The notes beneath the pieces were generated by a model. The model was not told where the DNA came from. It did not search any database and saw only the letters and a list, made by a program, of their open reading frames with translations. The translations under genes and the position numbers were made by a program. A DNA stretch of 64,000 bases, from the NCBI GenBank assembly GCA_002897655.1, contig BDTJ01000038.1, forward strand, positions 66,689-130,688, written 5' to 3'. Positions 1 to 64,000 of this stretch are shown here, one piece after another; position 1 is the stretch's first letter; each line of letters opens with the position of its first letter. This stretch comes from an archaeon BMS3Abin17. Lineage in GTDB: Archaea > Nanobdellota > Nanobdellia > Pacearchaeales > GW2011-AR1.

Positions 1-184
1 TAGGACATTTTGTTCTTGCCTTTAAATTTGACAAAAAAGAGAATATTATTTATTTTGTAGACTTTGACCATCATGACAATATTTACAAGAAGAAATATTT
101 ATGATTAATACTCAAAATTTCACACACAAATATCAGAAAGGAAGAACCCACTAGTTTTTTAAGCATAGTTTTTTTAAGTAAGAT

Positions 185-1411
185 ATGGATAAAGAGGCGC
201 AGAAATATAAATATTTGACAAAGAAAAATATAGATAAGTGTTTGAGATATATAGATAAATATTGGAAAAAAGTTATAGTAATACATCAGGAAGAAAAAAA
301 GATAAGGCTTCCAAAAACTTTTAATAAACCAAGAGAGGGCAAAATAATACCTGTGCCTTACCCCTTCATATCCCCAAACCACATTATATTTAAGGGTTTG
401 ATGTTTTACTGGGACTCTTACTTTTCTGTTGCAGGATTTCTTGCTGAAAAAAGATATGATTTTGCCAAAAATATTGCAGAAAACTGTTTTTCATTAATAG
501 AGAGATTTGGCTTTGTACCTTATATTAATCGTACTGACCATCTAACAAGATCACAGCCACCTTTCCTAAGCTCCCTTGTTAAGAATATCTATATCTGCTC
601 TAAAGATAAAGGATGGCTGAAAAAATCAAAGGGTTTTATAGAAAAAGAATACAAATACTGGACTACAGAGGCACACCTCACTAAAACAGGTTTAAGCAAA
701 TATCATGATAAATCCGGAAAAAATGCAGGAGCAGAACTGGAATCAGGATGGGATTTCACTCCAAGATTCTTAAATAAGGCAAATAATTTCTGCCCAATTG
801 ATTTAAACTCCCAGTTATATAAATATGAATTAGATTTGTCAGAGTTTTGCAAAATTATTGGGAATAAAAAAGAATCTGCAAAATGGGTTAAAAAAGCAAA
901 GCAAAGAAAAGACCTTATAAACAGATATTTGTGGAATCCTGAAGATGGAATGTTTTATGATTATGATTTTAAGCATAAAAAACAAAGTTATGTAAGAAGT
1001 GTTGCCGCTTATGTTGCATTATGGGCAAGACTTGCAACCAAACAACAAGCTAAATCCCTTGTAAAAAATCTTAAAGCATTTGAATTTTCCGGAGGCTTAT
1101 CTTGCTGCCCTCAAACTTACGGATCCATAAAAAAACAATGGGGCTACCCTAATGGATGGGCCCCCGGCCAATTGCTTGCAATAAGGGGATTAAGGAAGTA
1201 TGGATATTATAAGTCTGCAGAAAGAATAGCAAAAAAATGGCTTGATTTAAATATTGAGCTATTTTTAAAGACAAAGAAAATGTGGGAAAAATATGATGTT
1301 GTTGACAGGAAGATTGGAAATGATGGAGTTTACAAGACCCAATCTGGTTTTGGATGGACAAATGCTGTTTTTCTCGCACTCGTAAAACATGAATTAAAGA
1401 AGATGAAATAA
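185..1411 (+). CDS. Trehalase-like glycoside hydrolase (GH37-like)
   Basis: 408 aa; motifs FYWDSYF and QWGYPNGWAPGQ resemble trehalase family signatures; adjacent to TreT-like gene. Confidence 0.55.
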   Translation: MDKEAQKYKYLTKKNIDKCLRYIDKYWKKVIVIHQEEKKIRLPKTFNKPREGKIIPVPYPFISPNHIIFKGLMFYWDSYFSVAGFLAEKRYDFAKNIAENCFSLIERFGFVPYINRTDHLTRSQPPFLSSLVKNIYICSKDKGWLKKSKGFIEKEYKYWTTEAHLTKTGLSKYHDKSGKNAGAELESGWDFTPRFLNKANNFCPIDLNSQLYKYELDLSEFCKIIGNKKESAKWVKKAKQRKDLINRYLWNPEDGMFYDYDFKHKKQSYVRSVAAYVALWARLATKQQAKSLVKNLKAFEFSGGLSCCPQTYGSIKKQWGYPNGWAPGQLLAIRGLRKYGYYKSAERIAKKWLDLNIELFLKTKKMWEKYDVVDRKIGNDGVYKTQSGFGWTNAVFLALVKHELKKMK

Positions 1412-1451
1412 TTCTATTTCTATTGGCAGAGGCACACAAACCTTATTAGAG

Positions 1452-1646
1452 TTATTTATTTTTAAGAGTTAAATTTTCAAGTTTATTTTGTTTTTGAGAT
1501 TTGTCAGACTTTTTATACTTCTTATATAAACCACAAATTATCTTATATCCCCCGCGAGCAGCATAACTCCCTTGAAGAACAGCATTTGCAATAACCAAAG
1601 AGCCATAAACACCAATTCCAATATACCCCCAAATTTTATTGTCCAT
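1452..1646 (-). CDS. Small hydrophobic protein, hypothetical
   Basis: 64 aa ORF with one predicted TM segment; no recognisable domain. Confidence 0.3.
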   Translation of the reverse strand: MDNKIWGYIGIGVYGSLVIANAVLQGSYAARGGYKIICGLYKKYKKSDKSQKQNKLENLTLKNK

Positions 1647-1803
1647 ATAACTAATAACCCTCCTTATTTTTAAACTTAATTAAGAGAGGAGTAATCATGT
1701 ACGCAATTTAGTAAGATGTTTTATAGTACTAATGGCATTTTTAAGTGTCGCTGATAATTAAGATACCCTAAACTATTTAAAATAAGAAAACCTCTATCTT
1801 TCC

Positions 1804-3801
1804 ATGAGAGGTGCATGGTTAATTTTAGTATTATTTCTAGTCATTCCTATTTGTTCTGCTTCTTTGTCAGAGAACATGGAAGAAGTTAACACATACGTGG
1901 CAAAATATTCTTCTGGAGAGATAACTGCCCCTCAATTAATCGTTTATCTTGAGTATGTTAAGAACAAGATGTATGAGAACCTTGATAAAGAAGGTAGAAA
2001 AGCATTTACTGAAGATGAGATTAGAAGTGTGTTCACAGAAAGCGAGAGAAACAATGAAAAAGACTGGTATAATGCAAAATTTGAAAGAAAATTCATCACA
2101 GACGATTTTCAGGTTGTATTTAATGCACAGTCTTTTTACAGGCATGATAGGGATTATTATGAACAAAGAGAAGAAGATACCACAAACTATTATGTGATAA
2201 GTTTTGATTTAGCAAGTATTAAAGGAGGAGATAAAGAAAGCTTAGAGGAAGAAGCAGAAGATTTTATCAGTGATTTAAAAGCTTTTGTAGATACAGAATC
2301 CGGAGATTTTAAAGAATTAACAAAAAGGTTTTCCAAATTAAAATCAAAGATATTGGACTTAAATGATTGCAAGGAGTTTATGCAGAGTATAGGGATGAGT
2401 GAGTATGAGAAAGATTATGAAACTGAAAGGAGCAATTATTATTATAATATAAAGAATGTAACTGACAAAAATTGCTGGGACGATAGTTCTTGTGAGCAGG
2501 TTTGCGATGATAAAGAAAAGTGTTACACCCCGGATTGCACTCCTGAATGTCATGATGAAGAAACTTGTGAAGAAATTTGTGAAGAATTCTTTAATCAAGA
2601 AACTAACCAGACAGAACAGAATTGTACTGATGAATGCAGTATAGAAGAGATATGTGGGGGATGTGAAGGTATAGAAGAAATATGCGAAACATACACAGAT
2701 TGTCATGAAGAGTGTTCTGGTGATGAAAAATGTGACGAATTTATCAATGGGGAGATAAAATTTGAAGGAGAGTGCAAAGATGGAGGCTCTAATTTTTGGA
2801 TAAATGCATGGGGGGATGGCCTGGATTATTATAATGAATTAAATGAAGGGGAAGACTGGAATTGTGAGCCTGAAATCCAGAGATTGGTCAGTGTAAGAAA
2901 AGCAATACAAAAAGACATGGATAATGAATTCGCAATCTGGTTTTTTGAAGATTTTATGGGTGGAGATGATTATGACAAAATAATCAATGGAGAGCACGGG
3001 TTCAGAGGGGTATTAGATATCTTAATAAGAAATGAGGAAGAGATTGCAAATAATCTTCATTGCTCTGAGAACAAGGAATGGCCATCTGGTTTTGAAAAGA
3101 TTGATATAACTTATGCAAATAACAATACACATGTAGAAGTATGGGAAAAGAATATCCCTGCTGAATGGATGGAAGATACTAAACTTTATACCACTTTGTA
3201 TAAATATTCATGGATTCCTGACAGGGAATTGCTTAAAAGATTAATTGATTACAAACTCTCTGAAACAAACACTTTTGGACCGAGCGCAAAAGATATAGCA
3301 GAGATTAAGGAAGATGAAGGGCAGATGGAAGTAATTAATTCCTTAAGTGATAGATATGGTGGTTCTTTTGATGTAAAACTGGAATTAAAAGAAGAGCAAG
3401 AAGAAGGGTTTAGTATCAAAAAATATCTTCAGATTAATCCAGATGTGATAATCAAATTTTCTGATCAGATAGAAGAAAAGCCAGACATCTCTGTAGAAGT
3501 GGATTATAATACATTATACAATTTTATTAGTTATATGAGTTATGAAATGGAAGGAGACAGAATTGAAGGACCTCACTGGGTTTGGATAGAAGATAAAGAA
3601 GGACCTGGGAAATTTTTTAGCGTAGTTGGGGCAGTATCAAAAATGTGGAGAGAAGGTGTAACAATCAAGCCAAGATATGCATTACTAAAACTCTTCTTTA
3701 ATTCTAAAAACATAATTTCCTTAATTAGAGGAGTGGATTCTAATAAAGATTATGAAGGCGAAAAAGTTAAAATGAGTGGAGAATTTATAGAAGAGAGATA
3801 A
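1804..3801 (+). CDS. Secreted acidic cysteine-rich protein, hypothetical
   Basis: 665 aa; N-terminal signal-peptide-like MRGAWLILVLFLVIPICSASL; central block of repeated C-x3-C/C-x2-C spacings rich in D/E (CEQVCDDKEKCYTPDCTPECHDEETCEEICEE...); no TM anchor. Confidence 0.5.
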   Translation: MRGAWLILVLFLVIPICSASLSENMEEVNTYVAKYSSGEITAPQLIVYLEYVKNKMYENLDKEGRKAFTEDEIRSVFTESERNNEKDWYNAKFERKFITDDFQVVFNAQSFYRHDRDYYEQREEDTTNYYVISFDLASIKGGDKESLEEEAEDFISDLKAFVDTESGDFKELTKRFSKLKSKILDLNDCKEFMQSIGMSEYEKDYETERSNYYYNIKNVTDKNCWDDSSCEQVCDDKEKCYTPDCTPECHDEETCEEICEEFFNQETNQTEQNCTDECSIEEICGGCEGIEEICETYTDCHEECSGDEKCDEFINGEIKFEGECKDGGSNFWINAWGDGLDYYNELNEGEDWNCEPEIQRLVSVRKAIQKDMDNEFAIWFFEDFMGGDDYDKIINGEHGFRGVLDILIRNEEEIANNLHCSENKEWPSGFEKIDITYANNNTHVEVWEKNIPAEWMEDTKLYTTLYKYSWIPDRELLKRLIDYKLSETNTFGPSAKDIAEIKEDEGQMEVINSLSDRYGGSFDVKLELKEEQEEGFSIKKYLQINPDVIIKFSDQIEEKPDISVEVDYNTLYNFISYMSYEMEGDRIEGPHWVWIEDKEGPGKFFSVVGAVSKMWREGVTIKPRYALLKLFFNSKNIISLIRGVDSNKDYEGEKVKMSGEFIEER

Positions 3802-3802
3802 A

Positions 3803-4132
3803 ATGGAAAAAACACAAAAAACCCTAACAATACAACTTATCATGAGGATTGCAATATTTGCTATCTTCTTTCTGGGAGTGTTTATTAAAGTCCCATCTTT
3901 TTTATTATACTTAATTATCCCCCTTATTTTAGCAAATCTTATTTTAGGATTTATTAATCAAAGAAGAAGCATTATGGCAAATATCCTTTTAATTGTATTT
4001 TATCCACTTTTATTTTTACCTCTTGGTTTTGGATATATAGCAACACTTTTAGGAAGTATTGTTAGTTTCATACATGTGTTATTGTTTTATTTAAAGGCTT
4101 ACAAGCAGGATATAAAACCAAAGAAAAAATAA
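3803..4132 (+). CDS. Small integral membrane protein, hypothetical
   Basis: 109 aa, 3 predicted TM helices, starts 2 nt after previous stop. Confidence 0.4.
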   Translation: MEKTQKTLTIQLIMRIAIFAIFFLGVFIKVPSFLLYLIIPLILANLILGFINQRRSIMANILLIVFYPLLFLPLGFGYIATLLGSIVSFIHVLLFYLKAYKQDIKPKKK

Positions 4133-4233
4133 TTCTAAAATGAAGAAACCAAAAGTAGTAATATATTCAATAATTGCACTAATATGCTTATTCTTGATGT
4201 TTGCAGTTGACTGGTTGTTTATTATCCCTGCAG

Positions 4234-5571
4234 TTATTCTTTCTGTCTTGAGCCAGAAGGAGTTGATGAAGAAATAGTCTCTATAACTTTTTGGCAATTA
4301 TATAAGTCATTGAATAGTTCTAAGTAATCTTTTGCATGCCTTGTTATCAGGAAATTTTTTCTGACAATTTCTTTTCCATATTCCCCCATTCTTTTTCTTT
4401 TTACAGGATCAGAGAGGATATCAATAACATACTTTGCAGTCTTATGTATGTGCATATTTCTGTCTTCAATATTTACAGGGCTTCCATCCCCCTTTATTTT
4501 GTACCCTTTAACAAGATACCCGTTTTTCCCATGTTTAATCTGTAAGGGGATTCCTCCTACTTTTGTAGCAACTACAGGGGTTTTTTTCCATAAAGCTTCA
4601 CTTACAGTTAACGCAAAACCTTCTTTTAAGGATTTTTGCAAAACAACATCAGAAACTCTTTGCAGAGCATTTACTAATAAATCATCATGAACTCCAAACA
4701 AAATAATATCTTCACAATACTCTTCCTGCTCTGCCTTTACAACCCTTTCCATCATTTCCCCTTCTGGATCATCTGCCGCACTATTATAAGCCAGAATCAA
4801 TTTGCAATTAATTTTTTTCCTTACTTCTTTAAAAACATCTATGACTCCAATAGGATCTTTCCACTTGTCTAATCTGGAAATCTGTGAGATAATTGGTTTA
4901 TCAGTTGGAATGCAGTATTTTCTTAATATTTTCTTAAGCTCTTTTTCACTTAATTCTTTGTTTTTGTTGGTAAAAGGGTCTATAGAGGGGGGAATAACCT
5001 CATATTTCTTAGGATTTCCCTTAATAAATTCTTTTTTTGAAACAATTGTTTTATCATAATTAGCTGCAAGCCCATAAACATATTTTCCCAATATTTTATC
5101 CGGCTTGCTTGTGTCAATATGTTCTCTCCAAATCCATTTTGACCCATCTTCTTTTCTGTGTATTATGAGGTTTAATGGCTGAGGGTCATGAACAACAACT
5201 ATGTCTGAATCACAAGTATTTTCAAGGCAGTCAATTATGTGCTGGTTTAGTTCCCTTAATTTAGTATCATAAAATCCCTGATATTTCAGTATCTGAAGTT
5301 TTATATCCCCATGGGGTTGGCCCTGAAGGGCATTATGAAATGATTTTGTAGCATTGAAAAAATCTTTCTCCCCATTTAAAACAAGCCATTCTGTTTTTAT
5401 GCCAAGCCTGTTAAGCATAGGGACTAATCTTAAAAGAATTTCTGCTACCCCCCCTCCTTTATTTGTGGAGTTTATCATAATAATTCTTTTATCTTTTAAT
5501 CCTTCTGACAATTTATGAAGCTCATTAATTGCCTTCTCTCCCACAATTTCATTATAATCTCTTATTCTCAT
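4234..5571 (-). CDS. treT: Trehalose glycosyltransferring synthase TreT-like (GT4 family)
   Basis: 445 aa; N-terminus (INSTNKGGGVAEILLRLVPMLNRLGIKTEWLVLNGEKDFFNATKSFHNALQG) closely resembles Thermococcus TreT; GT-B fold C-terminal motifs. Confidence 0.6.
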   Translation of the reverse strand: MRIRDYNEIVGEKAINELHKLSEGLKDKRIIMINSTNKGGGVAEILLRLVPMLNRLGIKTEWLVLNGEKDFFNATKSFHNALQGQPHGDIKLQILKYQGFYDTKLRELNQHIIDCLENTCDSDIVVVHDPQPLNLIIHRKEDGSKWIWREHIDTSKPDKILGKYVYGLAANYDKTIVSKKEFIKGNPKKYEVIPPSIDPFTNKNKELSEKELKKILRKYCIPTDKPIISQISRLDKWKDPIGVIDVFKEVRKKINCKLILAYNSAADDPEGEMMERVVKAEQEEYCEDIILFGVHDDLLVNALQRVSDVVLQKSLKEGFALTVSEALWKKTPVVATKVGGIPLQIKHGKNGYLVKGYKIKGDGSPVNIEDRNMHIHKTAKYVIDILSDPVKRKRMGEYGKEIVRKNFLITRHAKDYLELFNDLYNCQKVIETISSSTPSGSRQKE

Positions 5572-5852
5572 TTTTTAAATATGAAAAATTTAAATCTCAG
5601 AATTCCACTCATCTATTTGACGAGTGGTCAGGCTGAAATTGCCACTCGTGGAATTCTGGCGATATTCAAGAACCAAGACTGTAGCATTACATGCCTCCAG
5701 TCTGTGACTGGTGGTTCTTGACAATTGGACTGAAATTTTAGTACCACCTTCTTTTTAAATATATCTTTTGCTTTTCTCTGCCTTTTTTTGATGGTTTTTT
5801 AAGAATACCAAATTATAAAAACTTATTTAAACAAGTTCGCACAATTTTTTAT

Positions 5853-6497
5853 ATGGAAAAGGGGATAAAAGCAGTTATTTTTGATGTTGGAGGGGTTTTG
5901 GCCCTCCAGAAAAATCCAAAAATTGTAAAACAAAGAGGAAACAAGACTTTCGGAGTCCACAAATATATCGCCAAGAAACTTGGCATAAGCATAGACCAGT
6001 GGTTTGATTCAGTTGATACTATTTATGCTCTGTCTATAGAAGGAAAAATATCTAAGAGAAAAGCTCTTAACGCTCTTTCTGAAAATGTAAAAATAAATGA
6101 AAAGAAAATGGAAAAAATTTTGTCCAATGCATATAAAAAGAATTTCACAACAAATAAGGAACTTTATAAAATAGCATTTAAATTAAAAAAACAGGGTTAT
6201 AAACTAGCACTTTTATCTGACCAATGGCACTTTTCTAAAGATATTCTAATGCCTAAAAGGCACATAAAACAGTTTAATGTATCTATTGCATCATGTAATG
6301 TTGGTATGAGAAAACCAAATCCCAAGATTTACAAACTTGCTCTTAAAAAATTAAAAACTCCTGCAAGACAAACTTTGTTTATTGATAACCAGATATGGAA
6401 TATAAAGCCAGCAAAAAAACTTGGAATAAATACAATCTTATTCAAGGATAATAAACAATTAATTAAAGATTTAAGAAAATTTGGGGTTGAGGTCTGA
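5853..6497 (+). CDS. HAD-superfamily hydrolase
   Basis: 214 aa; N-terminal DxG motif (VIFDVGGVLA) and C-terminal HAD motifs; divergent from treT. Confidence 0.6.
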   Translation: MEKGIKAVIFDVGGVLALQKNPKIVKQRGNKTFGVHKYIAKKLGISIDQWFDSVDTIYALSIEGKISKRKALNALSENVKINEKKMEKILSNAYKKNFTTNKELYKIAFKLKKQGYKLALLSDQWHFSKDILMPKRHIKQFNVSIASCNVGMRKPNPKIYKLALKKLKTPARQTLFIDNQIWNIKPAKKLGINTILFKDNKQLIKDLRKFGVEV

Positions 6498-7327
6498 TGA
6501 ATACTAAAGATTTCCTAGACAAAATAAAAATTGAATTAAAGATATCAAAAAACTCAGAATATACAATTAGGAATTACATTAACTCAAACCTGAGGTTTTT
6601 AAATTTCTCAAAAAAACAACCAGAAGATATAACAGAAGACGATATAAAATCATATCTTGCTGAGAATCTTAGTGAAAAAGCATCAACTTCAATCATTCTT
6701 TTCTTATCTGCAATAAAGTATTCATATCTTAATATTTTGAAGAGAGACCCAACTGCAGGAATTAAAAGACCTAAAAGAGAGAAAAGAATTCCAACAGTTT
6801 TAACAAAGGATGAGATAAAAAAACTCCTAAAGTCTTTTGATGCAAAAAAGTCAAAGTTAATGGTAAGTTTAATGTATGCTTGTGGAATGAGAGTATCAGA
6901 ATTATTAAATCTGGAAATTCAGAATTTTGATTTTGATGAGAAAATAGGGCATATTAGGCAAGCAAAAGGAAGAAAAGACAGGATTTTCAATATCCCTTTA
7001 TTTTTATTTGAAGATTTAAAAGATCAGGCAGATAAACAAAAGAAAGATAATCAAATTTATTTGTTTACAGGTCCGAAAGGGAAATTATCTCCAAGAAATC
7101 TTCAGAAGATTGTTTCAAAAGCAGCTAAGCGTGCAGAAATAAAGAAAGATGTACATTGTCACACTCTGCGTCATTCTTTTGCAACACATCTACTTGAAAA
7201 CAATATTGATATAAGAAAAATTCAGGAGCTTTTAGGACATGCTGACTTATCAACAACCCAGATATACACTCACATCTCAAAAGAAGAATTAAAAAAGATA
7301 AAATCCCCTTTAGATGAATTGATGTGA
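6497..7327 (+). CDS. Tyrosine recombinase/integrase, Xer-like
   Basis: 276 aa; C-terminal catalytic region HTLRHSFATHLLENNIDIRKIQELLGHADLSTTQIYTH (R..H..R..Y tetrad context). Confidence 0.8.
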   Translation: MNTKDFLDKIKIELKISKNSEYTIRNYINSNLRFLNFSKKQPEDITEDDIKSYLAENLSEKASTSIILFLSAIKYSYLNILKRDPTAGIKRPKREKRIPTVLTKDEIKKLLKSFDAKKSKLMVSLMYACGMRVSELLNLEIQNFDFDEKIGHIRQAKGRKDRIFNIPLFLFEDLKDQADKQKKDNQIYLFTGPKGKLSPRNLQKIVSKAAKRAEIKKDVHCHTLRHSFATHLLENNIDIRKIQELLGHADLSTTQIYTHISKEELKKIKSPLDELM

Positions 7328-7770
7328 ATATGGAAGACGAAATTGATAAATTAAAACAAGAAAACGAGAAACTTAAACAAGAAATAGAAGAATTAAAATC
7401 AAAAATAAGTGATAATAACAGAGGGGAAATTCAAAAAAAAGGAATGATGCAGAAGGCCTCTAAAGGAAACATCATGACAAGGCCTGCTTTTGGGTATAAA
7501 TTAGAGAATAGTAAACTAATCCCTGCAGAGAATTTTAGAGAAGTTGAAGAAATATTTGAGGAATTTCTAACAACAAATATTAGCCTGACTCAATTATCAA
7601 AGAAACATAATTTTTCGGTTAACGGATTAAAAAAGATACTGAAAAACTTTACATATATTGGAAAGATTAAATTCAATAACCAAATTCATGAAGGAAACCA
7701 TCAACCAATAATTTCATCAACTCTTTTTAATCATGTTCAGAATAAGTTAGAAAAAATAGGAATCAAATAA
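7324..7770 (+). CDS. Orphan 'Recombinase' (large-serine-recombinase DNA-binding) domain protein with N-terminal coiled coil
   Basis: 148 aa; GTG/ATG start overlapping Xer stop; region RPAFGYK...EVEEIFEEFL...HQPIISSTLFNHVQ matches the pattern of the PF07508-type recombinase domain (APYGY...EAEvVr.IF......HEPIIs.elFe.VQ) but no resolvase catalytic domain. Confidence 0.5.
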   Translation: MNMEDEIDKLKQENEKLKQEIEELKSKISDNNRGEIQKKGMMQKASKGNIMTRPAFGYKLENSKLIPAENFREVEEIFEEFLTTNISLTQLSKKHNFSVNGLKKILKNFTYIGKIKFNNQIHEGNHQPIISSTLFNHVQNKLEKIGIK

Positions 7771-7846
7771 AACTTATTCTGAATCCCCTTCAAATTCCAA
7801 AGAATGCCTACAAGAATTTGTCAGTGTTCAGAATAAGTTAGAAAAA
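7734..7846. repeat. Exact 22-nt direct repeat (tgttcagaataagttagaaaaa at 7734-7755 and 7825-7846) with a 13-bp inverted repeat arm (7771-7783) between the copies
   Basis: Read directly; first copy forms last codons of 7324..7770, second is intergenic before rps9 stop; ttcagaataagtt/aacttattctgaa can form a hairpin. Confidence 0.7.
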
Positions 7847-7860
7847 TGGCATACAATAAT

Positions 7861-8271
7861 TTATCTATAAGAAGTCTGTCTTTTACGTCTTGCTTTACTA
7901 TCTCCTGGCTTATATGTTTCTTTTCTTCTTACATCAGCAATAAGTAAAGACCAATCATAGTTATCAAAAGCTTCTTCAAGTTCTTTTGATTGAGCAAATT
8001 TATTGATTGCTCTAGCTAAAGCAAGTCTAGCAGCTTCTATTTGACTTTTTTCTCCACCACCCTTTACATTAATTTTAACATCAAAATTAATCTTACCAAG
8101 GATATTTTCAGTAATTCTTAAAGGCTCATCAATTTTTAGTTTGTCAAACATTTGAAGTGTTTTATAATCTTTATTATTAACAGTTATCTTTCCAGAACCC
8201 TCTGTTAAAACAGCTCTTGCAACAGCAGTCTTTCTCTTCCCAGAAGTTATTATTTTTTTTATTTCACTCAT
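7861..8271 (-). CDS. rps9: 30S ribosomal protein uS9
   Basis: 136 aa; GKRKTAVARA...GGG.KSQ..A..LALARA... C-terminal RRKRQTSYR; follows rpl13 as in archaeal operon. Confidence 0.9.
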   Translation of the reverse strand: MSEIKKIITSGKRKTAVARAVLTEGSGKITVNNKDYKTLQMFDKLKIDEPLRITENILGKINFDVKINVKGGGEKSQIEAARLALARAINKFAQSKELEEAFDNYDWSLLIADVRRKETYKPGDSKARRKRQTSYR

Positions 8272-8660
8272 TTTGAAAATTCCTTAACTTTTGAATATTT
8301 AATTGGCTTTCCTTTTCCTGCCTTTATTGCTTTAGAATCTTTAAATTCTTTTGGAATTTTATTATAACACCTTATTTTCTTAAAAGCAACTCTTCCTCTA
8401 CCTTTTCTATGCGTGGGAATCATCCCCCTTATTGTTCTCTTAACAATTTTCTCACTTACTCTTGAATGCTTTGGTCCTTTTTGGCTGCTTCCGACTCTAC
8501 TTCTCTTTGCCTCAAAACCTTCTTTTATATTTTTTTTATTTCCACTTATTATTATCTCTTCACAATTAATTATAGTTATTTCTTCTCCTTTTAGAGCTTC
8601 TTTTGCAACATAACTTGCTAATCTTCCTAAGATTGCTCCACTTCCATCTATTATTTTCAT
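8268..8660 (-). CDS. rpl13: 50S ribosomal protein uL13
   Basis: 130 aa; MKIIDGSGAILGRLAS... typical archaeal L13 N-terminus; operon position. Confidence 0.9.
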   Translation of the reverse strand: MKIIDGSGAILGRLASYVAKEALKGEEITIINCEEIIISGNKKNIKEGFEAKRSRVGSSQKGPKHSRVSEKIVKRTIRGMIPTHRKGRGRVAFKKIRCYNKIPKEFKDSKAIKAGKGKPIKYSKVKEFSK

Positions 8661-9025
8661 TTTAGTATTTTAACTCCTTTAGCACTTGGATTTTTTTTAA
8701 TCTCTTCAAGTATATTTAAAACTTCACATTTAGATTTTAATAGTTTTTCTCTTGCCCTTTCTGAAAAGCCTGTGGCAATAATTCTTATTTTTTTATTTAT
8801 CTCCCCCTGAGAAAGAACTTTCCCAGGAATTACAACGACCTCTCCTTCTTTTGTTTTTTTATCTATATCTTCAATATTCATATTGATTCTTTTTCTGCTA
8901 GGACCAGAGAGAATCTCAGATACCTTGAACCATTCTTTGTTTTTCTTAGCAGCAATTATAGTCTCGACTAATTCTTTGTTAGTCTTTTTCTTAAGTTGCC
9001 TTTCAATTTTTGTTTTGCTTTTCAT
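8657..9025 (-). CDS. rpl18e: 50S ribosomal protein eL18 (L18e)
   Basis: 122 aa basic protein; position upstream of rpl13 as in archaea; pattern VVVIPGKVL..G.I.KKIRIIA. Confidence 0.75.
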   Translation of the reverse strand: MKSKTKIERQLKKKTNKELVETIIAAKKNKEWFKVSEILSGPSRKRINMNIEDIDKKTKEGEVVVIPGKVLSQGEINKKIRIIATGFSERAREKLLKSKCEVLNILEEIKKNPSAKGVKILK

Positions 9026-9082
9026 CTTAAATTAAGTAGAAGTAATTAACTCCCACTAACGCGTTAACTCGCAGGTAAAAAT

Positions 9083-9337
9083 TCAAGAAAAAACAGATTT
9101 ATAAAGATATTGGTTACTACGAGCTTTTTTTAACCTTTGGTAATGGGCTTCATTAATCCTTGCGAATTTAGATTTTCTGTCTACAGGCCAATATCCCATC
9201 CAATTTTTCTCCTCTTCCTTTGTTTGAGGAGTATATGTTTTATCATGATAAATACTCATGACTGATTCATTATATTCTACTTTTTGAGGTTTAATAACTT
9301 CATTAACATCCACAACTTTAATAGTTCTTCTTTTCAT
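9083..9337 (-). CDS. Hypothetical protein
   Basis: 84 aa ORF overlapping MscS stop by 4 nt; no recognisable domain. Confidence 0.3.
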   Translation of the reverse strand: MKRRTIKVVDVNEVIKPQKVEYNESVMSIYHDKTYTPQTKEEEKNWMGYWPVDRKSKFARINEAHYQRLKKARSNQYLYKSVFS

Positions 9338-10395
9338 TTTTTAACATGTATTGTCTGGGTTGGGAAGGCAAATCCTATCTTTTCCTTTTCAAATGCCTCT
9401 TTTAAAGAGAGGTTTATTGATTCCTGTGTATCCATGTATTTATTATAATCAGAAGTCTTGAGGTAATAAACAACTTCATAATTTAGACTGAAGTCTCCAA
9501 ATTCCTTAAAATGAACTCTGTCTAACTCAGCTAATTTTTCCTTATCTATTATTTTTTTTACAATACTTTTTATTTTTTCCATCTTTCTTACTGGGGTGTT
9601 ATACTCTATGCCAAAACCAAAAACTATTCTCCTCTTTTGCATACGCTTGTAATTATTAATTCTGCTGCTTGTAAGCTCACTGTTGGAAACCACCAGTTCC
9701 TGCCCCTGAAGAGTCTGTATACGTGTTGTTTTAATCCCAATGTGTTTCACTACCCCCATATCATTACCGAGAATAATAAAATCTCCTTCCTGAAACGGCT
9801 TGTCAAGGTAAATTGCAAATGCACTGAATAAGTCTCCAAGAATTGTCTGAAGAGCTAAGGCAATGGCAATCCCTCCAACACCAATTCCTGCAATTAAAGG
9901 GGTTATTTCAATTCCAAAATTTGAGAGAATCATGAGCAATGCAAGAGTCCAAATAATGACTTTTACAATTACCCCCATAACTTTTACCATTGAGGTATCT
10001 TCTCTTTTTTGTTTTTCTGTTCTTTTTTTTATCTCTTTCTTAACTAAATGATCAACTATTTGTATAATCCCTTTTGTAGCATAAAAAACAATAAAAATAA
10101 TCATCAAATATCCAAGGATTTTTTCAATAATATCTGATAATGCAAGTGTTTTTGCAGATATATACAGGGCAATAAACACAAAAAAAGGCCACTTTATTCC
10201 TTTTATAAAATCTATAATAATATCATCCCAGATTATTTTTGTTTTACGGCTGGCTTTTTGAAGAATGTTTAAACCGATTGTGTCAATTATCTTAAATCCG
10301 ATAAATAATCCGATAAATAATCCAATAGCAACTAATACTTCTTTTGGGGTATTGCTTCCTATAATATAGCTGATTATCTCTTCAAAATCTATCAT
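9334..10395 (-). CDS. Small-conductance mechanosensitive channel (MscS family)
   Basis: 353 aa; 3 N-terminal TM helices then GIGVGGIAIALALQTILGDLFSAFAIYLDKPFQEGDFI...IQTLQGQELVVSNSEL typical MscS core. Confidence 0.8.
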   Translation of the reverse strand: MIDFEEIISYIIGSNTPKEVLVAIGLFIGLFIGFKIIDTIGLNILQKASRKTKIIWDDIIIDFIKGIKWPFFVFIALYISAKTLALSDIIEKILGYLMIIFIVFYATKGIIQIVDHLVKKEIKKRTEKQKREDTSMVKVMGVIVKVIIWTLALLMILSNFGIEITPLIAGIGVGGIAIALALQTILGDLFSAFAIYLDKPFQEGDFIILGNDMGVVKHIGIKTTRIQTLQGQELVVSNSELTSSRINNYKRMQKRRIVFGFGIEYNTPVRKMEKIKSIVKKIIDKEKLAELDRVHFKEFGDFSLNYEVVYYLKTSDYNKYMDTQESINLSLKEAFEKEKIGFAFPTQTIHVKK

Positions 10396-10438
10396 TTTAT
10401 GATTATTAAAAGAAATTTTGTTTTTTATATCTTTTTAT

Positions 10439-10521
10439 GCGGGAGAAAGGATTCGAACCTTTGTAAGCACTAAGCTAACAGATTTTGAGTCTGTCCTGTT
10501 TGACCACTCCAGCACTCCCGC
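10439..10521 (-). tRNA. tRNA-Leu (anticodon CAA), type II long variable arm
   Basis: Hand fold: acceptor GCGGGAG/CTCCCGC, D arm CTG..CAG, anticodon stem ACAGA/TCTGT loop CTCAAAA, 15-nt variable arm, T arm AAAGG-TTCGAAT-CCTTT. Confidence 0.8.
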
Positions 10522-10566
10522 ATAAAAATAGGATAAATCCCCTGTATAAAAAGGTTTAGAATTAAA

Positions 10567-11289
10567 TTATTTACTTATTTTCTTTGAGACTTCAGCCAGG
10601 TCTTTTTTCAGGGCATCAATAGATTTCTTAAGGATTTCTCCTGTTTCTAGCTGCCCAAAAGATTCAAGAGTGATTATTAAGCTGTTTACTGGAGTAATTT
10701 TTACATAATCTTTTTTTATTTTTCTGCATTTCTCAACACATGCTTCACAAAAGTCACACTTGTAAGCATCTTTAACAATAACTTTTCCATTCTCTAATTT
10801 TAATATTTCTTTTGGACATGTTTCTGCAATCTTTTTAGGGCAATCTTTGTCTACTTTTATATCAAAAACATTTCTATAAAACATTAAGCCAGGAGAAAAC
10901 TTAGAGTGTTCACTTCCTGTTCCAAAACCCGTTGTTGCTGTTGCTTCTAATTCCTGCCCCTTGCTTAAAGAGGTTATTGGAATTTTTCCATAAGCAACCT
11001 TGACTTTACCCTTGAACTCTCCTGAATAAACCATTCCTTCTTCTTTTGACTTTATTTTTAACTTCTCACTTTTTTTCTCATCAAGAGTTTTATCCATTTT
11101 TAAGGGAATCAATCCCATCCTATGGGCAATGGTCTCATCATATAATGGAGAATCATTTCTTGAAATTTCAACTTCATCTATAGCAATAACCTGAATCTGG
11201 TTCATATACCTCCGGATAGAATTAGCAAGACCCTCTTCAATATCTGCCTGGAAGGTTATTTGGTTGTCTTTTTTATTTATTATTTTCAT
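10567..11289 (-). CDS. rpoD: DNA-directed RNA polymerase subunit Rpo3 (RpoD) with 4Fe-4S-type cysteine cluster
   Basis: 240 aa; N-terminal dimerisation domain typical of RpoD/RPB3; CDFCEACVEKC cluster; located after rps11 as in archaeal operon. Confidence 0.85.
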   Translation of the reverse strand: MKIINKKDNQITFQADIEEGLANSIRRYMNQIQVIAIDEVEISRNDSPLYDETIAHRMGLIPLKMDKTLDEKKSEKLKIKSKEEGMVYSGEFKGKVKVAYGKIPITSLSKGQELEATATTGFGTGSEHSKFSPGLMFYRNVFDIKVDKDCPKKIAETCPKEILKLENGKVIVKDAYKCDFCEACVEKCRKIKKDYVKITPVNSLIITLESFGQLETGEILKKSIDALKKDLAEVSKKISK

Positions 11290-11325
11290 ATTATCATCAA
11301 AAATTTTTAATTTTTAAACCTATGC

Positions 11326-11790
11326 TTATGGTCTTCTTCCTCTTCTACCCCCTTTCTTCTTTGGTCCACCACGAGGGACCCTTGTTGTGTCAAGTATGTT
11401 TAATATTCTAAATCCAGACCTTGTAAGACTCTTTATTATTGCATTTGCACCAGGTCCTGGAGAAGGGTTTCCTGTTTTTGCTCTTATTCTTACATATAAT
11501 GATTTAACTCCCAAATCTTTTACATTCTCTGCTATTCTTTTTGCAATAAACATTGCAATTGTTGGATTTGCCTTTAATCTTCCGTGCTTTGTGACCATGC
11601 CCCCTGTGACCTTTGCAATTGTCTTTCCGGAAATATCTGTAACATGAACAAGAGTATTATTATATGAAGTGTAAATATTTACAATTGCCTCTACTTCTTT
11701 CTTTTTTTTCTCTATTTTTGGTGTTTCTTTAACTTCTTCCTTAACTTTAGTTTTTTCTTCAGGTTTTTTAGTTTCTTTTTCTTCACTCAT
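11326..11790 (-). CDS. rps11: 30S ribosomal protein uS11
   Basis: 154 aa; IVNIYTSYNNTLVHVTD...; C-terminal GPGANAIIKSL...RVPRGGP...RRGRRP. Confidence 0.9.
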   Translation of the reverse strand: MSEEKETKKPEEKTKVKEEVKETPKIEKKKKEVEAIVNIYTSYNNTLVHVTDISGKTIAKVTGGMVTKHGRLKANPTIAMFIAKRIAENVKDLGVKSLYVRIRAKTGNPSPGPGANAIIKSLTRSGFRILNILDTTRVPRGGPKKKGGRRGRRP

Positions 11791-12335
11791 TTTTCTCTCT
11801 CCTTTACCTCTTCTTGTTTTTCCTCAGATTTAGGTTCTTTGCCTTCTTCAGAGGGTACACCTTCAGGTGCTTTTTTTACTTGTTTCTTCTTTTTAAGCTT
11901 TAAAGTTATCTTGCTTTCAAGAGTTACAGGAACCACATAAGATGGGCTGTCCACAACTTTACCATCTACAAGAACTTTTCTGTGTGTAATCAATTGTCTT
12001 GCATTTTTTGGAGTTGTAGCAAGTCTTTTATTCATAAGAACTGTTTGAAGCCTTCTTTTTAGATAATCAGTTTTATCCAAAGACAAAACATCTGCAATAG
12101 AATTAACATTTAATCCAATTTTCCTCAATCTTTCAAATAAAGCTTCTTGCTCTTTTGGGTCAGCAGAGATTAATTTTTTAGCTTTTTCTCTCATGGATTT
12201 GATTTTTGCCTCTGCTCTCCATATTTCCTTTTTATTTTTTAGCCCGAATTCTTTTTTTATCTCAGCTTCTTCGTCAATTCTTGCCTTGTCAAATGGCCTT
12301 TTTGGCTTTGAATATTGTTTGTGTTTACGCTTCAT
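11787..12335 (-). CDS. rps4: 30S ribosomal protein uS4
   Basis: 182 aa; basic N-terminus MKRKHKQYSKPKRPF, S4 domain; operon position. Confidence 0.9.
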   Translation of the reverse strand: MKRKHKQYSKPKRPFDKARIDEEAEIKKEFGLKNKKEIWRAEAKIKSMREKAKKLISADPKEQEALFERLRKIGLNVNSIADVLSLDKTDYLKRRLQTVLMNKRLATTPKNARQLITHRKVLVDGKVVDSPSYVVPVTLESKITLKLKKKKQVKKAPEGVPSEEGKEPKSEEKQEEVKEREK

Positions 12336-12604
12336 TTTTGAGTTTCTCCGAATTTTTCTTCGTATTTTCCCGTATATTCTCGAGCTAAAAGTCCACTAGC
12401 TCCAGCAACATATAGTAATGCTCCTCCAAAACCAATAAGGTTTTTACCTTTCTTCATATCTTTTTTTATTGTTTCATAGGTAACCACCATGTTCTCTTTA
12501 TTAGTTCTGCTATTACTTAAATCCATATTCATAAATAATGAAGAACCAAAACCAAGTATTCCAACAACCATACATCCAACTAAAATCTTATCTAATTTTC
12601 CCAT
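12332..12604 (-). CDS. Small two-TM membrane protein inserted between rps13 and rps4 (hypothetical)
   Basis: Track ORF 12332..12637; start trimmed to internal Met (MGKLDK...) so it abuts the rps13 stop; two hydrophobic helices. Confidence 0.35.
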   Translation of the reverse strand: MGKLDKILVGCMVVGILGFGSSLFMNMDLSNSRTNKENMVVTYETIKKDMKKGKNLIGFGGALLYVAGASGLLAREYTGKYEEKFGETQK

Positions 12605-12605
12605 A

Positions 12606-13070
12606 TTATCTCTTAACCTTCTTTTTAATTCCAACACCCTTGCTTTTGTTCTTTCTGAAATTTGCCTTTGTTCTCTGCCCTCTTGTAGGCAAGTTACTCA
12701 TGTGCCTAAATCCCCTGTAACTCTTGATTTTCTTTAATCTCTTAATATCAAATTCTGTTCTTAATTCTAAATCAATGCTTGATAAATGCTTATCTTCTCC
12801 TGTCTCAAAATCGCCTCTTCTGTTCGTGAGGTATGCAGGAACTTTTGGATTTTTTATGAATTCAGTTATTTTTTTAATTTCATCATCAGTCAAAGAACCT
12901 ATTTTCCTTTTTTTATCAATTTTCAATATTTTACAGACAGCATTAGCAAAAGCCCATGAAACTCCTTTTATCTTTGTTAACCCGGAATAAATCGTCATAT
13001 TTCCTTCTATATCTCTTGATAAGATTCTGATTATTCTTTCTTCATGTTTTAATGTTTGTTTTGCTTCCAT
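12606..13070 (-). CDS. rps13: 30S ribosomal protein uS13
   Basis: 154 aa; ...RILSRDIEGNMTIYSGLTKIKGV...RGQRTKANFRK... typical S13. Confidence 0.9.
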   Translation of the reverse strand: MEAKQTLKHEERIIRILSRDIEGNMTIYSGLTKIKGVSWAFANAVCKILKIDKKRKIGSLTDDEIKKITEFIKNPKVPAYLTNRRGDFETGEDKHLSSIDLELRTEFDIKRLKKIKSYRGFRHMSNLPTRGQRTKANFRKNKSKGVGIKKKVKR

Positions 13071-13071
13071 T

Positions 13072-13608
13072 TTAATTCACAAATAAATTATATCTTTCCA
13101 GAGTTGTCAATTCCTGGATTATTCTTTTCTCAATTGCTCTTTCAGGGTCAGGAAAGTTTGGAATTCTGTTTCTCATATCCTTAAAACTTTCAAAAGGCTT
13201 TTCCTTTCTTTTCTCAATTATCTCCTTCATATGTTTTTTTCCTAATCCAGGGAGCAATTCTATCTGGTGAAGCCGTTTATTCATTGCTTCTGCTTTATTG
13301 AAAAATTCAACAAATTGTTCTTCTCTTTCCTTAACTATCTTATTTATAAATTCTTGCAATTGTTCTTTAGCAGGTTCTGTAAGTTTTTCCCTGTGAAGTC
13401 TTCCAAGAATATAATATATTTTGTCTCTCTTTCCTTCGCCAATATAAACTTCCTCTCCTGCTTCTAGGTTTTCTTCCTTTCTAGGAACAAGCTCCAAAAG
13501 AGTTAAGTTCTCTTTTCCTATGGCCTGGGCTATGGGCATCATTTTTCTCTCTAAAGGATACCCGTTTGGTAGATATTCTAGTATGATTGCATGTTCTTCT
13601 TTTTTCAT
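13072..13608 (-). CDS. DUF655-family putative RNA-binding protein (OB-fold plus helix-hairpin-helix)
   Basis: 178 aa; archaeal gene conserved between rpoF and rps13; pattern ILEYLPNGYP...ELLPGLGKKHMKEIIEKR. Confidence 0.55.
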   Translation of the reverse strand: MKKEEHAIILEYLPNGYPLERKMMPIAQAIGKENLTLLELVPRKEENLEAGEEVYIGEGKRDKIYYILGRLHREKLTEPAKEQLQEFINKIVKEREEQFVEFFNKAEAMNKRLHQIELLPGLGKKHMKEIIEKRKEKPFESFKDMRNRIPNFPDPERAIEKRIIQELTTLERYNLFVN

Positions 13609-13613
13609 TTTTC

Positions 13614-13919
13614 TTATTTAAATTGTTTAACTGTTTCAAGTATTTTTTTTGTTTCATCCTCGTCTAATCCCACATCTGTAAAAATTTTGTTTAAATCTTC
13701 TGAATTTTCTGGCATTAAGTCAATTATCTTAACTATCTGTTCTGGTTTCATTTTCATGAGTTCAAGCCCTTCAAGAACTTTTCTCATTTCCTTAGCATCT
13801 TTTGGGGTTAATTTTATAAATTTTTTTATAAACCTCTTTACATCAACCTCACTATTCTCATCTTTTTTCACATATCCTAGTGATTCTGCCATGCTTATTG
13901 GTTCTGTATTTTTTATCAT
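13614..13919 (-). CDS. rpoF: RNA polymerase subunit Rpo4 (RpoF)
   Basis: 101 aa acidic protein; conserved position between rpl21e and DUF655; ...KPEQIVKIIDLMPENSEDL... pattern. Confidence 0.6.
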   Translation of the reverse strand: MIKNTEPISMAESLGYVKKDENSEVDVKRFIKKFIKLTPKDAKEMRKVLEGLELMKMKPEQIVKIIDLMPENSEDLNKIFTDVGLDEDETKKILETVKQFK

Positions 13920-13924
13920 ATTCC

Positions 13925-14185
13925 TTATTTAGAGGTTTTTATTTTTTTTAAGTGTATTGGTTGAATTAAAAATTTCTTTTCTTTATTTTGATCCATAATC
14001 CTCACAATATACGCCTTGCCTCTTGAGCCCTCAATCTTTCCTGTTTTTCCCTGCAGTCTTTTTGGAAAACTTGACCGGGCAGCTTTTTCTCTTACCACTG
14101 CAACAGAATCTCCTTTATCAAGTTCTTGAAAATACCTGCTAAGTTGCAGTTTCCCGCGTGTTCTGATACTTTTTCTCTTACCCAT
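13925..14185 (-). CDS. rpl21e: 50S ribosomal protein eL21 (L21e)
   Basis: 86 aa; MGKRKSIRTRGK...GDSVAV......P.R.QGKTGKI.....AY.V typical L21e. Confidence 0.85.
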   Translation of the reverse strand: MGKRKSIRTRGKLQLSRYFQELDKGDSVAVVREKAARSSFPKRLQGKTGKIEGSRGKAYIVRIMDQNKEKKFLIQPIHLKKIKTSK

Positions 14186-14215
14186 AAATTATTCAGAAAT
14201 AACTGATTTAAAAAG

Positions 14216-14428
14216 CTATCTAAACCCTTCAAAACCCTCTAATTCTCTACGGGGTTCTGCAGCAGGTTGTGTGTGGCATAAATCACCATTCGCCCTTGCA
14301 TTCTCCATATTTTGGACAATTGCATTGAACATCTTGTCCCCCCAGACATTTTTCCCGCATTTATCGCAGAAATCAATTACACAATCACTAGAAATCTCTG
14401 CATTGCAATAAATACATTTTTTCACCAT
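14216..14428 (-). CDS. Zinc-ribbon domain protein
   Basis: 70 aa; CIYC...17 aa...CDKCG two CxxC pairs. Confidence 0.4.
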   Translation of the reverse strand: MVKKCIYCNAEISSDCVIDFCDKCGKNVWGDKMFNAIVQNMENARANGDLCHTQPAAEPRRELEGFEGFR

Positions 14429-14481
14429 CTTTTCCTCTTTTTACACGATTGAAAAATCAGAGATGTTTTTAAGTTTTTGGG

Positions 14482-14769
14482 TTAGATTTTGTAGTTATAG
14501 TTATTTATTGATTGCAAAAGAAGTGTATTTATATCTCTATAAGAAATTTTATCTTTATCTTTTAAAGACCCAAATGATACTTTTTCGAGGTTTAAAACTT
14601 CAAGAAGTTCTCTATTTGCTATAATTGCATTTCTTAAACCATTCATATCATGTATCTTTGCCCCCCCTGGTGAGCGTCTTGCTAAATAATCATCTACTTC
14701 CTTTAACAGATCAATAACATTTCTTCCATTCACTATTTTCTCTAATTTTTTTCTTTCCATCTTACTCAT
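14482..14769 (-). CDS. Hypothetical protein
   Basis: 95 aa ORF overlapping the permease start by 8 nt (operonic). Confidence 0.3.
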   Translation of the reverse strand: MSKMERKKLEKIVNGRNVIDLLKEVDDYLARRSPGGAKIHDMNGLRNAIIANRELLEVLNLEKVSFGSLKDKDKISYRDINTLLLQSINNYNYKI

Positions 14770-15973
14770 ACCTCAAGGCATCAGCAACATTTGTCTTAGA
14801 TGCCTGCATTGCGGGAAGAACACCTGAAACAGCCCCGATTATAAATGCAAATCCTAAACATCCCCCAACCAACCATAAGGGAAAACTTACTTGCAACAAA
14901 TTTGTTCCAAGATTATTAATCGCAATATACTCAATTGTTTTTCCAATTCCCATGCCGAGCAAGACCCCCGCAATCCCTCCAACTAAACCCAGCATACCAG
15001 ATTCAATCAAGAAAATCTTTAATATGTCAGAATTTCTTGCCCCAATAGCTTTCATGACCCCTATTTCCTTTGTTCTTTCTAAGATGGAAGTATACATTGT
15101 GTTTGCAATTCCAATTGCTCCCACTAATAATGAGATTGCCGCAATTCCTGCTAAAAATACAGTTATTATATTAAGTATATTTCCAAAACTTTCTAAAAGC
15201 TCTTCAGGAGTCATAACATCAAACTCCTGATTGTCTTCTGTCTCTCCCCGAGCCTTTCTTAATTTTTCTTCTGTTCTTTTTGAAACTTCAACAACATCTT
15301 CTCCATCTTCAACCTGGACCATTATCCAATCAACTCTTTCAGGAATGCCAAATAACTCTCTAAAACTATCAATATCCATTAAAATCATCCTGTCATCATC
15401 TGGATTGCCAACTAATTCAAGAATTCCCCTTACTCTTACTTTTTTATCATTGAGAGTTATTTTGTCTCCCACATTTACAGGCCTTCCAAAAAGATTTCCT
15501 GTTTTATGAAGATTTCCTAGAATTACAGAATAACTATCCCCTTTTTCAAAAAGTCTTCCATCTTCTACTGCAATACCACTTTCTGTGTAAACTCCAAGAC
15601 TTTCAGGAGGTGCTCCCCAAACCAGATGATATCTTGTTGTTCCTGCAAATTCTACTTTTGCATTCCCTGCCACAAAATAAGAAATATCTTTTACTCCTCT
15701 GACTTTTAATATAGTATCAATATCATCTTCTGTAAGGATTACACTTTCAATACTCCCAGGAGGTCCTAAAAAACCAGTTGCAGGCTGGACAAAGAATTTA
15801 TCAGCTCCAAGAAGATTGAATTGTTCTTCTACTGCATTTTGTAACCCAAGCGATAAACTGATTAATATAAAAATTGTAGCAATTGAGATAAATATGCCAA
15901 TCATAGTAAGCCATGTTCGCAGCTTTCTCTTTCTTAAATTCTTCAATGCGAGACTGAAGTAATCTTTTAACAT
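14762..15973 (-). CDS. ABC transporter permease, MacB/FtsX-type (N-terminal TM, large extracytoplasmic domain, C-terminal FtsX 3-TM bundle)
   Basis: 403 aa; MLKDYFSLALKNLRKRKLRTWLTMIGIFISIATI... and C-terminal ...MKAIGARNSDILKIFLIESGMLGLVGGIAG... FtsX-like. Confidence 0.8.
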   Translation of the reverse strand: MLKDYFSLALKNLRKRKLRTWLTMIGIFISIATIFILISLSLGLQNAVEEQFNLLGADKFFVQPATGFLGPPGSIESVILTEDDIDTILKVRGVKDISYFVAGNAKVEFAGTTRYHLVWGAPPESLGVYTESGIAVEDGRLFEKGDSYSVILGNLHKTGNLFGRPVNVGDKITLNDKKVRVRGILELVGNPDDDRMILMDIDSFRELFGIPERVDWIMVQVEDGEDVVEVSKRTEEKLRKARGETEDNQEFDVMTPEELLESFGNILNIITVFLAGIAAISLLVGAIGIANTMYTSILERTKEIGVMKAIGARNSDILKIFLIESGMLGLVGGIAGVLLGMGIGKTIEYIAINNLGTNLLQVSFPLWLVGGCLGFAFIIGAVSGVLPAMQASKTNVADALRYE

Positions 15974-16308
15974 TTTTTGAGAAGTTCCCCCATAGATTCA
16001 GCAATTAGTAAATCTTTACGACTAGGATTAGGGGGTGCAAGAGCTATCTCCTTAATGTGCTCAGGATTTATTACGCCCTCTTTTGGCAAAATATCAACAT
16101 GTCCTGAATAAGCCACCACAATCTCCCAAACATTATTTCTATCCACTTTTATCCTATAATTTACATTATAACCCAACTCTTTTGCTCTGTCAAAATGTGG
16201 CTTTTCCTGTTTGAGAGTGTATAATATATCTTGATAAGGGATTCCAAGTTCTTTCATTCCATTAACAAGTTCTATTTCTGTATTAAAAACAAATTCTTCA
16301 ATTTTCAT
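15967..16308 (-). CDS. Hypothetical cytoplasmic protein (between paralogous permeases)
   Basis: 113 aa ORF, start overlaps the upstream permease stop. Confidence 0.4.
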   Translation of the reverse strand: MKIEEFVFNTEIELVNGMKELGIPYQDILYTLKQEKPHFDRAKELGYNVNYRIKVDRNNVWEIVVAYSGHVDILPKEGVINPEHIKEIALAPPNPSRKDLLIAESMGELLKKC

Positions 16309-16311
16309 CTT

Positions 16312-17529
16312 CTAACTCCTCAAGGCATCCACGACATTTAATTTACTTGCTTGTATTGCAGGAAGAATTCCCGACACAACTCCTACTACAAAAGCAAATG
16401 AGACTGAACCAATTAAAAGAGGATAAGATATTGTCACAAGAAATAAATTTCCCCCAAGAGCCTGATTTGCAAGAGCAGATATTCCCATTGCTGCCCCTAA
16501 ACCTATCAAAGCACCCACAATGCCTCCAACCAAACCCAACATACCAGATTCAATTAAAAATATCATCAAGACATCTTTATTTTGTGCTCCAATAGCTTTC
16601 ATAACTCCTATTTCTCTTGTCCTCTCTAATACAGACGTATACATTGTGTTTGCAATTCCAACACCACCAACAAACAATGAAATCATTGCAATCCCAATTA
16701 CAATTAAATTGATTATATTTAGGATAGTATTTACACTTGAGATTGCCTCTAAAGGAGTTTCTACTGTGAAACTTTCTTCACCTATTTTTTCTTTTCTATC
16801 ATTTCTTAATTTTCTCTCTATTTCTTTTGAAACATCTTCTATTTCATCCTTATCTTCAACCTGTGCAATAATCATATCATACTCATTTTCAATATCCATT
16901 AAGTCTTCTAAATCACTTGTTAATAGCAGGACAATGCTATTCATCTGAAAATTACTTGTTTTCTCAAGAAATCCTATTACTTCAAAATCTTTCCCATTAA
17001 TTTTTACTCTTTTTCCAACTCTCATTTCTCTTCCAAAATCCGGTGTTGTCATGAAATTGTTCCCAAGAAGAACCATTCCATTGTCACCCTGCTTAAGAAG
17101 CCTCCCTTCTTTTGCTTTAAATTTAAGGCTGTCATAAACAAACTCTGCATCTTCAGGGTCATCAGGAATATCTGCAGCATATCCAAATCCTTTTACCCCA
17201 TTATATTCAAGACTTCCAACCCTGATTAATCTGGTTACAACCTTATCAACTCCATTTATTCCCTCGATAATTCTTAAATCATCTTCATTTAATTTTTCAA
17301 CAACAGCACTTCCAGGAGGAGCAAATCCAGTTTGTTTATTTTGTATAGTTAGCCGGTCAACAGATAAAGCTCCAAACTGTCCTGTAACAGCTTCTTTTAG
17401 ACCTGCACCCATTGATATAAGAGCCACCACAGCTGCAATACCAATAAATATTCCAAGAATTGTCAGCCAGCTTCTTAAACCTCTGTGCCTTAAGTTTCCA
17501 AAAGCCAGTGAGAAATAGTCTTTGAGCAT
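16312..17529 (-). CDS. ABC transporter permease, MacB/FtsX-type (paralog of 14762..15973)
   Basis: 405 aa; same N- and C-terminal signatures (MLKDYFSLAFGNLRHRGLRSWLTILGIFIGIAAV... / ...MKAIGAQNKDVLMIFLIESGMLGLVGG...). Confidence 0.8.
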   Translation of the reverse strand: MLKDYFSLAFGNLRHRGLRSWLTILGIFIGIAAVVALISMGAGLKEAVTGQFGALSVDRLTIQNKQTGFAPPGSAVVEKLNEDDLRIIEGINGVDKVVTRLIRVGSLEYNGVKGFGYAADIPDDPEDAEFVYDSLKFKAKEGRLLKQGDNGMVLLGNNFMTTPDFGREMRVGKRVKINGKDFEVIGFLEKTSNFQMNSIVLLLTSDLEDLMDIENEYDMIIAQVEDKDEIEDVSKEIERKLRNDRKEKIGEESFTVETPLEAISSVNTILNIINLIVIGIAMISLFVGGVGIANTMYTSVLERTREIGVMKAIGAQNKDVLMIFLIESGMLGLVGGIVGALIGLGAAMGISALANQALGGNLFLVTISYPLLIGSVSFAFVVGVVSGILPAIQASKLNVVDALRS

Positions 17530-17534
17530 TGGAG

Positions 17535-17885
17535 TTACCTCCTACCAAACCTATCTATAAGTTCTTTAATACCCTTCCAAGGATCCATTTCATTATGATA
17601 ATTCAACATTTCTGCTTTTGCTTTATCTTCTGGATTATATGTATGGCCTGTTCCATAAATTAAACTTGAGGGGTTATCTGCTCTAAGTTTTTTTACATTT
17701 TCAACACTCAAACCATTAACATTAATATGATATCCATCATACCCTTTTGGAATTCCCTTAATTTCACGACCTTCTTTTATAACTATCTTTAAATTCTTGT
17801 TTTCTTCCATTTCTCCTTCTAATAATTCTTTAATATCATCACAAAGTCCAGGACCTTCACTACAAAGAACAAATATACTTTTCAT
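17535..17885 (-). CDS. Hypothetical protein
   Basis: 116 aa ORF in same operon. Confidence 0.35.
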   Translation of the reverse strand: MKSIFVLCSEGPGLCDDIKELLEGEMEENKNLKIVIKEGREIKGIPKGYDGYHINVNGLSVENVKKLRADNPSSLIYGTGHTYNPEDKAKAEMLNYHNEMDPWKGIKELIDRFGRR

Positions 17886-18157
17886 CTTTCAAATCCAGCT
17901 TTATCAAAAATTCTTCTTGTTTCCCTTTCTCCGAAATCTTTAATGATTCCTTTAACAATATTGCCATATTTATTAACATTAATATATTCAAAGGCAATTC
18001 GTCTATAGGTTTTATATTCTTGTAATCCTTGATTAAATGTTTCGGGTTGTGGAAGTTCTCTTGAGGATAAATCTTTTAATGTATTAATCTGTAATTTCAT
18101 AAGTTCATCTAACCCCTCTTTTAATTTTCTTGGTTTAATTCTGTATTTCATCTTCAA
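17882..18157 (-). CDS. Hypothetical protein
   Basis: 91 aa ORF, overlapping stops/starts with neighbours. Confidence 0.35.
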   Translation of the reverse strand: MKMKYRIKPRKLKEGLDELMKLQINTLKDLSSRELPQPETFNQGLQEYKTYRRIAFEYINVNKYGNIVKGIIKDFGERETRRIFDKAGFER

Positions 18158-19020
18158 GCCTCCTTCTTAGAATTCTTTCTTCGTTTCTTTATTCTTCTAT
18201 AAATTATCCAAACAATAATTATAACTGCAACAATTCCATAAGTTGTGTAATTAGATTTCTTGATTAAACCCAATTCAAGAGCCTTTTCTCTTGAATAAAC
18301 TTTTACAGGAAGAGTTATTGTTTCTGTTTGCTCTTGATTATCAAAATCCTTGTAGGTTATTTTTGCAGTTATGCTTGCACTTGTTTTTTCAAAAATAACC
18401 TCAAATGTAGCTAATTCAAAATCATCAGAATCAATTGTTCCAACATATTCTTCCTTACTTGACAAAATTTCTAGACCACTATCTGACGTAATCTTAACAT
18501 TAACAAATCCAACATCACCTAATCCTGAGTTGATTATCTTAATAGAAACTTTTCCTTGCTCTCCAGCAACATTGTTTTTTGCTTCAACAGCATAGCTTAT
18601 TTCTGTTTTTGCACCCACAGTAACACCGATACTCCCTGTTCTTGTTTTTTCCTCATCATCTGAATCTAGGTAAGTAAGTGTATAGGGAATATTATAATCT
18701 CCTGGTTTAATATTAGAAGGAGCTTTTAATGTAAAGCTAAATGTTTCTTTATCATCTTCATTAATTTCATCTTCACTATCTTCAGAACTTCCAACACTTG
18801 TAAAAGAAGTATTTTCTAATTCTAATACAAGAGAAACATCTGTAACATCTCCATTAAGTGTGTTCTTGACTTCCACTTTTAGTGAAGCACTTTGCCCGGG
18901 ATACAACTCCCCCACTTCAACAGAATTAATTATCATTGATGATGCAAGGCTTATGCTTAACAATACTGCGAATATGCTGATAACTATTAAATTAAATTTT
19001 GTTTTCATTTTATCCTCCAA
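18154..19020 (-). CDS. Cell-surface protein with signal peptide, tandem Ig-like/CARDB-like beta domains and C-terminal TM anchor
   Basis: 288 aa; N-terminal hydrophobic signal, beta-rich T/S/V repeats, C-terminal TM followed by RRIKKRRKNSKK. Confidence 0.5.
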   Translation of the reverse strand: MEDKMKTKFNLIVISIFAVLLSISLASSMIINSVEVGELYPGQSASLKVEVKNTLNGDVTDVSLVLELENTSFTSVGSSEDSEDEINEDDKETFSFTLKAPSNIKPGDYNIPYTLTYLDSDDEEKTRTGSIGVTVGAKTEISYAVEAKNNVAGEQGKVSIKIINSGLGDVGFVNVKITSDSGLEILSSKEEYVGTIDSDDFELATFEVIFEKTSASITAKITYKDFDNQEQTETITLPVKVYSREKALELGLIKKSNYTTYGIVAVIIIVWIIYRRIKKRRKNSKKEA

Positions 19021-19330
19021 AACTACCTCTACTCTTCTTTTGTTCTCCTAAAACAATTTTATCACGTTTAAAGTAAAATCGGGGGTCTTCCTCTATTTTT
19101 ATAAGACTTTTTTCAAGGAGTCCTTCCACAGCCTCTCTTGCAGCGGTTAATCCAATATCTCCTTGACTAGTACGTCTTGCATCCAAACCCCTTGCCAAAT
19201 ATGCATCCATATAAACACTTCTCAAATCCTTAATAATCTCTTCAATCCTATGATATTTTTTAGGATAAGCCTTAACTAAAAGCAATGCTTCATCTTCATA
19301 TTCTGTTAATTTTTCATCCATTTTCTTCAA
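19010..19330 (-). CDS. Putative winged-helix DNA-binding protein
   Basis: 106 aa; first gene of the minus-strand operon; weak wHTH-like pattern only. Confidence 0.3.
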   Translation of the reverse strand: MKKMDEKLTEYEDEALLLVKAYPKKYHRIEEIIKDLRSVYMDAYLARGLDARRTSQGDIGLTAAREAVEGLLEKSLIKIEEDPRFYFKRDKIVLGEQKKSRGSFGG

Positions 19331-19423
19331 TTATCCTTTACATCAATCCTTTATAAATATTACTATATTGTTACCTCTCCACAATAACTACAGGATGGAA
19401 AAGTTTATAAATCCCAAATTTAT

Positions 19424-20101
19424 ATGAAAATCATGACAAAGAAATCAAAAAGCATTTACACACCTTCTGTAATAATAGAAGGATTTTGGGAGATTCCAGG
19501 AGTTAATTATAAAGGCAAAAATAAAACTTACAGGATTTTTGAAAAAATGGCTCCTGCAATGAATCATGATGATTTAACAGAGTATTCTATTAAAGAAAAG
19601 AAAGAAGGAAATCCTCATCTAGCAGATTCTATTTTACATTTTTCTATTTTTGATGCATCTTATAAACTTAGAAATAAGCACTCACAAGATATTGAAGGGC
19701 TTAGAAAATTTCTTCAATCAAGCCTTAGGAAATATCCAAATACTTCTACAAGAGTAGTTTATAATCCTCAAGAAGAATTAGATAACATAATTCATAATTA
19801 TGGAACTCCTGATGAATACATTTTAAGAGGAAATTTTGTTGGAGATGATGGTTGGATTAGAAACATAAAGCATAAAAAAGTTTTAACATCTCTTTTAGGG
19901 ACAGATAATATTAAAAAAATAAATGAAATTTCTCAATGGTTAACTAACACTAATACTTATCTTTGGAGATTAAATTCAAAACCACTACAAAAAGACGAGG
20001 GAGTTGTCGGGTTCGGCGCCTATTCCCTCAGGCTTAGCCTCTACTGCGACAGGTTTCCCGCTAATTGGTGTCCTGCTTTTCGGGTATTAGAAGTTAAATA
20101 A
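19424..20101 (+). CDS. Hypothetical protein (3-prime end may be spurious, overlaps GC-rich repeat copy 1)
   Basis: 225 aa ORF, no recognisable domain; last ~30 codons lie in a GC-rich segment repeated non-codingly downstream. Confidence 0.35.
   Translation: MKIMTKKSKSIYTPSVIIEGFWEIPGVNYKGKNKTYRIFEKMAPAMNHDDLTEYSIKEKKEGNPHLADSILHFSIFDASYKLRNKHSQDIEGLRKFLQSSLRKYPNTSTRVVYNPQEELDNIIHNYGTPDEYILRGNFVGDDGWIRNIKHKKVLTSLLGTDNIKKINEISQWLTNTNTYLWRLNSKPLQKDEGVVGFGAYSLRLSLYCDRFPANWCPAFRVLEVK
20003..20090. repeat. GC-rich 88-nt element, copy 1 (candidate structured RNA / element boundary)
   Basis: ~55% GC in a ~30% GC genome; ~80% identical to 20588-20675. Confidence 0.5.
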
Positions 20102-20587
20102 GCTTGAAGTTTTGCTCGCCGGCAGAAAATTATAAAAGATTTCTGGATTTAAGGGAACTGCAAGATAAATTCCACAATTTAGTATTTGACGCTTGTAAAT
20201 TTTGGGTGGTTGTTATAAGTAATTAATTAAGGAACAATTAGTGAAAGGGTGTTCGCTCTAAGATATTAAGAGTTAATAGATTACAATAATCTCGGAGATA
20301 AGTAAGGCAGTAATTATCTTCTAAAATTAGCTTAACATCAACACAAAAAAATTTAAATGAGTTTTTCTTGTTATTCTTGCTCAAAAAGTTTTCTTCCTTG
20401 AGCAAGAAGGAAACTAGATGGATTACACGCCATTTAACTAGCACATTATTAAGATTTATTTTAAGTCATGAAATTCAACCCCGACAATTAGTAGTTGAAA
20501 AATTATGAAAATTGAAGGAGTGGTGCTTCCTTTGAAGAAATTCACTGACTAGGAGACTCCCTATAGGAGAAGTTAATTGGCTATAAG

Positions 20588-20675
20588 TTGTCAGGTTCAA
20601 CGCCAATTCCAACAGGCTTAACCTCAACTGCAACAGGAATCCCGCTAATAGGTATCCTGCTTTTCGAATAGTCTA
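20588..20675. repeat. GC-rich 88-nt element, copy 2
   Basis: Direct imperfect repeat of 20003-20090; intergenic. Confidence 0.5.
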
Positions 20676-20701
20676 TCTGGGCATTTTTATAAGAAGAATT
20701 A

Positions 20702-21430
20702 TTATTTACAGCTCTTCATAGGCTGTTTTTTCCACTTATTCTTGATTTTTCTCTCAATACACTCGACTTTTCCGTCTTTGAGTTTGTATATTATTTTTGC
20801 GTGTTTTCTTGCTAATTCCGGATCATGAGTAACTATAATTATTGTTTTCCCTTTTTTGTTCAGGTTATCCAAAAATTTCATTACATTCTCACCAGTCTTT
20901 GTATCAAGATTTCCTGTAGGCTCATCTGCTAAGATAACTTCAGGATTATTTGAAAGGGCTCTTGCAATAGCAACTTTTTGCTGTTGCCCTCCTGAAAGCT
21001 GATTAGGATAATGATCCATTCTGTCTTTTAAATCAACAAGTTTGAGCAACTCTTCTGCCCTTTCTCTTCTCTCTTCTTCTGAAATTTCCTGAAACAGCAT
21101 AGGAAGCATAATATTCTCTTTTGCAGTAAGATTAGGAATTAGATTAAACTGCTGAAAAATAAAACCAACTTTCTTACCTCTTATCTGGGCTAAATCAGAT
21201 TCACTCAAATCCTTTATATCCTGCCCACCAAGATAAATATCTCCTTTTGTAGATAAGTCAAGACTTCCAATAAGATTCATCCCAGTTGACTTTCCACTAC
21301 CACTAGGCCCCATTATAGCAATAAAATCTCCTTCTTCTATTGAGATATTAACACCATCAAGTGCCTTGATTGTCTCTTCTCCCATCTCATAGTATTTTGC
21401 TGCATTTTTCAGTTCAATTATATTCTTCAT
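20702..21430 (-). CDS. ABC transporter ATP-binding protein (MacB/LolD-type)
   Basis: 242 aa; Walker [10 protein letters not shown], signature [15 protein letters not shown], Walker B ILADEPT, H-loop. Confidence 0.85.
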
Positions 21431-21587
21431 AAAATTAAGCTATGCCCTTTATATTTAAATCTAACTAATAACCAATAGCAAGTTTTAAAAAATAAACAAA
21501 AGGTTTAAAAAACACTTTCAATCTCTATAATATAAGTAAATTTAGATTAATTAATATAGTTAATAGGAGCTTAAAATCATTATACCG

Positions 21588-21773
21588 GTGCGTTGTTTCA
21601 GTTGCGGAAAACCAATTGGCCACTTGTGGGAAGAATTCAAGAAAAGAAGAGACTCAGGAGAAAATATCCAAAAACTTTTAGAGGAATATGGGTTAGAGAG
21701 ATATTGCTGCAGAGCAGTTTTTCTAGGACAACAGGACTTAATCAAGCTTGTTGGAAGATTCAAAAAATCTTAA
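21588..21773 (+). CDS. rpoN: RNA polymerase subunit Rpo10 (RpoN)
   Basis: 61 aa; RCFSCGKPIGHLWEEF...RYCCRAVFLGQQDLI matches RpoN/RPB10 zinc bundle; GTG start in track, in-frame upstream codons ATC ATT ATA CCG would restore the canonical IIPVRCF N-terminus. Confidence 0.8.
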   Translation: MRCFSCGKPIGHLWEEFKKRRDSGENIQKLLEEYGLERYCCRAVFLGQQDLIKLVGRFKKS

Positions 21774-22027
21774 TTAACCTTCCATTTTGAAATATAATCA
21801 CACTTGCTGCAGGTTACTGACTTTATATTGCTCTTGATTCTTATTTTTGGTTTATCATAAGGAGTCAGGCATTTCTTGCAGAATTTTTTCCTCAAATCCT
21901 TTAATTGTATGCTGTTTTTCATTGCAAGTTTTTTTATTTTTTTAACTTGTTTTGGCGTTTTATTTTTTATATCAGAGAAAAAATCACTTATTTGTTTCTG
22001 AGCTTCTGTTTTTGATAGTTTTTTCAT
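21770..22027 (-). CDS. RNase P protein subunit Rpp21/Rpr2-like (zinc ribbon)
   Basis: 85 aa; ...RKKFCKKCLTPYDKPKIRIKSNIKSVTCSKCDYISKWKV resembles Rpr2 C-x2-C...C-x2-C zinc ribbon. Confidence 0.5.
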   Translation of the reverse strand: MKKLSKTEAQKQISDFFSDIKNKTPKQVKKIKKLAMKNSIQLKDLRKKFCKKCLTPYDKPKIRIKSNIKSVTCSKCDYISKWKVN

Positions 22028-22188
22028 CTTTTCTTTTTTAATTGTATCCTACCTTTCTTTATTTCAGTTTTTAATTCATCTCCTTCTTTAAAACCAGCAC
22101 CTTTAATATCTTTTTCGGGAAGAACTATTATGTATTTGTGATATTCTTTATCTTTATATTTTCTTGATAATCTTTTTTGAATTTTCAT
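22024..22188 (-). CDS. AbrB/SpoVT-like swapped-hairpin small DNA-binding protein (unannotated sORF, 54 aa)
   Basis: Hand translation MKIQKRLSRKYKDKEYHKYIIVLPEKDIKGAGFKEGDELKTEIKKGRIQLKKKR; stop overlaps Rpp21-like start (ATGA). Confidence 0.4.
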   Translation of the reverse strand: MKIQKRLSRKYKDKEYHKYIIVLPEKDIKGAGFKEGDELKTEIKKGRIQLKKKR

Positions 22189-22264
22189 GTAATTACGTGT
22201 TAAACATTATTTATAAGTTTTTAGGAGCCGAAAAGTTTATATAGTTTAGGAGCCTAAATATATT

Positions 22265-22960
22265 ATGAATTATGAAGAAATCTTAAAAAATGAAAAGAAG
22301 TCTAAAATTCTAGTAAGAATAGTTGCCCATTTAATGGGAGATGGTTGCGTGACAAAAAGATATTTTGCTTATTACAATAAAGATAAAATTTTATTAGAAA
22401 ATTTTGAAAAAGATGTTCTTAATCTTTTTAAGAAGATTCATTTCACTCGTGGCAGGACTAATTCTGGAACAAGTTTTTTAATGATACAAAACAAACCATT
22501 ACTCAATTTCTTAAAATCATTAATCAGTGATTATAGAAGCCATCATTTATATCTCCCTAAATTTATTAAGAATAAAGAATTTCAAAAAGAGTTCTCACAA
22601 TCATTTTATGATGACGAAGGATGTGTCGCTTTAAGGATTTTTAAGAAGACTAAGGAGACTAAGGAGACTAAGGAGATTAAGAGAAATGTAACCTTATCAT
22701 CTAATTCGTTAAAACTAATACAAGAGATTAAACAAATATTAAAAAACACTTTTGAAATAGAGTCAAATAAAATATCTAAATATGTCAAGAAAAGAGATTC
22801 AAAGATATATATCAATTATGTTTTATCTATTACCGGAAGAGATAATTTTGTAAAATTTAGAGATAAAATCAATTTTACCCACCCAACCAAAAGTAGAACG
22901 TTAGATAAGATGATTGCTTCATATATTAGAATAGTAAAGTTTAAAAATAAAGATAAATAG
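22265..22960 (+). CDS. Free-standing double-motif LAGLIDADG homing endonuclease-like protein
   Basis: 231 aa; motif 1 AHLMGDGCV, motif 2 FYDDEGCVAL; KETKETKETKEIK linker encoded by tandem 9-nt repeat. Confidence 0.7.
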   Translation: MNYEEILKNEKKSKILVRIVAHLMGDGCVTKRYFAYYNKDKILLENFEKDVLNLFKKIHFTRGRTNSGTSFLMIQNKPLLNFLKSLISDYRSHHLYLPKFIKNKEFQKEFSQSFYDDEGCVALRIFKKTKETKETKEIKRNVTLSSNSLKLIQEIKQILKNTFEIESNKISKYVKKRDSKIYINYVLSITGRDNFVKFRDKINFTHPTKSRTLDKMIASYIRIVKFKNKDK

Positions 22961-22968
22961 ATATCTTT

Positions 22969-23083
22969 GAAGACGGCCATAGTAGTTAGGAAACACCTGT
23001 TCCCATTCCGAACACAGATAGTTAAGCTAATTACGTCGTTTGTATTAGTGCCCTACAAGGTGCGAAGCATCGATGCTGTCTTT
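22969..23083 (+). rRNA. 5S ribosomal RNA
   Basis: Contains CCCATTCCGAACACAG and GTTAAGC motifs of archaeal 5S; helix I AGACGGC/GCTGTCT; ends approximate. Confidence 0.8.
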
Positions 23084-23230
23084 CACTTTTTCCTTTTTAA
23101 ATCTTGCTGCCTAATTTTTATTCTTATATAATGAATAATAATGCTTAAAAATAGAATTTAGATGATTTTAATAGGGCAGGAGTAATCAGTGACAAGTCTT
23201 TCGGGATTTACACTGGCTTGTTCTGCCTTT

Positions 23231-24235
23231 TTATTCTATATTCATATATTCTATAAGTTCTTCTTTAGTTGTGGTGGCTGTTCCAGCCTTTCCAACAACA
23301 ACTCCTGAAGCATAATTTGCTAATTCAATTGCTTGAATTGGGTCTACTCCACTAGCCACACCTAAAACATATGCTGCTGCAGAAGTATCTCCAGCTCCTG
23401 TCTCATCTTTCACTTCCTTTGCTCTTGTTGGAATTAATTTGTGAATATCTTTATCTCTGTCATAGAAAAAAGCACCATCCTTCCCACAAGTTATTACTAC
23501 ATATTTTGAATTAATCTTCTCAGATAAGATGCAACCCATTTTGTAAAGTGTATCCGGCCCATTACTATATTCTATTCCACTCATTTTTTCTGCTTCATGT
23601 TTATTTGGGCAAATAATTGTGCAATTTTTAAAATGATTTAAATTTTTTGGTTTTATATCTGCTAATGTTTTAATCCCTTTAGAATTTGCATGATGGATTA
23701 TATCATATGCAAGGCCACTTCCAAATATATATTTATCATAATCAGAAAATATAATAAAATCATAATCTTCCATCTCTTTTTTAACAGAATCTATAATATT
23801 ATTTTTTAATTCATCATTTATTTTATTTAACTTTTTCTTTTCACTATTTATTCTGCAGACTTGTTGTCTGTGTGCCATTATCCTCTCTTTCACAATTGTT
23901 GGTTCATCATTATAATATGCTTTAAAGTTTATACCCCTTTCTTCACAAATTTTTTTAATCCTTTTTCCATACCCATCTTCCCTTTTTTCACTGTTTACAC
24001 CTAAAATTCCATATAAACAACATTTTGCTCCAAGAGACACTATATTATTTGCAACATTTCCAGCCCCTCCAAGCGCATATGTTTCTTCTATTGAATCTAC
24101 ATTGGGTGCTACAGGTTGTTCAGGATTTATTTTATTGACTTCACACCATCTAAAATAATCCAACATAATATCTCCAATAACTAATATTTTTTTATCTTTA
24201 AAACCATCAAGAATTTTTATCACTTCTTTTATCAT
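23231..24235 (-). CDS. PfkB-family carbohydrate kinase, RfaE/HldE domain-I-like (heptose-7-phosphate kinase-like)
   Basis: 334 aa; KILVIGDIMLDYF...NPEQPVAPNV resembles RfaE kinase N-terminus; C-terminal PfkB motif DETGAGDTSAAAYVLG. Confidence 0.6.
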   Translation of the reverse strand: MIKEVIKILDGFKDKKILVIGDIMLDYFRWCEVNKINPEQPVAPNVDSIEETYALGGAGNVANNIVSLGAKCCLYGILGVNSEKREDGYGKRIKKICEERGINFKAYYNDEPTIVKERIMAHRQQVCRINSEKKKLNKINDELKNNIIDSVKKEMEDYDFIIFSDYDKYIFGSGLAYDIIHHANSKGIKTLADIKPKNLNHFKNCTIICPNKHEAEKMSGIEYSNGPDTLYKMGCILSEKINSKYVVITCGKDGAFFYDRDKDIHKLIPTRAKEVKDETGAGDTSAAAYVLGVASGVDPIQAIELANYASGVVVGKAGTATTTKEELIEYMNIE

Positions 24236-24289
24236 AAAAGGAGATATTTTTTTGTTTTATAAGTTTTATTTAGGAAGAATATAGATTAT

Positions 24290-24372
24290 GCGGAAGAAAG
24301 GATTCGAACCCTCGTAAGCACTAAGCTAACACGCCCTTAACGTGTCCCGTTTGACCACTCCGGCACTTCCGC
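24290..24372 (-). tRNA. tRNA-Leu, apparent anticodon AAG (type II)
   Basis: Hand fold: acceptor GCGGAAG/CTTCCGC, anticodon stem ACACG/CGTGT with loop TTAAGGG, long variable arm, T arm GAGGG-TTCGAAT-CCTTT; paralog of tRNA at 10439. Confidence 0.65.
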
Positions 24373-24404
24373 GTAATTCCTAAACCTAATTTATATTTAA
24401 AAAA

Positions 24405-24704
24405 CTATAGAAAACTAAACAATCCTTTCTGTATGATTAAAATACCTACTATAATGCCTATTATTGAGGGGATTGATACTACTGTGAGCAGAATAAATAT
24501 CCCGCCTGTTATGAAATCAATCCAGCTTGCAAAGTCTTTTAGCAATCCAAGAGAGGCCTTGGTCAAAAGAATAATTCCTAATATTAGAAAAACCTTGCTA
24601 GAAAGACTGGCTCTCAATATTAAGATTAATCCTGCAATTATATCAATTATCCCAAATGCTTTCAATAACATCATTTTTAAATAAACCGTACATTTAAAAA
24701 ACAT
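24405..24704 (-). CDS. Small integral membrane protein, hypothetical
   Basis: 99 aa, 3 predicted TM helices; annotated start abuts tRNA-Arg, true start may be internal Met. Confidence 0.3.
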   Translation of the reverse strand: MFFKCTVYLKMMLLKAFGIIDIIAGLILILRASLSSKVFLILGIILLTKASLGLLKDFASWIDFITGGIFILLTVVSIPSIIGIIVGILIIQKGLFSFL

Positions 24705-24831
24705 GCGCTTGTAGCTCAGTTGGATTAGAGCGCGTCCCTCCTAACTTCAAGAACGCAAGTTCTTGGGGTGCTCACGATTGCAGAGCAATAGAGACAGGAC
24801 GAAGTCGTAGGTTCAAGTCCTACCAAGCGCG
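24705..24831 (+). tRNA. tRNA-Arg (anticodon CCU) with ~52-nt intron at canonical 37/38 position
   Basis: Hand fold: acceptor GCGCTTG/CAAGCGC, D arm GCTC-AGTTGGATTA-GAGC, anticodon stem CGTCC/GGACG, loop CTCCTA|intron|A, T arm GTAGG-TTCAAGT-CCTAC; followed by T7 run. Confidence 0.75.
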
Positions 24832-24840
24832 TTTTTTTAA
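24832..24840 (+). terminator. Oligo-T archaeal-type terminator after tRNA-Arg
   Basis: gttttttt immediately 3-prime of discriminator base. Confidence 0.4.
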
Positions 24841-24922
24841 GGAAATAAGATTTAAATTATAATTTAGTATAGTGGTAGTAATAAATAGGAAGATTTATAA
24901 TTCTTCTATTCTTTAATTCATT

Positions 24923-25765
24923 ATGCCTATTTTTATAAAACTAAAAGATAATGATAGGATTAAGTTATTTAGGTCAATAAAAGAAAAAATAAATATTTCT
25001 TGGGATAGTTTTTATCCTTCATTAGGTATAAGACGTTCCATGTTTTTCCATTATTTATCTGGAAAACATAATTTACCTCAAAAATTATTTTTTAAACTAG
25101 AAAGAATAGCAAGATTAAAGATAAGTAATTATGGAGAGGTCAAGCAAGTTAAATATGTAAAAAAAGAAATCAGAGAACCTAAAATGGATATATTTCTTGC
25201 TGAAATTCTTGGAGTACTTAATGGGGATGGGCATATTTCTAATTTTAAATATGAAGTCTGTGTGGTTGGAGATATTAAAGAAAAGAAATATAGTAATTAT
25301 TTGAAGAAACTATTTGAAAAAACATTCGGGATTTCATTTACAATTTATAAAGGAAAATCTTATTTTAAACTTAGAAATTATTCAAAAGAGATTTCCTGTC
25401 TTCTAACTAAAAAATATAATTTGCCAAAAGGAAATAAGATTGGAAAATTAAGAATTCCAAAACAAGTATTAAAATCAAACAATTTACTTATAGCTTATAT
25501 TAGAGGGTTATATGATACCGATGGAAGTTTTTATATAAGAAGGAAGAAAGAACCAGTGGTTCAAATAACAAGTGCAGATTCTTTATTTTTAAGTGAAATT
25601 AGAGATGCTTTAATCTCCTTGAATTTTAATGCAGTCAAGGGAAATCAAAGAATTTTTATATATACAAAAAATCACATTGATAACTTTTTCAAAATCATAA
25701 GACCCGCAAACTCCAAACATTTAAAAAAGTATCAAAATTACCTTAAATTAAGTAAGCGTGGGTAG
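24923..25765 (+). CDS. Free-standing double-motif LAGLIDADG homing endonuclease-like protein with N-terminal extension
   Basis: 280 aa; motif 1 ILGVLNGDGHIS, motif 2 IRGLYDTDGSFYI; ~90 aa N-terminal region of unknown (possibly DNA-binding) function. Confidence 0.7.
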   Translation: MPIFIKLKDNDRIKLFRSIKEKINISWDSFYPSLGIRRSMFFHYLSGKHNLPQKLFFKLERIARLKISNYGEVKQVKYVKKEIREPKMDIFLAEILGVLNGDGHISNFKYEVCVVGDIKEKKYSNYLKKLFEKTFGISFTIYKGKSYFKLRNYSKEISCLLTKKYNLPKGNKIGKLRIPKQVLKSNNLLIAYIRGLYDTDGSFYIRRKKEPVVQITSADSLFLSEIRDALISLNFNAVKGNQRIFIYTKNHIDNFFKIIRPANSKHLKKYQNYLKLSKRG

Positions 25766-25852
25766 GTCAATGGCAGACTCCGAGCCTTCCATAATCTTTT
25801 AGAATCTTCTTGAAGAGAGCTCGTTATCCGGGTTCGAATCCCGGCCGGCGCA
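25756..25852 (+). tRNA. Probable tRNA-Gly (anticodon UCC) with ~26-nt intron at 37/38
   Basis: Hand fold: T arm CCGGG-TTCGAAT-CCCGG and acceptor 3-prime CCGGCGC clear; 5-prime GCGTGGG pairs with one G-G mismatch and one G-U; D arm GGTC/GACT; anticodon stem CGAGC/GCTCG perfect; loop CTTCCA|intron|A; overlaps last 10 nt of LAGLIDADG ORF. Confidence 0.45.
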
Positions 25853-25864
25853 TTTTAAAGAAAA

Positions 25865-26764
25865 ATGCAACAAGAAAACAAAACAGAATCAGGAAAGAAC
25901 TGGCATGACAAGTATTACATGATGTTATTATTAATACCCCTCTTACTTTTGGCTTTCTCCCTTGTTTATCTGTATAATTTTTATCAGGTTAATGATAAAA
26001 ATATAATGTATAAGGATGTATCTCTAACAGGTGGAACAGCTGTAACAATCTATGAAAAGATTAATATTGATGATTTAGAATCTTCCCTTTCAGATAAACT
26101 TGAAGAAATGAATATAAGGGAAGTTTATGATTTGGTAACTAAAGAGCAAAAAGCAGTTATTATTGAGACTAAAACAAAGGGAAATGAAGCAAAACAAATC
26201 TTAGAAGAGTATCTTGGTTATGAGCTGGTTGCAGGTGAAAATAGCGATTTTGAGTTTACAGGCTCAACACTTAGTGAGAATTTCTATAAACAGCTTTTAA
26301 TTTCAATTTTATTTGCTTTTGTTTTTATGGCAATTGTTGTTTTTATTCTCTTTAGAACAATTGTGCCTTCTAGTGCAGTTATTCTCTCTGCTTTTGCAGA
26401 TATTGTAATGACTCTTGCACTTGTGAATATTTTAGGCATGAAGATGTCAAGCGCCGGAATTGTGGCATTTTTAATGTTAATTGGTTATTCTGTTGATACA
26501 GATATCTTGCTTACCACGAGGGTTCTTAAAAGACAAGAGGGTTCTTTAAATGAAAGAATTTTCGGAGCATTTAAAACAGGGTTAACAATGACCTTAACCT
26601 CTTTATTGGCTATAATTTTTGCATTATTTGTTGTAAAATCTTTTTCAATTGTTTTAACACAGATTTTTACAATTCTTGCAATAGGACTAGGATTTGATAT
26701 TTTTAATACCTGGATAACCAATGTTTCAATACTTAAATGGTATATGGAGAAAAAAACACAATGA
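25865..26764 (+). CDS. secF: Protein-export membrane protein SecF (archaeal)
   Basis: 299 aa; N-terminal TM, periplasmic domain, C-terminal 5-TM bundle with GYSVDTDILL motif of the SecD/SecF family; precedes secD. Confidence 0.75.
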   Translation: MQQENKTESGKNWHDKYYMMLLLIPLLLLAFSLVYLYNFYQVNDKNIMYKDVSLTGGTAVTIYEKINIDDLESSLSDKLEEMNIREVYDLVTKEQKAVIIETKTKGNEAKQILEEYLGYELVAGENSDFEFTGSTLSENFYKQLLISILFAFVFMAIVVFILFRTIVPSSAVILSAFADIVMTLALVNILGMKMSSAGIVAFLMLIGYSVDTDILLTTRVLKRQEGSLNERIFGAFKTGLTMTLTSLLAIIFALFVVKSFSIVLTQIFTILAIGLGFDIFNTWITNVSILKWYMEKKTQ

Positions 26765-26876
26765 AAATCATAGATTTTCAAGCACTAAAAAATCAGAGAT
26801 TTTTGGTGCCCCAAAATTCCAGAAGAATTTTTAGGGCATTTAAATCACAGAATAAATTGGAAGAAATTTAAACACA

Positions 26877-28403
26877 ATGAAACTAAAATTTACCTTCAAA
26901 ATCTGGATATTAATTATTGTATTGGCTTTTTCATTATTAGCAATTTTTGGGATGCCCCCAACATTTATTAAATCAGGGGTTTTAATTACAAGTATTGATT
27001 CTAATTCAACTGCATTTGAGCAGGGATTAAGACAGGGGCAGATAATCACAGAAATTGATGGGCAGAAGATAATTAGTTTAGAAGATTTTTCAAATGCACT
27101 TCAGGGAAAATACGATTCTAACGAGAGTGTAAAGACAATAATTAAAACAGAAAACTCAGGGGTAATTCTTTTTTCTGACCAGCCACCCGAAATAACTGTA
27201 TCAGAGATTCCTAAGACTCAGATTAATCTTGGTTTAGATTTGTCAGGGGGGGCAAGAGCATTAGTTCAGGCAAAAGACAAAAAACTTTCTTCAGCAGAGA
27301 TTAATGATCTGGTTGATATAACAAGCAACAGACTTAATGAGTTTGGGCTTACAGACCTGAAAGTTCTTCCTGTTTCAGATTTAGGCGGAGAACATTATAT
27401 GTTAATTGAGATTGCAGGAGCCACTCCAAAAGCTTTGGAAGAAATGATATCTAAGCAGGGAAAATTTGAGGCAAAAATTGGAAATGACACTGTATTTATT
27501 GGGGGAGAAAGGGATATAGCATCTGTTTGCAGGGGAGATGCAACATGTTCAAGAGTGGAAAGACCTGTCCAAATAGAAGGGGGATATGCTTCCAGGTTTC
27601 TTTTTAGCATAACCTTAAGTGCAGAAGCCGCACAAAGACACGCAGATATAACAAACAATCTAACTTTAAGTCTGAATAACTCAGAATATTTATCAAAAAA
27701 ACTAGACTTATATCTTGATGATAATCTTGTAGACAGCCTCTTTATTGGAAAAGGTCTTAAGGGAAGAATAACAACTCAGATTCAGATTTCAGGGTCTGGA
27801 ACAGGTGAAACAGGTGAGGACGCAGTAGGTGCTGCACAAGAATCAATGCATAAATTACAAACAATTCTTATAACAGGAAGTCTTCCTTATCAGCTTGAGA
27901 TTGTTAAACTAGACACTATATCTCCAATATTAGGTGATGAGTTTATAAAATCTATATTTATGGCAGGTATTGCCGCACTTCTTGCTGTCTCTATAGTAAT
28001 CTTTATCAGATACAAGAAGTTCAAGTCTTCGCTTGCATTATTAATCACAAGCATCTCTGAGATCATTATAATCTTAGGAGTTGCGTCTTTTATAAGATGG
28101 GATTTAGATTTGCCAAGTATAGCAGGGATTCTGGCAACAATTGGGACAGGTATAGACCAGCAGATTATCATACTTGATGAGGCAAGACAAGACAAGTATT
28201 TGAGTATAAAACAAAGAATGAAAAGAGCATTTGCTATTATTTTAGGAGCATATTTCACAGCTCTTGTGGCGTTAATTCCACTGTATTGGGCAGGAGCAGG
28301 TTTATTAAAAGGATTTGCTGTGACAACTATTATCGGAATTACTGCAGGTGTTTTAATTACAAGACCTGCTTTCACAGACATGGTAAAGAAGATTGAGGAT
28401 TAA
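26877..28403 (+). CDS. secD: Protein-export membrane protein SecD (archaeal)
   Basis: 508 aa; hallmark [14 protein letters not shown] motif, large extracytoplasmic domain, C-terminal 6 TM. Confidence 0.8.
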
Positions 28404-28407
28404 AACA

Positions 28408-29343
28408 ATGAAAAGAATATTAGTAACAGGCGGGGCAGGATTTATAGGGAGTCATTTGTGTAAAAAATTATTAGAAAAGGGAGATGATGTGCTTTGTGTT
28501 GATAATTTCTTTACAGGCACTAAAAAAAATATCGTTGATTTAATGGATAATAAGAGATTTGAGCTAATGAGGCATGATGTTACTTTTCCTCTTTATGTTG
28601 AAGTAGACCAGATATATAATCTGGCTTGTCCTGCATCCCCAGTTCATTATCAATTTGATCCTGTTCAGACAACAAAAACATCTGTACATGGTTCAATTAA
28701 TATGTTAGGACTGGCAAAAAGAACAAAGGCAAGAATCTTACAAGCATCAACCTCTGAGGTATATGGAGACCCGGAAGTTCATCCTCAACCAGAATCTTAT
28801 TTAGGAAAAGTTAATCCTATTGGACCTCGTTCTTGTTATGATGAAGGTAAAAGATGTGCTGAAACATTATTTTTTGATTATCTGAGGCAGCATAATGCTG
28901 ATATAAAAGTTGTTAGAATCTTTAATACTTATGGTCCAAATATGCACCCTGATGATGGAAGAGTTGTTTCTAATTTTATTGTTCAGGCATTGCAAGATAA
29001 AGATATAACAATTTATGGGGGCGGGTCTCAGACAAGAAGTTTTCAGTATATAGATGATTTAGTTGAAGGCATGTTTAGGATGATGAACAGTGAAAAAGGA
29101 TTTACAGGACCTGTTAATCTTGGAAATCCTATAGAGTTTACTATCAAGGGGTTGGCTGAGAATGTATTAGAACTAATCCCTGAATCTAAAAGTAAATTAG
29201 TTTATAGACCACTCCCAGAAGATGATCCTCGGCAAAGGCAACCAGAGATTTCTCTAGCAAGAGAGATGCTGGGCTGGGAACCAACAATCCAATTAGAAGA
29301 AGGATTAAAAAAGACAATAGCTTATTTCAAGAGTATTCAATAA
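28408..29343 (+). CDS. UDP-glucuronate decarboxylase / UDP-xylose synthase-like SDR
   Basis: Start trimmed to [17 protein letters not shown] (Rossmann GxxGxxG); YxxxK context SCYDEGKR, pattern typical of UXS1/ArnA decarboxylase domain. Confidence 0.8.
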
Positions 29344-29363
29344 AAATTTAAAAAAGAGGCAAC

Positions 29364-29834
29364 ATGTACCCAAAAATACATATTATTTATGGAGCAATCT
29401 TTTCTTTATTACTCTTAGTGATTTATCCCCCAATAGGATTAATAGGATTTTCATTGATATTTCTCTCAAGTTTTTTAATAGATACAGATCATTATCTTTA
29501 TTATGTATTCAGGAAAAAAGACTGGAATCTAAAACATGCTTATTCTTGGTTTGTTAAAGGGGATAAGATGATGAAGGCTTTAAAACAGAATAAGAGAATT
29601 AATTTTTATACTGGTTTTTATTTTTTTCACGGGCTTGAGACATTTTTTCTCTTAATTCTACTTTCAGTATTTGTATCAAAATATTTCTTTCTTATGCTTA
29701 TTGGAGTATCTTTTCATTTAATTTTAGATATGGTTGATGAAATAAAACGTAAAAAAGGTAGAATAGATAAGATCTCTATTATCTATGATTATTTTAGATT
29801 TAAGAAATTAAAACTAATTCAAGATGAAAAATAA
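29364..29834 (+). CDS. Integral membrane protein, hypothetical
   Basis: 156 aa, 4 predicted TM helices. Confidence 0.4.
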   Translation: MYPKIHIIYGAIFSLLLLVIYPPIGLIGFSLIFLSSFLIDTDHYLYYVFRKKDWNLKHAYSWFVKGDKMMKALKQNKRINFYTGFYFFHGLETFFLLILLSVFVSKYFFLMLIGVSFHLILDMVDEIKRKKGRIDKISIIYDYFRFKKLKLIQDEK

Positions 29835-30729
29835 ATTAACAAGGATTGTTAAGAGCATCAGAAAAAATGGTTTTTTACATTTTTTTAAGTTACTAAAATT
29901 TCATTTTATTACAATTATATATTTTAAGACTGAATATCTTAAAACTTTGCTAAAAAATAACTTTACATCCGAGAAGATAGTTCTTTTCTATCCAGATAAA
30001 CCTTCTCATAGACATGTTATCTGGAAATTGTGTAATATGATTGGATATAAAATAATAAATAATCTTTCAAAAAAGTTTTCTTTTGCTATAAACTGGCAGG
30101 ATAAAACATTCAAGACACCCGATGAGAAAATTAAAGAGGTTAATAAAAAAATACCTGTATTGAACATAAACTGCAATGACATAAGTAAGCAAAATATCGG
30201 AGTAGTTTTTAAGAAGATTTTTGGATATTCACTTGATATTAACCCAAAAAAATATGGAGGAAAATGTGTCAGAAAACCAAACTTAAATGCAAGCGGGATT
30301 GGGCATGTAATTAATTGTCCTTCTAAAAAAGAAAAGGGATTTGCTTATGAGAAATTAATCAATACAAAAAATAATGAGGGTCTTTTAGTGGATTTCAGGG
30401 TTCCAATCTTTAAAGATATAATCCCTTGTGTTCAGCTGAGGTATAAATCTCCCAACCCCATATTTATAGATAGTTTAAAGAAAATAGAGATTAAAGAAAG
30501 TAAAGAGATATTTTCAAAATCAGAATTAAAGAAGATTTTTCTATTTTGTAAAAGATTGGGGATGGACTATGGGGAGTTGGATATACTAAGAGATAAGGAT
30601 AATAACAAAATATATATTGTTGATGCAAACACCACTCCATTTGGACCCCATGGCCTTCCGAGGAAGATAACTAAAGAGATATTGAAAAAATCTAGTATTG
30701 CTTTTGCAGAAATGATAAAGAATAATTAA
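29824..30729 (+). CDS. ATP-grasp domain protein
   Basis: 301 aa; KCVRKPNLNASGIGHVI (ATP-binding strand) and MDYGELDILRDKDNNKIYIVDANTTPFGP (C-terminal ATP-grasp motif). Confidence 0.5.
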   Translation: MKNKLTRIVKSIRKNGFLHFFKLLKFHFITIIYFKTEYLKTLLKNNFTSEKIVLFYPDKPSHRHVIWKLCNMIGYKIINNLSKKFSFAINWQDKTFKTPDEKIKEVNKKIPVLNINCNDISKQNIGVVFKKIFGYSLDINPKKYGGKCVRKPNLNASGIGHVINCPSKKEKGFAYEKLINTKNNEGLLVDFRVPIFKDIIPCVQLRYKSPNPIFIDSLKKIEIKESKEIFSKSELKKIFLFCKRLGMDYGELDILRDKDNNKIYIVDANTTPFGPHGLPRKITKEILKKSSIAFAEMIKNN

Positions 30730-31451
30730 TCTTTTCTTTTTATTTCCCCATAAAATCTTTTTATTGCCTGAACCGGGAAAACAATAGCATTTATCAAAAC
30801 AAGATATGGAAGAAGATTAAGAATCCCAAAAAAGAAGATACTATTGAATGTCATAATCCTAAAAAATTGCCATAACTCATCCATGATTGGGTTTTTTCTT
30901 CTGTCTTGAGACTTGAAATTTTTCTGCATCTTTTTCAGTTTAGAGAACTCTTTTTTATCAATATACATTTCATATTTCTTTAATTTTAGGAAATTATTAA
31001 TCATCATAGAATACATTCCAATAAAACCAACTATTAAGAAAAAGATATCTGGAAAAGGGGTCGGGTTGTTGATATATACTCCAATAGCAATTCCCATAAT
31101 AATTAAAGGGTTTATTATGATATGACCTATATAATCAAGATAAAGGCCTTTTTCAGAGTATAATTTTTTATATCTTGCAATCTCCCCATCACAACCATCT
31201 AAAAGGAGATGTATGTGATAGACAAGAACTCCTAGAAGAATATACCCATATCTGCCTGTCATAAAAAGAAAAGCAGATACAATTCCTAAGAAAAGCATGA
31301 CAACAGTTACCTGATTAGGAGTTATTGAAGGGCGAATCTTCAAAAGAAACCACGTAATTCTTATAGTAATCTTTCTTGCAAGTTTTTCTCTCCAAGGCTC
31401 TGTTTTAGCTGGTCTCCCGCAGACATCTTGTATTTCTTTTACTGAAGGCAT
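30726..31451 (-). CDS. CDP-alcohol phosphatidyltransferase family membrane protein
   Basis: 241 aa; signature D-G-x2-A-R-x8-G-x3-D-x3-D present as LLDGCDGEIARYKKLYSEKGLYLDYIGH; multiple TM. Confidence 0.75.
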   Translation of the reverse strand: MPSVKEIQDVCGRPAKTEPWREKLARKITIRITWFLLKIRPSITPNQVTVVMLFLGIVSAFLFMTGRYGYILLGVLVYHIHLLLDGCDGEIARYKKLYSEKGLYLDYIGHIIINPLIIMGIAIGVYINNPTPFPDIFFLIVGFIGMYSMMINNFLKLKKYEMYIDKKEFSKLKKMQKNFKSQDRRKNPIMDELWQFFRIMTFNSIFFFGILNLLPYLVLINAIVFPVQAIKRFYGEIKRKD

Positions 31452-31556
31452 ACTTAATTTTAGAAAAACTTATTTTTAAACTCTTCTAATGATTTGACAA
31501 TACACCCAATATTGCAACTACATTAGTTTTATAAATAACCCATCTTAAATTACTCT

Positions 31557-32288
31557 ATGAAAGCAGTAATTTTGGCAGCAGGTTATAACAGGAGATTAAA
31601 AAATATTATTGATATCCCTAAAACTCTATTAAAAGTGGGAGATACAACAATCCTTGAAAGACAGATTAATGCTTTAGTAGAGTCTGGTTTAAAAAAAGAA
31701 GATATCTTTGTTGTCTCAGGGTATAAACGTGAGATGATTGAAAAGGTTCATAATAATATCATAATTAATGAGAAATATATTGAATATGATAATGCTTACA
31801 GTGTTTATCTTGCATTAAAGTATCTTTTAGAGGATTTAAACACAAAAGAAGAAATCCTGATTTTTGATGGGGATTTAATATATGATGTTGAATTAATAAA
31901 GCCATTAATTGAATCTGAAAAAGAAGATATTTTTGTCACAAGAGAGACTCCTTATTCTTCAAGCATTAAAGATGAGACTATGATAGTCAATCAAGATAAT
32001 GAAATTATGCAGATGATTATACCTTCAGAGGAGACCCCTCTTGATAAATATAAGGATGAAAAATTATTTGTGTATACAGGAATCTTAAAATTATCAGAAG
32101 GAAAAGCAAATGAACTTAAGAGGGTATTAGAAAACCCTGAACTCTGGAAAACATGGTATACAATTCCATTACCAAATATTGTAAACAAGGGAGGATTCTA
32201 TAACCTTCCAATAAGGGAAAATATAAAATTTTGCTTTGATATAGATGATAAAAAAGACCTTGAAAAGCTTAGAAACCTAAAAATTTAA
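31557..32288 (+). CDS. Sugar/alcohol-phosphate nucleotidyltransferase (LicC/MobA-like GT-A fold)
   Basis: 243 aa; MKAVILAAGYNRRL...LLKVGDTTILERQI NTP-transferase N-terminus. Confidence 0.65.
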   Translation: MKAVILAAGYNRRLKNIIDIPKTLLKVGDTTILERQINALVESGLKKEDIFVVSGYKREMIEKVHNNIIINEKYIEYDNAYSVYLALKYLLEDLNTKEEILIFDGDLIYDVELIKPLIESEKEDIFVTRETPYSSSIKDETMIVNQDNEIMQMIIPSEETPLDKYKDEKLFVYTGILKLSEGKANELKRVLENPELWKTWYTIPLPNIVNKGGFYNLPIRENIKFCFDIDDKKDLEKLRNLKI

Positions 32289-32340
32289 TCATATCCTTTA
32301 ACTACATAATTCTTATAAATGTTTCAAATTTCATTTTTTA

Positions 32341-34164
32341 ATGAAAGCCATTATCCTTGCAGGTAAAAAAGACCTTAATATAACCCAAGATATGCCAAAA
32401 GAATTACTAAAAGTAGGGAATATTACGATTTTAGAAAGACAAATTAGTATTCTTCTTGCATCTGGCCTTAAAAAACAAGACATACTTGTTGTTACAGGAT
32501 ATAAGCATGAGAGGATAGAAAAAATACACCCAAACACTGTTTTTAATGATAAATATTTAGAATATGGTAATGCTTACGGAGTTTATTTGGCTTTAAGTGG
32601 CTTAAGTGATAAATCAGGGGGAACAATTAATGAGGATCTTCTTATTCTTGATGGAGATCTTGTATATGATGCAGATTTAATCAATCAAATAATAAATTCG
32701 GATAAGGAAAACCTGCTTGTAACAAAACCTGTAGAATATTTAGCTAAGATTAAAGATGAAATCATTATTTCTGAAAAGAATACTAACCTAATAACAAATA
32801 TGATAATCCTCCAAAAAGGAGAAAAACTTCCTGAAAAATACAAATGCGAGAAATTACATACCTACTTGGGAATAATCAAACTATCTTCAGGAACTGCCTT
32901 TAATTTTAGAAATATCTTTACTAATCAATCTTTTTTTGATGGGTGGTATACTATCCCACTTCTTGAAATAATGAAAAAAGAAGCTTTCTATAACTTGTCT
33001 ATTCCACAGGATTTGAGATTTACAGGAGTTGATACTTTAAATGATTACAATAAAGTTGTTAAAATGTTTGTTGCAGGGCCTGTAAACGTATCACAAAAAG
33101 TAAAAGATTCTACAATTTACCTTGAAATTGGGCATAGGGAACCAGAATTCATGGATTTATTCAAGGAATTAAGAAGAAAGCTTTTGTATTCTTTTGGAGT
33201 AAGCTCTCACTCAGACAAATATGAAACAATTATTTGTGGTGGATCTGGGACCTCTGCAATGGAGATGACACTATCTTCTGTTTTACATTCAAATAAGAAA
33301 ACATTAGTCATCACTAATGGGAGTTTTGGAGAAAGGATTGTGGAAATATGCAATCTGTACAACATTCCAACAATCCATTTCAAGTATGAATGGGGGGAAT
33401 ATCCAAATATTAATGAAATCAATAACAAACTTAAACAAAATCAAGATATAGAATCAGTTGCAATGGTTTTAATGGAGACAAGCACAGGAATGTTAAATCC
33501 AGTAAATGAGATTGGAAAATTGTGTAGAGAACATGAAAAGATATTTATTGTTGATGCAATAAGTGCACTTTGGGGAGAGAAACTTAATGTGATAGAGGAT
33601 AATATTGATTACTGTGTAACTAATACTAACAAGTGTTTGGGTGGTCTTCCTGTTTTAGGGATAATTTGTTATAAGAAATCCTCTCTTGAAAAAGTTAAAA
33701 ATATCTCTCCGCGTTCTTATTCTTTGGATTTAATCAAACATGCCAAGTATGCAGAGAAGGATCAAACCCCATTTACTCCCATGATTCCTTTATTTTATAT
33801 GTTAAATCAGGCACTTGATGAATTAATTGAAGAAGGGATAGAGAATAGAATTCAGAGATATAAAAGAAATGGAGACCTATTAAAAAGTGAACTGAAAGAG
33901 ATAGGGCTAAGTTTCCATCTAAAAAAAGAGGAAATGTCCAATCTCATGGTTAATATTTTAGTTCCTGAAAATCTGACATATAATGATATACATAGCAAAA
34001 TGAAAGAAAGAGGTTATGTTTTTTATCCAGGAAAAGGCCCGCTTGAGGGAAGGACAATACACCTTGCAAATATAGGGACCCTTACAGAGCAGGATATTCT
34101 TCTGTTTTGCAAAGATTTAAAAGAAGTTTTATCTGAATTAAATAAAACTCCTGATGATATTTAA
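32341..34164 (+). CDS. Bifunctional nucleotidyltransferase (N) / class-V (PhnW-like) aminotransferase (C) fusion
   Basis: 607 aa; N-terminal 240 aa paralogous to 31557..32288; C-terminal domain has aminotransferase class V layout (GGSGTSAMEM..., PLP-lysine region NTNKCLGG). Confidence 0.65.
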   Translation: MKAIILAGKKDLNITQDMPKELLKVGNITILERQISILLASGLKKQDILVVTGYKHERIEKIHPNTVFNDKYLEYGNAYGVYLALSGLSDKSGGTINEDLLILDGDLVYDADLINQIINSDKENLLVTKPVEYLAKIKDEIIISEKNTNLITNMIILQKGEKLPEKYKCEKLHTYLGIIKLSSGTAFNFRNIFTNQSFFDGWYTIPLLEIMKKEAFYNLSIPQDLRFTGVDTLNDYNKVVKMFVAGPVNVSQKVKDSTIYLEIGHREPEFMDLFKELRRKLLYSFGVSSHSDKYETIICGGSGTSAMEMTLSSVLHSNKKTLVITNGSFGERIVEICNLYNIPTIHFKYEWGEYPNINEINNKLKQNQDIESVAMVLMETSTGMLNPVNEIGKLCREHEKIFIVDAISALWGEKLNVIEDNIDYCVTNTNKCLGGLPVLGIICYKKSSLEKVKNISPRSYSLDLIKHAKYAEKDQTPFTPMIPLFYMLNQALDELIEEGIENRIQRYKRNGDLLKSELKEIGLSFHLKKEEMSNLMVNILVPENLTYNDIHSKMKERGYVFYPGKGPLEGRTIHLANIGTLTEQDILLFCKDLKEVLSELNKTPDDI

Positions 34165-34244
34165 AAATAAAATGAGATTAATAATTCTCAACATAAATAC
34201 CATTTTAGAAAAATAATAATTTGGATTTAATATTGAATCATTAC

Positions 34245-35369
34245 TTATTTGTATTCAGGATACATCTTTGTTATAGATTCTTCGTTAGGTTCGCAAATCC
34301 CTTTCTCAGTGATTAGTCCAGTCACCAACCTTGCTGGAGTAACATCAAAAGCATAATTTGTAGCAAGACTATTCTTAGGAGTTAAAAGTACTTTCTTGAC
34401 CGAACCTTCACATAAACCTTGGATATATTTTACTTCATCTGTCTCTCTTTCTTCAATTGGAATCTCTTTAATACCATCTTTCATTGTCCAGTCAAATGTG
34501 GATGGAAGTAATCCAACATAAAAAGGGATATTGTTGTCTTTTGCAGCTAATGCTTTTAGATATGTTCCAATTTTATTTGCAACATCCCCTGTACGTGTTG
34601 TCCTATCACTTCCTACAAGGACCATATCCACCAGACCATGCTGCATCAGATGTCCTCCAACATTATCTGCAATCACATGATGCGGTATATTTTCCCATCC
34701 TAATTCCCATGCTGTTAATCTAGCGCCCTGATTCCTTGGTCTTGTTTCATCTACCCAAACATGAACTTTAATACCTTTTTTTACAGCTTCATATATTGGT
34801 GCGGTTGCAGAACCATAATCAACAGCAGATAACCAACCTGCATTACAATGTGTCAATATATTTACAGGTTCACCCCCTTTCTTTTTGCTTATTTGTTCAA
34901 TTATTTTTGAGCCATGTACCCCAATAAGTCTGCAATATTCTGCACCTTCGTCTGTAATTTCTTTTGCGGTTTTCAATGCTATGGAAATTTTTTCTTCTGG
35001 AGAAATTTTCTTTTTTATTGTAGCTAACTGCCTTTTAACAGAACATGCAAGATCTGCCGCAGTTGGTCTTGTTGCTTTAAGCTTTTCTCCAGCCTTTATT
35101 AAGAAATCATCAAAAGAATCATCCTTTGGTGCTTCTAAAGTAGCAAGATACATACCATAACCAGCAGTTGCTCCAATCAAACCAGCGCCTCTAACATGCA
35201 TCTCTTTTATTGCCCTAGCAACATCATCAACAGTTTTTAAAGATTCTATAATAAATTCATGTGGAAGGTTTCTCTGGTCAATTATCTGAATTATTTTTTC
35301 ATCCCCTTCTTTTACCCATATTGTACGATAATGTTTTCCATTGACTTTCATTTTAGTTCTCCTTACCAC
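34245..35369 (-). CDS. eIF2B-like/MtnA family sugar-phosphate isomerase (ribose-1,5-bisphosphate or methylthioribose-1-phosphate isomerase)
   Basis: 374 aa; ...VRGAGLIGATAGYGMYLA... and ...TRPRNQGARLTAWEL...VGSDRTTRTGDVANKIGTY motifs of eIF-2B alpha/beta/delta family. Confidence 0.7.
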   Translation of the reverse strand: MVRRTKMKVNGKHYRTIWVKEGDEKIIQIIDQRNLPHEFIIESLKTVDDVARAIKEMHVRGAGLIGATAGYGMYLATLEAPKDDSFDDFLIKAGEKLKATRPTAADLACSVKRQLATIKKKISPEEKISIALKTAKEITDEGAEYCRLIGVHGSKIIEQISKKKGGEPVNILTHCNAGWLSAVDYGSATAPIYEAVKKGIKVHVWVDETRPRNQGARLTAWELGWENIPHHVIADNVGGHLMQHGLVDMVLVGSDRTTRTGDVANKIGTYLKALAAKDNNIPFYVGLLPSTFDWTMKDGIKEIPIEERETDEVKYIQGLCEGSVKKVLLTPKNSLATNYAFDVTPARLVTGLITEKGICEPNEESITKMYPEYK

Positions 35370-35551
35370 AAAATTCTTTTGCAGTTATTTAAATATTGAA
35401 ATAACTCAAATAAATACTTTTCGATTTTTCAGGTAGCAACACCCCTATTAGCACTTTATGCACTTGGTTAATTTTTTAGTGGAAACAAAGATTATTTTTT
35501 TCTTCAACCTCCTAACCCAACATTTTTAAAGCTTTATTAATAATTAAACTG

Positions 35552-36238
35552 ATGATTGCGATGATTAAGAAGGCACTTAAAGGTTATCTATTCAACAAAA
35601 ATATAATTTTAACCAACTATAATTACCCAAATAAAAAAGAAAGATTCAATTTAATTAAAAGTTTGGGAAAAAGACTTTATTTAGAAGGAAACGAGGCTTA
35701 TCAACTATATACAATAGTAAGAAATATATGTAAAAAACAAAAGGGGGCGTTGGCAGAGGTAGGAATGTTCCTGGGAGGCTCTGGCAAACTAATCTGTGAA
35801 GCTAAAGGGAATAATCCTTTTTATGGGTTTGATACTTTCGAAGGCTTACCAAAACCCCAAGAAATAGATAGGTCAAAACACAAATGGGAGTGTGATTTTA
35901 TTGAAGGACAGTATAAGTCGGATTTTGAAGACGTCAAGAATTATCTTAAAGAATATAAAGATGTTAAGATATACAAAGGACTATTCCCAGATTCAGCAGA
36001 TAAAGAAGTTAAAAAACAAAAATTTATTTTTATTCATTTAGATGTAGATATCTACAGTTCTACAAAAGATTGTTTGGAGTTTTTTTATCCCAAGATGAAA
36101 AAAGGAGCAGTATTATTATCTCACGATTATTCAACATCAAAAGGGATAAGGAAAGCTTTTGATGAGTTTTTTAAAAATAAACCTGAAACAGTTATAGAAT
36201 TGTCAAACAAATCTCAGTGCATATTTATCAAACTTTAA
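35552..36238 (+). CDS. TylF/MycF-like class I SAM-dependent (sugar) O-methyltransferase
   Basis: 228 aa; EVGMFLGGSG...GFDTFEGLP...IHLDVDIYSSTKDCLEFFYPKMKKGAVLLSHDY matches macrocin-O-MT family pattern. Confidence 0.6.
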   Translation: MIAMIKKALKGYLFNKNIILTNYNYPNKKERFNLIKSLGKRLYLEGNEAYQLYTIVRNICKKQKGALAEVGMFLGGSGKLICEAKGNNPFYGFDTFEGLPKPQEIDRSKHKWECDFIEGQYKSDFEDVKNYLKEYKDVKIYKGLFPDSADKEVKKQKFIFIHLDVDIYSSTKDCLEFFYPKMKKGAVLLSHDYSTSKGIRKAFDEFFKNKPETVIELSNKSQCIFIKL

Positions 36239-36282
36239 AAGAGGAACCCTTCAATAGTTATTTAAACGAGTAAAATTTTTTC

Positions 36283-37788
36283 TTGATTATGGGAAAAGTT
36301 TCTAGAAAAGTTGTATCAGAATCTCTTTGGAAGTTCGTTTCCACAATTATAACTAAAGCAGGCGCCTTGATTTTTGTTGTATTGCTTGCACGTTTTTTAA
36401 GACCAGAAGGTTTTGGCGTTTATAATCTTGCAATGGCAATAGTTTTGACTTTCACCTTACTTACTGATTTAGGAGTAAACAGGACTCTTCTAAGATATTT
36501 CTCCTTTTCATTAGGAAAAAAGGATAAATCCAAAGCAGTTGCTTATGCAAGATATCTTTTTAAGATTAAATTTCTTATAGTGACGGTATTTTCAATACTT
36601 TTCCTAGTTTTAGCATATCCTCTTTCATTTTGGGTTTTTAAAAAGCCAGAATTGTTTTGGCCGTTAATTATTCTTTCCATTTACTTAGTTGTTCTGTCTT
36701 TTGAGATGTTTTTTGAGTATTTCTTTTATGCTATCAAGAAAATTAAATTTCTCACAATAAAAGAAGTATTTTTGCAGGCACTTAGAATATCTTTTGCTCT
36801 TTTGGTTTTTGCCTTTTTAATGGGTTATAATAGAATCCTGGGAATTTTTGTAGCTGTCTTGTTTGCACACTTATTCACTTCTATCTTTTTATTTGTGCTT
36901 TTGAAGAAACATGTCTCTTTTATATTTGAAAAATCTGAATCAAAAATCAATAAGAAGAAGTTATTTAGTTTTCTGAAATATCTTGCTGTGGGGGGGATAT
37001 CTGCTATGTTCTTTGTTTATGTAGACATTATTATGCTCGGAATATTTCTCCCCTCAACTTATGTGGGATACTATTCCGCAGCAGTTGCTTTGGTTGGAGC
37101 CCTTATTTTTCTAATCCCCGCATCAAATGTGCTCCTCCCAGTATTTACCCAATTAAAAAAAGGCCAATTGAAAAATTCTTTTGATAAGGTTTTCAAATAT
37201 GTTTGCCTACTTTCTATCCCAGTAATCTTTGGCGCACTGGCAGTAGGGAGATACTTTATTCGTGTTTTTTATGGATATGAATATCTTCCATCCCTAATTC
37301 CCCTTTATTTTCTTGTTTTTTTGGTTTTTAGTGAAGTGTTAACAGGAACTCTTATATCTTTATTTTCTGCAAGGGAAAAACCACAGTATTTTGTCAAATA
37401 TCTCTTGATTTTTTCAGCATTAAATGTAATTTTGAATTATTTTTTAATCAAATTTTTCATTAATTTCTCTTTTGAATTAGCCATGGTTGGTGCCGCAATA
37501 GCAACTTTAACTACAAGATACTCTTACATGATTGCTTTAGGAATTATTTCAGTTAAAAAATTAAATATAAATTATAAACTAACTCACTTTGTAAAACCAC
37601 TAATTGCATCAATACTAATGTTCTTAGCAATATTCTATATAAATTACACTATAAAGGACATGACTTTGCTTCTTGGTCTGGGAGAGATTCTACTGGGAGT
37701 TTTTGTTTATTTTATATTAATGTTCTTAATGAAAGGATTCAGGAAAGAAGACTTCCAGATGATTAAGGACGCAATTAAAAACCTATAA
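36283..37788 (+). CDS. Polysaccharide/oligosaccharide flippase (Wzx-like, MOP superfamily)
   Basis: 501 aa, ~14 TM helices, polysacc_synt-like N-terminus. Confidence 0.7.
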   Translation: MIMGKVSRKVVSESLWKFVSTIITKAGALIFVVLLARFLRPEGFGVYNLAMAIVLTFTLLTDLGVNRTLLRYFSFSLGKKDKSKAVAYARYLFKIKFLIVTVFSILFLVLAYPLSFWVFKKPELFWPLIILSIYLVVLSFEMFFEYFFYAIKKIKFLTIKEVFLQALRISFALLVFAFLMGYNRILGIFVAVLFAHLFTSIFLFVLLKKHVSFIFEKSESKINKKKLFSFLKYLAVGGISAMFFVYVDIIMLGIFLPSTYVGYYSAAVALVGALIFLIPASNVLLPVFTQLKKGQLKNSFDKVFKYVCLLSIPVIFGALAVGRYFIRVFYGYEYLPSLIPLYFLVFLVFSEVLTGTLISLFSAREKPQYFVKYLLIFSALNVILNYFLIKFFINFSFELAMVGAAIATLTTRYSYMIALGIISVKKLNINYKLTHFVKPLIASILMFLAIFYINYTIKDMTLLLGLGEILLGVFVYFILMFLMKGFRKEDFQMIKDAIKNL

Positions 37789-37832
37789 GATTCCTCACAA
37801 AAACTTTTAAACCCCCTTAATATTTTAAAAAC

Positions 37833-38939
37833 ATGATAAAAAGAATAGCTTTTTTCACAGTGGGATTTGCTTTTAATAGGCTTGTTAGAATGAAGTTTTA
37901 TGAGAAGATTTTTCCAAAAAACGTGGAGATTTACTTATTTACTACAAATAAATACCTTGGGAAAGAAAAAGAGAATTATCAGCAAAGATATGAAAAAGAT
38001 TTAAAGAGAACCAAAGTCATTTATGCAGATTATAATCCTCTAAAATTATCTTTTACATTGCGGAAGCTTTGCAAAAAACACCAAATTGATAGGGTAATGA
38101 CTTTAGGCCACAATCTTGGGGGTTTCTTTTTATTGTTTGCAACATTGCTCCTAAAGACAGATTTTTGTATGAATGTTCTTGCAGCTGAATTTAATAGGTA
38201 TAAGATCACTGGAAGCATAAAAGAATCTGCCTTGCTTTTGGCAGATAATATTTACTTATTTGTTCTTATGCAATTTGCAAAAAAAGGCATGTTTACAGAC
38301 GCTCTTGATGCCAAAAGAGCCCCGACATTTTTCTTAAGAGAGAAGAATTCTATGAATCACTTGCCAGCACCAGTTAATACAGATTTATTTAAAATAAAGA
38401 ACAAAGTTAAATGCAGAAAAAAATTAAAATTACCTTTAAATAAAAAAATAATAATCTTTGTTGGGAGAATTGTATTCACAAAAGGGTCTAATTATCTCAA
38501 GGAGTTAATAAAAAAACATAAAGATATTCATTTTATAGTAATTGGAAGGATGATAGATAAAGATTTCTTGAATATGAAATGTAAAAATTTCCAGTGGATT
38601 GAAAAAAAGACATCAAAAGAATTGATTGATTATTATAATGCTGCTGACTTAAGTTTTTGCGTGAACAGGGAAGGGGGGGGAATTGGATTAACTTCAGAAG
38701 AGGCACTAGCCTGCGGAGCCCCAATTATTGTATCAAAATTATTTCGTTTAAAAAAATCCCCCGCACTTTATCAAGTTTCTTTGAATTTTGAGGAGATAGA
38801 TAAAGCTGTTATCGACTTTTTCAAATTATCTAAAGATGAAAGAAAGAAAGTATCAAAAATTTCCAGGAATTATGCAAAAGAAACATACTCTGATAAAGTT
38901 TTAAAAAACAAATATATTACAGCCTATCTGATAAAATAA
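37833..38939 (+). CDS. Glycosyltransferase family 1 (GT-B, GT4-like)
   Basis: 368 aa; C-terminal EGGGIGLTSEEALACGAPIIVS motif. Confidence 0.7.
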   Translation: MIKRIAFFTVGFAFNRLVRMKFYEKIFPKNVEIYLFTTNKYLGKEKENYQQRYEKDLKRTKVIYADYNPLKLSFTLRKLCKKHQIDRVMTLGHNLGGFFLLFATLLLKTDFCMNVLAAEFNRYKITGSIKESALLLADNIYLFVLMQFAKKGMFTDALDAKRAPTFFLREKNSMNHLPAPVNTDLFKIKNKVKCRKKLKLPLNKKIIIFVGRIVFTKGSNYLKELIKKHKDIHFIVIGRMIDKDFLNMKCKNFQWIEKKTSKELIDYYNAADLSFCVNREGGGIGLTSEEALACGAPIIVSKLFRLKKSPALYQVSLNFEEIDKAVIDFFKLSKDERKKVSKISRNYAKETYSDKVLKNKYITAYLIK

Positions 38940-39003
38940 TTTAATTCTCTTGTATGATTTATTCTCTATAAACTTATATACCTCAATTTCCCCCATTTTT
39001 GAT

Positions 39004-39522
39004 ATGGGAAAAAAATTAAATATTGGAAGTGGTAATGATTATAAAGAAGGGTTTGTGAATTTAGATTGTAATAAGAATCTGAAGGCAGATATTTATGCTA
39101 ATCTTGAAAAAAAATGGCCATTTCCAGATAATTCTTTTGATTATATTTATGCTAGTAATATCATAGAACATTTTGAAAATATACATTTTATTTGTGATGA
39201 ATTACACAGGGTTGCAAAGAATGGCGCTATTATTGAGATAATTGTTCCACATTATACTGGGAGACACGCTTTCAAAATTTTACAACATAAAACTTATTTT
39301 GGAATTGGAACTTTTGGAGATTATACTAAAGAATCTGTGGAGAGATTTTATCCAATAAAATTTGATGTTCTTAAGGAACGGCTTTGGTTTTTTAGACCCC
39401 GTTATAGACTCAGTTTTATAAATGGATTTTTTAATCTTAGTAAGAAATGGATGGCGATATCAGAAAGATTTAATCCATTCGGGTTTGATGAGATATATTA
39501 TAAATTAAAGGTAGTAAAATAA
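39004..39522 (+). CDS. Class I SAM-dependent methyltransferase
   Basis: Start trimmed to MGKKLNIGSGNDY... (motif I), DIYASNIIEHF motif. Confidence 0.6.
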   Translation: MGKKLNIGSGNDYKEGFVNLDCNKNLKADIYANLEKKWPFPDNSFDYIYASNIIEHFENIHFICDELHRVAKNGAIIEIIVPHYTGRHAFKILQHKTYFGIGTFGDYTKESVERFYPIKFDVLKERLWFFRPRYRLSFINGFFNLSKKWMAISERFNPFGFDEIYYKLKVVK

Positions 39523-39553
39523 TCTTTATAAACCCCTTTTTGTGTCCTTTCTT

Positions 39554-40435
39554 ATGAAATATCCAAAAGTATCGATTTTAATTATAAATTATAATGGGGG
39601 AGATAAGGTAATCCGGTGTTTGAATTCAGTGATGAAATTAGATTACCCTTCTTATGAGATTATAGTAATTGATAATGGAAGTAGTGACGGGAGTCAGGAA
39701 AAAATAAAAAAAGAATTTAGCCAAATAAAATTAGTGGAAAATAAGGAAAATTTAGGAAGTGTGGGGGCCCATAATCAGGGATTTAAACTTGCTAAGGGAG
39801 ATTTTATTCTTGGTCTTGATGATGACGCTGTCGCGTCTCCTTCTCTTTTAAAAAACCTTGTTAAAGTCGCATTATCTAATAATAAGATTGGAATTGTTGT
39901 TCCAAAAATATATTATTACAGCAAGCCAAATATTTTTAATAGCACAGGATTTTTTCTAAATCCAATAACAGGAAAGATGAAAGATCTTGGAATTGGAAAA
40001 GAAGATAAAGGTCAATTGGACTTTCAAAGGGAAATTGATTATGTGCCAAGTTCTATTATTTTAATCAAAAAAGAAGCATTAAAAACAGCAGGAGGAATGA
40101 ATGAGGATTATTTTGTTTATTACGAAGATTCAGATTGGTGCCTTAGAGTAAGAAATGCTGGATATAAGATAGTTTATACTCCAAATACAAAAGCATGGCA
40201 TGATTGCAAAACCCAGGGGGAGCTATCACCTTTTAGAGTATATCATTATACTAGGGGAAAAACTCTTTTTATGAAACAGAGCAGCACTCCACTCAATAAA
40301 TTTTTATTTATCTTATTTCACATATTTTTGTATTCTCCAGCAAGGATTTTTTCATTTATTTTAAAAGGAAAATTCAATCTAATAAAACCATATATTCAAG
40401 GAACTAAAGAAGGGTTATCCAGTAAAAGAAAGTAA
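39554..40435 (+). CDS. Glycosyltransferase family 2
   Basis: Start trimmed to MKYPKVSILIINYNGG...; DxD (LGLDDDA) present. Confidence 0.75.
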   Translation: MKYPKVSILIINYNGGDKVIRCLNSVMKLDYPSYEIIVIDNGSSDGSQEKIKKEFSQIKLVENKENLGSVGAHNQGFKLAKGDFILGLDDDAVASPSLLKNLVKVALSNNKIGIVVPKIYYYSKPNIFNSTGFFLNPITGKMKDLGIGKEDKGQLDFQREIDYVPSSIILIKKEALKTAGGMNEDYFVYYEDSDWCLRVRNAGYKIVYTPNTKAWHDCKTQGELSPFRVYHYTRGKTLFMKQSSTPLNKFLFILFHIFLYSPARIFSFILKGKFNLIKPYIQGTKEGLSSKRK

Positions 40436-40437
40436 TC

Positions 40438-41472
40438 TTACCACAGCCACCATTCTATGCTTGAATCATAGGCATGGTCGCAATTCTTGCAGACAGGAGA
40501 GGAAAAATCAAAATTTAAATGCTGTTTTTGCAGTTCTTTGAATGCTTTTGATTCTCTTAACTTTTTAATATCATCTCCTTTGATTAAGTTTCCGAATTTA
40601 ACTCTGGATTCATAATCTCTGCAGCAAACAACAAACTCTCCTTTTGAGTGAATTACAATGTGCGTCCATAAAGCAGAACAAGTCCATTGCCTTCTTCCGT
40701 AAGGGATGTTCTGTTCTCCGACATACTCTTTTAATGTTCCTGCCCAGTCTGATGGAAAATATGCTCGGACAGAATCAGAATATTTTCTCCAAAAATTAAC
40801 GAAATTTTGTGCCTTTTCTTCATTTTCTTTTAAAATCATCATAGAAATATTTGTTAATGCAGGCTTTCTTTTTTCCTTGTTGTTTTTTAAAAAATACAAA
40901 ACATTTCTTTTGGTATTCTCATAATCCAGACCCATAACTTTGTTATAATCTTCTTCTATGCCATTTATGGAAAAAGTGACTCTTCCAAGATTTGTTTTTA
41001 ATAATTCATCTGCCCTTTTTTTAGTTAATAACGCAGCATTGCTGTAAATATCCACTTTTAATTTAGGATATTTCTTATTAACATACTTTATTTTCTCTAT
41101 AACTCCCTTATCTGTGAAGGGTTCTCCAAATCCATTAATAGTGAGTCTTTTAATATCATAATTTTTCATAACATTATCCAAGATTTTCTTAAAATTCTCT
41201 AAACCCATAACACTTATCTTTCTCTTCATAGTCTTATGGGGGCACATTAGGCATTTTGCATTGCATGCATTAGTTGTCTCTATTTGCAGAATCTTCGGAG
41301 TTATTCTTTCTGCTTCTTTTTTTATTCTTTTCAGGTAAATTGCACCATATAATCTGGAGTTTACAATTCTGGACAAAGGCGATTGATAAAGGAGAAATTT
41401 CTTAAATGGTCTGGCAAATCCTTCTAATTTAAGATAATATCTTGTTTCCTGAATAAAGTTCTTGATATTCAT
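40438..41472 (-). CDS. Radical SAM protein with SPASM-like C-terminal cysteine cluster
   Basis: 344 aa; CNAKCLMCPH (Cx3Cx2C); C-terminal CSALW...VVCCRDY...CKNCDHAY. Confidence 0.75.
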   Translation of the reverse strand: MNIKNFIQETRYYLKLEGFARPFKKFLLYQSPLSRIVNSRLYGAIYLKRIKKEAERITPKILQIETTNACNAKCLMCPHKTMKRKISVMGLENFKKILDNVMKNYDIKRLTINGFGEPFTDKGVIEKIKYVNKKYPKLKVDIYSNAALLTKKRADELLKTNLGRVTFSINGIEEDYNKVMGLDYENTKRNVLYFLKNNKEKRKPALTNISMMILKENEEKAQNFVNFWRKYSDSVRAYFPSDWAGTLKEYVGEQNIPYGRRQWTCSALWTHIVIHSKGEFVVCCRDYESRVKFGNLIKGDDIKKLRESKAFKELQKQHLNFDFSSPVCKNCDHAYDSSIEWWLW

Positions 41473-41545
41473 GGGGTCCTATATTCTGGGGTATATATAA
41501 AATTAACTACATAATTCTTATAAACTAACATAGTTAGGATTTCTT

Positions 41546-42769
41546 ATGAGAATTGCACATATAAATATGTTTTATCTGCCTACTTTTGGAGGGGTGGAGC
41601 AGGTTATGTATGAGTTAACCAAAAAACAGGTTAAAGAAGGGCATGAGGTCCATGTTTTTTGCTGTGACTCAGATAAGAATAAGAGAATAAATGTAAAAGA
41701 AGAAATAATTGAAGGAGTTCATGTTCACAGGTTTCCTTACTGGTTTAGATTATCTCTAAATACATTTATCTGGCCTTCTTTATTGTGGAGGTTTAAGAGA
41801 TACACTCAAAACTCAAAGAATTTTGGTGCCACAAAATCCATGGCTGTTCGTTCGCACAGGCGCGGGGGCGAGGATTTTGTCGGCTTTGATATAATTCACA
41901 CTCATGTATCCGGGCATGCTTACATATTATTTGCAGGAATTCTGGCTAAATCAAAGGGCATAAAGCATATTCATACAACTCATTGTCCTTGGACAGATAT
42001 GTCTTTTAGACCCTGGATATTAAGGCCCTTTTTGTTCCTAAATGAGCTTTTTTTTAACAGATTATCCTTTAGCCTTATTGATAAGATTGTTTCAATAACT
42101 CCCTGGGAAAAAGAAACCCTGAAAAAGTTTACAGAAGAGGGGAAAATAAGAATTATAAAAAACGGAATGGACGATATTCTCTATAAAAAAATAAAAAAGA
42201 ATAATTTCAAGAAGAATCATAAGATAAAAGAGAAAAAATTAGTTTTGTTTTTCGGGAGATTAAATCCTACAAAAGGGCCTGAAAAATTAGCCCTTGCAGC
42301 AATTAACATCTCTAAAAAAAGAAAAGATATTGCCTTTGTTTGGGTTGGACCTGATGAAGGCAAAGCAGAAGAGGTCAAGAAATTAATCAAACCATACAAA
42401 AATATGAAATATCTTGGCCCTCTTAGAGGAAAAGAAAAAATAGCTGAGATGTATCAGGCATCAGATGTTTATGTTCTTCCAACCTATCGTGAAGGATTAC
42501 CTTTAACACTTTTTGAGGCAATGGCTTCTGGGTTGCCTATAGTAACTTCTCCTGTAAACGGGATTCCTTATGAAATGAAAGAACCAGAAAATGGATTTTT
42601 TTCTGATTACGGGGATATTGAGAGTTTAGAAACTAATATATTAAAAATTCTTGATAACCCTGAACTGGCAAGAAAAATCTCTCTTAATAACTTTAAAAAG
42701 GCAAAACAATATGAGTGGAATATTATTCATAAACAATATATGAAAGAGTATGAATCTCTTTTAAAATAA
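41546..42769 (+). CDS. Glycosyltransferase family 1 (GT4-like)
   Basis: 407 aa; FFGRLNPTKG...EGLPLTLFEAMASGLPIVTS. Confidence 0.75.
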   Translation: MRIAHINMFYLPTFGGVEQVMYELTKKQVKEGHEVHVFCCDSDKNKRINVKEEIIEGVHVHRFPYWFRLSLNTFIWPSLLWRFKRYTQNSKNFGATKSMAVRSHRRGGEDFVGFDIIHTHVSGHAYILFAGILAKSKGIKHIHTTHCPWTDMSFRPWILRPFLFLNELFFNRLSFSLIDKIVSITPWEKETLKKFTEEGKIRIIKNGMDDILYKKIKKNNFKKNHKIKEKKLVLFFGRLNPTKGPEKLALAAINISKKRKDIAFVWVGPDEGKAEEVKKLIKPYKNMKYLGPLRGKEKIAEMYQASDVYVLPTYREGLPLTLFEAMASGLPIVTSPVNGIPYEMKEPENGFFSDYGDIESLETNILKILDNPELARKISLNNFKKAKQYEWNIIHKQYMKEYESLLK

Positions 42770-42893
42770 TAAAATGAAAACAAAAAAATTAAAAACTTCA
42801 AGAACAAAGTTCTTGGCAGTCCCAGAAATTCCAAGTATAACAAAAAGAATTTCTGAGATTTTTAGCATTCATTTTTAAGGAATTAAACAAAAA

Positions 42894-44429
42894 ATGAAAA
42901 TAACTTTAATTTCAACATCCACTTACCCTTCTGATCAGGGAATAAGAACTATTTCAAGTGTTTTAAAAAAAGCAGGGCATGATGTAAAAATAGCTTTTAT
43001 GACATTAAGCGAGGATTATTCAAAGAATTATAATCTGTCAGAATTATCTCAGTTAATGAAATTATGTTCAGGAAGCGAATTTATAGGGGTAAATTCTTTT
43101 GCTTCTACATCAAAAAGAGCATCAAGGATAATTAGTTTTTTGAAAAAAAGGCTTAATGTTCCGATATTGTATGGGGGAGTGCATGCAACAATTTCTCCAG
43201 AAGACTGCATAAAAGATTCAGACATTGTTTGTGTAGGAGAAGGGGAAGGAGCAGTTTTGGATTTTGCAGAAGCAATACAGAAAAAAAAGAAGATAGACAA
43301 AATAAAAAATTTATGGATAAGGAAAGAAGGAAAAATAATAAAAAACCCAGTAAGAGACCTTGTAGATGACTTAGATAATCTCCCCCTCCCTGATTATGAT
43401 GTGCAAGACCATTATTTATTGGAGAATGGAAAAATAAGAAAATTTACAGAATATGATCTTGGGGGGCAGATATTTTTCTTAACAGGCAGAGGCTGTCCAT
43501 ATGGCTGTGATTATTGCAGTAATAGTCTGTTTAATGAACTTTATGAAGGGAGAAGAAAAAAGATTTTAAGATGGAATTCCCCTGAATATATTATCAAAGG
43601 GATTTTATTCTTAAAAGAGAGATTTTCTTCTTTAGGTTATTTTGACATAAGGGACGACACTTTTTCTTTAAGGTCTTTAGAGGATATAAAGAAATTCTGC
43701 GAATTATATAAAGAAAAAGTGAAGATGAGATTTAAGTGCTTAGGGGATCCTAAAACAATTACTGATGAAAAAATTAAATTACTCTTAGATGCCGGATGTA
43801 CAGATATAATTATTGGAATACAGGGTTCAGAAAGAGTAAATAGGGAGATATATCATCGAAATCAAAAAGACGAGTATGTATTGAGGGCAGCACAGATTCT
43901 TAACAAGTATAAGGGAAAAATTGCAGTTATGTATGATGTAATTACCTCTAATCCATATGAACAGCCAGAAGATACTGTGGACATGATAAGGCTTTTGCAG
44001 AAAATACCCAAACCATATTATCTTTCAGTGAACAATCTTGTTTTCTTTAATGGTTCAAAGCTATATGAAAGAGCTAAAGCAGACGGAATAATCAAAACTG
44101 AAAAAGATTCTGCAATAAGTCTTAATTATTGGGATAGAAGTGCACATATACTTTTAAAAAAGAAGAATAAATATCTTGTTTTGATTCTCAATTTGATGAG
44201 GGGAGTTGCAACAGAGAATAGATTTGGGTTTATGCCTAATTTCTTAATCAATTATCTGTTAAAACCAGAGAGAATTAGGAGGAATTTGAGAAATGAATCT
44301 CCAACACTAATGGCCTTAAAATTAGTCAGTGTTTTTGATTTAATAAGGGAAAAAATAGCCAAGCCTTTTTACAGATCCTTGCCTTTGAGGTTTAGAATAT
44401 GGTATGATAGAGCAAGATACAGGGTTTAG
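42894..44429 (+). CDS. Cobalamin-binding (class B) radical SAM enzyme
   Basis: 511 aa; N-terminal B12-binding-like Rossmann domain; GRGCPYGCDYCSN (Cx3Cx2C). Confidence 0.75.
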   Translation: MKITLISTSTYPSDQGIRTISSVLKKAGHDVKIAFMTLSEDYSKNYNLSELSQLMKLCSGSEFIGVNSFASTSKRASRIISFLKKRLNVPILYGGVHATISPEDCIKDSDIVCVGEGEGAVLDFAEAIQKKKKIDKIKNLWIRKEGKIIKNPVRDLVDDLDNLPLPDYDVQDHYLLENGKIRKFTEYDLGGQIFFLTGRGCPYGCDYCSNSLFNELYEGRRKKILRWNSPEYIIKGILFLKERFSSLGYFDIRDDTFSLRSLEDIKKFCELYKEKVKMRFKCLGDPKTITDEKIKLLLDAGCTDIIIGIQGSERVNREIYHRNQKDEYVLRAAQILNKYKGKIAVMYDVITSNPYEQPEDTVDMIRLLQKIPKPYYLSVNNLVFFNGSKLYERAKADGIIKTEKDSAISLNYWDRSAHILLKKKNKYLVLILNLMRGVATENRFGFMPNFLINYLLKPERIRRNLRNESPTLMALKLVSVFDLIREKIAKPFYRSLPLRFRIWYDRARYRV

Positions 44430-44439
44430 TGATATCTTT

Positions 44440-44691
44440 TTAATTAAGCTCTTTTTCTATTTTCTTATGTTTGGAGAAATCATAAGTTAGATTAAATTTT
44501 TCTTTCATAAAAGTTTCATATGTGTGAATCATTGCAATTACAATTCTTTTTTCCTTTTTGGTTAAATTACACATACATGAATTACAATTAGGACATTTAA
44601 AATCTCCACATTTAGGGCATTCTATTGGCTTCCTTGATTTTGAAAACCATTCAAGACATTTAAAACATCTTACTTTTTTTGGGCTACACAT
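44440..44691 (-). CDS. Cysteine-rich zinc-finger protein, hypothetical
   Basis: Start trimmed to internal Met to reduce overlap with queC-like gene; CFKC...CPKC...CPNC. Confidence 0.35.
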   Translation of the reverse strand: MCSPKKVRCFKCLEWFSKSRKPIECPKCGDFKCPNCNSCMCNLTKKEKRIVIAMIHTYETFMKEKFNLTYDFSKHKKIEKELN

Positions 44692-45403
44692 TTTTATAGA
44701 TACTAGAATCTTTAATGTTTGAGAATTTAAATGCTTTTTTTCTTGATTTACATCCCCCGCATATTCCACAGTGAATTGGAATTGTTTTATTCTTTATTTT
44801 CTTAAAACCCCCTCCAACATAACAGCTATATGTATCTCCCAGATTTATTCTTAATTTCTTTGACAATTCAATCAAATCTTCTTTTTCTTTATTTAGAAAG
44901 GGCGCAACAAACTTCAAATTTCCTTTTTGAGTGCAAAATTCTGCTGTTTTATTCATTTGTTTTAAGAATTCAGGAGTTGTATCCTTAAATTGCAGCTCTC
45001 CCTCGTGCTTTATTGCAATATAGACATCATTTTTTTCTTTTTTGGAAATAAATTTAGATTCTGCAATTGCCAGGCCAACTAATAAGAATATAGAGTTCCT
45101 GCAAGGGACATACCAGGAGATTAATTCCTCCTTTTCTTTTATCTTTTTTAATTTTTCTTCACTTATTTTTTTATTTATCAAAGAAGTGCTTATTTCTCCA
45201 AGCCATCTAACATTAATTATCTTTAATTTAGAACCAAGCTTTTTTGCAGTTTTTCTAGCACAAAAAAGTTCCTCTTTTAGGGATTTTTGATTGTAATCCA
45301 GAAAAATAAGCTCAATATCCCTGATTTTCTTTACCTTCCTGAGGTAATATGCCAGAGTTACACTATCTAAACCCCCAGAAGTTAAGACCATTGCTTTACT
45401 CAT
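44684..45403 (-). CDS. queC: 7-cyano-7-deazaguanine synthase QueC-like PP-loop ATPase
   Basis: 239 aa; PP-loop SGGLDS at N-terminus; TYSCY motif and C-terminal HCGICGGC zinc site typical of QueC. Confidence 0.7.
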   Translation of the reverse strand: MSKAMVLTSGGLDSVTLAYYLRKVKKIRDIELIFLDYNQKSLKEELFCARKTAKKLGSKLKIINVRWLGEISTSLINKKISEEKLKKIKEKEELISWYVPCRNSIFLLVGLAIAESKFISKKEKNDVYIAIKHEGELQFKDTTPEFLKQMNKTAEFCTQKGNLKFVAPFLNKEKEDLIELSKKLRINLGDTYSCYVGGGFKKIKNKTIPIHCGICGGCKSRKKAFKFSNIKDSSIYKNV

Positions 45404-45463
45404 ATATTCAAGTGTTTTGTTCTGTATAAAAAACTTTATATAAGTGGATATTACTAATATTTC

Positions 45464-45667
45464 ATGGCAAAGAAAAAGGCTTCAGAATTAAAAGAAGGAG
45501 ATATAATCTCTATATATGGGGAAAAGTCAGTTGTTAAGAAGATAGAGACTTCTGGAAAGGGTATTAAGCAGGGAAAAGTTAAATGTAGAATTGAGACAGA
45601 ATCTTTAGGAGATAAAAGCCAAAAGGTAATCATAAGATTAGCAGACGATATTCTTGATGTGGAATAA
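45464..45667 (+). CDS. Small hypothetical protein (possible beta-barrel)
   Basis: 67 aa; start 3 nt before next gene. Confidence 0.35.
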   Translation: MAKKKASELKEGDIISIYGEKSVVKKIETSGKGIKQGKVKCRIETESLGDKSQKVIIRLADDILDVE

Positions 45668-45669
45668 AA

Positions 45670-46572
45670 ATGATTAATATAATTATCACTTCTTATGGGG
45701 AGCCTAAGGCAACTGCAAAAGCAATTGATAGTTTCTTGAAACAGGATATTAAAGAGAGGTTCAGGATTACAGTTATAGATCCTTTTCCCAAAATAGAGGA
45801 ATTTCTTAAGAAAAGATATGGGGGGAAAGTAGATTTCTTTTTAGACCCTGGAGAAGGAAAGAGCTATGCTTTAAATCTGTTTTTAGAGCAAATATATTCT
45901 AAAAACGAGCAGGATATTATAATTCTCACAGATGGAGATGTTTATGTCTCAGAGAATGCAGTAAAGGAGATTGTCAGGGAATTCAAGGATAAGAAAGTTG
46001 GATGTGTTACAGGAAAACCAACGTTATTAAATCCAAGAGATAATTTTTTTGGTTATGCTTCTCATGTCGCTTTTGGAGGGGTAGACAATGTAAGAAAGAA
46101 GTTATCCAAAAAAGAGAAATTTCTTGAGTGTTCTGGTTATCTGTTTGCTATTAGAAATGGAGTTTTACAAGGGTTTCCTTTGGAAACTTCAGAAGATGCT
46201 ATAATTTCATATTTGTTCTGGAAAAAAGGATATAAGATAAAATATCTCCCTCAAGTTGATGTTTATGTGCTAAATCCTCAAAACTGGAAAGACTTTAAAT
46301 TACAAAAAATTAGGAATATCAAAGGGCATGAAAACCTAAATAAAATTGCTCCAGATATGCCGAGGACAAAATCATTCTTAAATGAAGTTAAAGGAACATG
46401 GTTTGCATTAACTTATCCTAAAAATATAAGGGAAATTTTATTTACAATACCTTTATTTCTAACGAGATTATATCTATATATAAATGCATTTTATAATATC
46501 AAATTCAAAAAACAAGAATATTCTGATGGCTGGAGGGCAATAGAAACAGAATCAACAAAACCTCTGGATTAA
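45670..46572 (+). CDS. Glycosyltransferase family 2
   Basis: 300 aa; MINIIITSYGEP..., DGD motif (LTDGDVY). Confidence 0.7.
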   Translation: MINIIITSYGEPKATAKAIDSFLKQDIKERFRITVIDPFPKIEEFLKKRYGGKVDFFLDPGEGKSYALNLFLEQIYSKNEQDIIILTDGDVYVSENAVKEIVREFKDKKVGCVTGKPTLLNPRDNFFGYASHVAFGGVDNVRKKLSKKEKFLECSGYLFAIRNGVLQGFPLETSEDAIISYLFWKKGYKIKYLPQVDVYVLNPQNWKDFKLQKIRNIKGHENLNKIAPDMPRTKSFLNEVKGTWFALTYPKNIREILFTIPLFLTRLYLYINAFYNIKFKKQEYSDGWRAIETESTKPLD

Positions 46573-46943
46573 GGGTGTTTTGATTTTAATTCTAAAATAG
46601 ACTCAGGGAAATTATAATTAAGTCTGAGGTATCTTCCGTCCTCATCCCTTAAACTGGCCATATTTACTACAGGTTCTTTCCCACACATTTTAATAAGTTC
46701 CTTTACTTTTGAATTGTCAGGATTATATAACACATAAACTAAATGAGATTCTGGTTCAGGTATAAATTCTGGTTCCATCTCTCCTAGAACAGCAATATCT
46801 GAAGGGATTATCTTCACTGAACTATAAATACCGTTGGCACACTCTAAAGATAAGTTAGATAATTCTTTATCAAAACCTGCTTTTTCAATTATCTGCAAAA
46901 CAACATACCCAGAATCCCTAAATTTTTGATGCAAACTTTTCAT
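46569..46943 (-). CDS. Hypothetical protein
   Basis: 124 aa ORF. Confidence 0.35.
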   Translation of the reverse strand: MKSLHQKFRDSGYVVLQIIEKAGFDKELSNLSLECANGIYSSVKIIPSDIAVLGEMEPEFIPEPESHLVYVLYNPDNSKVKELIKMCGKEPVVNMASLRDEDGRYLRLNYNFPESILELKSKHP

Positions 46944-47000
46944 TAATAATCTATCTCAAATTTAGTTTAAAAGAATTATTGTGATGGGAAAAATATGGAT

Positions 47001-47426
47001 TTAATCCATTACTTCTTTTAATTGTTCTAATTCTTTTTTTAATTCATCAATTGACTCAACAATTTTAACTGCCCCCGCAATCACTGCACTTATATCTGAA
47101 ATAGACTCATTTATTTTTCTGTCTGTTTTTAATCCAACAACCTTTTTACCAAGGGCTTGAGCATAACCCATTTCCCATGCTGTTCCTGCCCCGACACAAA
47201 TGCCATTTAATACACCAATCATTGCATCACAGATATAGAGCTCTTCAACATCTCTTTTAGAAATCCTGTCAATGTCTTTTAATTCTTTGTATAATCCAGC
47301 ATCTTTATGAGGTAGGAATGTATCAAAACCAAATTCCTTGCAGATTTTATCTATCTTCTCTAAGAATTTCCGATTCTCTTCTGTGCATAATGGGCCAGCC
47401 ACATATATTTTCCTTATTTTTCCCAT
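47001..47426 (-). CDS. Nucleoside 2-deoxyribosyltransferase-like (NDT/Rcl fold) protein
   Basis: 141 aa; IYVAGPL...GTAWEMGYAQALGKKVV pattern of the PF05014 family. Confidence 0.6.
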   Translation of the reverse strand: MGKIRKIYVAGPLCTEENRKFLEKIDKICKEFGFDTFLPHKDAGLYKELKDIDRISKRDVEELYICDAMIGVLNGICVGAGTAWEMGYAQALGKKVVGLKTDRKINESISDISAVIAGAVKIVESIDELKKELEQLKEVMD

Positions 47427-47486
47427 ATTAATAATCTATATTAGGCATTATGTAATCTTTTTAAACCCCATGTATTTATCCTCAAT

Positions 47487-48632
47487 ATGGCAAAATGGAA
47501 CACAGAATGCAGGTTTTTTAATGATAAATACGCTTGTGATACTCTTTCTAGCGAGAATTATAAAACTTGTGAAGAATGCAGATTTTCCCAGAAATTCTCA
47601 AAAAAGATTTTAATAATCAAGTTAGGTGCAATGGGGGATGTTTTAAGGACAACCCCTATTTTAACTGCCATAAAAAAGAAATATGGTGAAGAAGCCTTAA
47701 TTTATTGGATGACTTCCCCTGAATCAGCAGAAATTCTTCAGGACAACCCTCTTATTGACAAGGTTCTTCAGTATAATCCTGAGAATATCTTAAGAATCCA
47801 GCAGGAAAAATTTGATATGCTCTTTTCCTTGGAGATAGATACCCCTTCAACATTGCTTGCAAATTTAGTAAATGCAGGTGAAAAACTAGGATATTTTTTT
47901 GATAATGGGGCAACTTCATGCTTCAATAAAGGTTCTGAGGCATATTTAGAGACAGCTTTTTTGAACCATGTTAAATTAAAAAACAAAAGGACTTATCAGG
48001 ACCTAATCTTTGAAGCCTGTGAATTAGACTATAATAAAGAAAAATTAATATTTAATTTACAGGGCAGTGATATAAAATTTGCCAATGAATTTAAAGAAAA
48101 AAATAACATTCTTGACTCAGACAGGATAATAGGCATAAACATTGGTTCAGCAGACAGATGGGCTTCTAAATTCTGGGATATTGAAAAGATAAAAGAATTA
48201 ATAAAGAAGATGCCTGTGAATTATAAGATAATAATTCTGGCAGGACCAAATGAAATTGAAAAACAGAGGAAATTAATTGAAGACCTTAAAACCGAAGGGA
48301 TTTCTTTAATCTCCAATAATCCTAATAATTCTTTCAGAGAGTTTGCAGCAGTTGTTGATTTATGCGATAAGGTTATCTGCGGTGATACTATGATTTTACA
48401 TTTAGCTACAGTATTGAATAAAACTTCAATAGCATTATTTTTTTCAACGTCTCCCTGGGAGATTGAAGATTACCAATTAGTTGATAAGATAGTTTCTCCT
48501 TTGCTTGAGGATTATTTTTATATTAATAGCTATATCCCAGAGCTTGCAGAGAGTATATCTGTTGAGCAGGTTTTAAGCCTCTTAAAAGATGTGGGTTCTA
48601 AAATAACAACAAATAAAAACACTCCAACATAA
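47487..48632 (+). CDS. Glycosyltransferase family 9 (heptosyltransferase-like) with N-terminal cysteine-rich extension
   Basis: 381 aa; ILIIKLGAMGDVLRTTPIL... matches GT9 N-terminal motif; C-terminal ...CGDTMILHLA... region. Confidence 0.65.
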   Translation: MAKWNTECRFFNDKYACDTLSSENYKTCEECRFSQKFSKKILIIKLGAMGDVLRTTPILTAIKKKYGEEALIYWMTSPESAEILQDNPLIDKVLQYNPENILRIQQEKFDMLFSLEIDTPSTLLANLVNAGEKLGYFFDNGATSCFNKGSEAYLETAFLNHVKLKNKRTYQDLIFEACELDYNKEKLIFNLQGSDIKFANEFKEKNNILDSDRIIGINIGSADRWASKFWDIEKIKELIKKMPVNYKIIILAGPNEIEKQRKLIEDLKTEGISLISNNPNNSFREFAAVVDLCDKVICGDTMILHLATVLNKTSIALFFSTSPWEIEDYQLVDKIVSPLLEDYFYINSYIPELAESISVEQVLSLLKDVGSKITTNKNTPT

Positions 48633-48640
48633 CTTTTATC

Positions 48641-50341
48641 ATGGAAGAAGAAAGCGGGGAAATTATTGAAAAAAAAGAGGATAATTCAGAGAGTATAATA
48701 GAAGACAGAAGAGGAAAATTAAGATTTAAATTATTTGGCTGGGTTGAGGATAATTATGACAAAGTTTTTCTTGCAGTTCTAATCTTTGCATTTATTCTAA
48801 GGCTGTTGATATTTTTTAAAACACTGAACCAGCCTCTTTGGTGGGATGCAGCCACTTATATGACTACTGCAAAAAAATGGGGGCTAGGATTAGATATTAA
48901 CACTGTTTGGTATTTTAGAAGGGCTTTTTTATGGCCATTGATTGGAGCAATCTTATTTAAGTTTGGTTTTGGTGAAACAGGTGTAAGGTTTGCAGAAGTT
49001 TTATTTTCAACAGGAATAGTTTTTGTTTCTTATTTTTTAATAAAAGATATGTTTAATAAAAAATATGCTTTATTTGCAAGTCTGGGGTTGGCCCTTTCAT
49101 GGGTCATTTTGTTTTTTACAGGAAGACCTTTAACCTCAATCCCTGCAACATTTTTTTTACTAACTTCATTATTATTCTTTTGGAAGGGATATGAATTAAA
49201 ACAGGGAAATAAGTTCATTTATCTTTTTGGATTATTTTATGCACTTTCAATTCTTGTGAGAATGCAGTATCTTATGTTTGCACCTGTTTTTCTGATATTC
49301 TTGTTTGTAAAGGAAAAATTGAATTTTTTAAAAAGTAAACACTTTTGGATTGCTATAGGAATTTTCTTTTTAGTTCTTCTTCCACACCTTATAATATATA
49401 CTATTCATTATGGGAATCCTATAACAGATATTGCATCTCATTATTTTGGAGTAGGGGTGTCTCCTGCAGAAGGCACCCAAAAAGTGCAGTCAATTTCTAA
49501 AATTTTCATGTATTTTCCTGATTTGCCTTATATCCTAACAGGGGACAATCTAAAAGGAGTGTCTTATTTCGGTTCTCTGTCAAGGACTTTATCTTGGGGG
49601 TTATTTCTCTTCTTTTTAATAGGGGTTCTTTCTTTTTTCCTGGAGCTTTTCCTTGGATTTGATAAAATATTCCAGAATAGGAATATACAGAAGAAATTAT
49701 TTATTTTTCTATGGATAATCGCTCCTTTTTTATTTCTTGGATATATGATGAGAATTGTAGAACAAAGATATGTCATGCCGACATTTCCATTTTTATTTTT
49801 AATAGTTTCATGGGGCCTTTTTTCTATAGGAAATCTTACTTTTAAGAAATTAAATAAAAATAACCTTGGGATTCTCATTTTTATAATCTTTTTACTTTTG
49901 TTAATCCCAAATTATACTTTTGGAAATTCTTTGATAGATTCTAAAAAGATAAGCTATAAGGAAGTTATGGATTCAGGAATTTGGATAAAAGAAAATTCAA
50001 ACCCGACAGATATAGTTGTCTCTCAATCTTTCCCCCAAACATCTTATTATTCTGAAAGATCAGTTTATAACTTTGATGAAGAGGGGGATCCAGAGAGTAA
50101 GATTACAAGAGATGAGGAGGGATTTAATAGTTTTGTAGAAAGAGAAAAGCCAAGATATCTTATTTTATCTGCATTTGAAAAACATCCTGAATGGGCCTAT
50201 AGATATCCAGAAAAAAATATGGATAAACTAATAACTGTAAAAGTCTATGAGCAAGAGGGAAAACCTCTCTTGGTTATCTATGAATTTAAACCATGGGAAT
50301 CTAAGATTAGCTCAATAAATGAGACATTTCCTTTAATTTGA
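48641..50341 (+). CDS. GT-C fold membrane glycosyltransferase (ArnT/PMT-like)
   Basis: 566 aa, ~12 TM helices, early loop with conserved acidic residues (WWDAATYM). Confidence 0.55.
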   Translation: MEEESGEIIEKKEDNSESIIEDRRGKLRFKLFGWVEDNYDKVFLAVLIFAFILRLLIFFKTLNQPLWWDAATYMTTAKKWGLGLDINTVWYFRRAFLWPLIGAILFKFGFGETGVRFAEVLFSTGIVFVSYFLIKDMFNKKYALFASLGLALSWVILFFTGRPLTSIPATFFLLTSLLFFWKGYELKQGNKFIYLFGLFYALSILVRMQYLMFAPVFLIFLFVKEKLNFLKSKHFWIAIGIFFLVLLPHLIIYTIHYGNPITDIASHYFGVGVSPAEGTQKVQSISKIFMYFPDLPYILTGDNLKGVSYFGSLSRTLSWGLFLFFLIGVLSFFLELFLGFDKIFQNRNIQKKLFIFLWIIAPFLFLGYMMRIVEQRYVMPTFPFLFLIVSWGLFSIGNLTFKKLNKNNLGILIFIIFLLLLIPNYTFGNSLIDSKKISYKEVMDSGIWIKENSNPTDIVVSQSFPQTSYYSERSVYNFDEEGDPESKITRDEEGFNSFVEREKPRYLILSAFEKHPEWAYRYPEKNMDKLITVKVYEQEGKPLLVIYEFKPWESKISSINETFPLI

Positions 50342-51346
50342 TTATAAATATCCTTCTTTTTTATAATAGTCTACAGTTTTTTTAATTCCTTCATCTAGCG
50401 AGAACTTTGGTACATATTTCAACACTTTTCTTGCTTTTGAGACATCACTATACCATAATTTTTTAGTCATCCAGTCAATTGTATCATGTTTAAAAGGAGG
50501 ACGAAATCCAAATAACTTTCCTACTAATTCCATAGAAAATCCTGCAGAGACAAAAAAAATCCTTGGAAATTTTATTGGAAGAACTTTTTTTCCCATAGCT
50601 TTTTCCATAGAAGACCTAATTTCATTTATACTGTAATGTTCCCCATTTGTAATATGATATGCTTCTCCATTTTCCCCATATTTAACTGCAAGTAAGCATG
50701 CCTGGACTAAATTTTCAACATATAAGAATTCCATACATTTTGATTTACCATCTAGAGGAAAAAATCTTTTTTTGACTGCTTTGAATAACTTAAGCATTTC
50801 TACATCTCTTGGACCAAAGACCATTGGAGGCCTTAGAAATACAATTGGCATCTTGAATTTCTTAAAATATTCCAGAGAGATTTTTTCCTGAGCTAGTTTG
50901 CTCCATCCATAAGTATCAACTGGTTTGCATTTGGTTTTTTCATTAACAGCTTCACTACCATTTGATTGCCCAACTGCAGAGACACTACTCATTATAACAA
51001 TTTTCTTTATCTTCTTTTTTTTACATGCTTCTAATAGATTTTTTGTTCCTTTTTCATTTACTTTAAAATATTCTTCCCTAGGAATAGCCATTGGCCTGGC
51101 AATTGCTGCTAAGTGAAACACTACATCCACATTTTTTACAGCATTATCAAGAGATTTTTCATCTAATAAATCTCCTTGAATTATCTCTACATTTAATTTT
51201 TTTAATAGCCCAAGAATCCCTCTTTTATCTTTACTAGAATCTTCTGTTTCTCTTACAAGAACTTTTACTTTATGCCCTTGTTTTATGAGTTCTTCTGTTA
51301 GGTGACTCCCTATAAAACCAGTTGCGCCTGTTACTAAGGCTTTCAT
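50342..51346 (-). CDS. NAD-dependent epimerase/dehydratase (extended SDR)
   Basis: Start trimmed to MKALVTGATGFIGSHL. Confidence 0.8.
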   Translation of the reverse strand: MKALVTGATGFIGSHLTEELIKQGHKVKVLVRETEDSSKDKRGILGLLKKLNVEIIQGDLLDEKSLDNAVKNVDVVFHLAAIARPMAIPREEYFKVNEKGTKNLLEACKKKKIKKIVIMSSVSAVGQSNGSEAVNEKTKCKPVDTYGWSKLAQEKISLEYFKKFKMPIVFLRPPMVFGPRDVEMLKLFKAVKKRFFPLDGKSKCMEFLYVENLVQACLLAVKYGENGEAYHITNGEHYSINEIRSSMEKAMGKKVLPIKFPRIFFVSAGFSMELVGKLFGFRPPFKHDTIDWMTKKLWYSDVSKARKVLKYVPKFSLDEGIKKTVDYYKKEGYL

Positions 51347-52818
51347 GGTAGTAGTGGAGAAAAGACCCATGCAAGATTCGCAGCTGTCTTTCTCATTATT
51401 TTATTTTTTACTAATAATTTAGCAAAGTTTTCTGTAAGAATAGATGCGAGAATTTTCTCAAATTTAGGGTAGTCTTTTCTTTTAGGAGAGTTTCTGCAAG
51501 CCCAGACATGTCCAAGTTGAGCTAAAAATATCATTTCTCTTGAATTATAATTCTTAGTGTATAAAGGAGCATTTCCTGTTTTCGGATTGATATAGTTTAT
51601 CCATAAATCCTCATTTATAATTTTCTCTTCCTTAGCTATATCATAGACTCCTGTTCCAGGATAAATTGTTAGGGCATTAATGCCTATCCAATCAGGGTGA
51701 GTCTCCTTTATGAGCTTAAAAGTTTCCCAAGTTTCATTAGGTCCTTCTTTCAAAGAACCAACAATTAAAAAGTATTTTAAATCAATTTTAGCTTCCCTAG
51801 TAATATTAACAGCATTTTTTATTCTATCAATTGTAATATTTTTCCCCACCTCTTTTAATACTTTATTTGAGCCAGATTCTGCCCCATATTCTATTAAATC
51901 ACACCCTGCTTTTTCTAATAATTTTAATTCCTCCAAATCAACAGTATCAACTCTCGCTTGTATCCTAAATCTTATTGGTAATTTACTCTTTATTAATAAT
52001 TCACAAAACTCAATTACTTTTTCCCTTTTCATTGTGAAAAGGTCATCTGCAAATCTTATATAATCAATGCCAAAATTTTCATAGAGATATTTCACTGTTT
52101 CAAATAGTTTCTTAGCAGATGTATTTCTTATCTTCTTACCCCATGCATGTGTTGTTTCACAGAATTTACAGCCCATTGGACAACCTCTTGAAGTAGTGAT
52201 TAATGATGTTTGATTTACTTTACCTTTAATATCAGGAGGCAATGTATATTTTTTCATAGGAAAAAGATCATAGGCTGGAAAAGGTAGATCTTCAATACTT
52301 GGCATAAAAGGCCGTGAGGGGTTTGCTATTATTTTACCCTTTTTTCTGTAAGTTATCCCTAATATTTTCTCAAGAGGTTTTTTGTTTTTTATCTTTTTAA
52401 TTAATTCTAAAAGAGTTTCTTCCCCTTCCCCTCTTACTACAAGATCAACAAAAGGATAATTTTTGAGAATAATTTCATCTGTAAATGTAGCATGAAGCCC
52501 GCCAATTATTGCAATTATCTTAGGGTTAATTCTTTTTGCTTCTTTAAGTGTCTTTAACGCAGCATATCTATTTTCTGTTAAGCAACTTATTCCAATAATC
52601 TTTGCACCTGTTTTTATAGCAACTTCTGCAGTTTCTTTAATATTATATTCTTCTATTACAGCATCAATAACTGCAGCATTAATTTTTTCCTTCCTTAAAT
52701 AAGCTGCAAGTGAGGCTATTCCAAGAGGAATTCCTGACATTGGAAATTTACTAGTAGTTTTCTTATCCAAAGGAGGATTGATTAAACATATCTCAAAAGT
52801 GTTATTTTTTCCTTTCAT
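51343..52818 (-). CDS. Cobalamin-binding (class B) radical SAM enzyme
   Basis: 491 aa; B12-binding-like N-domain; SRGCPMGCKFCET. Confidence 0.75.
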   Translation of the reverse strand: MKGKNNTFEICLINPPLDKKTTSKFPMSGIPLGIASLAAYLRKEKINAAVIDAVIEEYNIKETAEVAIKTGAKIIGISCLTENRYAALKTLKEAKRINPKIIAIIGGLHATFTDEIILKNYPFVDLVVRGEGEETLLELIKKIKNKKPLEKILGITYRKKGKIIANPSRPFMPSIEDLPFPAYDLFPMKKYTLPPDIKGKVNQTSLITTSRGCPMGCKFCETTHAWGKKIRNTSAKKLFETVKYLYENFGIDYIRFADDLFTMKREKVIEFCELLIKSKLPIRFRIQARVDTVDLEELKLLEKAGCDLIEYGAESGSNKVLKEVGKNITIDRIKNAVNITREAKIDLKYFLIVGSLKEGPNETWETFKLIKETHPDWIGINALTIYPGTGVYDIAKEEKIINEDLWINYINPKTGNAPLYTKNYNSREMIFLAQLGHVWACRNSPKRKDYPKFEKILASILTENFAKLLVKNKIMRKTAANLAWVFSPLLP

Positions 52819-53915
52819 CTTAAAATATCCACAATATCCTTCATTTTTAAGGTTTTATCTTTTTTATTAATGCTTTTATTAGAGAGGAAGAATCCATCAA
52901 GTTCTTTATTGTCAGGATATCCATGCATTGAGACAAATCTCTCTTTTAAAGAACCCTGATAGAAATTTGGAAAAAAGTATCTACCTTTTTCAATAAAAAT
53001 AAACAAATCTCCATACTTTCTATCCAAAGGAATTTTATAATTCTTTGCTAATTTTTTATCTAAGATTTTTACTCCTTTAATTTTCTTCACACATTCTAAA
53101 ACTTCTTTTTTTGCATCATTATTATTAAACCAAAAATGGGCACTTGTTCCAGCAATAAAATACAGAAAATCTTTTCTTTTTGGCAGCATTTTTTCAATAT
53201 CTATATACTCTTTAATATCTGCAAATCCGTGGTCACTCCAGATTATTATCTCATTTCTATTAAATTTTTTAATAAAATTTTCAAGTACTTTATCAATTTT
53301 TCTTAATTCTTCTTTAGTTCTTGCGCTTTTTTTACCATATTTATGGATTATCTTATCAATTTGCATAAGTTGAACATAATAAACATCTTTTTTCCTAGAA
53401 GATAATAATCTTTTCAACCTATTAGAATCATCTTCATATCTAAATAAAATACTTTTTCTTACCTCAGTGTCTTTTTCAATAAAAAAAGGCCATTTATACA
53501 AAACATAACTCCTTTTTTTAAAGAAATCAAGGTCCCATAACCCTTTTTTAGAGCTAGAATCAAAAAATTTAAGACTATTTCGTGGAAGATTATGTAACCC
53601 TACAATATAATCTCTTTTATTTAGTAGTTGGATTAAAGCACCAAGATAGTTTCTTAGTTTTTTGTTAAATGAGAAAAATCTTAAGAAAAAGTTATTAAAA
53701 ATAGATTTATCTGATTTTTCAAAATCAAACCACAAACCAGATTTTTCAGGGGTTTCTCCACTAAAGAAACAATACTCAATCCCTGTAAATGCAAATAGTG
53801 TTTTTAATCTAGAAAAAAAGTTATCTTGCCCATATTTCCATAAAAAAGGCATACTTTTCTCTGTAATAAGATCTTTTCCTAGGCCATCTACACATATAAT
53901 TACTTTAGGAATCAT
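52815..53915 (-). CDS. Alkaline-phosphatase-superfamily metalloenzyme (phosphomutase/phosphodiesterase-like), hypothetical
   Basis: Start trimmed to MIPKVIICVDGLG (metal-binding Asp context); later IIWSDHGF and HGYPD motifs. Confidence 0.45.
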   Translation of the reverse strand: MIPKVIICVDGLGKDLITEKSMPFLWKYGQDNFFSRLKTLFAFTGIEYCFFSGETPEKSGLWFDFEKSDKSIFNNFFLRFFSFNKKLRNYLGALIQLLNKRDYIVGLHNLPRNSLKFFDSSSKKGLWDLDFFKKRSYVLYKWPFFIEKDTEVRKSILFRYEDDSNRLKRLLSSRKKDVYYVQLMQIDKIIHKYGKKSARTKEELRKIDKVLENFIKKFNRNEIIIWSDHGFADIKEYIDIEKMLPKRKDFLYFIAGTSAHFWFNNNDAKKEVLECVKKIKGVKILDKKLAKNYKIPLDRKYGDLFIFIEKGRYFFPNFYQGSLKERFVSMHGYPDNKELDGFFLSNKSINKKDKTLKMKDIVDILR

Positions 53916-55165
53916 CAAATTTTCTGAAGAAAAAATGCTATATAAGCATTTGCATAATCTATGCTCGTATTCTCCCAATTTTTACTTTTTGAGGGATAAA
54001 CTCTTCTTAAAATTTCTTGCCCCTTTTTTAATATATTTTCATCTACCCCTTCTTCATTTATAGAAGATATTAGATATATCAAAGAACTAAAAATAACTAG
54101 ATCAGGAGATCTTGTAAAAAAGACAGATGGTTTATTAATCTTAATCTTCTTTAATCTCTTATAATACTTGTATTTTAATAATAAGGAAACAAAAGGAAGT
54201 AATAAATTTTCAGCACCTCCTAAGTTGATAATCTTTTTTAGATAGGGATTATAGAATTTTTTCTGCATATTGAATATAGCCTTTGATAATTCTTCATTGT
54301 TTTTTATATCCTTCTCTAGAAATTTACTAAAGAAATATCTAGATACTTCAAGAAGATTTTTTCTTGCAATAAACCACTCTTTTTTTATATCTTTGATCAA
54401 GGGTTTATTAGGGTTTATCCTCCATTTTACATATTGTAAAATTTTATCATCAAGATCCGGAATTTTCTTATAAAGTTCTGGAAATTCTTTTTGATATATC
54501 TCTTTGAGTTTATTAGCTGATTTTAAATAACCTATATCATATTTCTTAACCAATAATAATAAGGAGGTACAACATGCAGTATATGCTTGTTGTATTACAT
54601 AACTTAAGAATTCTTTATCATATATCTTTTTTGTAGAATAATATTCTATCAATTGGCCCATTCTATCAAGAAGAAGCTTTGCCCCTTCTGACAAAGGAAT
54701 TTTTTTTAGTTCATAATTAGGGATTATCTTTCTTAGGTCTTTTCCCCACAAGACAAGAGAATTGTTTCTTAATTCATAGGTCCTTATTCTAGGTAATAAT
54801 TTTTTCAATTCTTTTGGTGTGTCACACTTTAAATCTATATAGAAATTATCTACTATTTTTTGTTCTTCTTTCTTAAATGGATAAAAATTAAGGATCCCTT
54901 TGTGTCCTATTTTCTTTGAAATTTTTGTGGAAATCTCATCAATTTTATCTTTATCAACATCTTTGCTACTAATTATTTGTATATCATAATCATTATAGGG
55001 GTGAAATTCCTTTCCAATCTTCTTTATTGGCCCCTCTCCTCTTGAAAAGCCTCCTGTGAGAATTATCGATAAGATTCCAGGAATACTCTTTTTTAACTCA
55101 TTTATGATAATTTTCATATCTTTTTGGATTTTTTTATTACCTTCTATAGAGGATACATATTTCAT
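53915..55165 (-). CDS. Hypothetical protein with minimal nucleotidyltransferase-like motif
   Basis: 416 aa; LTGGFSRGEG...YNDYDIQII resembles hG[GS]x9-13DhD of Pol-beta-like NTases. Confidence 0.35.
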   Translation of the reverse strand: MKYVSSIEGNKKIQKDMKIIINELKKSIPGILSIILTGGFSRGEGPIKKIGKEFHPYNDYDIQIISSKDVDKDKIDEISTKISKKIGHKGILNFYPFKKEEQKIVDNFYIDLKCDTPKELKKLLPRIRTYELRNNSLVLWGKDLRKIIPNYELKKIPLSEGAKLLLDRMGQLIEYYSTKKIYDKEFLSYVIQQAYTACCTSLLLLVKKYDIGYLKSANKLKEIYQKEFPELYKKIPDLDDKILQYVKWRINPNKPLIKDIKKEWFIARKNLLEVSRYFFSKFLEKDIKNNEELSKAIFNMQKKFYNPYLKKIINLGGAENLLLPFVSLLLKYKYYKRLKKIKINKPSVFFTRSPDLVIFSSLIYLISSINEEGVDENILKKGQEILRRVYPSKSKNWENTSIDYANAYIAFFLQKI

Positions 55166-55261
55166 GCTTTTTAGCAGTGCAGATTCAATTAAAAAACTTT
55201 CTAATTATTAGGCCTATTGAATCATAATTAATTTTATATATGCTTCAAACACCCTACCCTT

Positions 55262-55951
55262 ATGAAAAGCTTATCTTTGGTGGTTCCTGCACGTAATTCT
55301 TGCCATTTTATAAAACCCTTTTTAAGGGGATATTACAAGGTTTTTTCTGAGAAATTTTTCCCTTTTGAGTTAATCGTAGTATGTAATGGATGTACTGATA
55401 ATACAAAAGATATATGCTCTTCCTTGACTTCTGAATTTCCCTTAAAGGTTATGGATATCCCAAAAAAAGGCAAAGGAAGGGCGCTTGTAGCTGGTTTTAA
55501 TATAGCAAGAAATGAAATATTGGGCTTTTTAGATGCAGATAACCCATTTAATCTAGATGAGGTAAAAAAGATGATAGACCTTTTAGAGAGTTATGATGTT
55601 GTTATTGCATCTAAATATAAAAAAGGAAGGGCAAGATCTCAAGATTCTCAGTTTAGGAGGTTAATCTCTCTTGGAGGAGCAGTAGTTTCTTTGACTTTGT
55701 TTAATTTAAGACTTACAGACACTCAAGCAGGAGCAAAGTTTTTTAGAAGAAGAGTCTGGGATTCAATAGATAGAGATTTTATATGCCATAATTTTGATTT
55801 TGACATAGAGTTCTTATATAAAGTAGGAAAGAAAGGATTTTCAATTAGAGAATTTTATATTCCCTTTCAATATAGAAAATTTAGCACAGTAAGCTTAAGA
55901 TATCTTCCAGGAATGCTTAAGAGATTATTGATGCTTAGATTATTAAAATGA
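55262..55951 (+). CDS. Glycosyltransferase family 2, Dpm1-like (polyprenol-phosphate sugar synthase-like)
   Basis: 229 aa; LSLVVPARNS...DADNPFNLDEV. Confidence 0.7.
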   Translation: MKSLSLVVPARNSCHFIKPFLRGYYKVFSEKFFPFELIVVCNGCTDNTKDICSSLTSEFPLKVMDIPKKGKGRALVAGFNIARNEILGFLDADNPFNLDEVKKMIDLLESYDVVIASKYKKGRARSQDSQFRRLISLGGAVVSLTLFNLRLTDTQAGAKFFRRRVWDSIDRDFICHNFDFDIEFLYKVGKKGFSIREFYIPFQYRKFSTVSLRYLPGMLKRLLMLRLLK

Positions 55952-56733
55952 AAAGAATTTTATTGACTTTTGATGTTGAAGAATTTGACCTTCCAAGAGA
56001 ATTTAATCAAAATATATCTGAAGAAGAGATGTATGAAATATCCAAAAATGGATTATTTGCAGTGATTAATTTGTTAGATAAGCACAGCATTAAAGCGACA
56101 TTTTTCACAACTTCTAATTTTGCAAAAAAATACCCTAAAATTATAAAAGACCTATCAAAGCAAGGGCATGAGATAGCGTGCCATGGTTATAGCCATTCAG
56201 ATGATTATCTTAACAGCTTATCGAATATAAAAATTGCCAAACAAGAGATTGAAAAAATAATAAAATCCAAGATAAACGGATTTCGGGCTCCGAGATTCAA
56301 GATAAAGAATATTTTAGGATTATCTGAGTTTGGATTTATTTATGATTCATCACTTCACCCAACCTGGATTCCTGGAAGATATATGAATTTATTCAAAAAA
56401 AGAAAGATACACAAGATAGAAGACATAACAGAGATTCCCCTTTCAACACTACCAATTCTCAGGCTGCCTATTTTTTGGCTTGCATTTAAGAATTTTGGAT
56501 TAAATTACGCTAAATTATTCACTAAAATAAACTTTTTATTCTCAGATTATACTATGTTATTCTTCCATCCTTGGGAATTTGAAAATCTAGAGAATTTTAG
56601 AATCCCTGAGTTGATTAAGGGGAAATCTGGGATCAGATTAATTAATCTATTAAAGAATTATATCTTATTCTGTAAAAAAAATAATTATTCTTTTGATACT
56701 ATCTCTAATTATTTCCAAAAATCCTTAAGATGA
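55948..56733 (+). CDS. Polysaccharide deacetylase (CE4/NodB-like)
   Basis: 261 aa; LTFDVEEFD... and ...GHEIACHGYSHSD motifs. Confidence 0.7.
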   Translation: MKRILLTFDVEEFDLPREFNQNISEEEMYEISKNGLFAVINLLDKHSIKATFFTTSNFAKKYPKIIKDLSKQGHEIACHGYSHSDDYLNSLSNIKIAKQEIEKIIKSKINGFRAPRFKIKNILGLSEFGFIYDSSLHPTWIPGRYMNLFKKRKIHKIEDITEIPLSTLPILRLPIFWLAFKNFGLNYAKLFTKINFLFSDYTMLFFHPWEFENLENFRIPELIKGKSGIRLINLLKNYILFCKKNNYSFDTISNYFQKSLR

Positions 56734-58163
56734 CCTATAACTGCCTTGACTCCCCTTAAATTAAATTTTAATTCTCCCCAACTATTTATGCTCTTTAATC
56801 TCGCAAATATATATTTTGGAGTTAGGAAGATAGTATATATCTTTCCACAGATAGCGGCAATTTCTTCTGGTTTAGAATTTTTTGTTTTCAAAACAGACTC
56901 TCTTTGATCAAATCTCTCATATTCAAGAGGATTAAACAAAAACCATTTTTTTTCTTTAGCTTCTTTATGTAAAGGAGTGCCTGGATAAGGGATAAGAACT
57001 GTTGCCTGAAGCAAATCTGCTTTTCCAGATTGCATTAATCTCTTAGCAAGTTTAAACGTGTTCAGAGCATCTTCTTTTGTCTCCCAAGGATAACCAACTA
57101 TCATTGTTAGGTGTGTTATTAATCCTGCACTTTTTGCCATCTTGCATCCATCTATAATATCTTTGATTTTTATACCTTTATTCAAATTATCAAGAGTTTT
57201 TTGATTCCCAGATTCAAGTCCAAATTTTAAGAGCCTAAAACCTGCTTTTTTCATCAGATTATAATCTTCTTGTTTTAATGCTCCAAATCTCATATTGCAG
57301 GAATATTTTATTTTCTTATTATACCCCCGTTCTATTAATCCCCTGCATAAATCTTTTAACCATTTTCCAATCATCAATGTTCCAGAATCATCAAATATTT
57401 CTTTTACATCATATTTATCAATCAACATTCCAATTTCATCCAAGACATTTTTAACACTTCTAACTCTAAATTTAGGATAAAGAGTTGGCCATGCACAGAA
57501 TTTGCATTTTCCCCACCAGCAATCTCTCCCAGACATAATATAAAAATAAGGTTTTCCTATGAGATTATATTCTTTTTCATATAATTTCCATTTTGTCAAA
57601 TCTCTGTCAGGGTAAGGAAGTTCATCCAGATTATGCTTCAACTCAAATTTACCAGAATTAATTATCTTGTTAGCTTTTCTATAGTATATTCCTTTTGGAA
57701 CTTTTTTTATTTTTTTATCTATCCAATCAGCAAGATCTGCGCTCATAAAATCAAAATCTCCCCCGCATAAAACAAAATCTACTTTGGAATTTTTCATTGT
57801 TTCTTCAGGAAGAGCAGTAACATGATCTCCAAGAATAGCAATTTTCATCATAGGAAAGATTTTCTTTAATCTATCTATTGTTTCCCAGTGCTGTTTTACA
57901 ACAGGAGTTTTGGTCTCAAAAATAAATAAGTCTGTTTTTTCTTTCTTAATAATTTCTACAAATTCTTCCCAGTGAATTTTTTCAGCAACACAATCAATCC
58001 AACTAACATCATGACCTTTGTTTTTAAGGAGTGTTGCAGAAGTTCCCATAACAACAGGATAAAAAAAACTAGGATTGCTAAACCACTGAAACTGCCTGTT
58101 TTGCCCGAGGGTGGCTATCCCTTTTTCTGATTCTGTAGGAGGATATCCTATAATGATTTTCAT
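56709..58163 (-). CDS. Cobalamin-binding (class B) radical SAM enzyme, variant cluster spacing
   Basis: 484 aa; B12-binding-like N-domain; DCWWGKCKFCAW (Cx4Cx2C rather than Cx3Cx2C). Confidence 0.7.
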   Translation of the reverse strand: MKIIIGYPPTESEKGIATLGQNRQFQWFSNPSFFYPVVMGTSATLLKNKGHDVSWIDCVAEKIHWEEFVEIIKKEKTDLFIFETKTPVVKQHWETIDRLKKIFPMMKIAILGDHVTALPEETMKNSKVDFVLCGGDFDFMSADLADWIDKKIKKVPKGIYYRKANKIINSGKFELKHNLDELPYPDRDLTKWKLYEKEYNLIGKPYFYIMSGRDCWWGKCKFCAWPTLYPKFRVRSVKNVLDEIGMLIDKYDVKEIFDDSGTLMIGKWLKDLCRGLIERGYNKKIKYSCNMRFGALKQEDYNLMKKAGFRLLKFGLESGNQKTLDNLNKGIKIKDIIDGCKMAKSAGLITHLTMIVGYPWETKEDALNTFKLAKRLMQSGKADLLQATVLIPYPGTPLHKEAKEKKWFLFNPLEYERFDQRESVLKTKNSKPEEIAAICGKIYTIFLTPKYIFARLKSINSWGELKFNLRGVKAVIGHLKDFWK

Positions 58164-58164
58164 A

Positions 58165-59031
58165 TTATCTTAAATTATTAAGGAATTTAATTGCATTTCT
58201 TCTTTCCCCTTGTGAAGGTATTTTTGAATCTCCCCAGTTTATATCAAGTTCAACTGTGAGATATCTTTCATATTGTTCCTTCTTTAAATAACCTATGAAC
58301 TCTTTAAAATCTATATTACCCTGTCCTAAAGGCAAGTGACTATCTTTATATCCTTTATTATCATGAATATGCATATCAAAAACATTAATTCCTCCAGAGA
58401 TAAGTTTCTTGTAAAAATCAATTGGCTTCATTATGGTGTTTGCATGCCCTATATCAAGAGTTACACCTATATTATCTAACCCTTTAGTCAAAAAGATTAA
58501 ATCATCTGGATAATAAGGAATTTCATTAACATGATTTCCAAGATGATCTGTAGTAGGGAGGTTTTCTATACCTAACTTAATATTCCTTAATTTCTTAGAT
58601 AATGATTCTATACTTTTCCTTAAAATTGTAAGATGTTTCTTATAGCTTTTATGATTTTCACAATAACCTCCATGAACAGTAATTAATTTTGCATCCAATC
58701 TTTTTGCTATATTATAAGTTCTCATAACTTCTTCTATACTAAATTCTCTTGTTTCTTCTTCCAGACTTGCTAAATCAAATTTTCTTCCCTTCAGGGTTTC
58801 TGGAGCTTTAGTGTAATGTAGCATAGGATGTAATATTAACTCAAAATCTTTTAAGCTTTTTATCCTCTCTATCTGCTGAGATGTTAATGCAGATGGTCCT
58901 GTATGTGGATATTGAAGTGAGATTTCTAGATGATTAACACCATCTTTTTTTAGATTTCTCACAAAACTAAATTCCTGCTCCCAGAATTTTTCAGGAAAAC
59001 TACCAATTTTGATAAAAGTTCCAATTTTCAT
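58165..59031 (-). CDS. Sugar phosphate isomerase/epimerase (xylose isomerase-like TIM barrel)
   Basis: 288 aa; ...ITVHGGY... and ...TLDIGHANT... metal-binding pattern. Confidence 0.65.
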   Translation of the reverse strand: MKIGTFIKIGSFPEKFWEQEFSFVRNLKKDGVNHLEISLQYPHTGPSALTSQQIERIKSLKDFELILHPMLHYTKAPETLKGRKFDLASLEEETREFSIEEVMRTYNIAKRLDAKLITVHGGYCENHKSYKKHLTILRKSIESLSKKLRNIKLGIENLPTTDHLGNHVNEIPYYPDDLIFLTKGLDNIGVTLDIGHANTIMKPIDFYKKLISGGINVFDMHIHDNKGYKDSHLPLGQGNIDFKEFIGYLKKEQYERYLTVELDINWGDSKIPSQGERRNAIKFLNNLR

Positions 59032-59043
59032 AATGATTTCTAA

Positions 59044-59952
59044 TTAAGAAGTATTATAAATGTTTCTTTCCCATTTATCTTTGCTATGGAGTATTTGCTC
59101 TCTTATCTTAACTTCCCAAACAGCCCATTTTACCCAGTCTTTCAAAGGAAGATAACCTTCTTTTGTTCCAAAGTCTTTTCTTTTAATTATATTTATCAGG
59201 CTTTTTGTGATACTCTCATCATCTTTAGTGTCTAAAAAACCAGAGTTGAATTCAATATTGGCTGTTCCTATATGCTCAATTGCATTTGAGTCATCATTTG
59301 CAATAAATGGAATACCAAATCTCTTAGAAATTTCCTTTGCTTCTTGATTTCTCTGTTTACTATAACTTCCAACTACAGGGGTCCATGAAGGACAGCTTGG
59401 AAGAGCAAGTTGCGCATTATGTTCTATTGCAGTCAATTTCCCTTCTCTAGCAAATTCTTCTGTTCTTTGTTTTCCTATCCCATGGTGATCCACACATAAG
59501 ACATGTTCTCCAATTCCAGGAAGTCCCTCTCCATCAAGATATTTAAAAGTTTCATTAAAACCCATTAAATTTGGAACTTTATTAGTCCCGAAAGTTAAAA
59601 TTTCATAAAGATTATCCTTTTCTTTTACTTTTATGCTCTGGCCATTAAGAAAGATTACTTTTTTATTACCCACATCTTTAGCAATTACAAAAGAATTTTC
59701 ACCAAGAGTATGCAATTCATATGGTCTTGATAATCTTTTAGCATGTTCTAATACAAATTGAAACCTGTCACTTACTCTTCCACTATTATCTTCATTATCA
59801 TACTCACTTGTAATTGCATAAACCTCTAAACCTTTTTCAAAACACTTTTCAGCAGCAACTTGCGCTATGTTTTTACCTGTTAAATCAAATCTTTCTAACC
59901 AGTAGGCACTAAAATCAGGATTAAAATGCCCGTGGAGGTTTGCTTTTGTCAT
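59044..59952 (-). CDS. Hypothetical metal-dependent hydrolase-like protein
   Basis: 302 aa; N-terminal ANLHGHF His-cluster; weak. Confidence 0.3.
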   Translation of the reverse strand: MTKANLHGHFNPDFSAYWLERFDLTGKNIAQVAAEKCFEKGLEVYAITSEYDNEDNSGRVSDRFQFVLEHAKRLSRPYELHTLGENSFVIAKDVGNKKVIFLNGQSIKVKEKDNLYEILTFGTNKVPNLMGFNETFKYLDGEGLPGIGEHVLCVDHHGIGKQRTEEFAREGKLTAIEHNAQLALPSCPSWTPVVGSYSKQRNQEAKEISKRFGIPFIANDDSNAIEHIGTANIEFNSGFLDTKDDESITKSLINIIKRKDFGTKEGYLPLKDWVKWAVWEVKIREQILHSKDKWERNIYNTS

Positions 59953-60369
59953 ATTAATGGGTTTATATTAATGGTTTATAAATATTACCTAAATCTTTTT
60001 AAATTCAGAATATTCATTCTTTTGATGGCACAATTAAATAATACAGCCTCAAGAGATAAAAGAAAAGACGCTTTAGTTGAGATTATTAGAGAAAAAATTA
60101 AAGATGATTCTTCTTTAAGACTTTTTGAGACTCATAGGGGGGTGGTCTCAAAATCATTTAAAGGATTTGTTATAGGAAAAAAGATATTGATATTTCCCTT
60201 TCACTCTGAATCTATTGAGATTAATGGAGTTGATAATCCTAATGGTTTTAAACCAAATCGGATGATTGTAAATGATAACAGTTATCTTTTATTGGCACAA
60301 GATATTGCAAAAAAATATGAAGAAAGATTTCCAGACGCAAATTTTCTTATAGAGCATTACAGTCCGTAG
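59926..60369 (+). CDS. Hypothetical protein
   Basis: 147 aa ORF; true start probably internal (MAQLNN...). Confidence 0.3.
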   Translation: MPVEVCFCHINGFILMVYKYYLNLFKFRIFILLMAQLNNTASRDKRKDALVEIIREKIKDDSSLRLFETHRGVVSKSFKGFVIGKKILIFPFHSESIEINGVDNPNGFKPNRMIVNDNSYLLLAQDIAKKYEERFPDANFLIEHYSP

Positions 60370-60382
60370 ATATTTCTCTAAA

Positions 60383-61282
60383 TTATATACTAACAAAATA
60401 TACCCCAAGAATTAGAATCATAATTGCTATTATCTTCAATAAGATTACTCCCTTGCTTGTTTCTTCTTTAAATATATGACTAAATTTAAATGAGAAGATT
60501 AAGGCAATTACTAAAACAAATAATGAGTGGAATCCCCCCAAGGAGAGTACAAGTGCTGCAGAACTTAAGCTTATTGCAACATTTCTTAATCCAAGCCCTA
60601 TAACTGAGATTACCCCCACAGAGATTATTAATATCTTGGCAATTAATTTTAGATTTTTGATATTTTTTATGCCTTCTTTTCCATACTCTTTAAAGAAAAT
60701 AAGAGTCATTGCTGAAAATAAAATTCCCATCTGGATAAAGAAAAAAGAACTCCAATAATCATAATTTTTAAACAGATAATCTGTACCTATAAAAAAACCA
60801 GCCAATATGAGATTCGTTAAAATCATATACCATAATCCTTTTGACATTTTTAGAAGTCCTTTACTCTTTTTTATGGAAATAATAGAGCTGCCTATGATAA
60901 GCAGAAAAAATCCAATATATTGGTTTGAACTTAATCTAAGATTAAGTATTACTATCGAGCCTATTAAAACCAAAACAGGACCAAGATTAAATAACGGGGC
61001 TATTCTAGAAACTTCCTCAAATTCTAGGGATCTCATATAAGGTAGAAGCCCATAAACATAAAATAATCCTGTAATAAAAGCAACAATTAAAAAGAAAAAC
61101 CCATAAAAATTAACTTCTTTAAATAAAATTATAAAAATTCCAATAAATCCTTGTATGAATGTGCTATAAAAGAGCCACATTTTTGAACTTTTAACATATT
61201 TCTTAATAGAAATACTATCTATTATAGAACCTATAGCAAACATTAAGAGGGCTGAAAGAGCAAATAAAACCCATAACATCAA
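60383..61282 (-). CDS. Multi-pass membrane protein (DMT/EamA-like transporter?)
   Basis: 299 aa, ~10 TM helices. Confidence 0.4.
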   Translation of the reverse strand: MMLWVLFALSALLMFAIGSIIDSISIKKYVKSSKMWLFYSTFIQGFIGIFIILFKEVNFYGFFFLIVAFITGLFYVYGLLPYMRSLEFEEVSRIAPLFNLGPVLVLIGSIVILNLRLSSNQYIGFFLLIIGSSIISIKKSKGLLKMSKGLWYMILTNLILAGFFIGTDYLFKNYDYWSSFFFIQMGILFSAMTLIFFKEYGKEGIKNIKNLKLIAKILIISVGVISVIGLGLRNVAISLSSAALVLSLGGFHSLFVLVIALIFSFKFSHIFKEETSKGVILLKIIAIMILILGVYFVSI

Positions 61283-61357
61283 TACACAAATAAAAATAAG
61301 TTTAAAAATTTACTTAAACATACGAATCTTTAAAAATAATATATTAATTGCCTTATA

Positions 61358-61837
61358 ATGGAATTTAAAGCCAGATTAGCCAGAGATGAAGATGTTCCAA
61401 AATTAGTAAAGATAATTCATGAAGAATATGGGGATGATATAGAATTCATGAAAAACAGACTTTCTTATTCTATAAAAAATAATTTTGTTTGTATTGTTGA
61501 AGATTTATCAAATGGAGATATTGCGGGAAGATTAATCTTTCAGGCTAAAGAAAATCCTTTTTTAGGAGTGGGAGAATTAGAGGCAGTTACAGTTAGTGAT
61601 AAATATCAAGAAAAGGGTGTTGGAACAAAATTATTGGAAGAATCAATTAAACAATCAGTGAATTATTTTGAAAGATACAACACAAAAATAAGAAAACTTT
61701 ATCTCATGACTCGCTCAAACAACGAAGTAGCAATAAAATTCTATGAAAAATTTGGCTTTAAAAGACAGAATACTATCGGAAAGATTTTTGTGGATAATGA
61801 ACCAGAGGAGTTAGTTATGCTCAAGAGTTTTGATTAA
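61358..61837 (+). CDS. GNAT family N-acetyltransferase
   Basis: 159 aa; ...VSDKYQEKGVGTKLLEESIK... acetyl-CoA binding motif. Confidence 0.7.
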   Translation: MEFKARLARDEDVPKLVKIIHEEYGDDIEFMKNRLSYSIKNNFVCIVEDLSNGDIAGRLIFQAKENPFLGVGELEAVTVSDKYQEKGVGTKLLEESIKQSVNYFERYNTKIRKLYLMTRSNNEVAIKFYEKFGFKRQNTIGKIFVDNEPEELVMLKSFD

Positions 61838-62784
61838 ACTTGTTCATGTTTCTTAAACAACCCATATAACCAGCCAATTCCGTAGGAGAAATGAGTTAGA
61901 ATTGTGGTGCATGTTGTAACAAGAGTCATTCTTAAATTTTCATGCAGACTTGTAAGGAATATTATTGATAAATAGATAAGGATGAAAATGAGAAATATAT
62001 TTCTAAAAAAAGAATTGAAAATTGAAATAAAAATTCCTTCTATAAACAAGATTACAAAGATGCCAAGTATTGAATAATATATCTTATCAAATGAAAAGTC
62101 TTTTTTTGAGAGCCAGGCAATATCCCTTCCATAAATAAACATCTGTTTAACATGCCCTTTAAGAGTGTCTCTTCTATGGTGATATACTCTTACATCTCCT
62201 GCATACAATACCTTATATCCTTTTTTTGAGCAAGTAAAGCAAAATTCTGAATCCTCTGCTGTTAAGAATCCTGGGTCATATTCAGAAGAAGCCTTTTTTC
62301 TGGATATATAATTGCAAGAGGGCAATTCTCTGACAAATCTGTTTTTTGCTATTTTATATCTTATATTTGCAAAACCTGCTGACCAAAAATTGCTTAGAAC
62401 ATAACCAGAGACTCTCTCCCAGAAATTTCCTTCAGGAGGGGTTAAGTTTGGACCTCCAACAATGCCTATCTTAGGATTATTAAAATATTTCATTGAATTT
62501 TTTAACCAATTTTTTTCAGGGTAAGCATCAGAATCAATAAACCCAAAAAATTCTCCTCTTGCTTTTTTCATCCCAATATTTCTCTTAAAGGCTGGTTTGA
62601 CTTTCCCTGTTTTTATTATCTTGATTTTCCTGTTTGAGAATTTCTTAATTGTTTTTTTATCTGCATTGTCAGGTAAAACTAAGATTCCAAAATCCTTATA
62701 ATTCAGATTTAAGCATTCTTTAATGCATTTTTCAGTCATTAAGTCAATCTCTTTGCAAGGGATTATAATTGAAACCTTTCTCAT
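61834..62784 (-). CDS. Glycosyltransferase family 2 with C-terminal TM helices
   Basis: 316 aa; VSIIIPCKE..., GFIDSDAYP (DxD). Confidence 0.75.
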   Translation of the reverse strand: MRKVSIIIPCKEIDLMTEKCIKECLNLNYKDFGILVLPDNADKKTIKKFSNRKIKIIKTGKVKPAFKRNIGMKKARGEFFGFIDSDAYPEKNWLKNSMKYFNNPKIGIVGGPNLTPPEGNFWERVSGYVLSNFWSAGFANIRYKIAKNRFVRELPSCNYISRKKASSEYDPGFLTAEDSEFCFTCSKKGYKVLYAGDVRVYHHRRDTLKGHVKQMFIYGRDIAWLSKKDFSFDKIYYSILGIFVILFIEGIFISIFNSFFRNIFLIFILIYLSIIFLTSLHENLRMTLVTTCTTILTHFSYGIGWLYGLFKKHEQV

Positions 62785-63716
62785 ATTCTTTTCTTATCTC
62801 TAAGGATTAAAAAGATTCCTATAATAGAAGGAAGTATACCTGAGATCAGCAAGCTTATTATTGACATTGAGAAAATCTTTGTTGCTCCTACACCTGCTAA
62901 TCCAAATAAACTTATAAGGACAGCCTCTCTTGTTCCAAGTCCGCTTATTGTAATAGGTAATTGCCCTACAAACGTCGCTATTGGCATTATTGCCAGAAAA
63001 TAAAAGAAAGAAACATCTATCCCCAAAGATAATCCCACAAAGAATACACTCATATATAGAACAATCCAGTTTAAGAAATTCAATAAGAAAAATAAGATAA
63101 AATACCTTTTTTTAGGCATATTCTCATAAAATGAATAAAATTCCCCCTTTAATTTTAATTTTATCTTTTCTGGGACAAATTTCCTATAAAATATACCCAA
63201 TATTGCTTTGCTTCTCTCTTTACTTCTAAAGACTATGAGCAAACTAACGAGTAACATGAAAACTAGTATAGCATAATATAGATAATTATTAGAGAGGATT
63301 TCTCTAAAGACAAATGAGAATATTGCTGCAAGAAGAACTAATGAGCATAAATCAATCATCTTGTCTAAAACATAATTACTAATTCCTTTTCCGATTTTTC
63401 CATCATTATATTTTTTTAAGTATTCTGCCCGTATAACTGCCCCAACTCTTGAAGGAGTTATAAATCCGTAAAACAGGCTGATCAAATTAATCTTAAATGC
63501 TTCTAAAAATCCTATTTTTGAGGTTTGCACTCTTGCAATGGAAAACCATTTTAGTGTTTGAGTTATAAAAGTTAGAAAAACAAGAAAGATGGCAATTAAT
63601 AAAAGATTAATATTAGCTTTACTTATCTCTTTTAAAACATTATATATATCTAATTTAAGTAGGATATAAATAAAAATAGATATACCTATTATCGGAAGAT
63701 ATTTTTTGAGATTCAT
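62781..63716 (-). CDS. Flippase-like / LPG-synthase-TM-like membrane protein (PF03706-like)
   Basis: 311 aa, ~8 TM; translationally coupled to downstream GT2. Confidence 0.5.
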   Translation of the reverse strand: MNLKKYLPIIGISIFIYILLKLDIYNVLKEISKANINLLLIAIFLVFLTFITQTLKWFSIARVQTSKIGFLEAFKINLISLFYGFITPSRVGAVIRAEYLKKYNDGKIGKGISNYVLDKMIDLCSLVLLAAIFSFVFREILSNNYLYYAILVFMLLVSLLIVFRSKERSKAILGIFYRKFVPEKIKLKLKGEFYSFYENMPKKRYFILFFLLNFLNWIVLYMSVFFVGLSLGIDVSFFYFLAIMPIATFVGQLPITISGLGTREAVLISLFGLAGVGATKIFSMSIISLLISGILPSIIGIFLILRDKKRI

Positions 63717-63910
63717 TAAAAGATAGCCCCCTTAAATAGAATTAAACCCAAGATGATTACCAGTATCTGAAAAAAGTTTATCATATAAACAACTTCTTGT
63801 TCATAGACTTTTTTACTTTTTTTACTTTTTTTTAATAGGTATATTGCAACATGCTCCAATCCATAGAATTTTTTATAAGGCATATCCAGGCTTCCATCAT
63901 TATTCACCAT
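63716..63910 (-). CDS. Small hypothetical protein
   Basis: 64 aa ORF; another minus-strand ORF runs off the window end (63913..64000, partial). Confidence 0.25.
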   Translation of the reverse strand: MVNNDGSLDMPYKKFYGLEHVAIYLLKKSKKSKKVYEQEVVYMINFFQILVIILGLILFKGAIF

Positions 63911-64000
63911 TGCAAGACTTTCTTTTCTCAGACCCCCTCTTACTTTTAAGCCTGTTTCAATAATATAAGGTATAAAGAAAAAGAGGGCAATTTTCTCAAT

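What the first reader, a model, noticed from the sequence alone, without database searches (positions are those of the whole stretch)
22024..25852. Two free-standing double-motif LAGLIDADG endonuclease genes in the 5S-rRNA / intron-containing tRNA cluster
ORF 22265..22960 ends 8 nt before the 5S rRNA. ORF 24923..25765 starts 90 nt after the intron-containing tRNA-Arg, and its last 10 nt overlap the 5-prime end of an intron-containing tRNA-Gly. Both carry two LAGLIDADG motifs (LMGDG/YDDEG and LNGDG/YDTDGS), so they are single-chain endonucleases. The second has a ~90-aa N-terminal extension. Archaeal LAGLIDADG enzymes are normally encoded inside rRNA/tRNA introns or inteins. Free-standing copies flanking RNA genes suggest either mobilised homing endonucleases or domesticated RNA-processing factors.
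Basis: partly seen in the sequence, partly recalled or inferred. Interest (0 to 1): 0.5.

Follow-up and report, generated by a model that had tools for sequence, protein, structure and literature searches.

The report
Selfish endonuclease genes beside RNA genes
Two complete LAGLIDADG endonuclease genes in this Pacearchaeota genome are optional, selfish insertions that always sit against the same RNA genes (5S rRNA and tRNA-Gly), so they are a new flavour of a known kind of mobile gene, not new host machinery.

Summary
ORF1 (22265-22960) and ORF2 (24923-25765) are intact double-motif LAGLIDADG proteins. ORF1 ends 8 nt before the 5S rRNA. ORF2 overlaps the 5' end of tRNA-Gly(TCC) by 10 nt.

Each belongs to a family of about 85-105 full-length relatives in Pace-, Woese- and Nanoarchaeota, and the catalytic Asp/Glu are conserved. 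Family 1 abuts the 5S gene in all 21 relatives with readable flanks. Family 2 runs into tRNA-Gly(TCC) in every locus examined.

Neither is a core gene. In 120 related 5S loci with the same gene order, family 1 occupies 5 of 69 assessable sites and family 2 occupies 3 of 50. Empty sites have short spacers. Three copies are disrupted, and family 1 similarity disagrees with the flanking SecD.

Two further LAGLIDADG families sit just 5' of tRNA-Arg and tRNA-Leu in relatives.

The best reading is free-standing homing endonuclease genes that spread by intergenic ("intronless") homing. Their coding ends carry the neighbour's apparent promoter or terminator. In Pacearchaeota, family 1 travels with a small AbrB/MazE-like gene and conserved operator-like repeats.

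Cleavage and target sites are inferred, not shown. This is a new variant of a known kind, of moderate interest.

The parts
21770..22027 (-). Host gene on the far side of the family 1 insertion: an 85-aa zinc-ribbon protein with weak similarity to RNase P Rpr2/Rpp21.
   Evidence: The Pfam Rpr2 hit is below threshold, E = 0.0023. In empty-site relatives this gene starts typically about 42 nt (range 12-104 nt) after the 5S 3' end on the same strand. In occupied sites its ATG overlaps the stop of the AbrB-like gene.
22024..22188 (-). 54-aa AbrB/MazE (SpoVT-AbrB)-like gene, divergent from ORF1. It is the second gene of the family 1 cassette in Pacearchaeota.
   Evidence: The Pfam MazE_antitoxin hit is below the gathering score, E = 8.7e-4. 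The gene is present next to family 1 in window, L001, L003-L007, L135, L156 and L166. It is absent from L002 and from every family 1-less locus. More distant homologues occur elsewhere without family 1.
22210..22254 (.). Divergent promoter/operator region. It holds a TATA-like box for the AbrB-like gene (22210-22217, read on the minus strand) and a TATA-like box for ORF1 (22236-22243, 29 nt before the ATG). Two copies of TTTAGGAGCC (22220-22229 and 22245-22254) flank the ORF1 box.
   Evidence: Sequence read. The same architecture, TTTAGGNNCC-GAAAG-TTTATATAG-TTTAGGNNCC, is conserved in all 10 cassettes that have the AbrB-like gene. It is absent in L002, which lacks that gene. Function is inferred.
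22265..22960 (+). Family 1 free-standing LAGLIDADG endonuclease gene (231 aa; motif 1 LMGDG with D26, motif 2 YDDEG with E118).
   Evidence: Pfam LAGLIDADG_3. There are 84 relatives, mostly 208-231 aa, at 39-68% identity, with invariant GDG and DDEG. AlphaFold2 pLDDT is 92.1. Best fold matches are intein endonuclease domains, I-Tsp061I and I-DmoI. GC is 25.4% against 31.1% for the window.
22647..22680 (+). In-frame 9-nt tandem repeat (three copies, encoding KETKETKE) inside ORF1. It forms a loop insertion after the second LAGLIDADG helix.
   Evidence: Sequence read. The insertion is absent from all 30 aligned relatives, and model confidence drops to 66-70 there.
22940..22949 (+). TATA-like box (TTTAAAAATA) inside the last codons of ORF1, 29 nt upstream of the 5S start. 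It is the presumed 5S promoter.
   Evidence: Sequence read. The other co-directional loci (L002, L004, L005) have a comparable A/T box between the ORF end and 5S. Inferred, not tested.
22969..23084 (+). 5S rRNA gene, the anchor of family 1.
   Evidence: Rfam RF00001, 69.4 bits. A 5S gene lies 0-34 nt from, or overlaps, the family 1 stop codon in 21 of 21 relatives with readable flanks.
24705..24831 (+). tRNA-Arg(CCT) with an intron. It is the usual upstream neighbour of the family 2 insertion site, but not its anchor.
   Evidence: Rfam tRNA, 54.3 bits; ARAGORN. In L141 and L163, family 2 has a different upstream neighbour.
24894..24901 (+). TATA-like box 29 nt before the ORF2 ATG, suggesting ORF2 has its own promoter and a leaderless mRNA.
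   Evidence: Sequence read. Inferred.
24923..25765 (+). Family 2 free-standing LAGLIDADG endonuclease gene (280 aa). It has an N-terminal helical, HTH-like domain (aa 1 to about 75) and a double LAGLIDADG core (LNGDG with D102, YDTDGS with D200).
   Evidence: Pfam LAGLIDADG_3. There are 107 relatives, nearly all 262-310 aa, at 39-74% identity, with a conserved N-terminal domain and catalytic residues. AlphaFold2 pLDDT is 93.9. Fold matches are the TliVMA intein endonuclease domain, I-Tsp061I, I-AniI and I-DmoI. The N-terminal domain matches no Pfam family.
25715..25729 (+). AAACATTTAAAAAAG, which encodes K-H-L-K-K near the ORF2 C-terminus, about 36 nt upstream of tRNA-Gly. It resembles the BRE/TATA element (AAACTTTAAAA) that precedes tRNA-Gly in empty sites.
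   Evidence: Comparison of 40 nt upstream of tRNA-Gly(TCC) across all the tRNA-Gly(TCC) genes found in the fetched loci. Dual use as codons and promoter is inferred.
25756..25852 (+). tRNA-Gly(TCC) with a 26-nt intron, the anchor of family 2. Its first 10 nt are the last codons and the TAG stop of ORF2.
   Evidence: Rfam tRNA, 45.6 bits; ARAGORN. Family 2 ORFs abut or overlap the 5' end of tRNA-Gly(TCC) in window, L045, L049/L100, L141 and L163. In L047 the abutting tRNA is miscalled by ARAGORN but reads CCTTCCA in the anticodon loop and has the same terminal acceptor-stem sequence.

Best explanation
Both ORFs are free-standing LAGLIDADG homing endonuclease genes from two distinct families. 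They are selfish elements, not host factors.

Each family occupies one fixed intergenic site in a conserved Pacearchaeota gene cluster: RpoN - Rpr2-like - 5S - tRNA-Leu - tRNA-Arg(CCT) - tRNA-Gly(TCC) - SecF - SecD.
- Family 1 fills the spacer at the 3' end of the 5S gene.
- Family 2 fills the spacer immediately 5' of tRNA-Gly(TCC).

Proposed mechanism (inferred). The monomeric enzyme cuts the uninterrupted spacer/RNA-gene junction in a genome that lacks the gene. Repair from an occupied copy then copies the gene in, using the conserved RNA gene and the flanking host gene as homology arms (intronless homing). The insertion splits the target, so the carrier is immune.

The insertion appears to cost the host little, because the ORF ends seem to carry the neighbour's signals:
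- The family 1 stop region, read on the other strand, is the T-rich stretch after 5S. When 5S is co-directional, as in this window, an A/T box in the last codons sits 29 nt before 5S.
- The family 2 C-terminal codons contain a BRE/TATA-like element for tRNA-Gly, and the ORF borrows its stop codon from tRNA positions 8-10.

In Pacearchaeota, family 1 travels with a divergently transcribed 54-aa AbrB/MazE-like gene. That gene's stop overlaps the start of the displaced host gene. Two conserved TTTAGGNNCC repeats flank the endonuclease's TATA box. I infer that the small protein represses the endonuclease and restores expression of the downstream host gene.

Shown: anatomy, fold, residue conservation, site specificity, presence/absence, disrupted copies. 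Inferred: cleavage, target, homing, regulation.
For: Fold and active site.
- Both proteins hit Pfam LAGLIDADG_3.
- The models are high-confidence, pLDDT 93.9 and 92.1.
- Best matches are archaeal intein and intron homing endonucleases at Foldseek E = 1e-9 to 1e-11.
- The catalytic D/E of both motifs are invariant or nearly so in each family.

Site specificity.
- A 5S gene lies within 34 nt of, or overlaps, the family 1 stop in 21 of 21 loci, at 37-67% protein identity.
- Family 2 abuts tRNA-Gly(TCC) in every locus examined, even when the upstream neighbour differs.

Optional presence.
- 120 loci were fetched with a 5S DNA pattern, independent of the endonuclease genes. Nearly all share the window's gene order.
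- Family 1 is present in 5 of 69 assessable loci and family 2 in 3 of 50.
- Three of the four presence/absence combinations occur (both present, or either one alone): both present in window and L156; family 1 only in L001 and L007; family 2 only in L045, L047 and L049.

Empty versus occupied sites.
- L166 and L139 are 82% identical in nucleotides. Their homology stops at the 5S 3' end and resumes at the Rpr2-like ATG.
- The family 2 cassette lies in the tRNA-Arg/tRNA-Gly spacer.

Decay. Disrupted copies occur in L018/L152, L156 and L079.

Horizontal movement. Family 1 identities disagree with SecD. L006 is closer to the window group in family 1 but farther in SecD than L007 and L018 are.

Composition. 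The cassette genes are 24-25% GC against 31% for the window.

The same habit in other families. Two further LAGLIDADG families sit just 5' of tRNA-Arg (L002, L004, L079) and tRNA-Leu (L104, L124).

Cassette partner. The AbrB-like gene co-occurs only with family 1 in these clusters, and the operator-like repeats are conserved with it.
Against: - No cleavage, target site or homing event has been observed; everything about activity is inferred.
- Family 2 identities roughly track SecD identities. This fits long vertical descent with many losses as well as it fits repeated homing.
- No remnants were found in long tRNA-Arg/tRNA-Gly spacers, and no copies in viral contigs that could act as vectors.
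- Uniform length and strong conservation across about 100 relatives are also what a selected host gene would show.
- How DNA passes between cells of these archaea, which homing needs, is unknown.
Confidence: 0.78

Rival explanations
1. Domesticated host factors. The LAGLIDADG proteins were recruited as DNA- or RNA-binding proteins that help transcribe or process the neighbouring 5S rRNA and tRNA. The analogues are the LAGLIDADG-derived regulator WhiA and intron maturases.
For: Linkage to the same RNA gene is very tight across 37-67% protein identity. Lengths are uniform and conservation is strong in about 100 relatives of each family. Some database entries are labelled WhiA. WhiA and the bI3 maturase are among the fold matches of ORF2. 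Family 2 identity roughly tracks SecD.
Against: About 93% of syntenic relatives lack each gene and have short intact spacers. Disrupted copies exist. The catalytic acidic residues are retained, whereas from background knowledge, not tested here, WhiA has lost them. Family 1 is linked to 5S on either strand, which argues against co-transcription. Top fold matches are active homing endonucleases.
Confidence: 0.08
2. Inert relics. The genes are leftovers of formerly intron- or intein-encoded endonucleases, or of a larger integrated element, and no longer move.
For: The closest solved relatives are intein- and intron-encoded enzymes. NCBIfam gives only a weak match to an intein-containing RtcB. 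LAGLIDADG genes in rRNA group I introns are known in these phyla (PMC6125680). tRNA genes are common integration sites for larger elements.
Against: There is no Hint/intein domain and there are no extein flanks. No group I intron or other RNA family surrounds the ORFs. The neighbouring 5S and tRNAs are complete. The insert is only about 0.9 kb with no integrase, and it sits at the 5' side of the tRNA. Intact ORFs with conserved catalytic residues in about 100 diverged relatives imply continuing selection for the endonuclease, not decay.
Confidence: 0.07
3. Addiction module. In the family 1 cassette the endonuclease is a toxin and the AbrB/MazE-like protein its antitoxin or repressor. The pair would then persist by post-segregational killing as well as, or instead of, homing.
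For: There is a weak MazE_antitoxin match. The small gene co-occurs with family 1 in 10 of 11 Pacearchaeota cassettes where the upstream flank is available, and in no family 1-less cluster. Operator-like repeats around the endonuclease TATA box are conserved. More distant homologues lie in toxin-antitoxin or defence-rich regions.
Against: Woesearchaeota family 1 genes and L002 lack the small gene, so it is not needed for persistence. Family 2 has no such partner. The Pfam match is below threshold. No interaction or toxicity data exist.
Confidence: 0.07

Closest known systems
Archaeal intron-encoded LAGLIDADG homing endonucleases I-DmoI and I-Tsp061I (rRNA introns of Thermoproteales)
   Same: They share the monomeric two-domain LAGLIDADG fold, with TM-scores of 0.65-0.72 normalised to the target. 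They have one acidic catalytic residue at the end of each LAGLIDADG helix, an archaeal host, and an association with stable-RNA genes.
   Different: Those enzymes are encoded inside rRNA introns and target the intron insertion site within the rRNA gene. These two are encoded outside the RNA gene, in the flanking spacer, with their own promoters. Sequence identity is only 14-19%.
Intein homing-endonuclease domains (PI-PfuI, TliVMA intein, PI-SceI)
   Same: They are the best sequence and fold matches: 7qsu at E = 2.6e-4 by sequence, and 1e-9 to 4e-11 by fold. They belong to the same Pfam family, LAGLIDADG_3.
   Different: These proteins have no Hint splicing domain and no host protein around them. 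They are stand-alone proteins.
Free-standing homing endonucleases of T4-like phages (Seg and Mob proteins, 'intronless homing'; reviewed in PMC2988022, and mobE in PMC2790892) and F-CphI of cyanophage S-PM2 (PMC6083498)
   Same: The gene lies between conserved genes and not in an intron or intein. Distribution among otherwise collinear genomes is sporadic. The proposed spread is by cutting the gene-less allele nearby and co-converting the flanks.
   Different: Those are GIY-YIG, HNH or Endo VII-type enzymes in phage genomes, spread during co-infection. These are LAGLIDADG enzymes in cellular archaeal chromosomes. They sit against structural-RNA genes, with coding ends that overlap the RNA gene or its signals.
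LAGLIDADG genes in group I introns of DPANN rRNA genes (PMC6125680) and in rRNA insertions of CPR bacteria (PMC11270868)
   Same: They involve the same host lineages (Pace- and Woesearchaeota) or their bacterial counterparts, the same enzyme superfamily, and stable-RNA genes as targets.
   Different: All 39 archaeal introns in that study lie inside 16S or 23S genes, and no insertion was found in any CPR 5S gene. Here the genes are outside 5S and tRNA genes, and no intron RNA is detected.
WhiA (bacterial LAGLIDADG-derived transcription factor)
   Same: It has a double LAGLIDADG scaffold joined to a helix-turn-helix-type domain. It appears among the fold matches and in some database labels.
   Different: From background knowledge, not tested here, WhiA has its HTH at the C-terminus, has lost the catalytic residues, and is a conserved core gene. 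Family 2 has its extra domain at the N-terminus, keeps D102 and D200, and is present in only about 6% of related loci.

Membership tests
LAGLIDADG homing endonuclease superfamily (single-chain type) | Two alpha-beta-beta-alpha-beta-beta-alpha domains in one chain, packed through the two LAGLIDADG helices | tested here: met
   AlphaFold2 models have pLDDT 93.9 and 92.1 with the expected order of helices and strands. Foldseek probability is 1.00 to I-DmoI, I-Tsp061I, PI-PfuI and I-AniI. Both proteins score above the Pfam LAGLIDADG_3 threshold.
LAGLIDADG homing endonuclease superfamily (single-chain type) | An acidic residue (Asp or Glu) at the C-terminal end of each LAGLIDADG helix for metal binding | tested here: met
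   ORF1 has D26 (LMGDG) and E118 (YDDEG), invariant in 31 sequences. ORF2 has D102 (LNGDG), invariant, and D200 (YDTDG), conserved in at least 90% of 36 sequences, with one Glu and one DTDS variant.
LAGLIDADG homing endonuclease superfamily (single-chain type) | Site-specific cleavage of a long (about 18-22 bp) DNA target | not testable with these tools
   This needs purified protein and substrate. Candidate substrates are the empty-site junctions defined.
Mobile (homing) genetic element | The same insertion site in homologous loci of different genomes, with occupied and empty alleles | tested here: met
   Family 1 lies at the 5S boundary in 21 of 21 loci but in only 5 of 69 unbiased 5S loci. 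Family 2 lies at tRNA-Gly(TCC) in every carrier examined but in only 3 of 50 loci.
Mobile (homing) genetic element | Signs of the invasion-decay-loss cycle (disrupted copies) | tested here: met
   Family 1 is interrupted in L018/L152 and carries an in-frame stop in L156. The tRNA-Arg-linked family is frameshifted in L079. Sequencing error cannot be excluded for single contigs.
Mobile (homing) genetic element | A gene phylogeny that disagrees with the host phylogeny (horizontal transfer) | tested here: inconclusive
   Only pairwise identities were compared. Family 1 disagrees with SecD for L006 against L007 and L018. Family 2 roughly tracks SecD. There are too few taxa, and no trees were built.
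Free-standing homing endonuclease (intronless homing) | Encoded outside any intron or intein, between host genes, with its own expression signals | tested here: met
   There is no Hint domain and no intron RNA family within 20000-27000 at E <= 1. The flanking 5S and tRNAs are complete. TATA-like boxes lie 29 nt before each ATG.
Free-standing homing endonuclease (intronless homing) | Cuts the gene-less allele near the insertion point, while the carrier allele is resistant | not testable with these tools
   This is inferred only. The insertion replaces the spacer next to the RNA gene, which would split a target spanning that junction.
   Both ORFs begin with Met after a stop codon and are flanked by RNA genes or a divergent small gene. 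Alignments show that all relatives start at the same Met.
WhiA-like domesticated LAGLIDADG regulator | Loss of catalytic residues and presence as a conserved core gene | tested here: not met
   The catalytic residues are conserved, and the gene is present in only about 6-7% of syntenic loci.
AbrB/MazE (SpoVT-AbrB) DNA-binding fold, for the 54-aa partner gene | A significant match to the swapped-hairpin barrel domain | tested here: inconclusive
   The Pfam MazE_antitoxin hit has E = 8.7e-4 and 19.6 bits against a cutoff of 24.7. Four of 21 homologues carry a precomputed PF04014 hit. No structure was predicted.

The most novel reading that the evidence does not exclude
The ultra-small archaea (Pace- and Woesearchaeota), and apparently also CPR bacteria, may host a guild of free-standing LAGLIDADG homing endonucleases that specialise on the boundaries of structural-RNA genes instead of their interiors. 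The sites seen are the 5S 3' end, the 5' ends of tRNA-Gly, tRNA-Arg and tRNA-Leu, and a position downstream of tRNA-Lys in CPR. These genes would write the RNA gene's promoter or terminator into their own coding ends. At least one lineage would carry its own AbrB/MazE-like repressor or antitoxin with dedicated operators, making a regulated or addictive two-gene homing cassette.
Probability: 0.3. Interest if true: 0.6.

Novelty: new variant of a known kind. Interest (0 to 1): 0.45.

Why it matters
If confirmed, this extends intronless homing from phages and organelles to the chromosomes of DPANN archaea. It also shows a third way for LAGLIDADG genes to exploit conserved RNA genes: beside them, as well as in introns and in inteins.

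It would have practical uses:
- It explains why gene callers report LAGLIDADG ORFs that overlap tRNA and 5S genes in these genomes.
- It gives a marker of DNA exchange between cells of organisms that cannot be cultured.
- It supplies several families of compact monomeric meganucleases, each with a predictable natural target (the empty junction in relatives), which can be tested directly.

The AbrB-like partner and its operator-like repeats would be an unusual case of a homing endonuclease carrying its own regulator.

Tried and rejected
- **Core-gene hypothesis.** The uniform, well-conserved families and the conserved gene order first suggested domesticated genes. The unbiased 5S sample rejected this.
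- **Co-transcription of ORF1 with 5S.** Rejected, because 5S is on the opposite strand in 17 of 21 loci.
- **Does the endonuclease cause the 5S inversions?** 5S is co-directional in 4 of 13 family 1 Pacearchaeota loci, against 14 of 94 flipped in family 1-less loci. Fisher p = 0.23, not significant.
- **Decayed family 2 remnants.** None found by tblastn in ten long (250-1700 nt) spacers upstream of tRNA-Gly.
- **Viral vectors.** No family 1 relatives in IMG/VR, and only distant (36% or less, partial) family 2 relatives.
- **Defence-system and phage-family libraries.** Nothing meaningful. NCBIfam gave only a weak match to an intein-containing RtcB.
- **N-terminal domain of ORF2.** No Pfam match even at E = 10.
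- **Sequence search of the PDB.** Only a weak intein match; the T4 Dam hits are compositional.
- **Intron-encoded counterparts among distant relatives.** The CPR relatives lie on contigs with no rRNA hit and sit near tRNA-Lys instead.
- **Literature.** No description of LAGLIDADG genes linked to 5S or tRNA flanks in DPANN was found.
- **Reverse transcriptase near the RT-16 RNA hit.** None within about 6 kb.

Full report
**1.

The window contains two intact ORFs at the stated coordinates: 22265..22960(+), 231 aa, and 24923..25765(+), 280 aa. Both pass the Pfam LAGLIDADG_3 threshold, with E = 2.2e-10 and 2.6e-11.

Rfam finds three RNA genes in the right places:
- 5S rRNA at 22969..23084(+), 8 nt after the ORF1 stop.
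- An intron-containing tRNA at 24705..24831(+), 91 nt before ORF2.
- An intron-containing tRNA at 25756..25852(+), overlapping the last 10 nt of ORF2.

No intron RNA family or other structured RNA surrounds the ORFs at E <= 1. No other LAGLIDADG ORF occurs in the 64 kb. Source names attached to identical database proteins place the window in a Pacearchaeota archaeon, "archaeon BMS3Abin17".

**2. The proteins look like working single-chain LAGLIDADG enzymes.**

ORF2 has 107 relatives, nearly all 262-310 aa, at 39-74% identity. ORF1 has 84 relatives, mostly 208-231 aa, at 39-68% identity. All are from Pace-, Woese- and Nanoarchaeota-type sources.

In family 1, the GDG of motif 1 (D26) and the DDEG of motif 2 (E118) are invariant in 31 sequences. 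In family 2, D102 is invariant and D200 is conserved in at least 90% of 36 sequences. The roughly 90-aa N-terminal extension is conserved too.

AlphaFold2 gives confident models, pLDDT 93.9 and 92.1. Foldseek against the PDB returns, at probability 1.00, the TliVMA and PI-PfuI intein endonuclease domains, the archaeal intron enzymes I-Tsp061I and I-DmoI, and I-AniI.

In the model, the ORF2 extension is a separate bundle of four helices with a short beta pair. I read it as helix-turn-helix-like, but it matches no Pfam family.

There is no Hint domain, and all relatives start at the same methionine. So these are not intein fragments.

**3. Each family is welded to one RNA gene.**

A scan of one genome per species with the family 1 alignment gave 22 orthologous loci, L001-L022, at 37-67% identity. 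L012 duplicates L011, and L022 ends at the contig edge. In every locus with readable downstream sequence, 21 of 21 counting the window, a 5S gene directly follows the stop codon.

The strand varies:
- In 17 loci, 5S is on the opposite strand. Its 3' end is 0-7 nt from the stop codon or overlaps it, by up to 13 nt in L019 and L020.
- In the window, L002, L004 and L005, 5S is co-directional, 8-34 nt downstream.

Linkage to the gene boundary on either strand argues against co-transcription as the reason.

Family 2 was followed through three database relatives on long contigs and through the metagenome sample. In window, L045, L047, L049/L100, L141 and L163, the ORF abuts or overlaps the 5' end of tRNA-Gly(TCC). 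This holds even where the upstream neighbour is not tRNA-Arg, or where the ORF-tRNA unit is inverted.

The variable C-terminal tails of the family (KRG, KRR, ALVV, APLV and others) are translations of the tRNA acceptor stem. The stop codon is often U8-A9-G10 of the tRNA.

**4. Both genes are optional insertions in a conserved neighbourhood.**

Pacearchaeota share the following order:

ABC ATPase - RpoN - Rpr2-like - 5S - tRNA-Leu - tRNA-Arg(CCT) - tRNA-Gly(TCC) - SecF - SecD.

To sample this locus without reference to the endonucleases, I scanned metagenome contigs with a degenerate 5S pattern. It returned 120 loci, L051-L170, nearly all with this gene order.
- Family 1 lies next to 5S in 5 of 69 loci with enough flank: L085, L135, L152, L156, L166.
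- Family 2 lies next to tRNA-Gly in 3 of 50: L100, L141, L163. A partial copy sits at the contig end of L156.

Three of the four presence/absence combinations are seen (both genes present, or either one alone):

| Loci | Family 1 | Family 2 |
|---|---|---|
| window, L156 | present | present |
| L001, L007 | present | absent |
| L045, L047, L049 | absent | present |

Empty sites are short. The 5S to Rpr2-like spacer is typically 42 nt, and the tRNA-Arg to tRNA-Gly spacer is commonly 36-80 nt.

Occupied and empty alleles were compared directly:
- L166 (occupied) and L139 (empty) are 82% identical in nucleotides. Their homology runs through 5S, possibly about 17 nt beyond, and resumes exactly at the Rpr2-like ATG. 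About 870 nt replace the spacer.
- The family 2 cassette likewise lies in the tRNA-Arg/tRNA-Gly spacer: L045 against L146, and window against L001.

Three copies are disrupted: family 1 in L018/L152 and L156, and a tRNA-Arg-linked gene in L079.

Pairwise identities of family 1 disagree with SecD. The L006 gene is closer to the window group than those of L007 and L018 are, while its SecD is farther. Family 2 roughly tracks SecD.

The cassette genes are 24-25% GC against 31% for the window and 36% for SecD.

Taken together, these results are the signature of homing elements, not of host factors.

**5. The same habit appears in other families.**

In L002, L004 and L079, a third LAGLIDADG family (330-341 aa, with an N-terminal extension resembling that of family 2) ends just 5' of tRNA-Arg(CCT). 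In L104 and L124, a fourth family (250-267 aa) ends at or inside the 5' end of tRNA-Leu(CAA). All keep the GDG and DTDG motifs.

The distant relatives of family 1 in CPR bacteria (25-30% identity) are not in rRNA genes. In 11 of 13 such loci they lie 226-320 nt downstream of a complete tRNA-Lys(TTT).

**6. How the insertions appear to spare the host (inferred from sequence).**

Each ORF has a TATA-like box 29 nt before its ATG, which suggests leaderless mRNAs.

Family 1:
- In the convergent arrangement, the conserved last codons (SYIRK-stop, tct tac ata aga aaa tga) read on the 5S strand as TCATTTTCTTAT.
- That is a T-rich stretch immediately after the 5S 3' end, like the T-rich stretch in empty sites.
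- In the co-directional arrangement of the window, the ORF reads through TTTAAAAATA (22940-22949), 29 nt before 5S.

Family 2:
- The C-terminal K-H-L-K-K is encoded by AAACATTTAAAAAAG, about 36 nt before tRNA-Gly.
- This resembles the AAACTTTAAAA element at the same distance in empty sites.
- The K/R-H-x-x-K motif is also present in the other families, where it is not at promoter distance. It is therefore primarily a protein motif, and the double use is a hypothesis.

**7. Family 1 is a two-gene cassette in Pacearchaeota.**

The 54-aa gene at 22024..22188(-) has a sub-threshold match to MazE/AbrB.
- It lies divergently upstream of family 1 in window, L001, L003-L007, L135, L156 and L166.
- It is missing from L002 and from the Woesearchaeota loci.
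- It never appears in the family 1-less clusters.
- Its stop overlaps the ATG of the displaced Rpr2-like gene.

The intergenic region has a fixed layout: a TATA box for the small gene, then TTTAGGNNCC, GAAAG, the endonuclease TATA box, and a second TTTAGGNNCC. This layout is conserved in all ten cassettes and absent in L002.

I infer that the small protein binds these repeats, restrains the endonuclease, and drives the host gene downstream.

More distant homologues (57-65% identity) occur elsewhere without family 1, some in toxin-antitoxin-rich regions. So a toxin-antitoxin-like reading cannot be excluded.

**8. Comparison with what is known.**

By fold and motifs these are members of the LAGLIDADG superfamily, closest to archaeal intein and intron enzymes.

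By lifestyle they match the free-standing homing endonucleases of T4-like phages and cyanophage S-PM2 (PMC2988022, PMC2790892, PMC6083498). They differ in three ways:
- the enzyme family is different;
- they sit in cellular archaeal chromosomes;
- they are placed against structural-RNA genes.

LAGLIDADG genes in these phyla have been described inside group I introns of 16S and 23S genes (PMC6125680). In CPR bacteria they have been described in rRNA insertions, with none in 5S (PMC11270868).

I found no report of the 5S- or tRNA-flank association. That library does not hold most subscription journals.

**9. Verdict.**

The "mobilised homing endonuclease" reading is well supported by comparative evidence, and the "domesticated factor" reading is not. 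Cleavage, target and regulation remain untested.

This is a new variant of a known kind. It is of moderate interest, mainly for three things: the strict RNA-gene-boundary targeting by several families, the coding ends that appear to double as RNA-gene signals, and the AbrB-like partner.

Noticed in passing
window 20381-20589 (+): There is a strong Rfam match to RT-16 RNA (RF03019): 90.3 bits against a gathering score of 50, covering the full model. It lies between a 225-aa ORF of unknown function and the ABC ATPase gene. The family name suggests an association with reverse transcriptases, but no reverse transcriptase ORF lies within about 6 kb. The RNA was not found in the syntenic locus L001.
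   Followed up: partly
L026, L028, L030, L033-L035, L037-L039, L042 (CPR bacteria): Distant relatives of ORF1 (25-30% identity) in Saccharibacteria, Kaiserbacteria, Nealsonbacteria and Paceibacterota each lie 226-320 nt downstream of a complete tRNA-Lys(TTT) on the same strand. The six of these contigs scanned with Rfam carry no rRNA hit. This suggests tRNA-linked free-standing LAGLIDADG genes in CPR bacteria too.
   Followed up: partly
L002 8480-9505, L004 4966-5958, L079 2178-3172; L104 120-872, L124 2196-2999: Two further LAGLIDADG families occur in the same RNA-gene cluster. One (330-341 aa, long N-terminal extension) ends just 5' of tRNA-Arg(CCT). The other (250-267 aa) ends at or inside the 5' end of tRNA-Leu(CAA). 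The L079 copy is frameshifted.
   Followed up: partly
window 22647-22680 (+): ORF1 carries an in-frame 9-nt tandem repeat in three copies (KETKETKE) that none of its 30 aligned relatives has. It forms a low-confidence loop after the second LAGLIDADG helix.
   Followed up: partly
5S genes in window, L002, L004, L005 and about 14 of 94 family 1-less loci (e.g. L111, L116, L128, L098, L113): The 5S transcription unit is inverted in place, relative to the conserved neighbourhood, in a minority of genomes both with and without family 1. The association with family 1 is not significant (Fisher p = 0.23). Because helix I makes the two 5S ends inverted repeats, the end next to the ORF reads about GA(A/G)GAC(A/G)GC in both orientations.
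   Followed up: partly
L008-L017, L021 (Woesearchaeota), about 145 nt after the family 1 stop: The 5S genes next to family 1 in Woesearchaeota are about 144 nt long. Most fall below Rfam's gathering score; only L010 was reported, at 44.6 bits. nhmmer found only their 5' halves. Standard annotation may miss these 5S genes.
   Followed up: no
window 24405-24704 (-) and 24705 (+): A conserved 99-aa membrane-protein ORF starts on the minus strand at the base directly adjacent to the 5' end of tRNA-Arg on the plus strand. The two promoters must therefore lie inside each other's genes. The same pair is 2-10 nt apart in L001 and L054.
   Followed up: no
L011 and L012: Two records labelled as different organisms (Candidatus Nanoarchaeia and Candidatus Portnoybacteria, a bacterium) gave identical matches and identical 5S hit coordinates relative to the family 1 gene. 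The bacterial bin probably contains an archaeal contig.
   Followed up: no
L171-L175: More distant homologues (57-65% identity) of the 54-aa AbrB-like protein occur without any LAGLIDADG gene. Some lie in regions rich in toxin-antitoxin and restriction genes. One (L175) is divergent from a 281-aa ORF with no Pfam match, beside RpoN and SecDF.
   Followed up: partly

What the first reader, a model, noticed from the sequence alone, without database searches (positions are those of the whole stretch)
29824..34164. Nucleotidyltransferase paralogs (one fused to a class-V aminotransferase) beside a CDP-alcohol phosphatidyltransferase and an ATP-grasp enzyme
Genes 31557..32288 and the N-terminus of 32341..34164 are tandem paralogs of a LicC/MobA-like nucleotidyltransferase. 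The second is fused to a PhnW-like class-V aminotransferase. This fused architecture is characteristic of the CMP-2-aminoethylphosphonate branch of phosphonate tailoring (the Treponema PntC type). Divergently upstream are a CDP-alcohol phosphatidyltransferase, which would transfer a CDP/CMP-activated amino-alcohol head group to a lipid or glycan acceptor, and an ATP-grasp ligase. Together these suggest a pathway that aminates, nucleotide-activates and transfers a small phospho- or phosphono-amino alcohol onto archaeal lipid or surface glycan. No PEP mutase or phosphonopyruvate decarboxylase is visible in the window, so a phosphonate identity is only a hypothesis. The substrate could instead be a phosphate ester.
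Basis: inference. Interest (0 to 1): 0.6.

Follow-up and report, generated by a model that had tools for sequence, protein, structure and literature searches.

The report
Phosphonate-like head-group module without phosphonate genes
A tiny symbiotic archaeon carries a four-gene set that looks like the bacterial machinery for attaching aminoethylphosphonate to the cell surface, but it lacks the phosphonate-making genes and has changed key catalytic residues, so it probably activates and attaches a different, still unknown small amino-alcohol phosphate.

Summary
The window (a Pacearchaeota/DPANN contig) encodes an ATP-grasp-fold protein, a CDP-alcohol phosphotransferase, a stand-alone LicC/PntC-type nucleotidyltransferase (NTase) and a 50%-identical paralog fused to a PhnW-like aminotransferase (AT). 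The best PDB match is Treponema PntC-AEPT (6PD1). The aminate, CTP-activate and transfer logic is supported by conserved synteny and by an independent fusion of an AT to a non-homologous cytidylyltransferase.

The phosphonate identity is not supported.
- No Ppm or Ppd occurs in the 64-kb window or in any of 10 non-redundant DPANN loci. The closest Arg-type bacterial relatives have them in 23 of 31 loci (p = 4e-5).
- The DPANN AT clade falls outside the PhnW/AEPT clade. It replaces the conserved substrate-anchor Arg with His.
- Arg-less bacterial relatives (Gln) sit next to glycerol kinase, which points to phosphate-ester chemistry.

Three further variants emerged.
- The transferase has His in place of the fourth catalytic Asp. 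This defines a large uncharacterised subfamily.
- The fused NTase has lost its pyrophosphate-loop Arg, so the stand-alone copy is probably the active one.
- A cultured Tumebacillus carries a similar gene set.

Verdict: a new variant of a known kind. The substrate is unresolved.

The parts
29824..30729 (+). ATP-grasp-fold enzyme (301 aa). Whether it is a ligase or a kinase is unresolved. The N-terminus forms two long helices.
30726..31451 (-). CDP-alcohol phosphotransferase (241 aa) with the variant signature D85xxD88GxxARx8Gx3D106x3H110. His replaces the fourth Asp, which is the catalytic base and Mg-2 ligand.
   Evidence: PF01066. Motif found by scan. His is invariant in 14 relatives and present in 117 of the top 149 representatives in an exhaustive profile search. 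Role of D4 from PMC6506517. Closest outside relative is the transferase of the Ppm-linked cluster L013 (35% identity).
31452..31556 (.). Divergent intergenic region with an archaeal TATA-like box (TTTATAAATA, 31527-31536), 21-30 nt upstream of the stand-alone NTase ATG.
   Evidence: Read directly from the sequence. The 21-nt block 31516-31536 is 18/21 identical to 32300-32320, upstream of the fusion gene.
31557..32288 (+). Stand-alone LicC/PntC-type nucleotidyltransferase (243 aa, NTP_transf_3 + DUF6564). It has an intact AAGxNxRLx7PK loop and is the likely active cytidylyltransferase.
   Evidence: G-loop alignment. 31% identical to the PntC-position NTase of L013.
32300..32320 (+). Duplicated promoter block with a TATA-like box (CTTATAAAT, 32312-32320) upstream of the fusion gene.
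   Evidence: compared.
32341..33066 (+). N-terminal NTase domain of the fusion. It is a paralog of 31557-32288 with a degenerate pyrophosphate loop (ILAGKKDLNITQDMPK): a 2-residue deletion and no Arg.
   Evidence: 50% identity, E=3e-64. Among 13 DPANN fusions and the stand-alone copies, only this one and P0008 (Arg to Glu) lack the Arg, and both have a stand-alone paralog directly upstream. Alanine substitution at Arg15 of Tde-PntC gives <10% of wild-type activity (PMC6697681).
33067..34164 (+). C-terminal class-V PLP aminotransferase domain. It is PhnW-related but belongs to a distinct 'His-class' clade. Schiff-base Lys lies in TNTNK. His574 replaces the PhnW Arg340-equivalent.
   Evidence: Motif table. 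Group-specific positions. Tree and association test.
34245..35369 (-). IF-2B/MtnA-type sugar-1-phosphate isomerase. It is a conserved neighbour of the AT in DPANN. Membership of the module is uncertain.
   Evidence: TIGR00512 mtnA 386 bits against a cutoff of 279. Immediately downstream of the AT in 6 of 10 non-redundant DPANN loci plus the P0011 contig. Same strand with a 4-nt overlap in L003.
35552..63716 (.). Context: a large surface-glycan island. It holds a TylF methyltransferase, a Polysacc_synt flippase, GT1/GT2/GT4/GT9, PMT_2, four B12-radical-SAM enzymes and one SPASM radical-SAM enzyme, epimerases, a deacetylase, a Phosphodiest-family enzyme and a flippase-like LPG_synthase_TM protein.

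Best explanation
This is a Kennedy/Lic-type head-group activation-and-transfer module at the edge of a Pacearchaeota (DPANN) surface-glycan island.

Proposed steps:
1. The PLP aminotransferase domain makes a small phosphorylated amino-alcohol from a keto- or aldehyde-phosphate.
2. A LicC/PntC-type cytidylyltransferase couples it to CTP. This is most likely the stand-alone paralog, because the fused copy has lost its pyrophosphate-loop Arg.
3. The membrane CDP-alcohol phosphotransferase transfers the phospho-amino-alcohol from the CDP/CMP donor onto a membrane-associated hydroxyl acceptor, either host-derived lipid or lipid-linked glycan. This enzyme uses His instead of the fourth Asp.
4. The co-conserved ATP-grasp enzyme either amide-ligates the new amine to a carboxylate or phosphorylates a precursor.

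The module is homologous to bacterial aminoethylphosphonate (AEP) tailoring triads. However, it has lost Ppm/Ppd and the AT's anchor Arg. The substrate is therefore more likely a phosphate ester than AEP. Candidates are DHAP to serinol phosphate, or another 2-keto-1-phosphate.

Shown: domain identities, paralogy, conserved synteny, residue changes, absence of Ppm/Ppd nearby. Inferred: reaction order, substrate, acceptor, and which NTase is active.
For: - Architecture and homology.
- AT and NTase are adjacent or fused in DPANN loci. The trio with the His-type transferase and the ATP-grasp recurs in L002 and L011.
- L011 fuses a different class-V AT to a PF01467 cytidylyltransferase. That domain is closest to human ethanolamine-phosphate cytidylyltransferase (89 bits) and glycerol-3-phosphate cytidylyltransferase (76-88 bits). 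It scores only 51 bits to the Fom1 phosphonate CyTase.
- Ppm/Ppd are present in 23/31 Arg-class loci, 0/10 His-class and 0/46 Gln-class. Fisher p = 3.9e-5 and 3e-13.
- The His clade is monophyletic (93% bootstrap) and excluded from the Arg + PhnW + Tde-AEPT clade (74%).
- The His and Gln classes share Tyr91 to Phe and an invariant Lys331.
- Gln-class ATs sit directly downstream of a bona fide GlpK in 27/46 loci. HisJ-type phosphatases and GlpR regulators are nearby in some.
- L001 has an APH-family small-alcohol kinase convergent on the fusion gene.
- Degenerate fused G-loop: with mutagenesis data in PMC6697681.
- His at the catalytic-base position of the transferase.
Against: - The best HMM for the AT is still PhnW-AepZ (305 bits, far ahead of other models).
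- All three core proteins have their nearest outside relatives in a genuine Ppm-Ppd cluster.
- One related locus, L002, encodes a PhnD that passes the equivalog cutoff, plus PhnC and PhnE, five genes away. AEP scavenging is therefore possible.
- Whole genomes could not be searched for Ppm. 8 of 31 Arg-class loci also lack Ppm/Ppd within the fetched flank.
- The DPANN loci are phylogenetically related, so the Fisher test overstates independence.
- No candidate substrate was tested. The structural role of the Arg in PhnW is recalled knowledge, not verified here.
Confidence: 0.5

Rival explanations
1. One reading: a true CMP-2-aminoethylphosphonate pathway. The AT makes AEP from phosphonoacetaldehyde, or AEP is imported. 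A PntC-type NTase makes CMP-AEP. The CDP-alcohol phosphotransferase installs AEP on lipid or glycan. Ppm/Ppd would be encoded elsewhere, or AEP would be scavenged from the host or environment through PhnCDE.
For: - Best PDB hit is Tde PntC-AEPT with the same two-domain architecture.
- TIGR03301 is the best model.
- The homologous AT-NTase-CDP-OH triad lies in the Ppm-Ppd cluster L013.
- A bona fide PhnD-type binding protein with PhnC and PhnE lies near the cluster in L002.
- There is precedent in the Burkholderiales_CDP-OH group, which has two PntCs (PMC8942020).
Against: - No Ppm/Ppd in 64 kb here or in any of 10 DPANN loci, against 23/31 Arg-class loci.
- The AT lies outside the AEPT/PhnW clade and lacks the anchor Arg.
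- TIGR03301 is below its cutoff.
- If AEP were imported, the strongly conserved AT would have no biosynthetic role.
- PhnD is present in only one locus and absent from the window.
- The L011 replacement cytidylyltransferase resembles phosphate-ester enzymes.
Confidence: 0.2
2. The AT substrate is the product of the adjacent MtnA-type isomerase: a ketose-1-phosphate such as 5-deoxyribulose-1-P, methylthioribulose-1-P or ribulose-1-P. This could derive from 5'-deoxyadenosine released by the many radical-SAM enzymes of the island. Amination at C2 would give a 2-amino-2-deoxypentitol-1-phosphate. That product would be CDP-activated and transferred, as an amino analogue of the CDP-ribitol (TarI/TarJ) logic.
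For: - The IF-2B/MtnA-type gene is immediately downstream of the AT in 6/10 non-redundant DPANN loci plus the P0011 contig. This holds across different upstream contexts and both orientations. In L003 it is on the same strand with a 4-nt overlap.
- It passes the MtnA cutoffs, not the R15P-isomerase cutoffs.
- A ketose-1-P shares the 2-keto-1-phosphate head of DHAP.
- The islands are rich in radical-SAM enzymes.
- A PNP_UDP_1 phosphorylase lies at the end of L003.
Against: - The arrangement is mostly convergent, so the genes are not co-transcribed.
- The adjacency may be inherited synteny among related Nanoarchaeota/Pacearchaeota.
- It is absent from L002, L011, L015, L018 and L019.
- A pentulose phosphate is much larger than the substrates of PhnW-family enzymes.
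- The L001 APH kinase is not MtnK-like.
Confidence: 0.1
3. Reversed order: the NTase first cytidylylates a keto-phosphate, and the AT then aminates the nucleotide-linked intermediate, as sugar-nucleotide aminotransferases do. This would explain the loss of the dianion-anchoring Arg and the frequent NTase-AT fusion.
For: - The Arg is lost in exactly the two classes (His, Gln) that are fused to NTases in the sampled loci.
- Lys331 is invariant in both classes.
Against: - Most Gln-class ATs have no NTase nearby and pair with GlpK instead.
- Tde1415 is a fusion that keeps the Arg and acts on free AEP (PMC6697681).
- There is no precedent in the class-V AT family.
Confidence: 0.08

Closest known systems
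Treponema denticola Tde1415 PntC-AEPT (PDB 6PD1/6PD2; Rice et al. 2019, PMC6697681)
   Same: Same two-domain architecture: an N-terminal LicC-like NTase and a C-terminal class-V AT. Both domains align, E=3.9e-63. The AT retains PhnW-type motifs: NGxFGxR, ETSTGMLNP, NKC, RSYSLDL, TPFTP.
   Different: - Tde1415 keeps the G-loop Arg15, while the window's fused domain lacks it.
- Tde1415 keeps the AT anchor Arg (FRIANIG), while the window has His.
- According to the paper, Tde1415 sits near ppm; the window has no Ppm/Ppd in 64 kb.
- NTase identity is low (37.7 bits).
Bacterial Ppm-Ppd-AEPT-PntC-CDP-OH transferase clusters: the 'Burkholderiales_CDP-OH' group (PMC8942020), and L013 (Anammoxibacter MAG) found here
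   Same: Homologous AT (39%), NTase (31%) and CDP-alcohol phosphotransferase (35%) lie in the same neighbourhood. Two NTases per cluster is common. An LPG_synthase_TM/flippase-like gene is also present in the window's island.
   Different: - The bacterial clusters carry Ppm (EDKLFPKTNS) and Ppd, an Arg-type AT and a canonical Asp4 transferase.
- The DPANN module has none of these and adds an ATP-grasp enzyme.
Lic / Kennedy pathway (LicA kinase, LicC cytidylyltransferase, LicD or CPT/EPT transferase)
   Same: CTP activation of a small phospho-amino-alcohol by a LicC-family NTase, followed by transfer of the phospho-head group. LicC 1JYK is the best PDB hit of the stand-alone NTase. An APH-family kinase is present in L001.
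   Different: The precursor appears to be made by transamination rather than by import plus phosphorylation. The transferase is a His-variant CDP-OH family enzyme, not LicD.
Archaeal IPCT/DIPPS (CTP:inositol-1-P cytidylyltransferase / CDP-inositol transferase)
   Same: It is the best or near-best NCBIfam model for both the NTase (55 bits) and the transferase (56 bits). It is an archaeal NTase + CDP-OH transferase pair that uses the NTase product as the donor.
   Different: Scores are far below the 580-bit cutoff. There is no inositol-phosphate synthase. An AT is present. Asp4 is replaced by His.
Campylobacter jejuni Cj1437/Cj1438C (DHAP to (S)-serinol-P transaminase plus an ATP-dependent amidoligase; PMC11800397)
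   Same: A PLP transaminase makes an amino-alcohol phosphate for a surface glycan, together with an ATP-dependent enzyme that uses its amine.
   Different: No cytidylyltransferase or CDP-OH transferase is involved there.
Tumebacillus permanentifrigoris / T. flagellatus operon (L061, L088; uncharacterised)
   Same: It has a CDP-OH transferase, an NTase-AT fusion (31% identical over the full length) and a second stand-alone NTase with DUF6564. The AT is Arg-less and there is no Ppm/Ppd within 10 kb.
   Different: The anchor is Gln rather than His. The transferase has canonical Asp4. Both NTase loops are intact. A LigT-like phosphoesterase takes the place of the ATP-grasp.

Membership tests
PntC-AEPT fusion (Tde1415 type) | LicC-like NTase and class-V AT in one polypeptide | tested here: met
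   Pfam NTP_transf_3 + Aminotran_5. Both domains align to 6PD1.
PntC-AEPT fusion (Tde1415 type) | NTase consensus GXG(T/S)RX4-8PK with catalytic Arg15 and Lys25 | tested here: not met
   The fused domain reads AGKKDLNITQDMPK: the Lys of PK is kept, but there is no Arg and a 2-aa deletion. The stand-alone paralog keeps GYNRRLx7PK. Requirement taken from PMC6697681.
PntC-AEPT fusion (Tde1415 type) | AT domain belongs to the AEPT/PhnW clade | tested here: not met
   In the NJ tree, Arg-class + 1M32 + 9KK8 + 6PD1 are monophyletic (74/100) and exclude the DPANN clade. H+R grouping gets 8/100.
PntC-AEPT fusion (Tde1415 type) | Genomic association with Ppm and Ppd | tested here: not met
   None in the 64-kb window or in 10 non-redundant DPANN loci. 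Whole genomes were not searchable.
PntC-AEPT fusion (Tde1415 type) | Kinetic preference for AEP and CTP | not testable with these tools
   Needs enzyme assays.
PhnW/AepZ 2-aminoethylphosphonate aminotransferase (TIGR03301) | Score at or above the curated equivalog cutoff (360.8 bits) | tested here: not met
   305.2 bits. It is the best model, but below the cutoff.
PhnW/AepZ 2-aminoethylphosphonate aminotransferase (TIGR03301) | Conserved C-terminal anchor Arg (FRIGNIG; Arg340 of S. typhimurium PhnW, equivalent to AGXT Arg360, as recalled) | tested here: not met
   His574 in the window. His in 58 clade members, Arg in 48 PhnW-like sequences including 1M32, 9KK8 and 6PD1.
PhnW/AepZ 2-aminoethylphosphonate aminotransferase (TIGR03301) | PLP Schiff-base Lys and PLP-binding motifs | tested here: met
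   TNTNK, VDA, GSGT and TPFTP are conserved.
CDP-alcohol phosphotransferase (PF01066) | Pfam score above the gathering threshold | tested here: met
   44 bits against 22.
CDP-alcohol phosphotransferase (PF01066) | Signature D1xxD2GxxARx8Gx3D3x3D4, with D4 as catalytic base and Mg-2 ligand | tested here: not met
   D85, D88 and D106 are present, but D4 is H110. This is conserved clade-wide. Role of D4 from PMC6506517.
ATP-grasp superfamily | ATP-grasp fold | tested here: met
ATP-grasp superfamily | Carboxylate-amine ligase activity (as opposed to kinase) | tested here: inconclusive
   The top hits mix ligases (RimK, LysX/ArgX, GshB) and kinases (PPIP5K, ITPK1) at similar Z.
LicC / MobA-like NTase (PF12804) | Pfam score above the gathering threshold; LicC-like N-terminal fold | tested here: met
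   Stand-alone copy 42.9 bits against 27. Fused copy 26.7 bits, just below 27. LicC 1JYK E=6e-11.

The most novel reading that the evidence does not exclude
DPANN archaea, and some bacteria such as Tumebacillus, make a previously undescribed CDP-activated amino-polyol phosphate. Examples would be CDP-serinol from DHAP, or a CDP-2-amino-2-deoxypentitol from the product of the neighbouring MtnA-type isomerase. They would install it on host-derived lipid or surface glycan using a hitherto unrecognised His-type subfamily of CDP-alcohol phosphotransferases. On this reading, the 'PhnW-like' aminotransferases that lack the anchor Arg are a separate functional family, and are widely mis-annotated as 2-aminoethylphosphonate transaminases.
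Probability: 0.3. Interest if true: 0.75.

Novelty: new variant of a known kind. Interest (0 to 1): 0.55.

Why it matters
- DPANN archaea have minimal genomes and depend on hosts, so their surface chemistry is central to the symbiosis. It is almost entirely unknown. This module is conserved across Pacearchaeota/Nanoarchaeota glycan islands and would define a head group on their surface or membrane.
- The analysis gives a simple sequence marker for PhnW-like aminotransferases: Arg versus His or Gln at the FRIGNIG position. Arg-type enzymes are phosphonate-linked; the others are not. In these data, JGI names many of the Arg-less proteins '2-aminoethylphosphonate-pyruvate transaminase'.
- It reveals a large uncharacterised CDP-alcohol phosphotransferase subfamily in which the proposed catalytic-base Asp is replaced by His.
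- It identifies cultured Tumebacillus strains carrying a similar gene set. This makes the chemistry experimentally accessible.

Tried and rejected
- Literature search for the role of Arg340 in PhnW found nothing in the held library. The structural role is therefore marked as recalled knowledge, and the argument rests on the statistical association instead.
- Search for DPANN phosphonate literature found nothing relevant.
- The family of Cj1437 could not be established from the available papers. The serinol-P idea remains an analogy.
- The context of the Calothrix homolog of the ATP-grasp protein (L010) was uninformative: pilin-like genes only.
- I tested whether the His-type transferase is a hallmark of CMP-AEP users. 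This is rejected: the transferases in the Ppm-linked L013 and in the Arg-class L012 have Asp4.
- I tested whether the L001 APH kinase is MtnK. This is rejected: it gives only weak hits to GntI, thiamine and homoserine kinases.
- The listing of cluster members gave no organism names for the His-type transferase subfamily.
- Two bacterial fusion homologs (L008, L009) were fetched in the hope of finding Ppm/Ppd. They had none, which led to recognising the Gln class.
- A whole-genome Ppm search was not possible with the tools. Only +/-10 kb flanks can be fetched, and the look-ups were exhausted.

Full report
**1. What is there**

The window is a low-GC (about 31%) archaeal contig. It carries archaeal ribosomal proteins, an RpoD-like subunit and SecDF. 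Identical proteins are recorded by NCBI from Candidatus Pacearchaeota MAGs, on a contig of up to 158.8 kb.

- ORF 31557-32288 is an NTP_transf_3 + DUF6564 nucleotidyltransferase. Its best solved relative is LicC.
- ORF 32341-34164 is an NTase (residues 1-240) fused to a class-V aminotransferase (243-598).
- The two NTases are 50% identical over 230 residues, E=3e-64.
- The best PDB hit of the fusion is 6PD1/6PD2, the Treponema denticola PntC-AEPT fusion, with both domains aligned, E=3.9e-63.
- The AT's best curated model is TIGR03301 PhnW-AepZ at 305 bits. This is below the 360.8-bit cutoff.
- ORF 30726-31451 (-) is a PF01066 CDP-alcohol phosphotransferase.

There is one small correction. The ATP-grasp gene is co-directional with the NTases and convergent on the transferase gene.

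Each NTase gene has its own TATA-like box 21-30 nt upstream of the ATG. The two 21-nt upstream blocks are 18/21 identical, so the duplication included the promoter.

**2. The module is conserved in DPANN and sits in glycan islands**

Full-length fusion homologs (47-59% identity) and stand-alone AT homologs (up to 64%) come from Pacearchaeota, Nanoarchaeota and Iainarchaeum metagenomes. Their neighbourhoods show a recurring pattern.
- An NTase of about 245 aa lies immediately upstream of the AT, either fused or separated by 1 nt.
- The pair is embedded in flippase, GT, radical-SAM and methyltransferase islands, as in the window.
- Two alternative upstream modules occur. One is the ATP-grasp plus the CDP-OH transferase (window, L002, L011). 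Matching contig lengths suggest at least four further contigs carry it. The other is a pair of unknown proteins of roughly 610-640 and 410-460 aa, next to PMT_2 where Pfam detects it (L001, L003, and the P0011 and P0012 contigs).
- In L011 the same transferase and ATP-grasp flank a 513-aa protein. It fuses a different class-V AT to a PF01467 cytidylyltransferase.
- That domain is closest to human ethanolamine-phosphate cytidylyltransferase and to glycerol-3-phosphate cytidylyltransferase.
- An independent fusion to a non-homologous CTP-dependent enzyme is good evidence that amination and cytidylyl activation act on the same small molecule.

**3. Relationship to phosphonate clusters**

All three core proteins have their closest outside relatives in one bacterial cluster, L013. 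The identities are AT 39%, NTase 31% and transferase 35%. L013 is a textbook AEP set:
- a Ppm-NTase fusion with the EDKLFPKTNS motif
- a split Ppd
- AT, NTase and CDP-OH transferase
- an LPG_synthase_TM protein

This matches the 'Burkholderiales_CDP-OH' logic described by Li and Horsman (PMC8942020).

**4. Why the phosphonate identity is nevertheless not supported**

(a) No Ppm or Ppd. Neither the window nor any fetched DPANN locus contains a Ppm motif, a TPP-decarboxylase motif, or a BLAST match to L013's Ppm or Ppd.

(b) The anchor residue differs. I aligned about 120 homologs with sequences of 1M32, 9KK8, 6PD1 and 2DR1. At the conserved C-terminal Arg (FRIGNIG; Arg340 of PhnW and the equivalent of AGXT Arg360, from memory), the residues are:
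- Arg in all characterised PhnW/AEPT and in one set of bacterial homologs
- His in essentially the whole DPANN clade, including the window (GRTIHLANIG)
- Gln in a third, bacterial set

(c) The residue tracks Ppm/Ppd. A scan of GTDB species representatives gave 80 more loci. Over non-redundant loci, Ppm and/or Ppd are present as follows:

| AT class | Loci with Ppm/Ppd | Fisher vs Arg class |
|---|---|---|
| Arg | 23 of 31 | - |
| His (DPANN) | 0 of 10 | p = 3.9e-5 |
| Gln | 0 of 46 | p = 3e-13 |

(d) The tree separates them. In a bootstrapped NJ tree, the Arg class plus PhnW plus Tde-AEPT is monophyletic (74/100) and excludes the DPANN clade. The DPANN clade is itself monophyletic (93/100) and is slightly closer to the Gln class.

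(e) Shared changes. The His and Gln classes share further group-specific changes: Tyr91 to Phe in NGxYG, and an invariant Lys331.

(f) The Gln class points to phosphate esters. Gln-class ATs lie directly downstream of a bona fide glycerol kinase in 27 of 46 loci (TIGR01311 657 bits against a 590 cutoff). Some loci also have HisJ-type amino-alcohol-phosphate phosphatases, amino-acid/ethanolamine-type permeases and GlpR/DeoR regulators. This points to C3 polyol-phosphate chemistry, not phosphonate chemistry.

(g) A kinase in L001. L001 has an APH-family small-alcohol kinase abutting the fusion gene.

Caveats on this section:
- The DPANN loci are related to one another, so they are not fully independent samples.
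- 8 of 31 Arg-class loci also lack Ppm/Ppd within the fetched flank.
- Whole genomes could not be searched.
- One related locus, L002, has a PhnD that passes its equivalog cutoff, plus PhnC and PhnE, five genes from the module. That keeps an AEP-scavenging scenario alive, although it would leave the conserved AT without a role.

**5. Two further catalytic-site variants**

The transferase.
- Its motif reads D85xxD88GxxARx8Gx3D106x3H110.
- The fourth Asp is the Mg-2 ligand and presumed catalytic base in this family (PMC6506517). Here it is His.
- The His is invariant in the 14 closest relatives.
- An exhaustive profile search of 1.84 billion representatives found 253 proteins at E<=1e-30. Of the top 149, 117 have His and only 2 have Asp.
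- This is therefore a large, unnamed subfamily.
- It is not a general mark of phosphonate clusters. The transferases of L012 and L013 have Asp.

The fused NTase.
- The fused NTase domain reads ILAGKKDLNITQDMPK. Every other DPANN copy reads ILAAGxNxRLx7PK.
- The only other deviant is P0008, with Arg to Glu.
- These two are exactly the fusions that have a stand-alone paralog directly upstream (window and L001).
- Arg15Ala in Tde-PntC leaves less than 10% activity (PMC6697681).
- I therefore infer that the stand-alone copy is the working cytidylyltransferase here, and that the fused domain is catalytically impaired. It may be retained for structure.

**6. Most likely mechanism**

Shown: domain identities, synteny, residue patterns.

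Inferred:
1. The AT aminates a small keto- or aldehyde-phosphate.
2. The stand-alone NTase makes the CDP/CMP derivative.
3. The His-type CDP-alcohol phosphotransferase transfers the phospho-amino-alcohol to a membrane-associated acceptor.
4. The ATP-grasp enzyme either amide-links the new amine or phosphorylates a precursor. For the amide option, compare the C. jejuni serinol-phosphate amidoligase (PMC11800397). The top fold matches include both ligases and inositol-phosphate kinases.

I favour a phosphate-ester substrate of the DHAP/serinol-phosphate type (confidence about 0.5). AEP is the main rival (about 0.2).

A more speculative variant uses the product of the MtnA-type isomerase. That gene abuts the AT in 6 of 10 non-redundant DPANN loci.

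**7. Comparison with the known, and novelty**

The module works like the Lic/Kennedy and PntC pathways, and it is homologous to AEP-tailoring triads. It fails several defining tests for membership of the PntC-AEPT/PhnW family:
- the equivalog cutoff
- the anchor Arg
- clade placement
- Ppm/Ppd association
- for the fused domain, the NTase consensus

It is best described as a new variant of a known kind.

A cultured organism, Tumebacillus permanentifrigoris DSM 18773, carries a similar gene set: a CDP-OH transferase, an NTase-AT fusion, and a second NTase with DUF6564, without Ppm/Ppd nearby. The same AT fusion, extra NTase and transferase are detected in T. flagellatus GST4. These strains offer a direct experimental route.

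Noticed in passing
window 30726-31451 (H110); P0173-P0321: A large uncharacterised subfamily of CDP-alcohol phosphotransferases has His at the fourth-Asp (catalytic base / Mg-2) position. Its consensus is DxxDGE[VI]ARY...G.YLDxxxH. 117 of the top 149 cluster representatives have His, and a few have Asn or Tyr. All are unnamed metagenomic proteins.
   Followed up: partly
L020-L024, L031-L091 (46 non-redundant Gln-class loci, which also include L008 and L009): Bacterial 'PhnW-like' aminotransferases with Gln at the anchor-Arg position are never near Ppm/Ppd. In 27 of 46 loci they lie directly downstream of a bona fide GlpK glycerol kinase. HisJ-type phosphatases, APC permeases and GlpR/DeoR regulators are often nearby. 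This is probably an amino-propanediol / triose-phosphate pathway.
   Followed up: partly
L061 8518-12426 (Tumebacillus permanentifrigoris DSM 18773); fusion, extra NTase and transferase also detected in L088 (T. flagellatus GST4) and L059: L061 has a compact operon in a cultured Bacillota: CDP-OH transferase, then NTase-AT fusion (Gln class), then a second NTase with DUF6564, then a LigT-like phosphoesterase. The parts list resembles the window's. There is no Ppm/Ppd within 10 kb.
   Followed up: partly
window 34245-35369; L001, L003, L006, L016, L017: An MtnA-type (IF-2B family) sugar-1-phosphate isomerase is immediately downstream of the AT in 6 of 10 non-redundant DPANN loci. This holds despite different upstream contexts and both orientations. 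It may reflect a functional link or inherited synteny.
   Followed up: partly
L002 15896-19236: A Pacearchaeota-like contig encodes a PhnD passing the equivalog cutoff (278 bits against 261), plus an ABC ATPase and a permease. They lie next to a third NTase and two sulfatase/phosphodiesterase-family genes, five genes from the module. No equivalent exists in the window.
   Followed up: partly
L001 5887-9167; L003 6028-9134; P0011 and P0012 contigs: In loci that lack the CDP-OH transferase / ATP-grasp pair, two conserved proteins of unknown function occupy the divergent upstream position. They are roughly 610-640 and 410-460 aa, with no Pfam or NCBIfam hit, and lie next to a PMT_2 where Pfam detects one. 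They may be an alternative transfer module.
   Followed up: no
L011 6765-8306: A 513-aa fusion joins a class-V AT (closest PDB 3F0H) to a PF01467 cytidylyltransferase (ECT/TagD-like). It lies next to the His-type transferase. This is a non-orthologous replacement of the NTase-AT pair.
   Followed up: partly
window 22265-22960 and 24923-25765: Two free-standing LAGLIDADG_3 homing-endonuclease-like ORFs flank a pfkB/RfaE-like heptose kinase gene, a small membrane-protein ORF and a tRNA-Leu gene (24289-24372).
   Followed up: no
window 185-1411 and 4234-5571: A trehalase-family glycoside hydrolase and a TreT-type trehalose synthase lie near each other. This is unusual metabolic capacity for a reduced DPANN genome.
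   Followed up: no
window 42894-44429, 51343-52818, 56709-58163, 40438-41472: Three B12-binding radical-SAM enzymes and one SPASM radical-SAM enzyme are interspersed with glycosyltransferases in the glycan island. Similar sets recur in the related loci.
   Followed up: no
L014 (CAZLQZ010000002.1, 154,344 bp): The GTDB record is titled 'uncultured Methanosarcinales archaeon'. However, its contig length equals the longest-contig value listed for P0008, and it shows the same standalone-NTase / fusion / IF-2B gene order and identical NTase N-termini as L001, the Pacearchaeota-like locus carrying P0008. The label may come from a mis-binned or mislabelled MAG.
   Followed up: no
window 14762-15973 and 16312-17529: Tandem paralogous FtsX/MacB-type permease genes lie with an ABC ATPase at 20702-21430 and a CARDB/NPCBM-like surface protein at 18154-19020.
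   Followed up: no

What the first reader, a model, noticed from the sequence alone, without database searches (positions are those of the whole stretch)
36283..63716. Very large surface-glycan locus with three cobalamin-dependent radical SAM enzymes, one SPASM radical SAM and two SAM methyltransferases
About 27 kb of contiguous sugar-modifying genes are present. They include a Wzx-like flippase, GT1 (2 genes), GT2 (5 genes), GT9 and GT-C glycosyltransferases, a Dpm1-like synthase, an epimerase/dehydratase, a sugar isomerase, a deacetylase, a GNAT and an alkaline-phosphatase-like enzyme. Also present are three class-B (B12-binding) radical SAM enzymes (42894, 51343, 56709), a SPASM-type radical SAM (40438), a TylF-like O-methyltransferase and a class-I methyltransferase. 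Class-B radical SAM enzymes typically C-methylate or otherwise modify unactivated carbons. Three of them in one glycan cluster points to an unusually heavily C- and O-methylated or rearranged sugar, in an organism that most likely cannot make cobalamin itself. The third enzyme has a Cx4Cx2C cluster spacing rather than the canonical Cx3Cx2C.
Basis: partly seen in the sequence, partly recalled or inferred. Interest (0 to 1): 0.55.

Follow-up and report, generated by a model that had tools for sequence, protein, structure and literature searches.

The report
Conserved archaeal glycan locus, B12-radical enzymes
This is most of a large cell-surface sugar-building gene cluster shared by a whole lineage of tiny symbiotic (DPANN) archaea, and its three vitamin-B12-type radical enzymes are real and highly conserved, but their chemistry is unknown and cannot be assumed to be sugar methylation.

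Summary
The gene content is largely as described. Three B12-binding radical SAM genes (42894, 51343, 56709), one SPASM radical SAM, two SAM methyltransferases, a Wzx-like flippase, GT1/GT4/GT2/GT9/GT-C transferases, a deacetylase, a GNAT and an AP-like enzyme are all present. There are four GT2 genes, not six. TylF lies just outside the stated start, and unrelated genes are embedded.

The locus is cut by the window end. On the source contig it continues into AglH-like and AglB/STT3 genes. The source is a Pacearchaeota/Woesearchaeota-type DPANN archaeon.

The whole 36-64 kb stretch is collinear with loci in related genomes. Those loci usually carry 2-4 B12-radical SAM genes, so three is normal for the lineage.

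rSAM1 and rSAM3 are the most conserved genes of the locus (71-83% identity), and each is paired with a glycosyltransferase. rSAM3 belongs to an uncharacterised family found in both archaea and bacteria. That family has an invariant CX4CX2C motif, nearly always sits behind GT2 genes, and is sometimes split by inteins.

No curated family threshold is met. The nearest characterised relatives are non-methylating: HpnJ for rSAM3 and BchE for rSAM2. Heavy C-methylation is therefore possible but unsupported.

The parts
28393..29343 (+). SDR epimerase/dehydratase. Upstream, variable part of the glycan region, outside the finding.
   Evidence: Pfam GDP_Man_Dehyd 175 bits, Epimerase 163 bits.
30726..31451 (-). 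CDP-alcohol phosphatidyltransferase.
   Evidence: Pfam CDP-OH_P_transf 44 bits.
31557..32288 (+). Nucleotidyltransferase.
   Evidence: Pfam NTP_transf_3. NCBIfam matches are weak only.
32341..34164 (+). Fusion of a nucleotidyltransferase with a 2-aminoethylphosphonate-type class-V aminotransferase.
   Evidence: Pfam NTP_transf_3 + Aminotran_5. NCBIfam PhnW-AepZ 305 bits, below the cutoff of 361. Absent from the 80 related loci.
35552..36238 (+). TylF-like O-methyltransferase. Lies outside the stated start.
   Evidence: Pfam TylF 61 bits.
36283..37788 (+). Wzx-like lipid-linked oligosaccharide flippase.
   Evidence: Pfam Polysacc_synt 95.6 bits.
37833..38939 (+). GT1-type glycosyltransferase.
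   Evidence: Pfam Glycos_transf_1 54 bits. 32% identical counterpart in L096.
38950..39522 (+). Class-I SAM methyltransferase.
   Evidence: Pfam Methyltransf_11 35.6 bits.
39542..40435 (+). GT2 glycosyltransferase (GT2a).
   Evidence: Pfam Glycos_transf_2 102.8 bits.
40438..41472 (-). Radical SAM / SPASM enzyme with CX3CX2C.
   Evidence: Pfam Radical_SAM 66 bits, SPASM 39.4 bits. No NCBIfam cutoff met.
41546..42769 (+). GT4 glycosyltransferase, conserved partner of rSAM1.
   Evidence: Pfam Glyco_transf_4 + Glycos_transf_1. 71% identical and directly upstream of the rSAM1 orthologue in L096 and L098.
42894..44429 (+). B12-binding radical SAM enzyme 1 (rSAM1), CX3CX2C.
   Evidence: Pfam B12-binding 43.9 bits, Radical_SAM 55.9 bits. 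71-83% identity in more than 120 protein clusters from Pace-/Nanoarchaeota. Best NCBIfam match only 85 bits.
44684..45403 (-). QueC. Embedded, not a glycan gene, syntenic in a relative.
   Evidence: Pfam QueC 138.8 bits. Same position in L098.
45670..46572 (+). GT2 glycosyltransferase (GT2b).
   Evidence: Pfam Glyco_tranf_2_3 57 bits. 43-60% identical counterparts in L096 and L098.
47001..47426 (-). Nucleoside 2-deoxyribosyltransferase-like protein (embedded).
   Evidence: Pfam Nuc_deoxyrib_tr 67.8 bits. A gene of the same Pfam family occupies the same position in L098.
47487..48632 (+). GT9 (heptosyltransferase-like).
   Evidence: Pfam Glyco_transf_9 60.6 bits. NCBIfam heptosyltransferase I 75 bits, below cutoff.
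48641..50341 (+). GT-C glycosyltransferase (PMT_2/ArnT-like).
   Evidence: Pfam PMT_2 49.8 bits. 22 of 26 close loci carry a counterpart, median 51% identity.
50342..51370 (-). SDR epimerase/dehydratase, overlapping the end of rSAM2.
   Evidence: Pfam Epimerase 151.9 bits. Best NCBIfam HpnA 172 bits, below cutoff 368.
51343..52818 (-). B12-binding radical SAM enzyme 2 (rSAM2), CX3CX2C.
   Evidence: Pfam B12-binding 84.9 bits, Radical_SAM 76.6 bits. Orthologue group of about 57 clusters at 49% identity or more, then a gap to 37%. Best NCBIfam BchE 211 bits, below cutoff 481.
52815..53978 (-). Alkaline-phosphatase-superfamily enzyme (Phosphodiest).
   Evidence: Pfam Phosphodiest 69.6 bits. Present in 16 of 26 close loci.
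53915..55165 (-). Conserved unknown 416-aa protein. The N-terminus resembles a pol-beta-type nucleotidyltransferase motif (my reading of the sequence only).
   Evidence: No Pfam, NCBIfam or PDB hit. Counterparts in 22 of 26 close loci. AlphaFold single-sequence model unusable, pLDDT 45.
55262..55951 (+). Dpm1/PpgS-like GT2 (GT2c).
   Evidence: Pfam Glycos_transf_2 68.6 bits. NCBIfam PpgS 44 bits and dolichyl-phosphate hexose transferase 43 bits, far below cutoffs.
55948..56733 (+). NodB-type polysaccharide deacetylase.
   Evidence: Pfam Polysacc_deac_1 59.3 bits. Paired with GT2c next to rSAM3 in 12 of 31 close loci.
56709..58163 (-). B12-binding radical SAM enzyme 3 (rSAM3), CX4CX2C.
   Evidence: Pfam Radical_SAM 71.8 bits, B12-binding 34.5 bits. 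NCBIfam HpnJ 194.7 bits, below cutoff 578. Orthologues at 72-80% identity in Pace-/Woesearchaeota and 48-63% in bacteria and other archaea. Motif invariant in the family.
58165..59031 (-). Xylose-isomerase-like TIM barrel (sugar-phosphate isomerase/epimerase family).
   Evidence: Pfam AP_endonuc_2 106.8 bits. Lies next to the rSAM3 orthologue in L018, L020 and L039.
59044..59952 (-). PHP-like protein.
   Evidence: Pfam PHP_C 20.5 bits, below cutoff. Recurs near rSAM3 in 5 related loci.
60383..61282 (-). EamA-family transporter.
   Evidence: Pfam EamA 36.8 bits.
61358..61837 (+). GNAT acetyltransferase.
   Evidence: Pfam Acetyltransf_1 50.3 bits.
61834..62784 (-). GT2 with a hydrophobic C-terminus that looks like transmembrane helices (GT2d). 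Its relatives are the usual upstream partner of rSAM3.
   Evidence: Pfam Glycos_transf_2 58.6 bits. A GT2 of this cluster lies directly upstream on the same strand of the rSAM3 orthologue in 32 of 46 distant and 13 of 31 close loci.
62781..63716 (-). LPG_synthase_TM flippase-like membrane protein. AglH-like and AglB/STT3 genes follow beyond the window end.
   Evidence: Pfam LPG_synthase_TM 145 bits. NCBIfam TIGR00374 119 bits, above cutoff. Source-contig continuation in L093.

Best explanation
WHAT IT IS
The region is the larger part of a lineage-wide super-locus for cell-envelope glycan assembly. It is anchored on the oligosaccharyltransferase AglB and belongs to a Pacearchaeota/Woesearchaeota-type DPANN archaeon.

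LIKELY PATHWAY (inferred from family membership, not shown)
- An AglH-like enzyme, encoded just past the window end, primes dolichyl phosphate.
- Cytoplasmic GT1, GT4, GT2 and GT9 enzymes extend the lipid-linked glycan.
- A Wzx-like protein flips it, and AglB transfers it to protein.
- A second branch runs in parallel. A Dpm1-like GT2, with a NodB deacetylase in this genome, makes a polyprenyl-phosphate (amino)sugar. This is flipped (EamA or LPG_synthase_TM candidates) and used outside the cell by the PMT_2 GT-C enzyme.

THE THREE B12-RADICAL SAM ENZYMES
They are distant paralogues (25-29% identity) and conserved core components, not variable decorations. Each sits in its own module:
- GT4 then rSAM1.
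- Unknown-416, then AP-like, then rSAM2, then SDR.
- GT2 gene(s), then rSAM3.

The most likely common logic is this. Each enzyme abstracts a hydrogen from an unactivated carbon of the sugar that its partner transferase has just attached to the lipid carrier. The outcome then depends on cobalamin.

Which reaction follows is not determined. C-methylation is the commonest precedent in the class. For rSAM3 the nearest characterised relative and the gene neighbourhood point instead to an HpnJ-type radical rearrangement of a lipid-linked (amino)hexose.

MY ESTIMATES
- AglB-linked glycan locus: 0.85.
- The radical SAM enzymes act on glycan intermediates: 0.65.
- At least one is a C-methylase: 0.5.
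- rSAM3 performs an HpnJ-like rearrangement: 0.25.
For: - Domain content.
- The source contig continues into Glycos_transf_4 and STT3.
- The same gene order occurs in GCA_040961015.1: AglB, AglH, GT2, GT2, rSAM3 (74%), LPG_synthase_TM, unknown, B12-rSAM, Phosphodiest, methyltransferase, PMT_2 (52%), GT2b (43%), then rSAM1 (74%), GT4 (71%), two more B12-rSAMs, SPASM, GT1.
- L098 repeats the window's order GT4, rSAM1, QueC, GT2b, a nucleoside-2-deoxyribosyltransferase-family gene, GT9, PMT_2.
- Median identity to close relatives: rSAM3 74%, SpoIIM 70%, AglH 60%, AglB 55%, LPG_synthase_TM 52%, PMT_2 51%. rSAM1 is 71-83% identical in more than 120 clusters.
- A GT2 (GT2d- or Dpm1-type) lies directly upstream on the same strand of rSAM3 orthologues in 34 of 46 distant loci (Omnitrophota, Desulfobacterales, Bathyarchaeia, Methanoperedens, Saccharibacteria and others) and 19 of 31 close loci.
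- HpnJ is the top NCBIfam hit for rSAM3, full length, 62 bits above the next family.
- HpnJ is the only curated family reaching E<=1e-100 among 76 next-nearest representatives.
- HpnJ entries are the best functionally annotated tblastn hits in plasmids.
- A Burkholderia hpn cluster has the same Pfam-level set: hpnJ, a GT2 (hpnI), an LPG-synthase-domain protein and a deacetylase (hpnK).
- The fold of rSAM3 is class B.
Against: - No biochemical or genetic data exist for any of the three families.
- No curated family threshold is met.
- The HpnJ parallel holds only at Pfam-family level. The deacetylase has a different fold family from HpnK (my recollection is that HpnK is YdjC-type). The GT2d-HpnI and LPG_synthase_TM-HpnL similarities are weak.
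- The deacetylase and the LPG_synthase_TM gene are absent from most distant rSAM3 loci.
- In the window itself rSAM3 is separated from GT2d by about 3.7 kb of other genes.
- Cobalamin binding is inferred only.
- The AglB linkage relies on sequence outside the window.
Confidence: 0.6

Rival explanations
1. All three enzymes are cobalamin-dependent C-methyltransferases. Together with the TylF-like and class-I methyltransferases they produce an unusually heavily C- and O-methylated sugar.
For: - Most characterised class-B enzymes are methylases (reviews PMC13459092 and PMC12931638).
- The top structural match for rSAM3 is the methylase MgmA.
- rSAM2 scores 92-137 bits against several methylase models: Sden_1168, RiPP C-methyltransferase, PhpK, MgmA, KedN5, HpnR.
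- SAM-dependent O-methyltransferases are present.
Against: - No methylase family threshold is met.
- Non-methylating BchE and HpnJ score higher for rSAM2 and rSAM3.
- Function cannot be read from sequence group in this class.
- Three B12-radical SAM genes is the lineage norm, so it does not mark an unusual sugar in this organism.
Confidence: 0.25
2. The N-terminal Rossmann domains do not use cobalamin, as in AprD4. rSAM2 together with the overlapping SDR gene works like AprD4/AprD3: a radical 1,2-diol dehydration of a sugar followed by keto-reduction, giving a deoxy sugar. This would remove the B12 requirement in a B12-auxotrophic organism.
For: - AprD4 is the best solved-structure sequence hit of rSAM2 (76.6 bits).
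- AprD4 is second by fold for rSAM3.
- rSAM2 overlaps the start of an SDR gene.
- Cobalamin synthesis is rarely complete in the lineage.
Against: - The AprD4 match covers only the radical SAM core, residues 170-398.
- The NCBIfam AprD4 score is 94 bits against a cutoff of 500.
- The Pfam B12-binding hit of rSAM2 is strong (84.9 bits).
Confidence: 0.15
3. The radical SAM enzymes modify a lipid rather than the sugar. The target would be the dolichol/polyprenol carrier or scavenged membrane lipids, as with the archaeal GrsA/B and Gmm enzymes or the bacterial HpnP/R enzymes.
For: - Several known archaeal and bacterial class-B enzymes act on lipids.
- The best, though weak, NCBIfam hit of rSAM1 is a lipid-biosynthesis B12/radical SAM protein (85 bits).
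- The locus holds an LPG_synthase_TM protein and a CDP-alcohol phosphatidyltransferase.
Against: - The enzymes are tightly adjacent to glycosyltransferases, not lipid-synthesis genes, across archaea and bacteria with different lipid types.
- No match to the curated Tes model or any other curated lipid-enzyme model comes near its threshold.
Confidence: 0.1

Closest known systems
HpnJ with HpnI, HpnK and HpnL. This is the pathway from bacteriohopanetetrol-GlcNAc to GlcN to the cyclitol ether in hopanoid producers.
   Same: - B12-binding radical SAM enzyme of about 475 aa.
- 31% identity over 417 aa to rSAM3. rSAM3 is the best window match for HpnJ.
- A shared 'FC[LA]WP' sequence after the cluster motif.
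- The neighbourhood contains a GT2, a deacetylase and an LPG_synthase_TM protein.
- The proposed substrate is a lipid-attached aminosugar.
   Different: - rSAM3 scores 195 bits against the HpnJ cutoff of 578.
- It has CX4CX2C instead of CX3CX2C.
- There are no hopanoid genes, and the host is an archaeon.
- The deacetylase here is NodB-type. HpnK is YdjC-type by my recollection.
- Most rSAM3 loci in other phyla lack the deacetylase and the flippase-like gene.
- HpnJ itself has never been characterised biochemically.
BchE (anaerobic Mg-protoporphyrin IX monomethyl ester cyclase) and the generic 'BchE-like' class-B group.
   Same: rSAM2 aligns to the BchE model over positions 2-403 of 497 at 211 bits. 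It has the same B12 + radical SAM architecture.
   Different: - The score is well below the cutoff of 481.
- There are no chlorophyll genes.
- rSAM2 sits in an operon with an AP-like enzyme, an SDR and an unknown protein.
Sugar-modifying class-B radical SAM methylases of natural-product pathways (GenK, GenD1, Fom3) and the structurally solved class-B enzymes TokK, CysS, TsrM, MgmA and OxsB.
   Same: Same fold: Foldseek TM-score about 0.6, probability 1.0. Same presumed use of SAM and cobalamin on unactivated carbons.
   Different: - About 15% identity to the solved structures.
- GenK, GenD1 and Fom3 were not compared directly, because no sequences were available in the tools.
- Here the context is a primary cell-envelope glycan locus conserved across a lineage, not a secondary-metabolite cluster.
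Archaeal N-glycosylation (Agl) loci, and three-component extracytoplasmic glycosylation systems (polyprenyl-phosphate GT2 + flippase + GT-C, for example ArnC/ArnD/ArnEF/ArnT).
   Same: - AglB/STT3 and an AglH-like gene adjoin the locus.
- A Wzx-like flippase, a Dpm1-like GT2, a NodB-type deacetylase, an EamA transporter and a PMT_2 GT-C enzyme are all present.
- The three-component paradigm is described in PMC11127046.
   Different: My literature search found no paper that combines AglB, N-glycosylation, archaea and radical SAM. The presence of several conserved B12-radical SAM enzymes appears undescribed in the searchable library.

Membership tests
Class B (cobalamin-dependent) radical SAM enzymes | N-terminal B12-binding Rossmann domain (PF02310) at or above the Pfam gathering score. 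| tested here: met
   43.9, 84.9 and 34.5 bits against a cutoff of 32.1 for rSAM1, rSAM2 and rSAM3. The rSAM3 model superposes on MgmA, TsrM, OxsB, CysS and TokK.
Class B (cobalamin-dependent) radical SAM enzymes | Radical SAM core with a three-cysteine [4Fe-4S] motif. | tested here: met
   PF04055 at 55.9, 76.6 and 71.8 bits. CX3CX2C in rSAM1 and rSAM2. CX4CX2C in rSAM3, invariant in 120 of 120 close and 75 of 78 genome orthologues.
Class B (cobalamin-dependent) radical SAM enzymes | Actual binding and use of cobalamin. | not testable with these tools
   AprD4 shows that a Rossmann domain of this type can lack cobalamin. Purified protein is needed.
HpnJ (TIGR03471) | Score at or above the curated equivalog cutoff (577.6 bits). 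| tested here: not met
   rSAM3 scores 194.7 bits, rSAM2 153.2 and rSAM1 75.1.
HpnJ (TIGR03471) | Genomic association with hopanoid (shc/hpn) genes. | tested here: not met
   No such genes in the window or in the 80 related loci. Only Pfam-level analogues are present: a GT2, a deacetylase and an LPG_synthase_TM protein.
BchE (TIGR02026) | Score at or above the curated cutoff (481 bits). | tested here: not met
   rSAM2 scores 211.3 bits, rSAM3 132.6 and rSAM1 73.2.
Characterised class-B methylase families in NCBIfam (PhpK, Sden_1168, HpnR, KedN5, MgmA/MJ_0865, RiPP C-methyltransferase) | Score at or above the curated cutoff of any of these models. | tested here: not met
   The best scores are rSAM2 at 137 bits (Sden_1168, cutoff 575) and 125 bits (RiPP C-methyltransferase, cutoff 282). 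All others are lower.
   TsrM matches by fold only, at about 15% identity. The review states that grouping does not predict the reaction.
AprD4 radical SAM diol dehydratase (NF033070) | Score at or above the curated cutoff (500 bits). | tested here: not met
   rSAM2 scores 94 bits, over the radical SAM core only.
Archaeal AglB-dependent N-glycosylation locus | STT3/AglB oligosaccharyltransferase and a dolichyl-phosphate priming transferase adjacent to the glycosyltransferases. | tested here: met
   On the source contig, Glycos_transf_4 (332 aa) and STT3 (944 aa) lie directly upstream of the LPG_synthase_TM gene, just beyond the window end. The same arrangement occurs in 28 of 31 close loci.
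Three-component extracytoplasmic glycosylation (polyprenyl-P GT2 + flippase + GT-C) | A GtrB/ArnC/Dpm1-type GT2, a small flippase and a GT-C enzyme encoded together. | tested here: inconclusive
   A PMT_2 GT-C (49.8 bits), an EamA transporter and an LPG_synthase_TM protein are present. The Dpm1-like assignment of GT2c rests on hits of 43-44 bits against cutoffs of about 370.

The most novel reading that the evidence does not exclude
rSAM3 defines an undescribed family of B12-type radical SAM enzymes found in both archaea and bacteria. Its members carry a CX4CX2C motif, are coupled to GT2 genes and are targeted by inteins. In this reading the enzyme does not methylate. It rearranges a lipid-linked hexose or aminohexose, HpnJ/Cds-like, possibly into a carbocyclic cyclitol unit built into the core of N-glycans or envelope glycans. 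Together with rSAM1 and rSAM2, this would make envelope assembly in B12-auxotrophic DPANN archaea depend on cobalamin obtained from hosts or the community.
Probability: 0.2. Interest if true: 0.75.

Novelty: new variant of a known kind. Interest (0 to 1): 0.5.

Why it matters
Class-B radical SAM enzymes are a very large group, and very few have an assigned reaction. Here, three distinct families of unknown function are fixed components of the AglB-linked glycan machinery of a whole DPANN lineage. One of them is widespread in anaerobic bacteria and other archaea and always sits behind GT2 genes.

This gives enzymologists a clearly defined target: a glycosyltransferase/radical SAM pair with a probable lipid-linked sugar substrate. 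At least one orthologue occurs in a cultured bacterium.

It also gives DPANN biologists a testable link between cobalamin scavenging and cell-envelope construction.

It is not evidence for a uniquely hyper-methylated sugar in this particular organism.

Tried and rejected
- PDB sequence searches for the three radical SAM enzymes gave only remote hits that do not separate functions. Foldseek confirmed the fold and nothing more.
- The AlphaFold single-sequence model of the unknown 416-aa protein was unusable, pLDDT 45. PDB searches for it and for the AP-like enzyme were uninformative.
- I tested whether the window's GT2d, LPG_synthase_TM and deacetylase genes are orthologues of HpnI, HpnL and HpnK. 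Only weak or Pfam-level similarity was found, so orthology is rejected.
- I looked for GT2-radical SAM fusion proteins among the long family representatives. The extra length turned out to be inteins, not fusions.
- I checked whether the aminoethylphosphonate-type genes upstream are part of the conserved system. They are absent from all 80 related loci, so they belong to a variable part.
- I looked for cobalamin synthesis or salvage genes in the rest of the window and found none. The rest of the genome could not be examined.
- Literature searches for AglB with radical SAM, and for DPANN with B12-binding radical SAM, found nothing on this system.
- The calditol synthase paper (PMC6305003) is not held in the library, so I could not check whether Cds is a B12-type enzyme or compare its sequence.

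Full report
OBSERVATION

The window is about 31% G+C. It carries an intron-containing tRNA and an archaeal ribosomal-protein/RNA-polymerase operon. Exact-sequence look-ups place it on contigs of 'archaeon BMS3Abin17' / GCA_011050875.1 and on marine hydrothermal metagenome assemblies. Its closest relatives are labelled Pacearchaeota, Woesearchaeota or Nanoarchaeota.

This includes three proteins with B12-binding plus Radical_SAM domains, each above both gathering scores. It also includes one Radical_SAM/SPASM protein, a TylF-like methyltransferase and a class-I methyltransferase.

- There are four GT2 genes including the Dpm1-like one, not six.
- The TylF gene (35552-36238) lies just outside the stated interval.
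- QueC, a nucleoside-2-deoxyribosyltransferase-like gene, EamA, a PHP-like protein, an LPG_synthase_TM protein and several unknown ORFs are interspersed.

The CX4CX2C motif of the third enzyme is real, while the others have CX3CX2C. The three B12 enzymes are only 25-29% identical to each other.

TRUE EXTENT

Upstream, the glycan and head-group genes begin near 28.4 kb. They comprise an SDR, a CDP-alcohol phosphatidyltransferase, two nucleotidyltransferases (one fused to an aminoethylphosphonate-type transaminase) and TylF.

Downstream, the window ends inside the locus. On the source contig the LPG_synthase_TM gene (62781-63716, minus strand) is directly preceded by a Glycos_transf_4 (AglH-like) gene, a 944-aa STT3/AglB gene, SpoIIM and an IF-2B-family gene (locus L093).

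COMPARATIVE CONTEXT

I fetched 80 genome loci around relatives of the third enzyme (rSAM3). I then called ORFs and matched them to the window's proteins.

In Pace-/Woesearchaeota the usual order is:
IF-2B, SpoIIM, AglB, AglH, LPG_synthase_TM, GT2 gene(s), rSAM3, then (in some genomes a divergent deacetylase plus Dpm1-like GT2), unknown-416, AP-like enzyme, one to three further B12-radical SAM genes, a small methyltransferase, PMT_2, GT2b.

In GCA_040961015.1 two overlapping loci extend this order. It continues through GT4 (71% identical) and rSAM1 (74%), two more B12-radical SAM genes, two SPASM enzymes and a GT1. This is collinear with window 36-64 kb read on the minus strand.

L098 reproduces the window's order GT4, rSAM1, QueC, GT2b, a nucleoside-2-deoxyribosyltransferase-family gene, GT9, PMT_2.

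Of 22 close loci of at least 20 kb, 19 hold two or more B12-radical SAM genes and 8 hold three or more within 10 kb of rSAM3. Three B12 enzymes is therefore the lineage norm.

CONSERVATION

- rSAM3 has 72-80% identical orthologues in more than 120 protein clusters.
- rSAM1 has 71-83% identical orthologues in more than 120 clusters.
- rSAM2 has a narrower orthologue group of about 57 clusters at 49% identity or more, followed by a gap to 37%.

Median identity to the close loci is 74% for rSAM3. The comparable figures are 70% (SpoIIM), 60% (AglH), 55% (AglB), 52% (LPG_synthase_TM) and 51% (PMT_2). These enzymes are core components, not variable tailoring genes.

THE rSAM3 FAMILY

Orthologues at 48-63% identity occur in Omnitrophota, Desulfobacterales, Lentisphaerae, Saccharibacteria, Actinomycetes, Spirochaetota, Bathyarchaeia, Methanoperedens, Methanosarcinales, Micrarchaeia and the isolate Fundidesulfovibrio agrisoli.

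A GT2 lies directly upstream on the same strand in 34 of 46 distant loci and 19 of 31 close loci. In the distant loci a Wzx-like gene lies within three genes of rSAM3 in 16 of 47, and an SDR epimerase in 13 of 47 (gene maps).

The motif RDCWWGKCxFC[AS]W (CX4CX2C) is invariant in the family. More distant relatives vary the first loop (CX3, CX6-7 or CX20), or have lost all three cysteines.

Several family representatives are split by inteins that carry LAGLIDADG domains. The insertions lie exactly within the cluster motif, at two different sites.

PLACEMENT AMONG KNOWN FAMILIES

No NCBIfam curated cutoff is met by any of the three enzymes.
- rSAM3: HpnJ 195 bits (full length), then BchE 133.
- rSAM2: BchE 211, ApyD 167, HpnJ 153, then methylase models at 92-137.
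- rSAM1: nothing above 85 bits.

Three further results point to HpnJ as the nearest characterised relative of rSAM3:
- Among 76 next-nearest 50%-cluster representatives of rSAM3, HpnJ is the only curated family reaching E<=1e-100 (6 members).
- In the plasmid collection the best functionally annotated hits are HpnJ genes.
- A Burkholderia HpnJ is 31% identical over 417 residues, and its best match in the window is rSAM3.

That Burkholderia cluster contains hpnJ, hpnI (a GT2), an LPG-synthase-domain protein and hpnK (a deacetylase). This is the same Pfam-level set that surrounds rSAM3 in Pacearchaeota.

The partner proteins are not demonstrably orthologous, however. Most bacterial rSAM3 loci also lack the deacetylase and the flippase-like gene.

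HpnJ is proposed, from genetics only, to contract lipid-bound glucosamine to a cyclitol ether. A similar radical route is proposed for calditol synthase and for PtmC.

The AlphaFold model of rSAM3 (pLDDT 76) matches MgmA, AprD4, TsrM, OxsB, CysS and TokK about equally. A recent review notes that non-methylating members cannot be told from methylases.

INTERPRETATION

The best-supported reading is a conserved, AglB-anchored envelope-glycan super-locus. Each B12-type radical SAM enzyme works with a partner glycosyltransferase or module on a carrier-linked sugar.

C-methylation is possible, and it is the commonest precedent in the class. It is not indicated by any specific evidence here.

For rSAM3 an HpnJ-like rearrangement is at least as consistent with the data. 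For rSAM2, which overlaps an SDR gene, an AprD4/AprD3-like deoxygenation is a further option.

The lineage is reported to lack complete cobalamin synthesis. No cobalamin genes occur in the window. The genome as a whole was not examined.

VERDICT

The boundaries, the GT2 count and the claim of unusualness are not.

The value of the finding lies in three uncharacterised, strongly conserved class-B radical SAM families tied to archaeal glycan assembly, one of which is widespread across prokaryotes.

Noticed in passing
Relatives of window 56709-58163: proteins P0361, P0362, P0363, P0366, P0367, P0392.: Orthologues of rSAM3 are interrupted by inteins (Intein_splicing plus LAGLIDADG_3 domains). The insertions lie exactly in the Fe-S cluster motif, at two different sites: at the first cysteine and before the third cysteine. 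The window's own copy is intein-free.
   Followed up: partly
Relatives P0372, P0375, P0380, P0387, P0400 (36-42% identity to window 56709-58163).: Some close relatives of the rSAM3 family have lost all three cluster cysteines, so they are presumably inactive paralogues. Others have CX6-7C or CX20C first loops.
   Followed up: no
Window 20381-20589 (+).: Rfam RT-16 RNA motif, 90 bits against a gathering score of 50. The neighbouring ORF 19424-20101 has no Pfam hit, and no reverse transcriptase was identified nearby.
   Followed up: no
Window 22265-22960 (+) and 24923-25765 (+).: Two free-standing LAGLIDADG-domain ORFs. One ends 9 nt before the 5S rRNA (22969-23084). The other lies beside an intron-containing tRNA (24705-24831).
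   Followed up: no
Window 30726-34164.: A CDP-alcohol phosphatidyltransferase, a nucleotidyltransferase, and a nucleotidyltransferase fused to a 2-aminoethylphosphonate-type transaminase (305 bits, cutoff 361). No PEP mutase is present in the window. This suggests activation of scavenged aminoethylphosphonate for a lipid or glycan head group. The genes are absent from the 80 related loci.
   Followed up: partly
Window 44684-45403 (-) and 47001-47426 (-).: QueC (7-deazaguanine pathway) and a nucleoside 2-deoxyribosyltransferase-like gene are embedded in the glycan locus. They occupy the same positions in a related genome (L098). Their role there is unexplained.
   Followed up: partly
Window 58165-59031 (-).: A xylose-isomerase-like TIM barrel sits 1 nt upstream of rSAM3. 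Besides sugar-epimerase hits it has a weak match (31 bits, cutoff 105) to the cobamide-remodelling phosphodiesterase CbiR. It recurs next to rSAM3 in three related loci.
   Followed up: no
Locus L091 342-1701 (source contig beyond the window end).: In one assembly the AglB gene is shortened (711 aa instead of 944) next to an ISL3-family transposase. This indicates strain-level disruption or an assembly variant of the oligosaccharyltransferase.
   Followed up: no
Window 185-1411 (+), 4234-5571 (-), 6497-7327 (+).: A trehalase, a TreT-type trehalose synthase and a tyrosine recombinase lie upstream of the ribosomal-protein operon.
   Followed up: no
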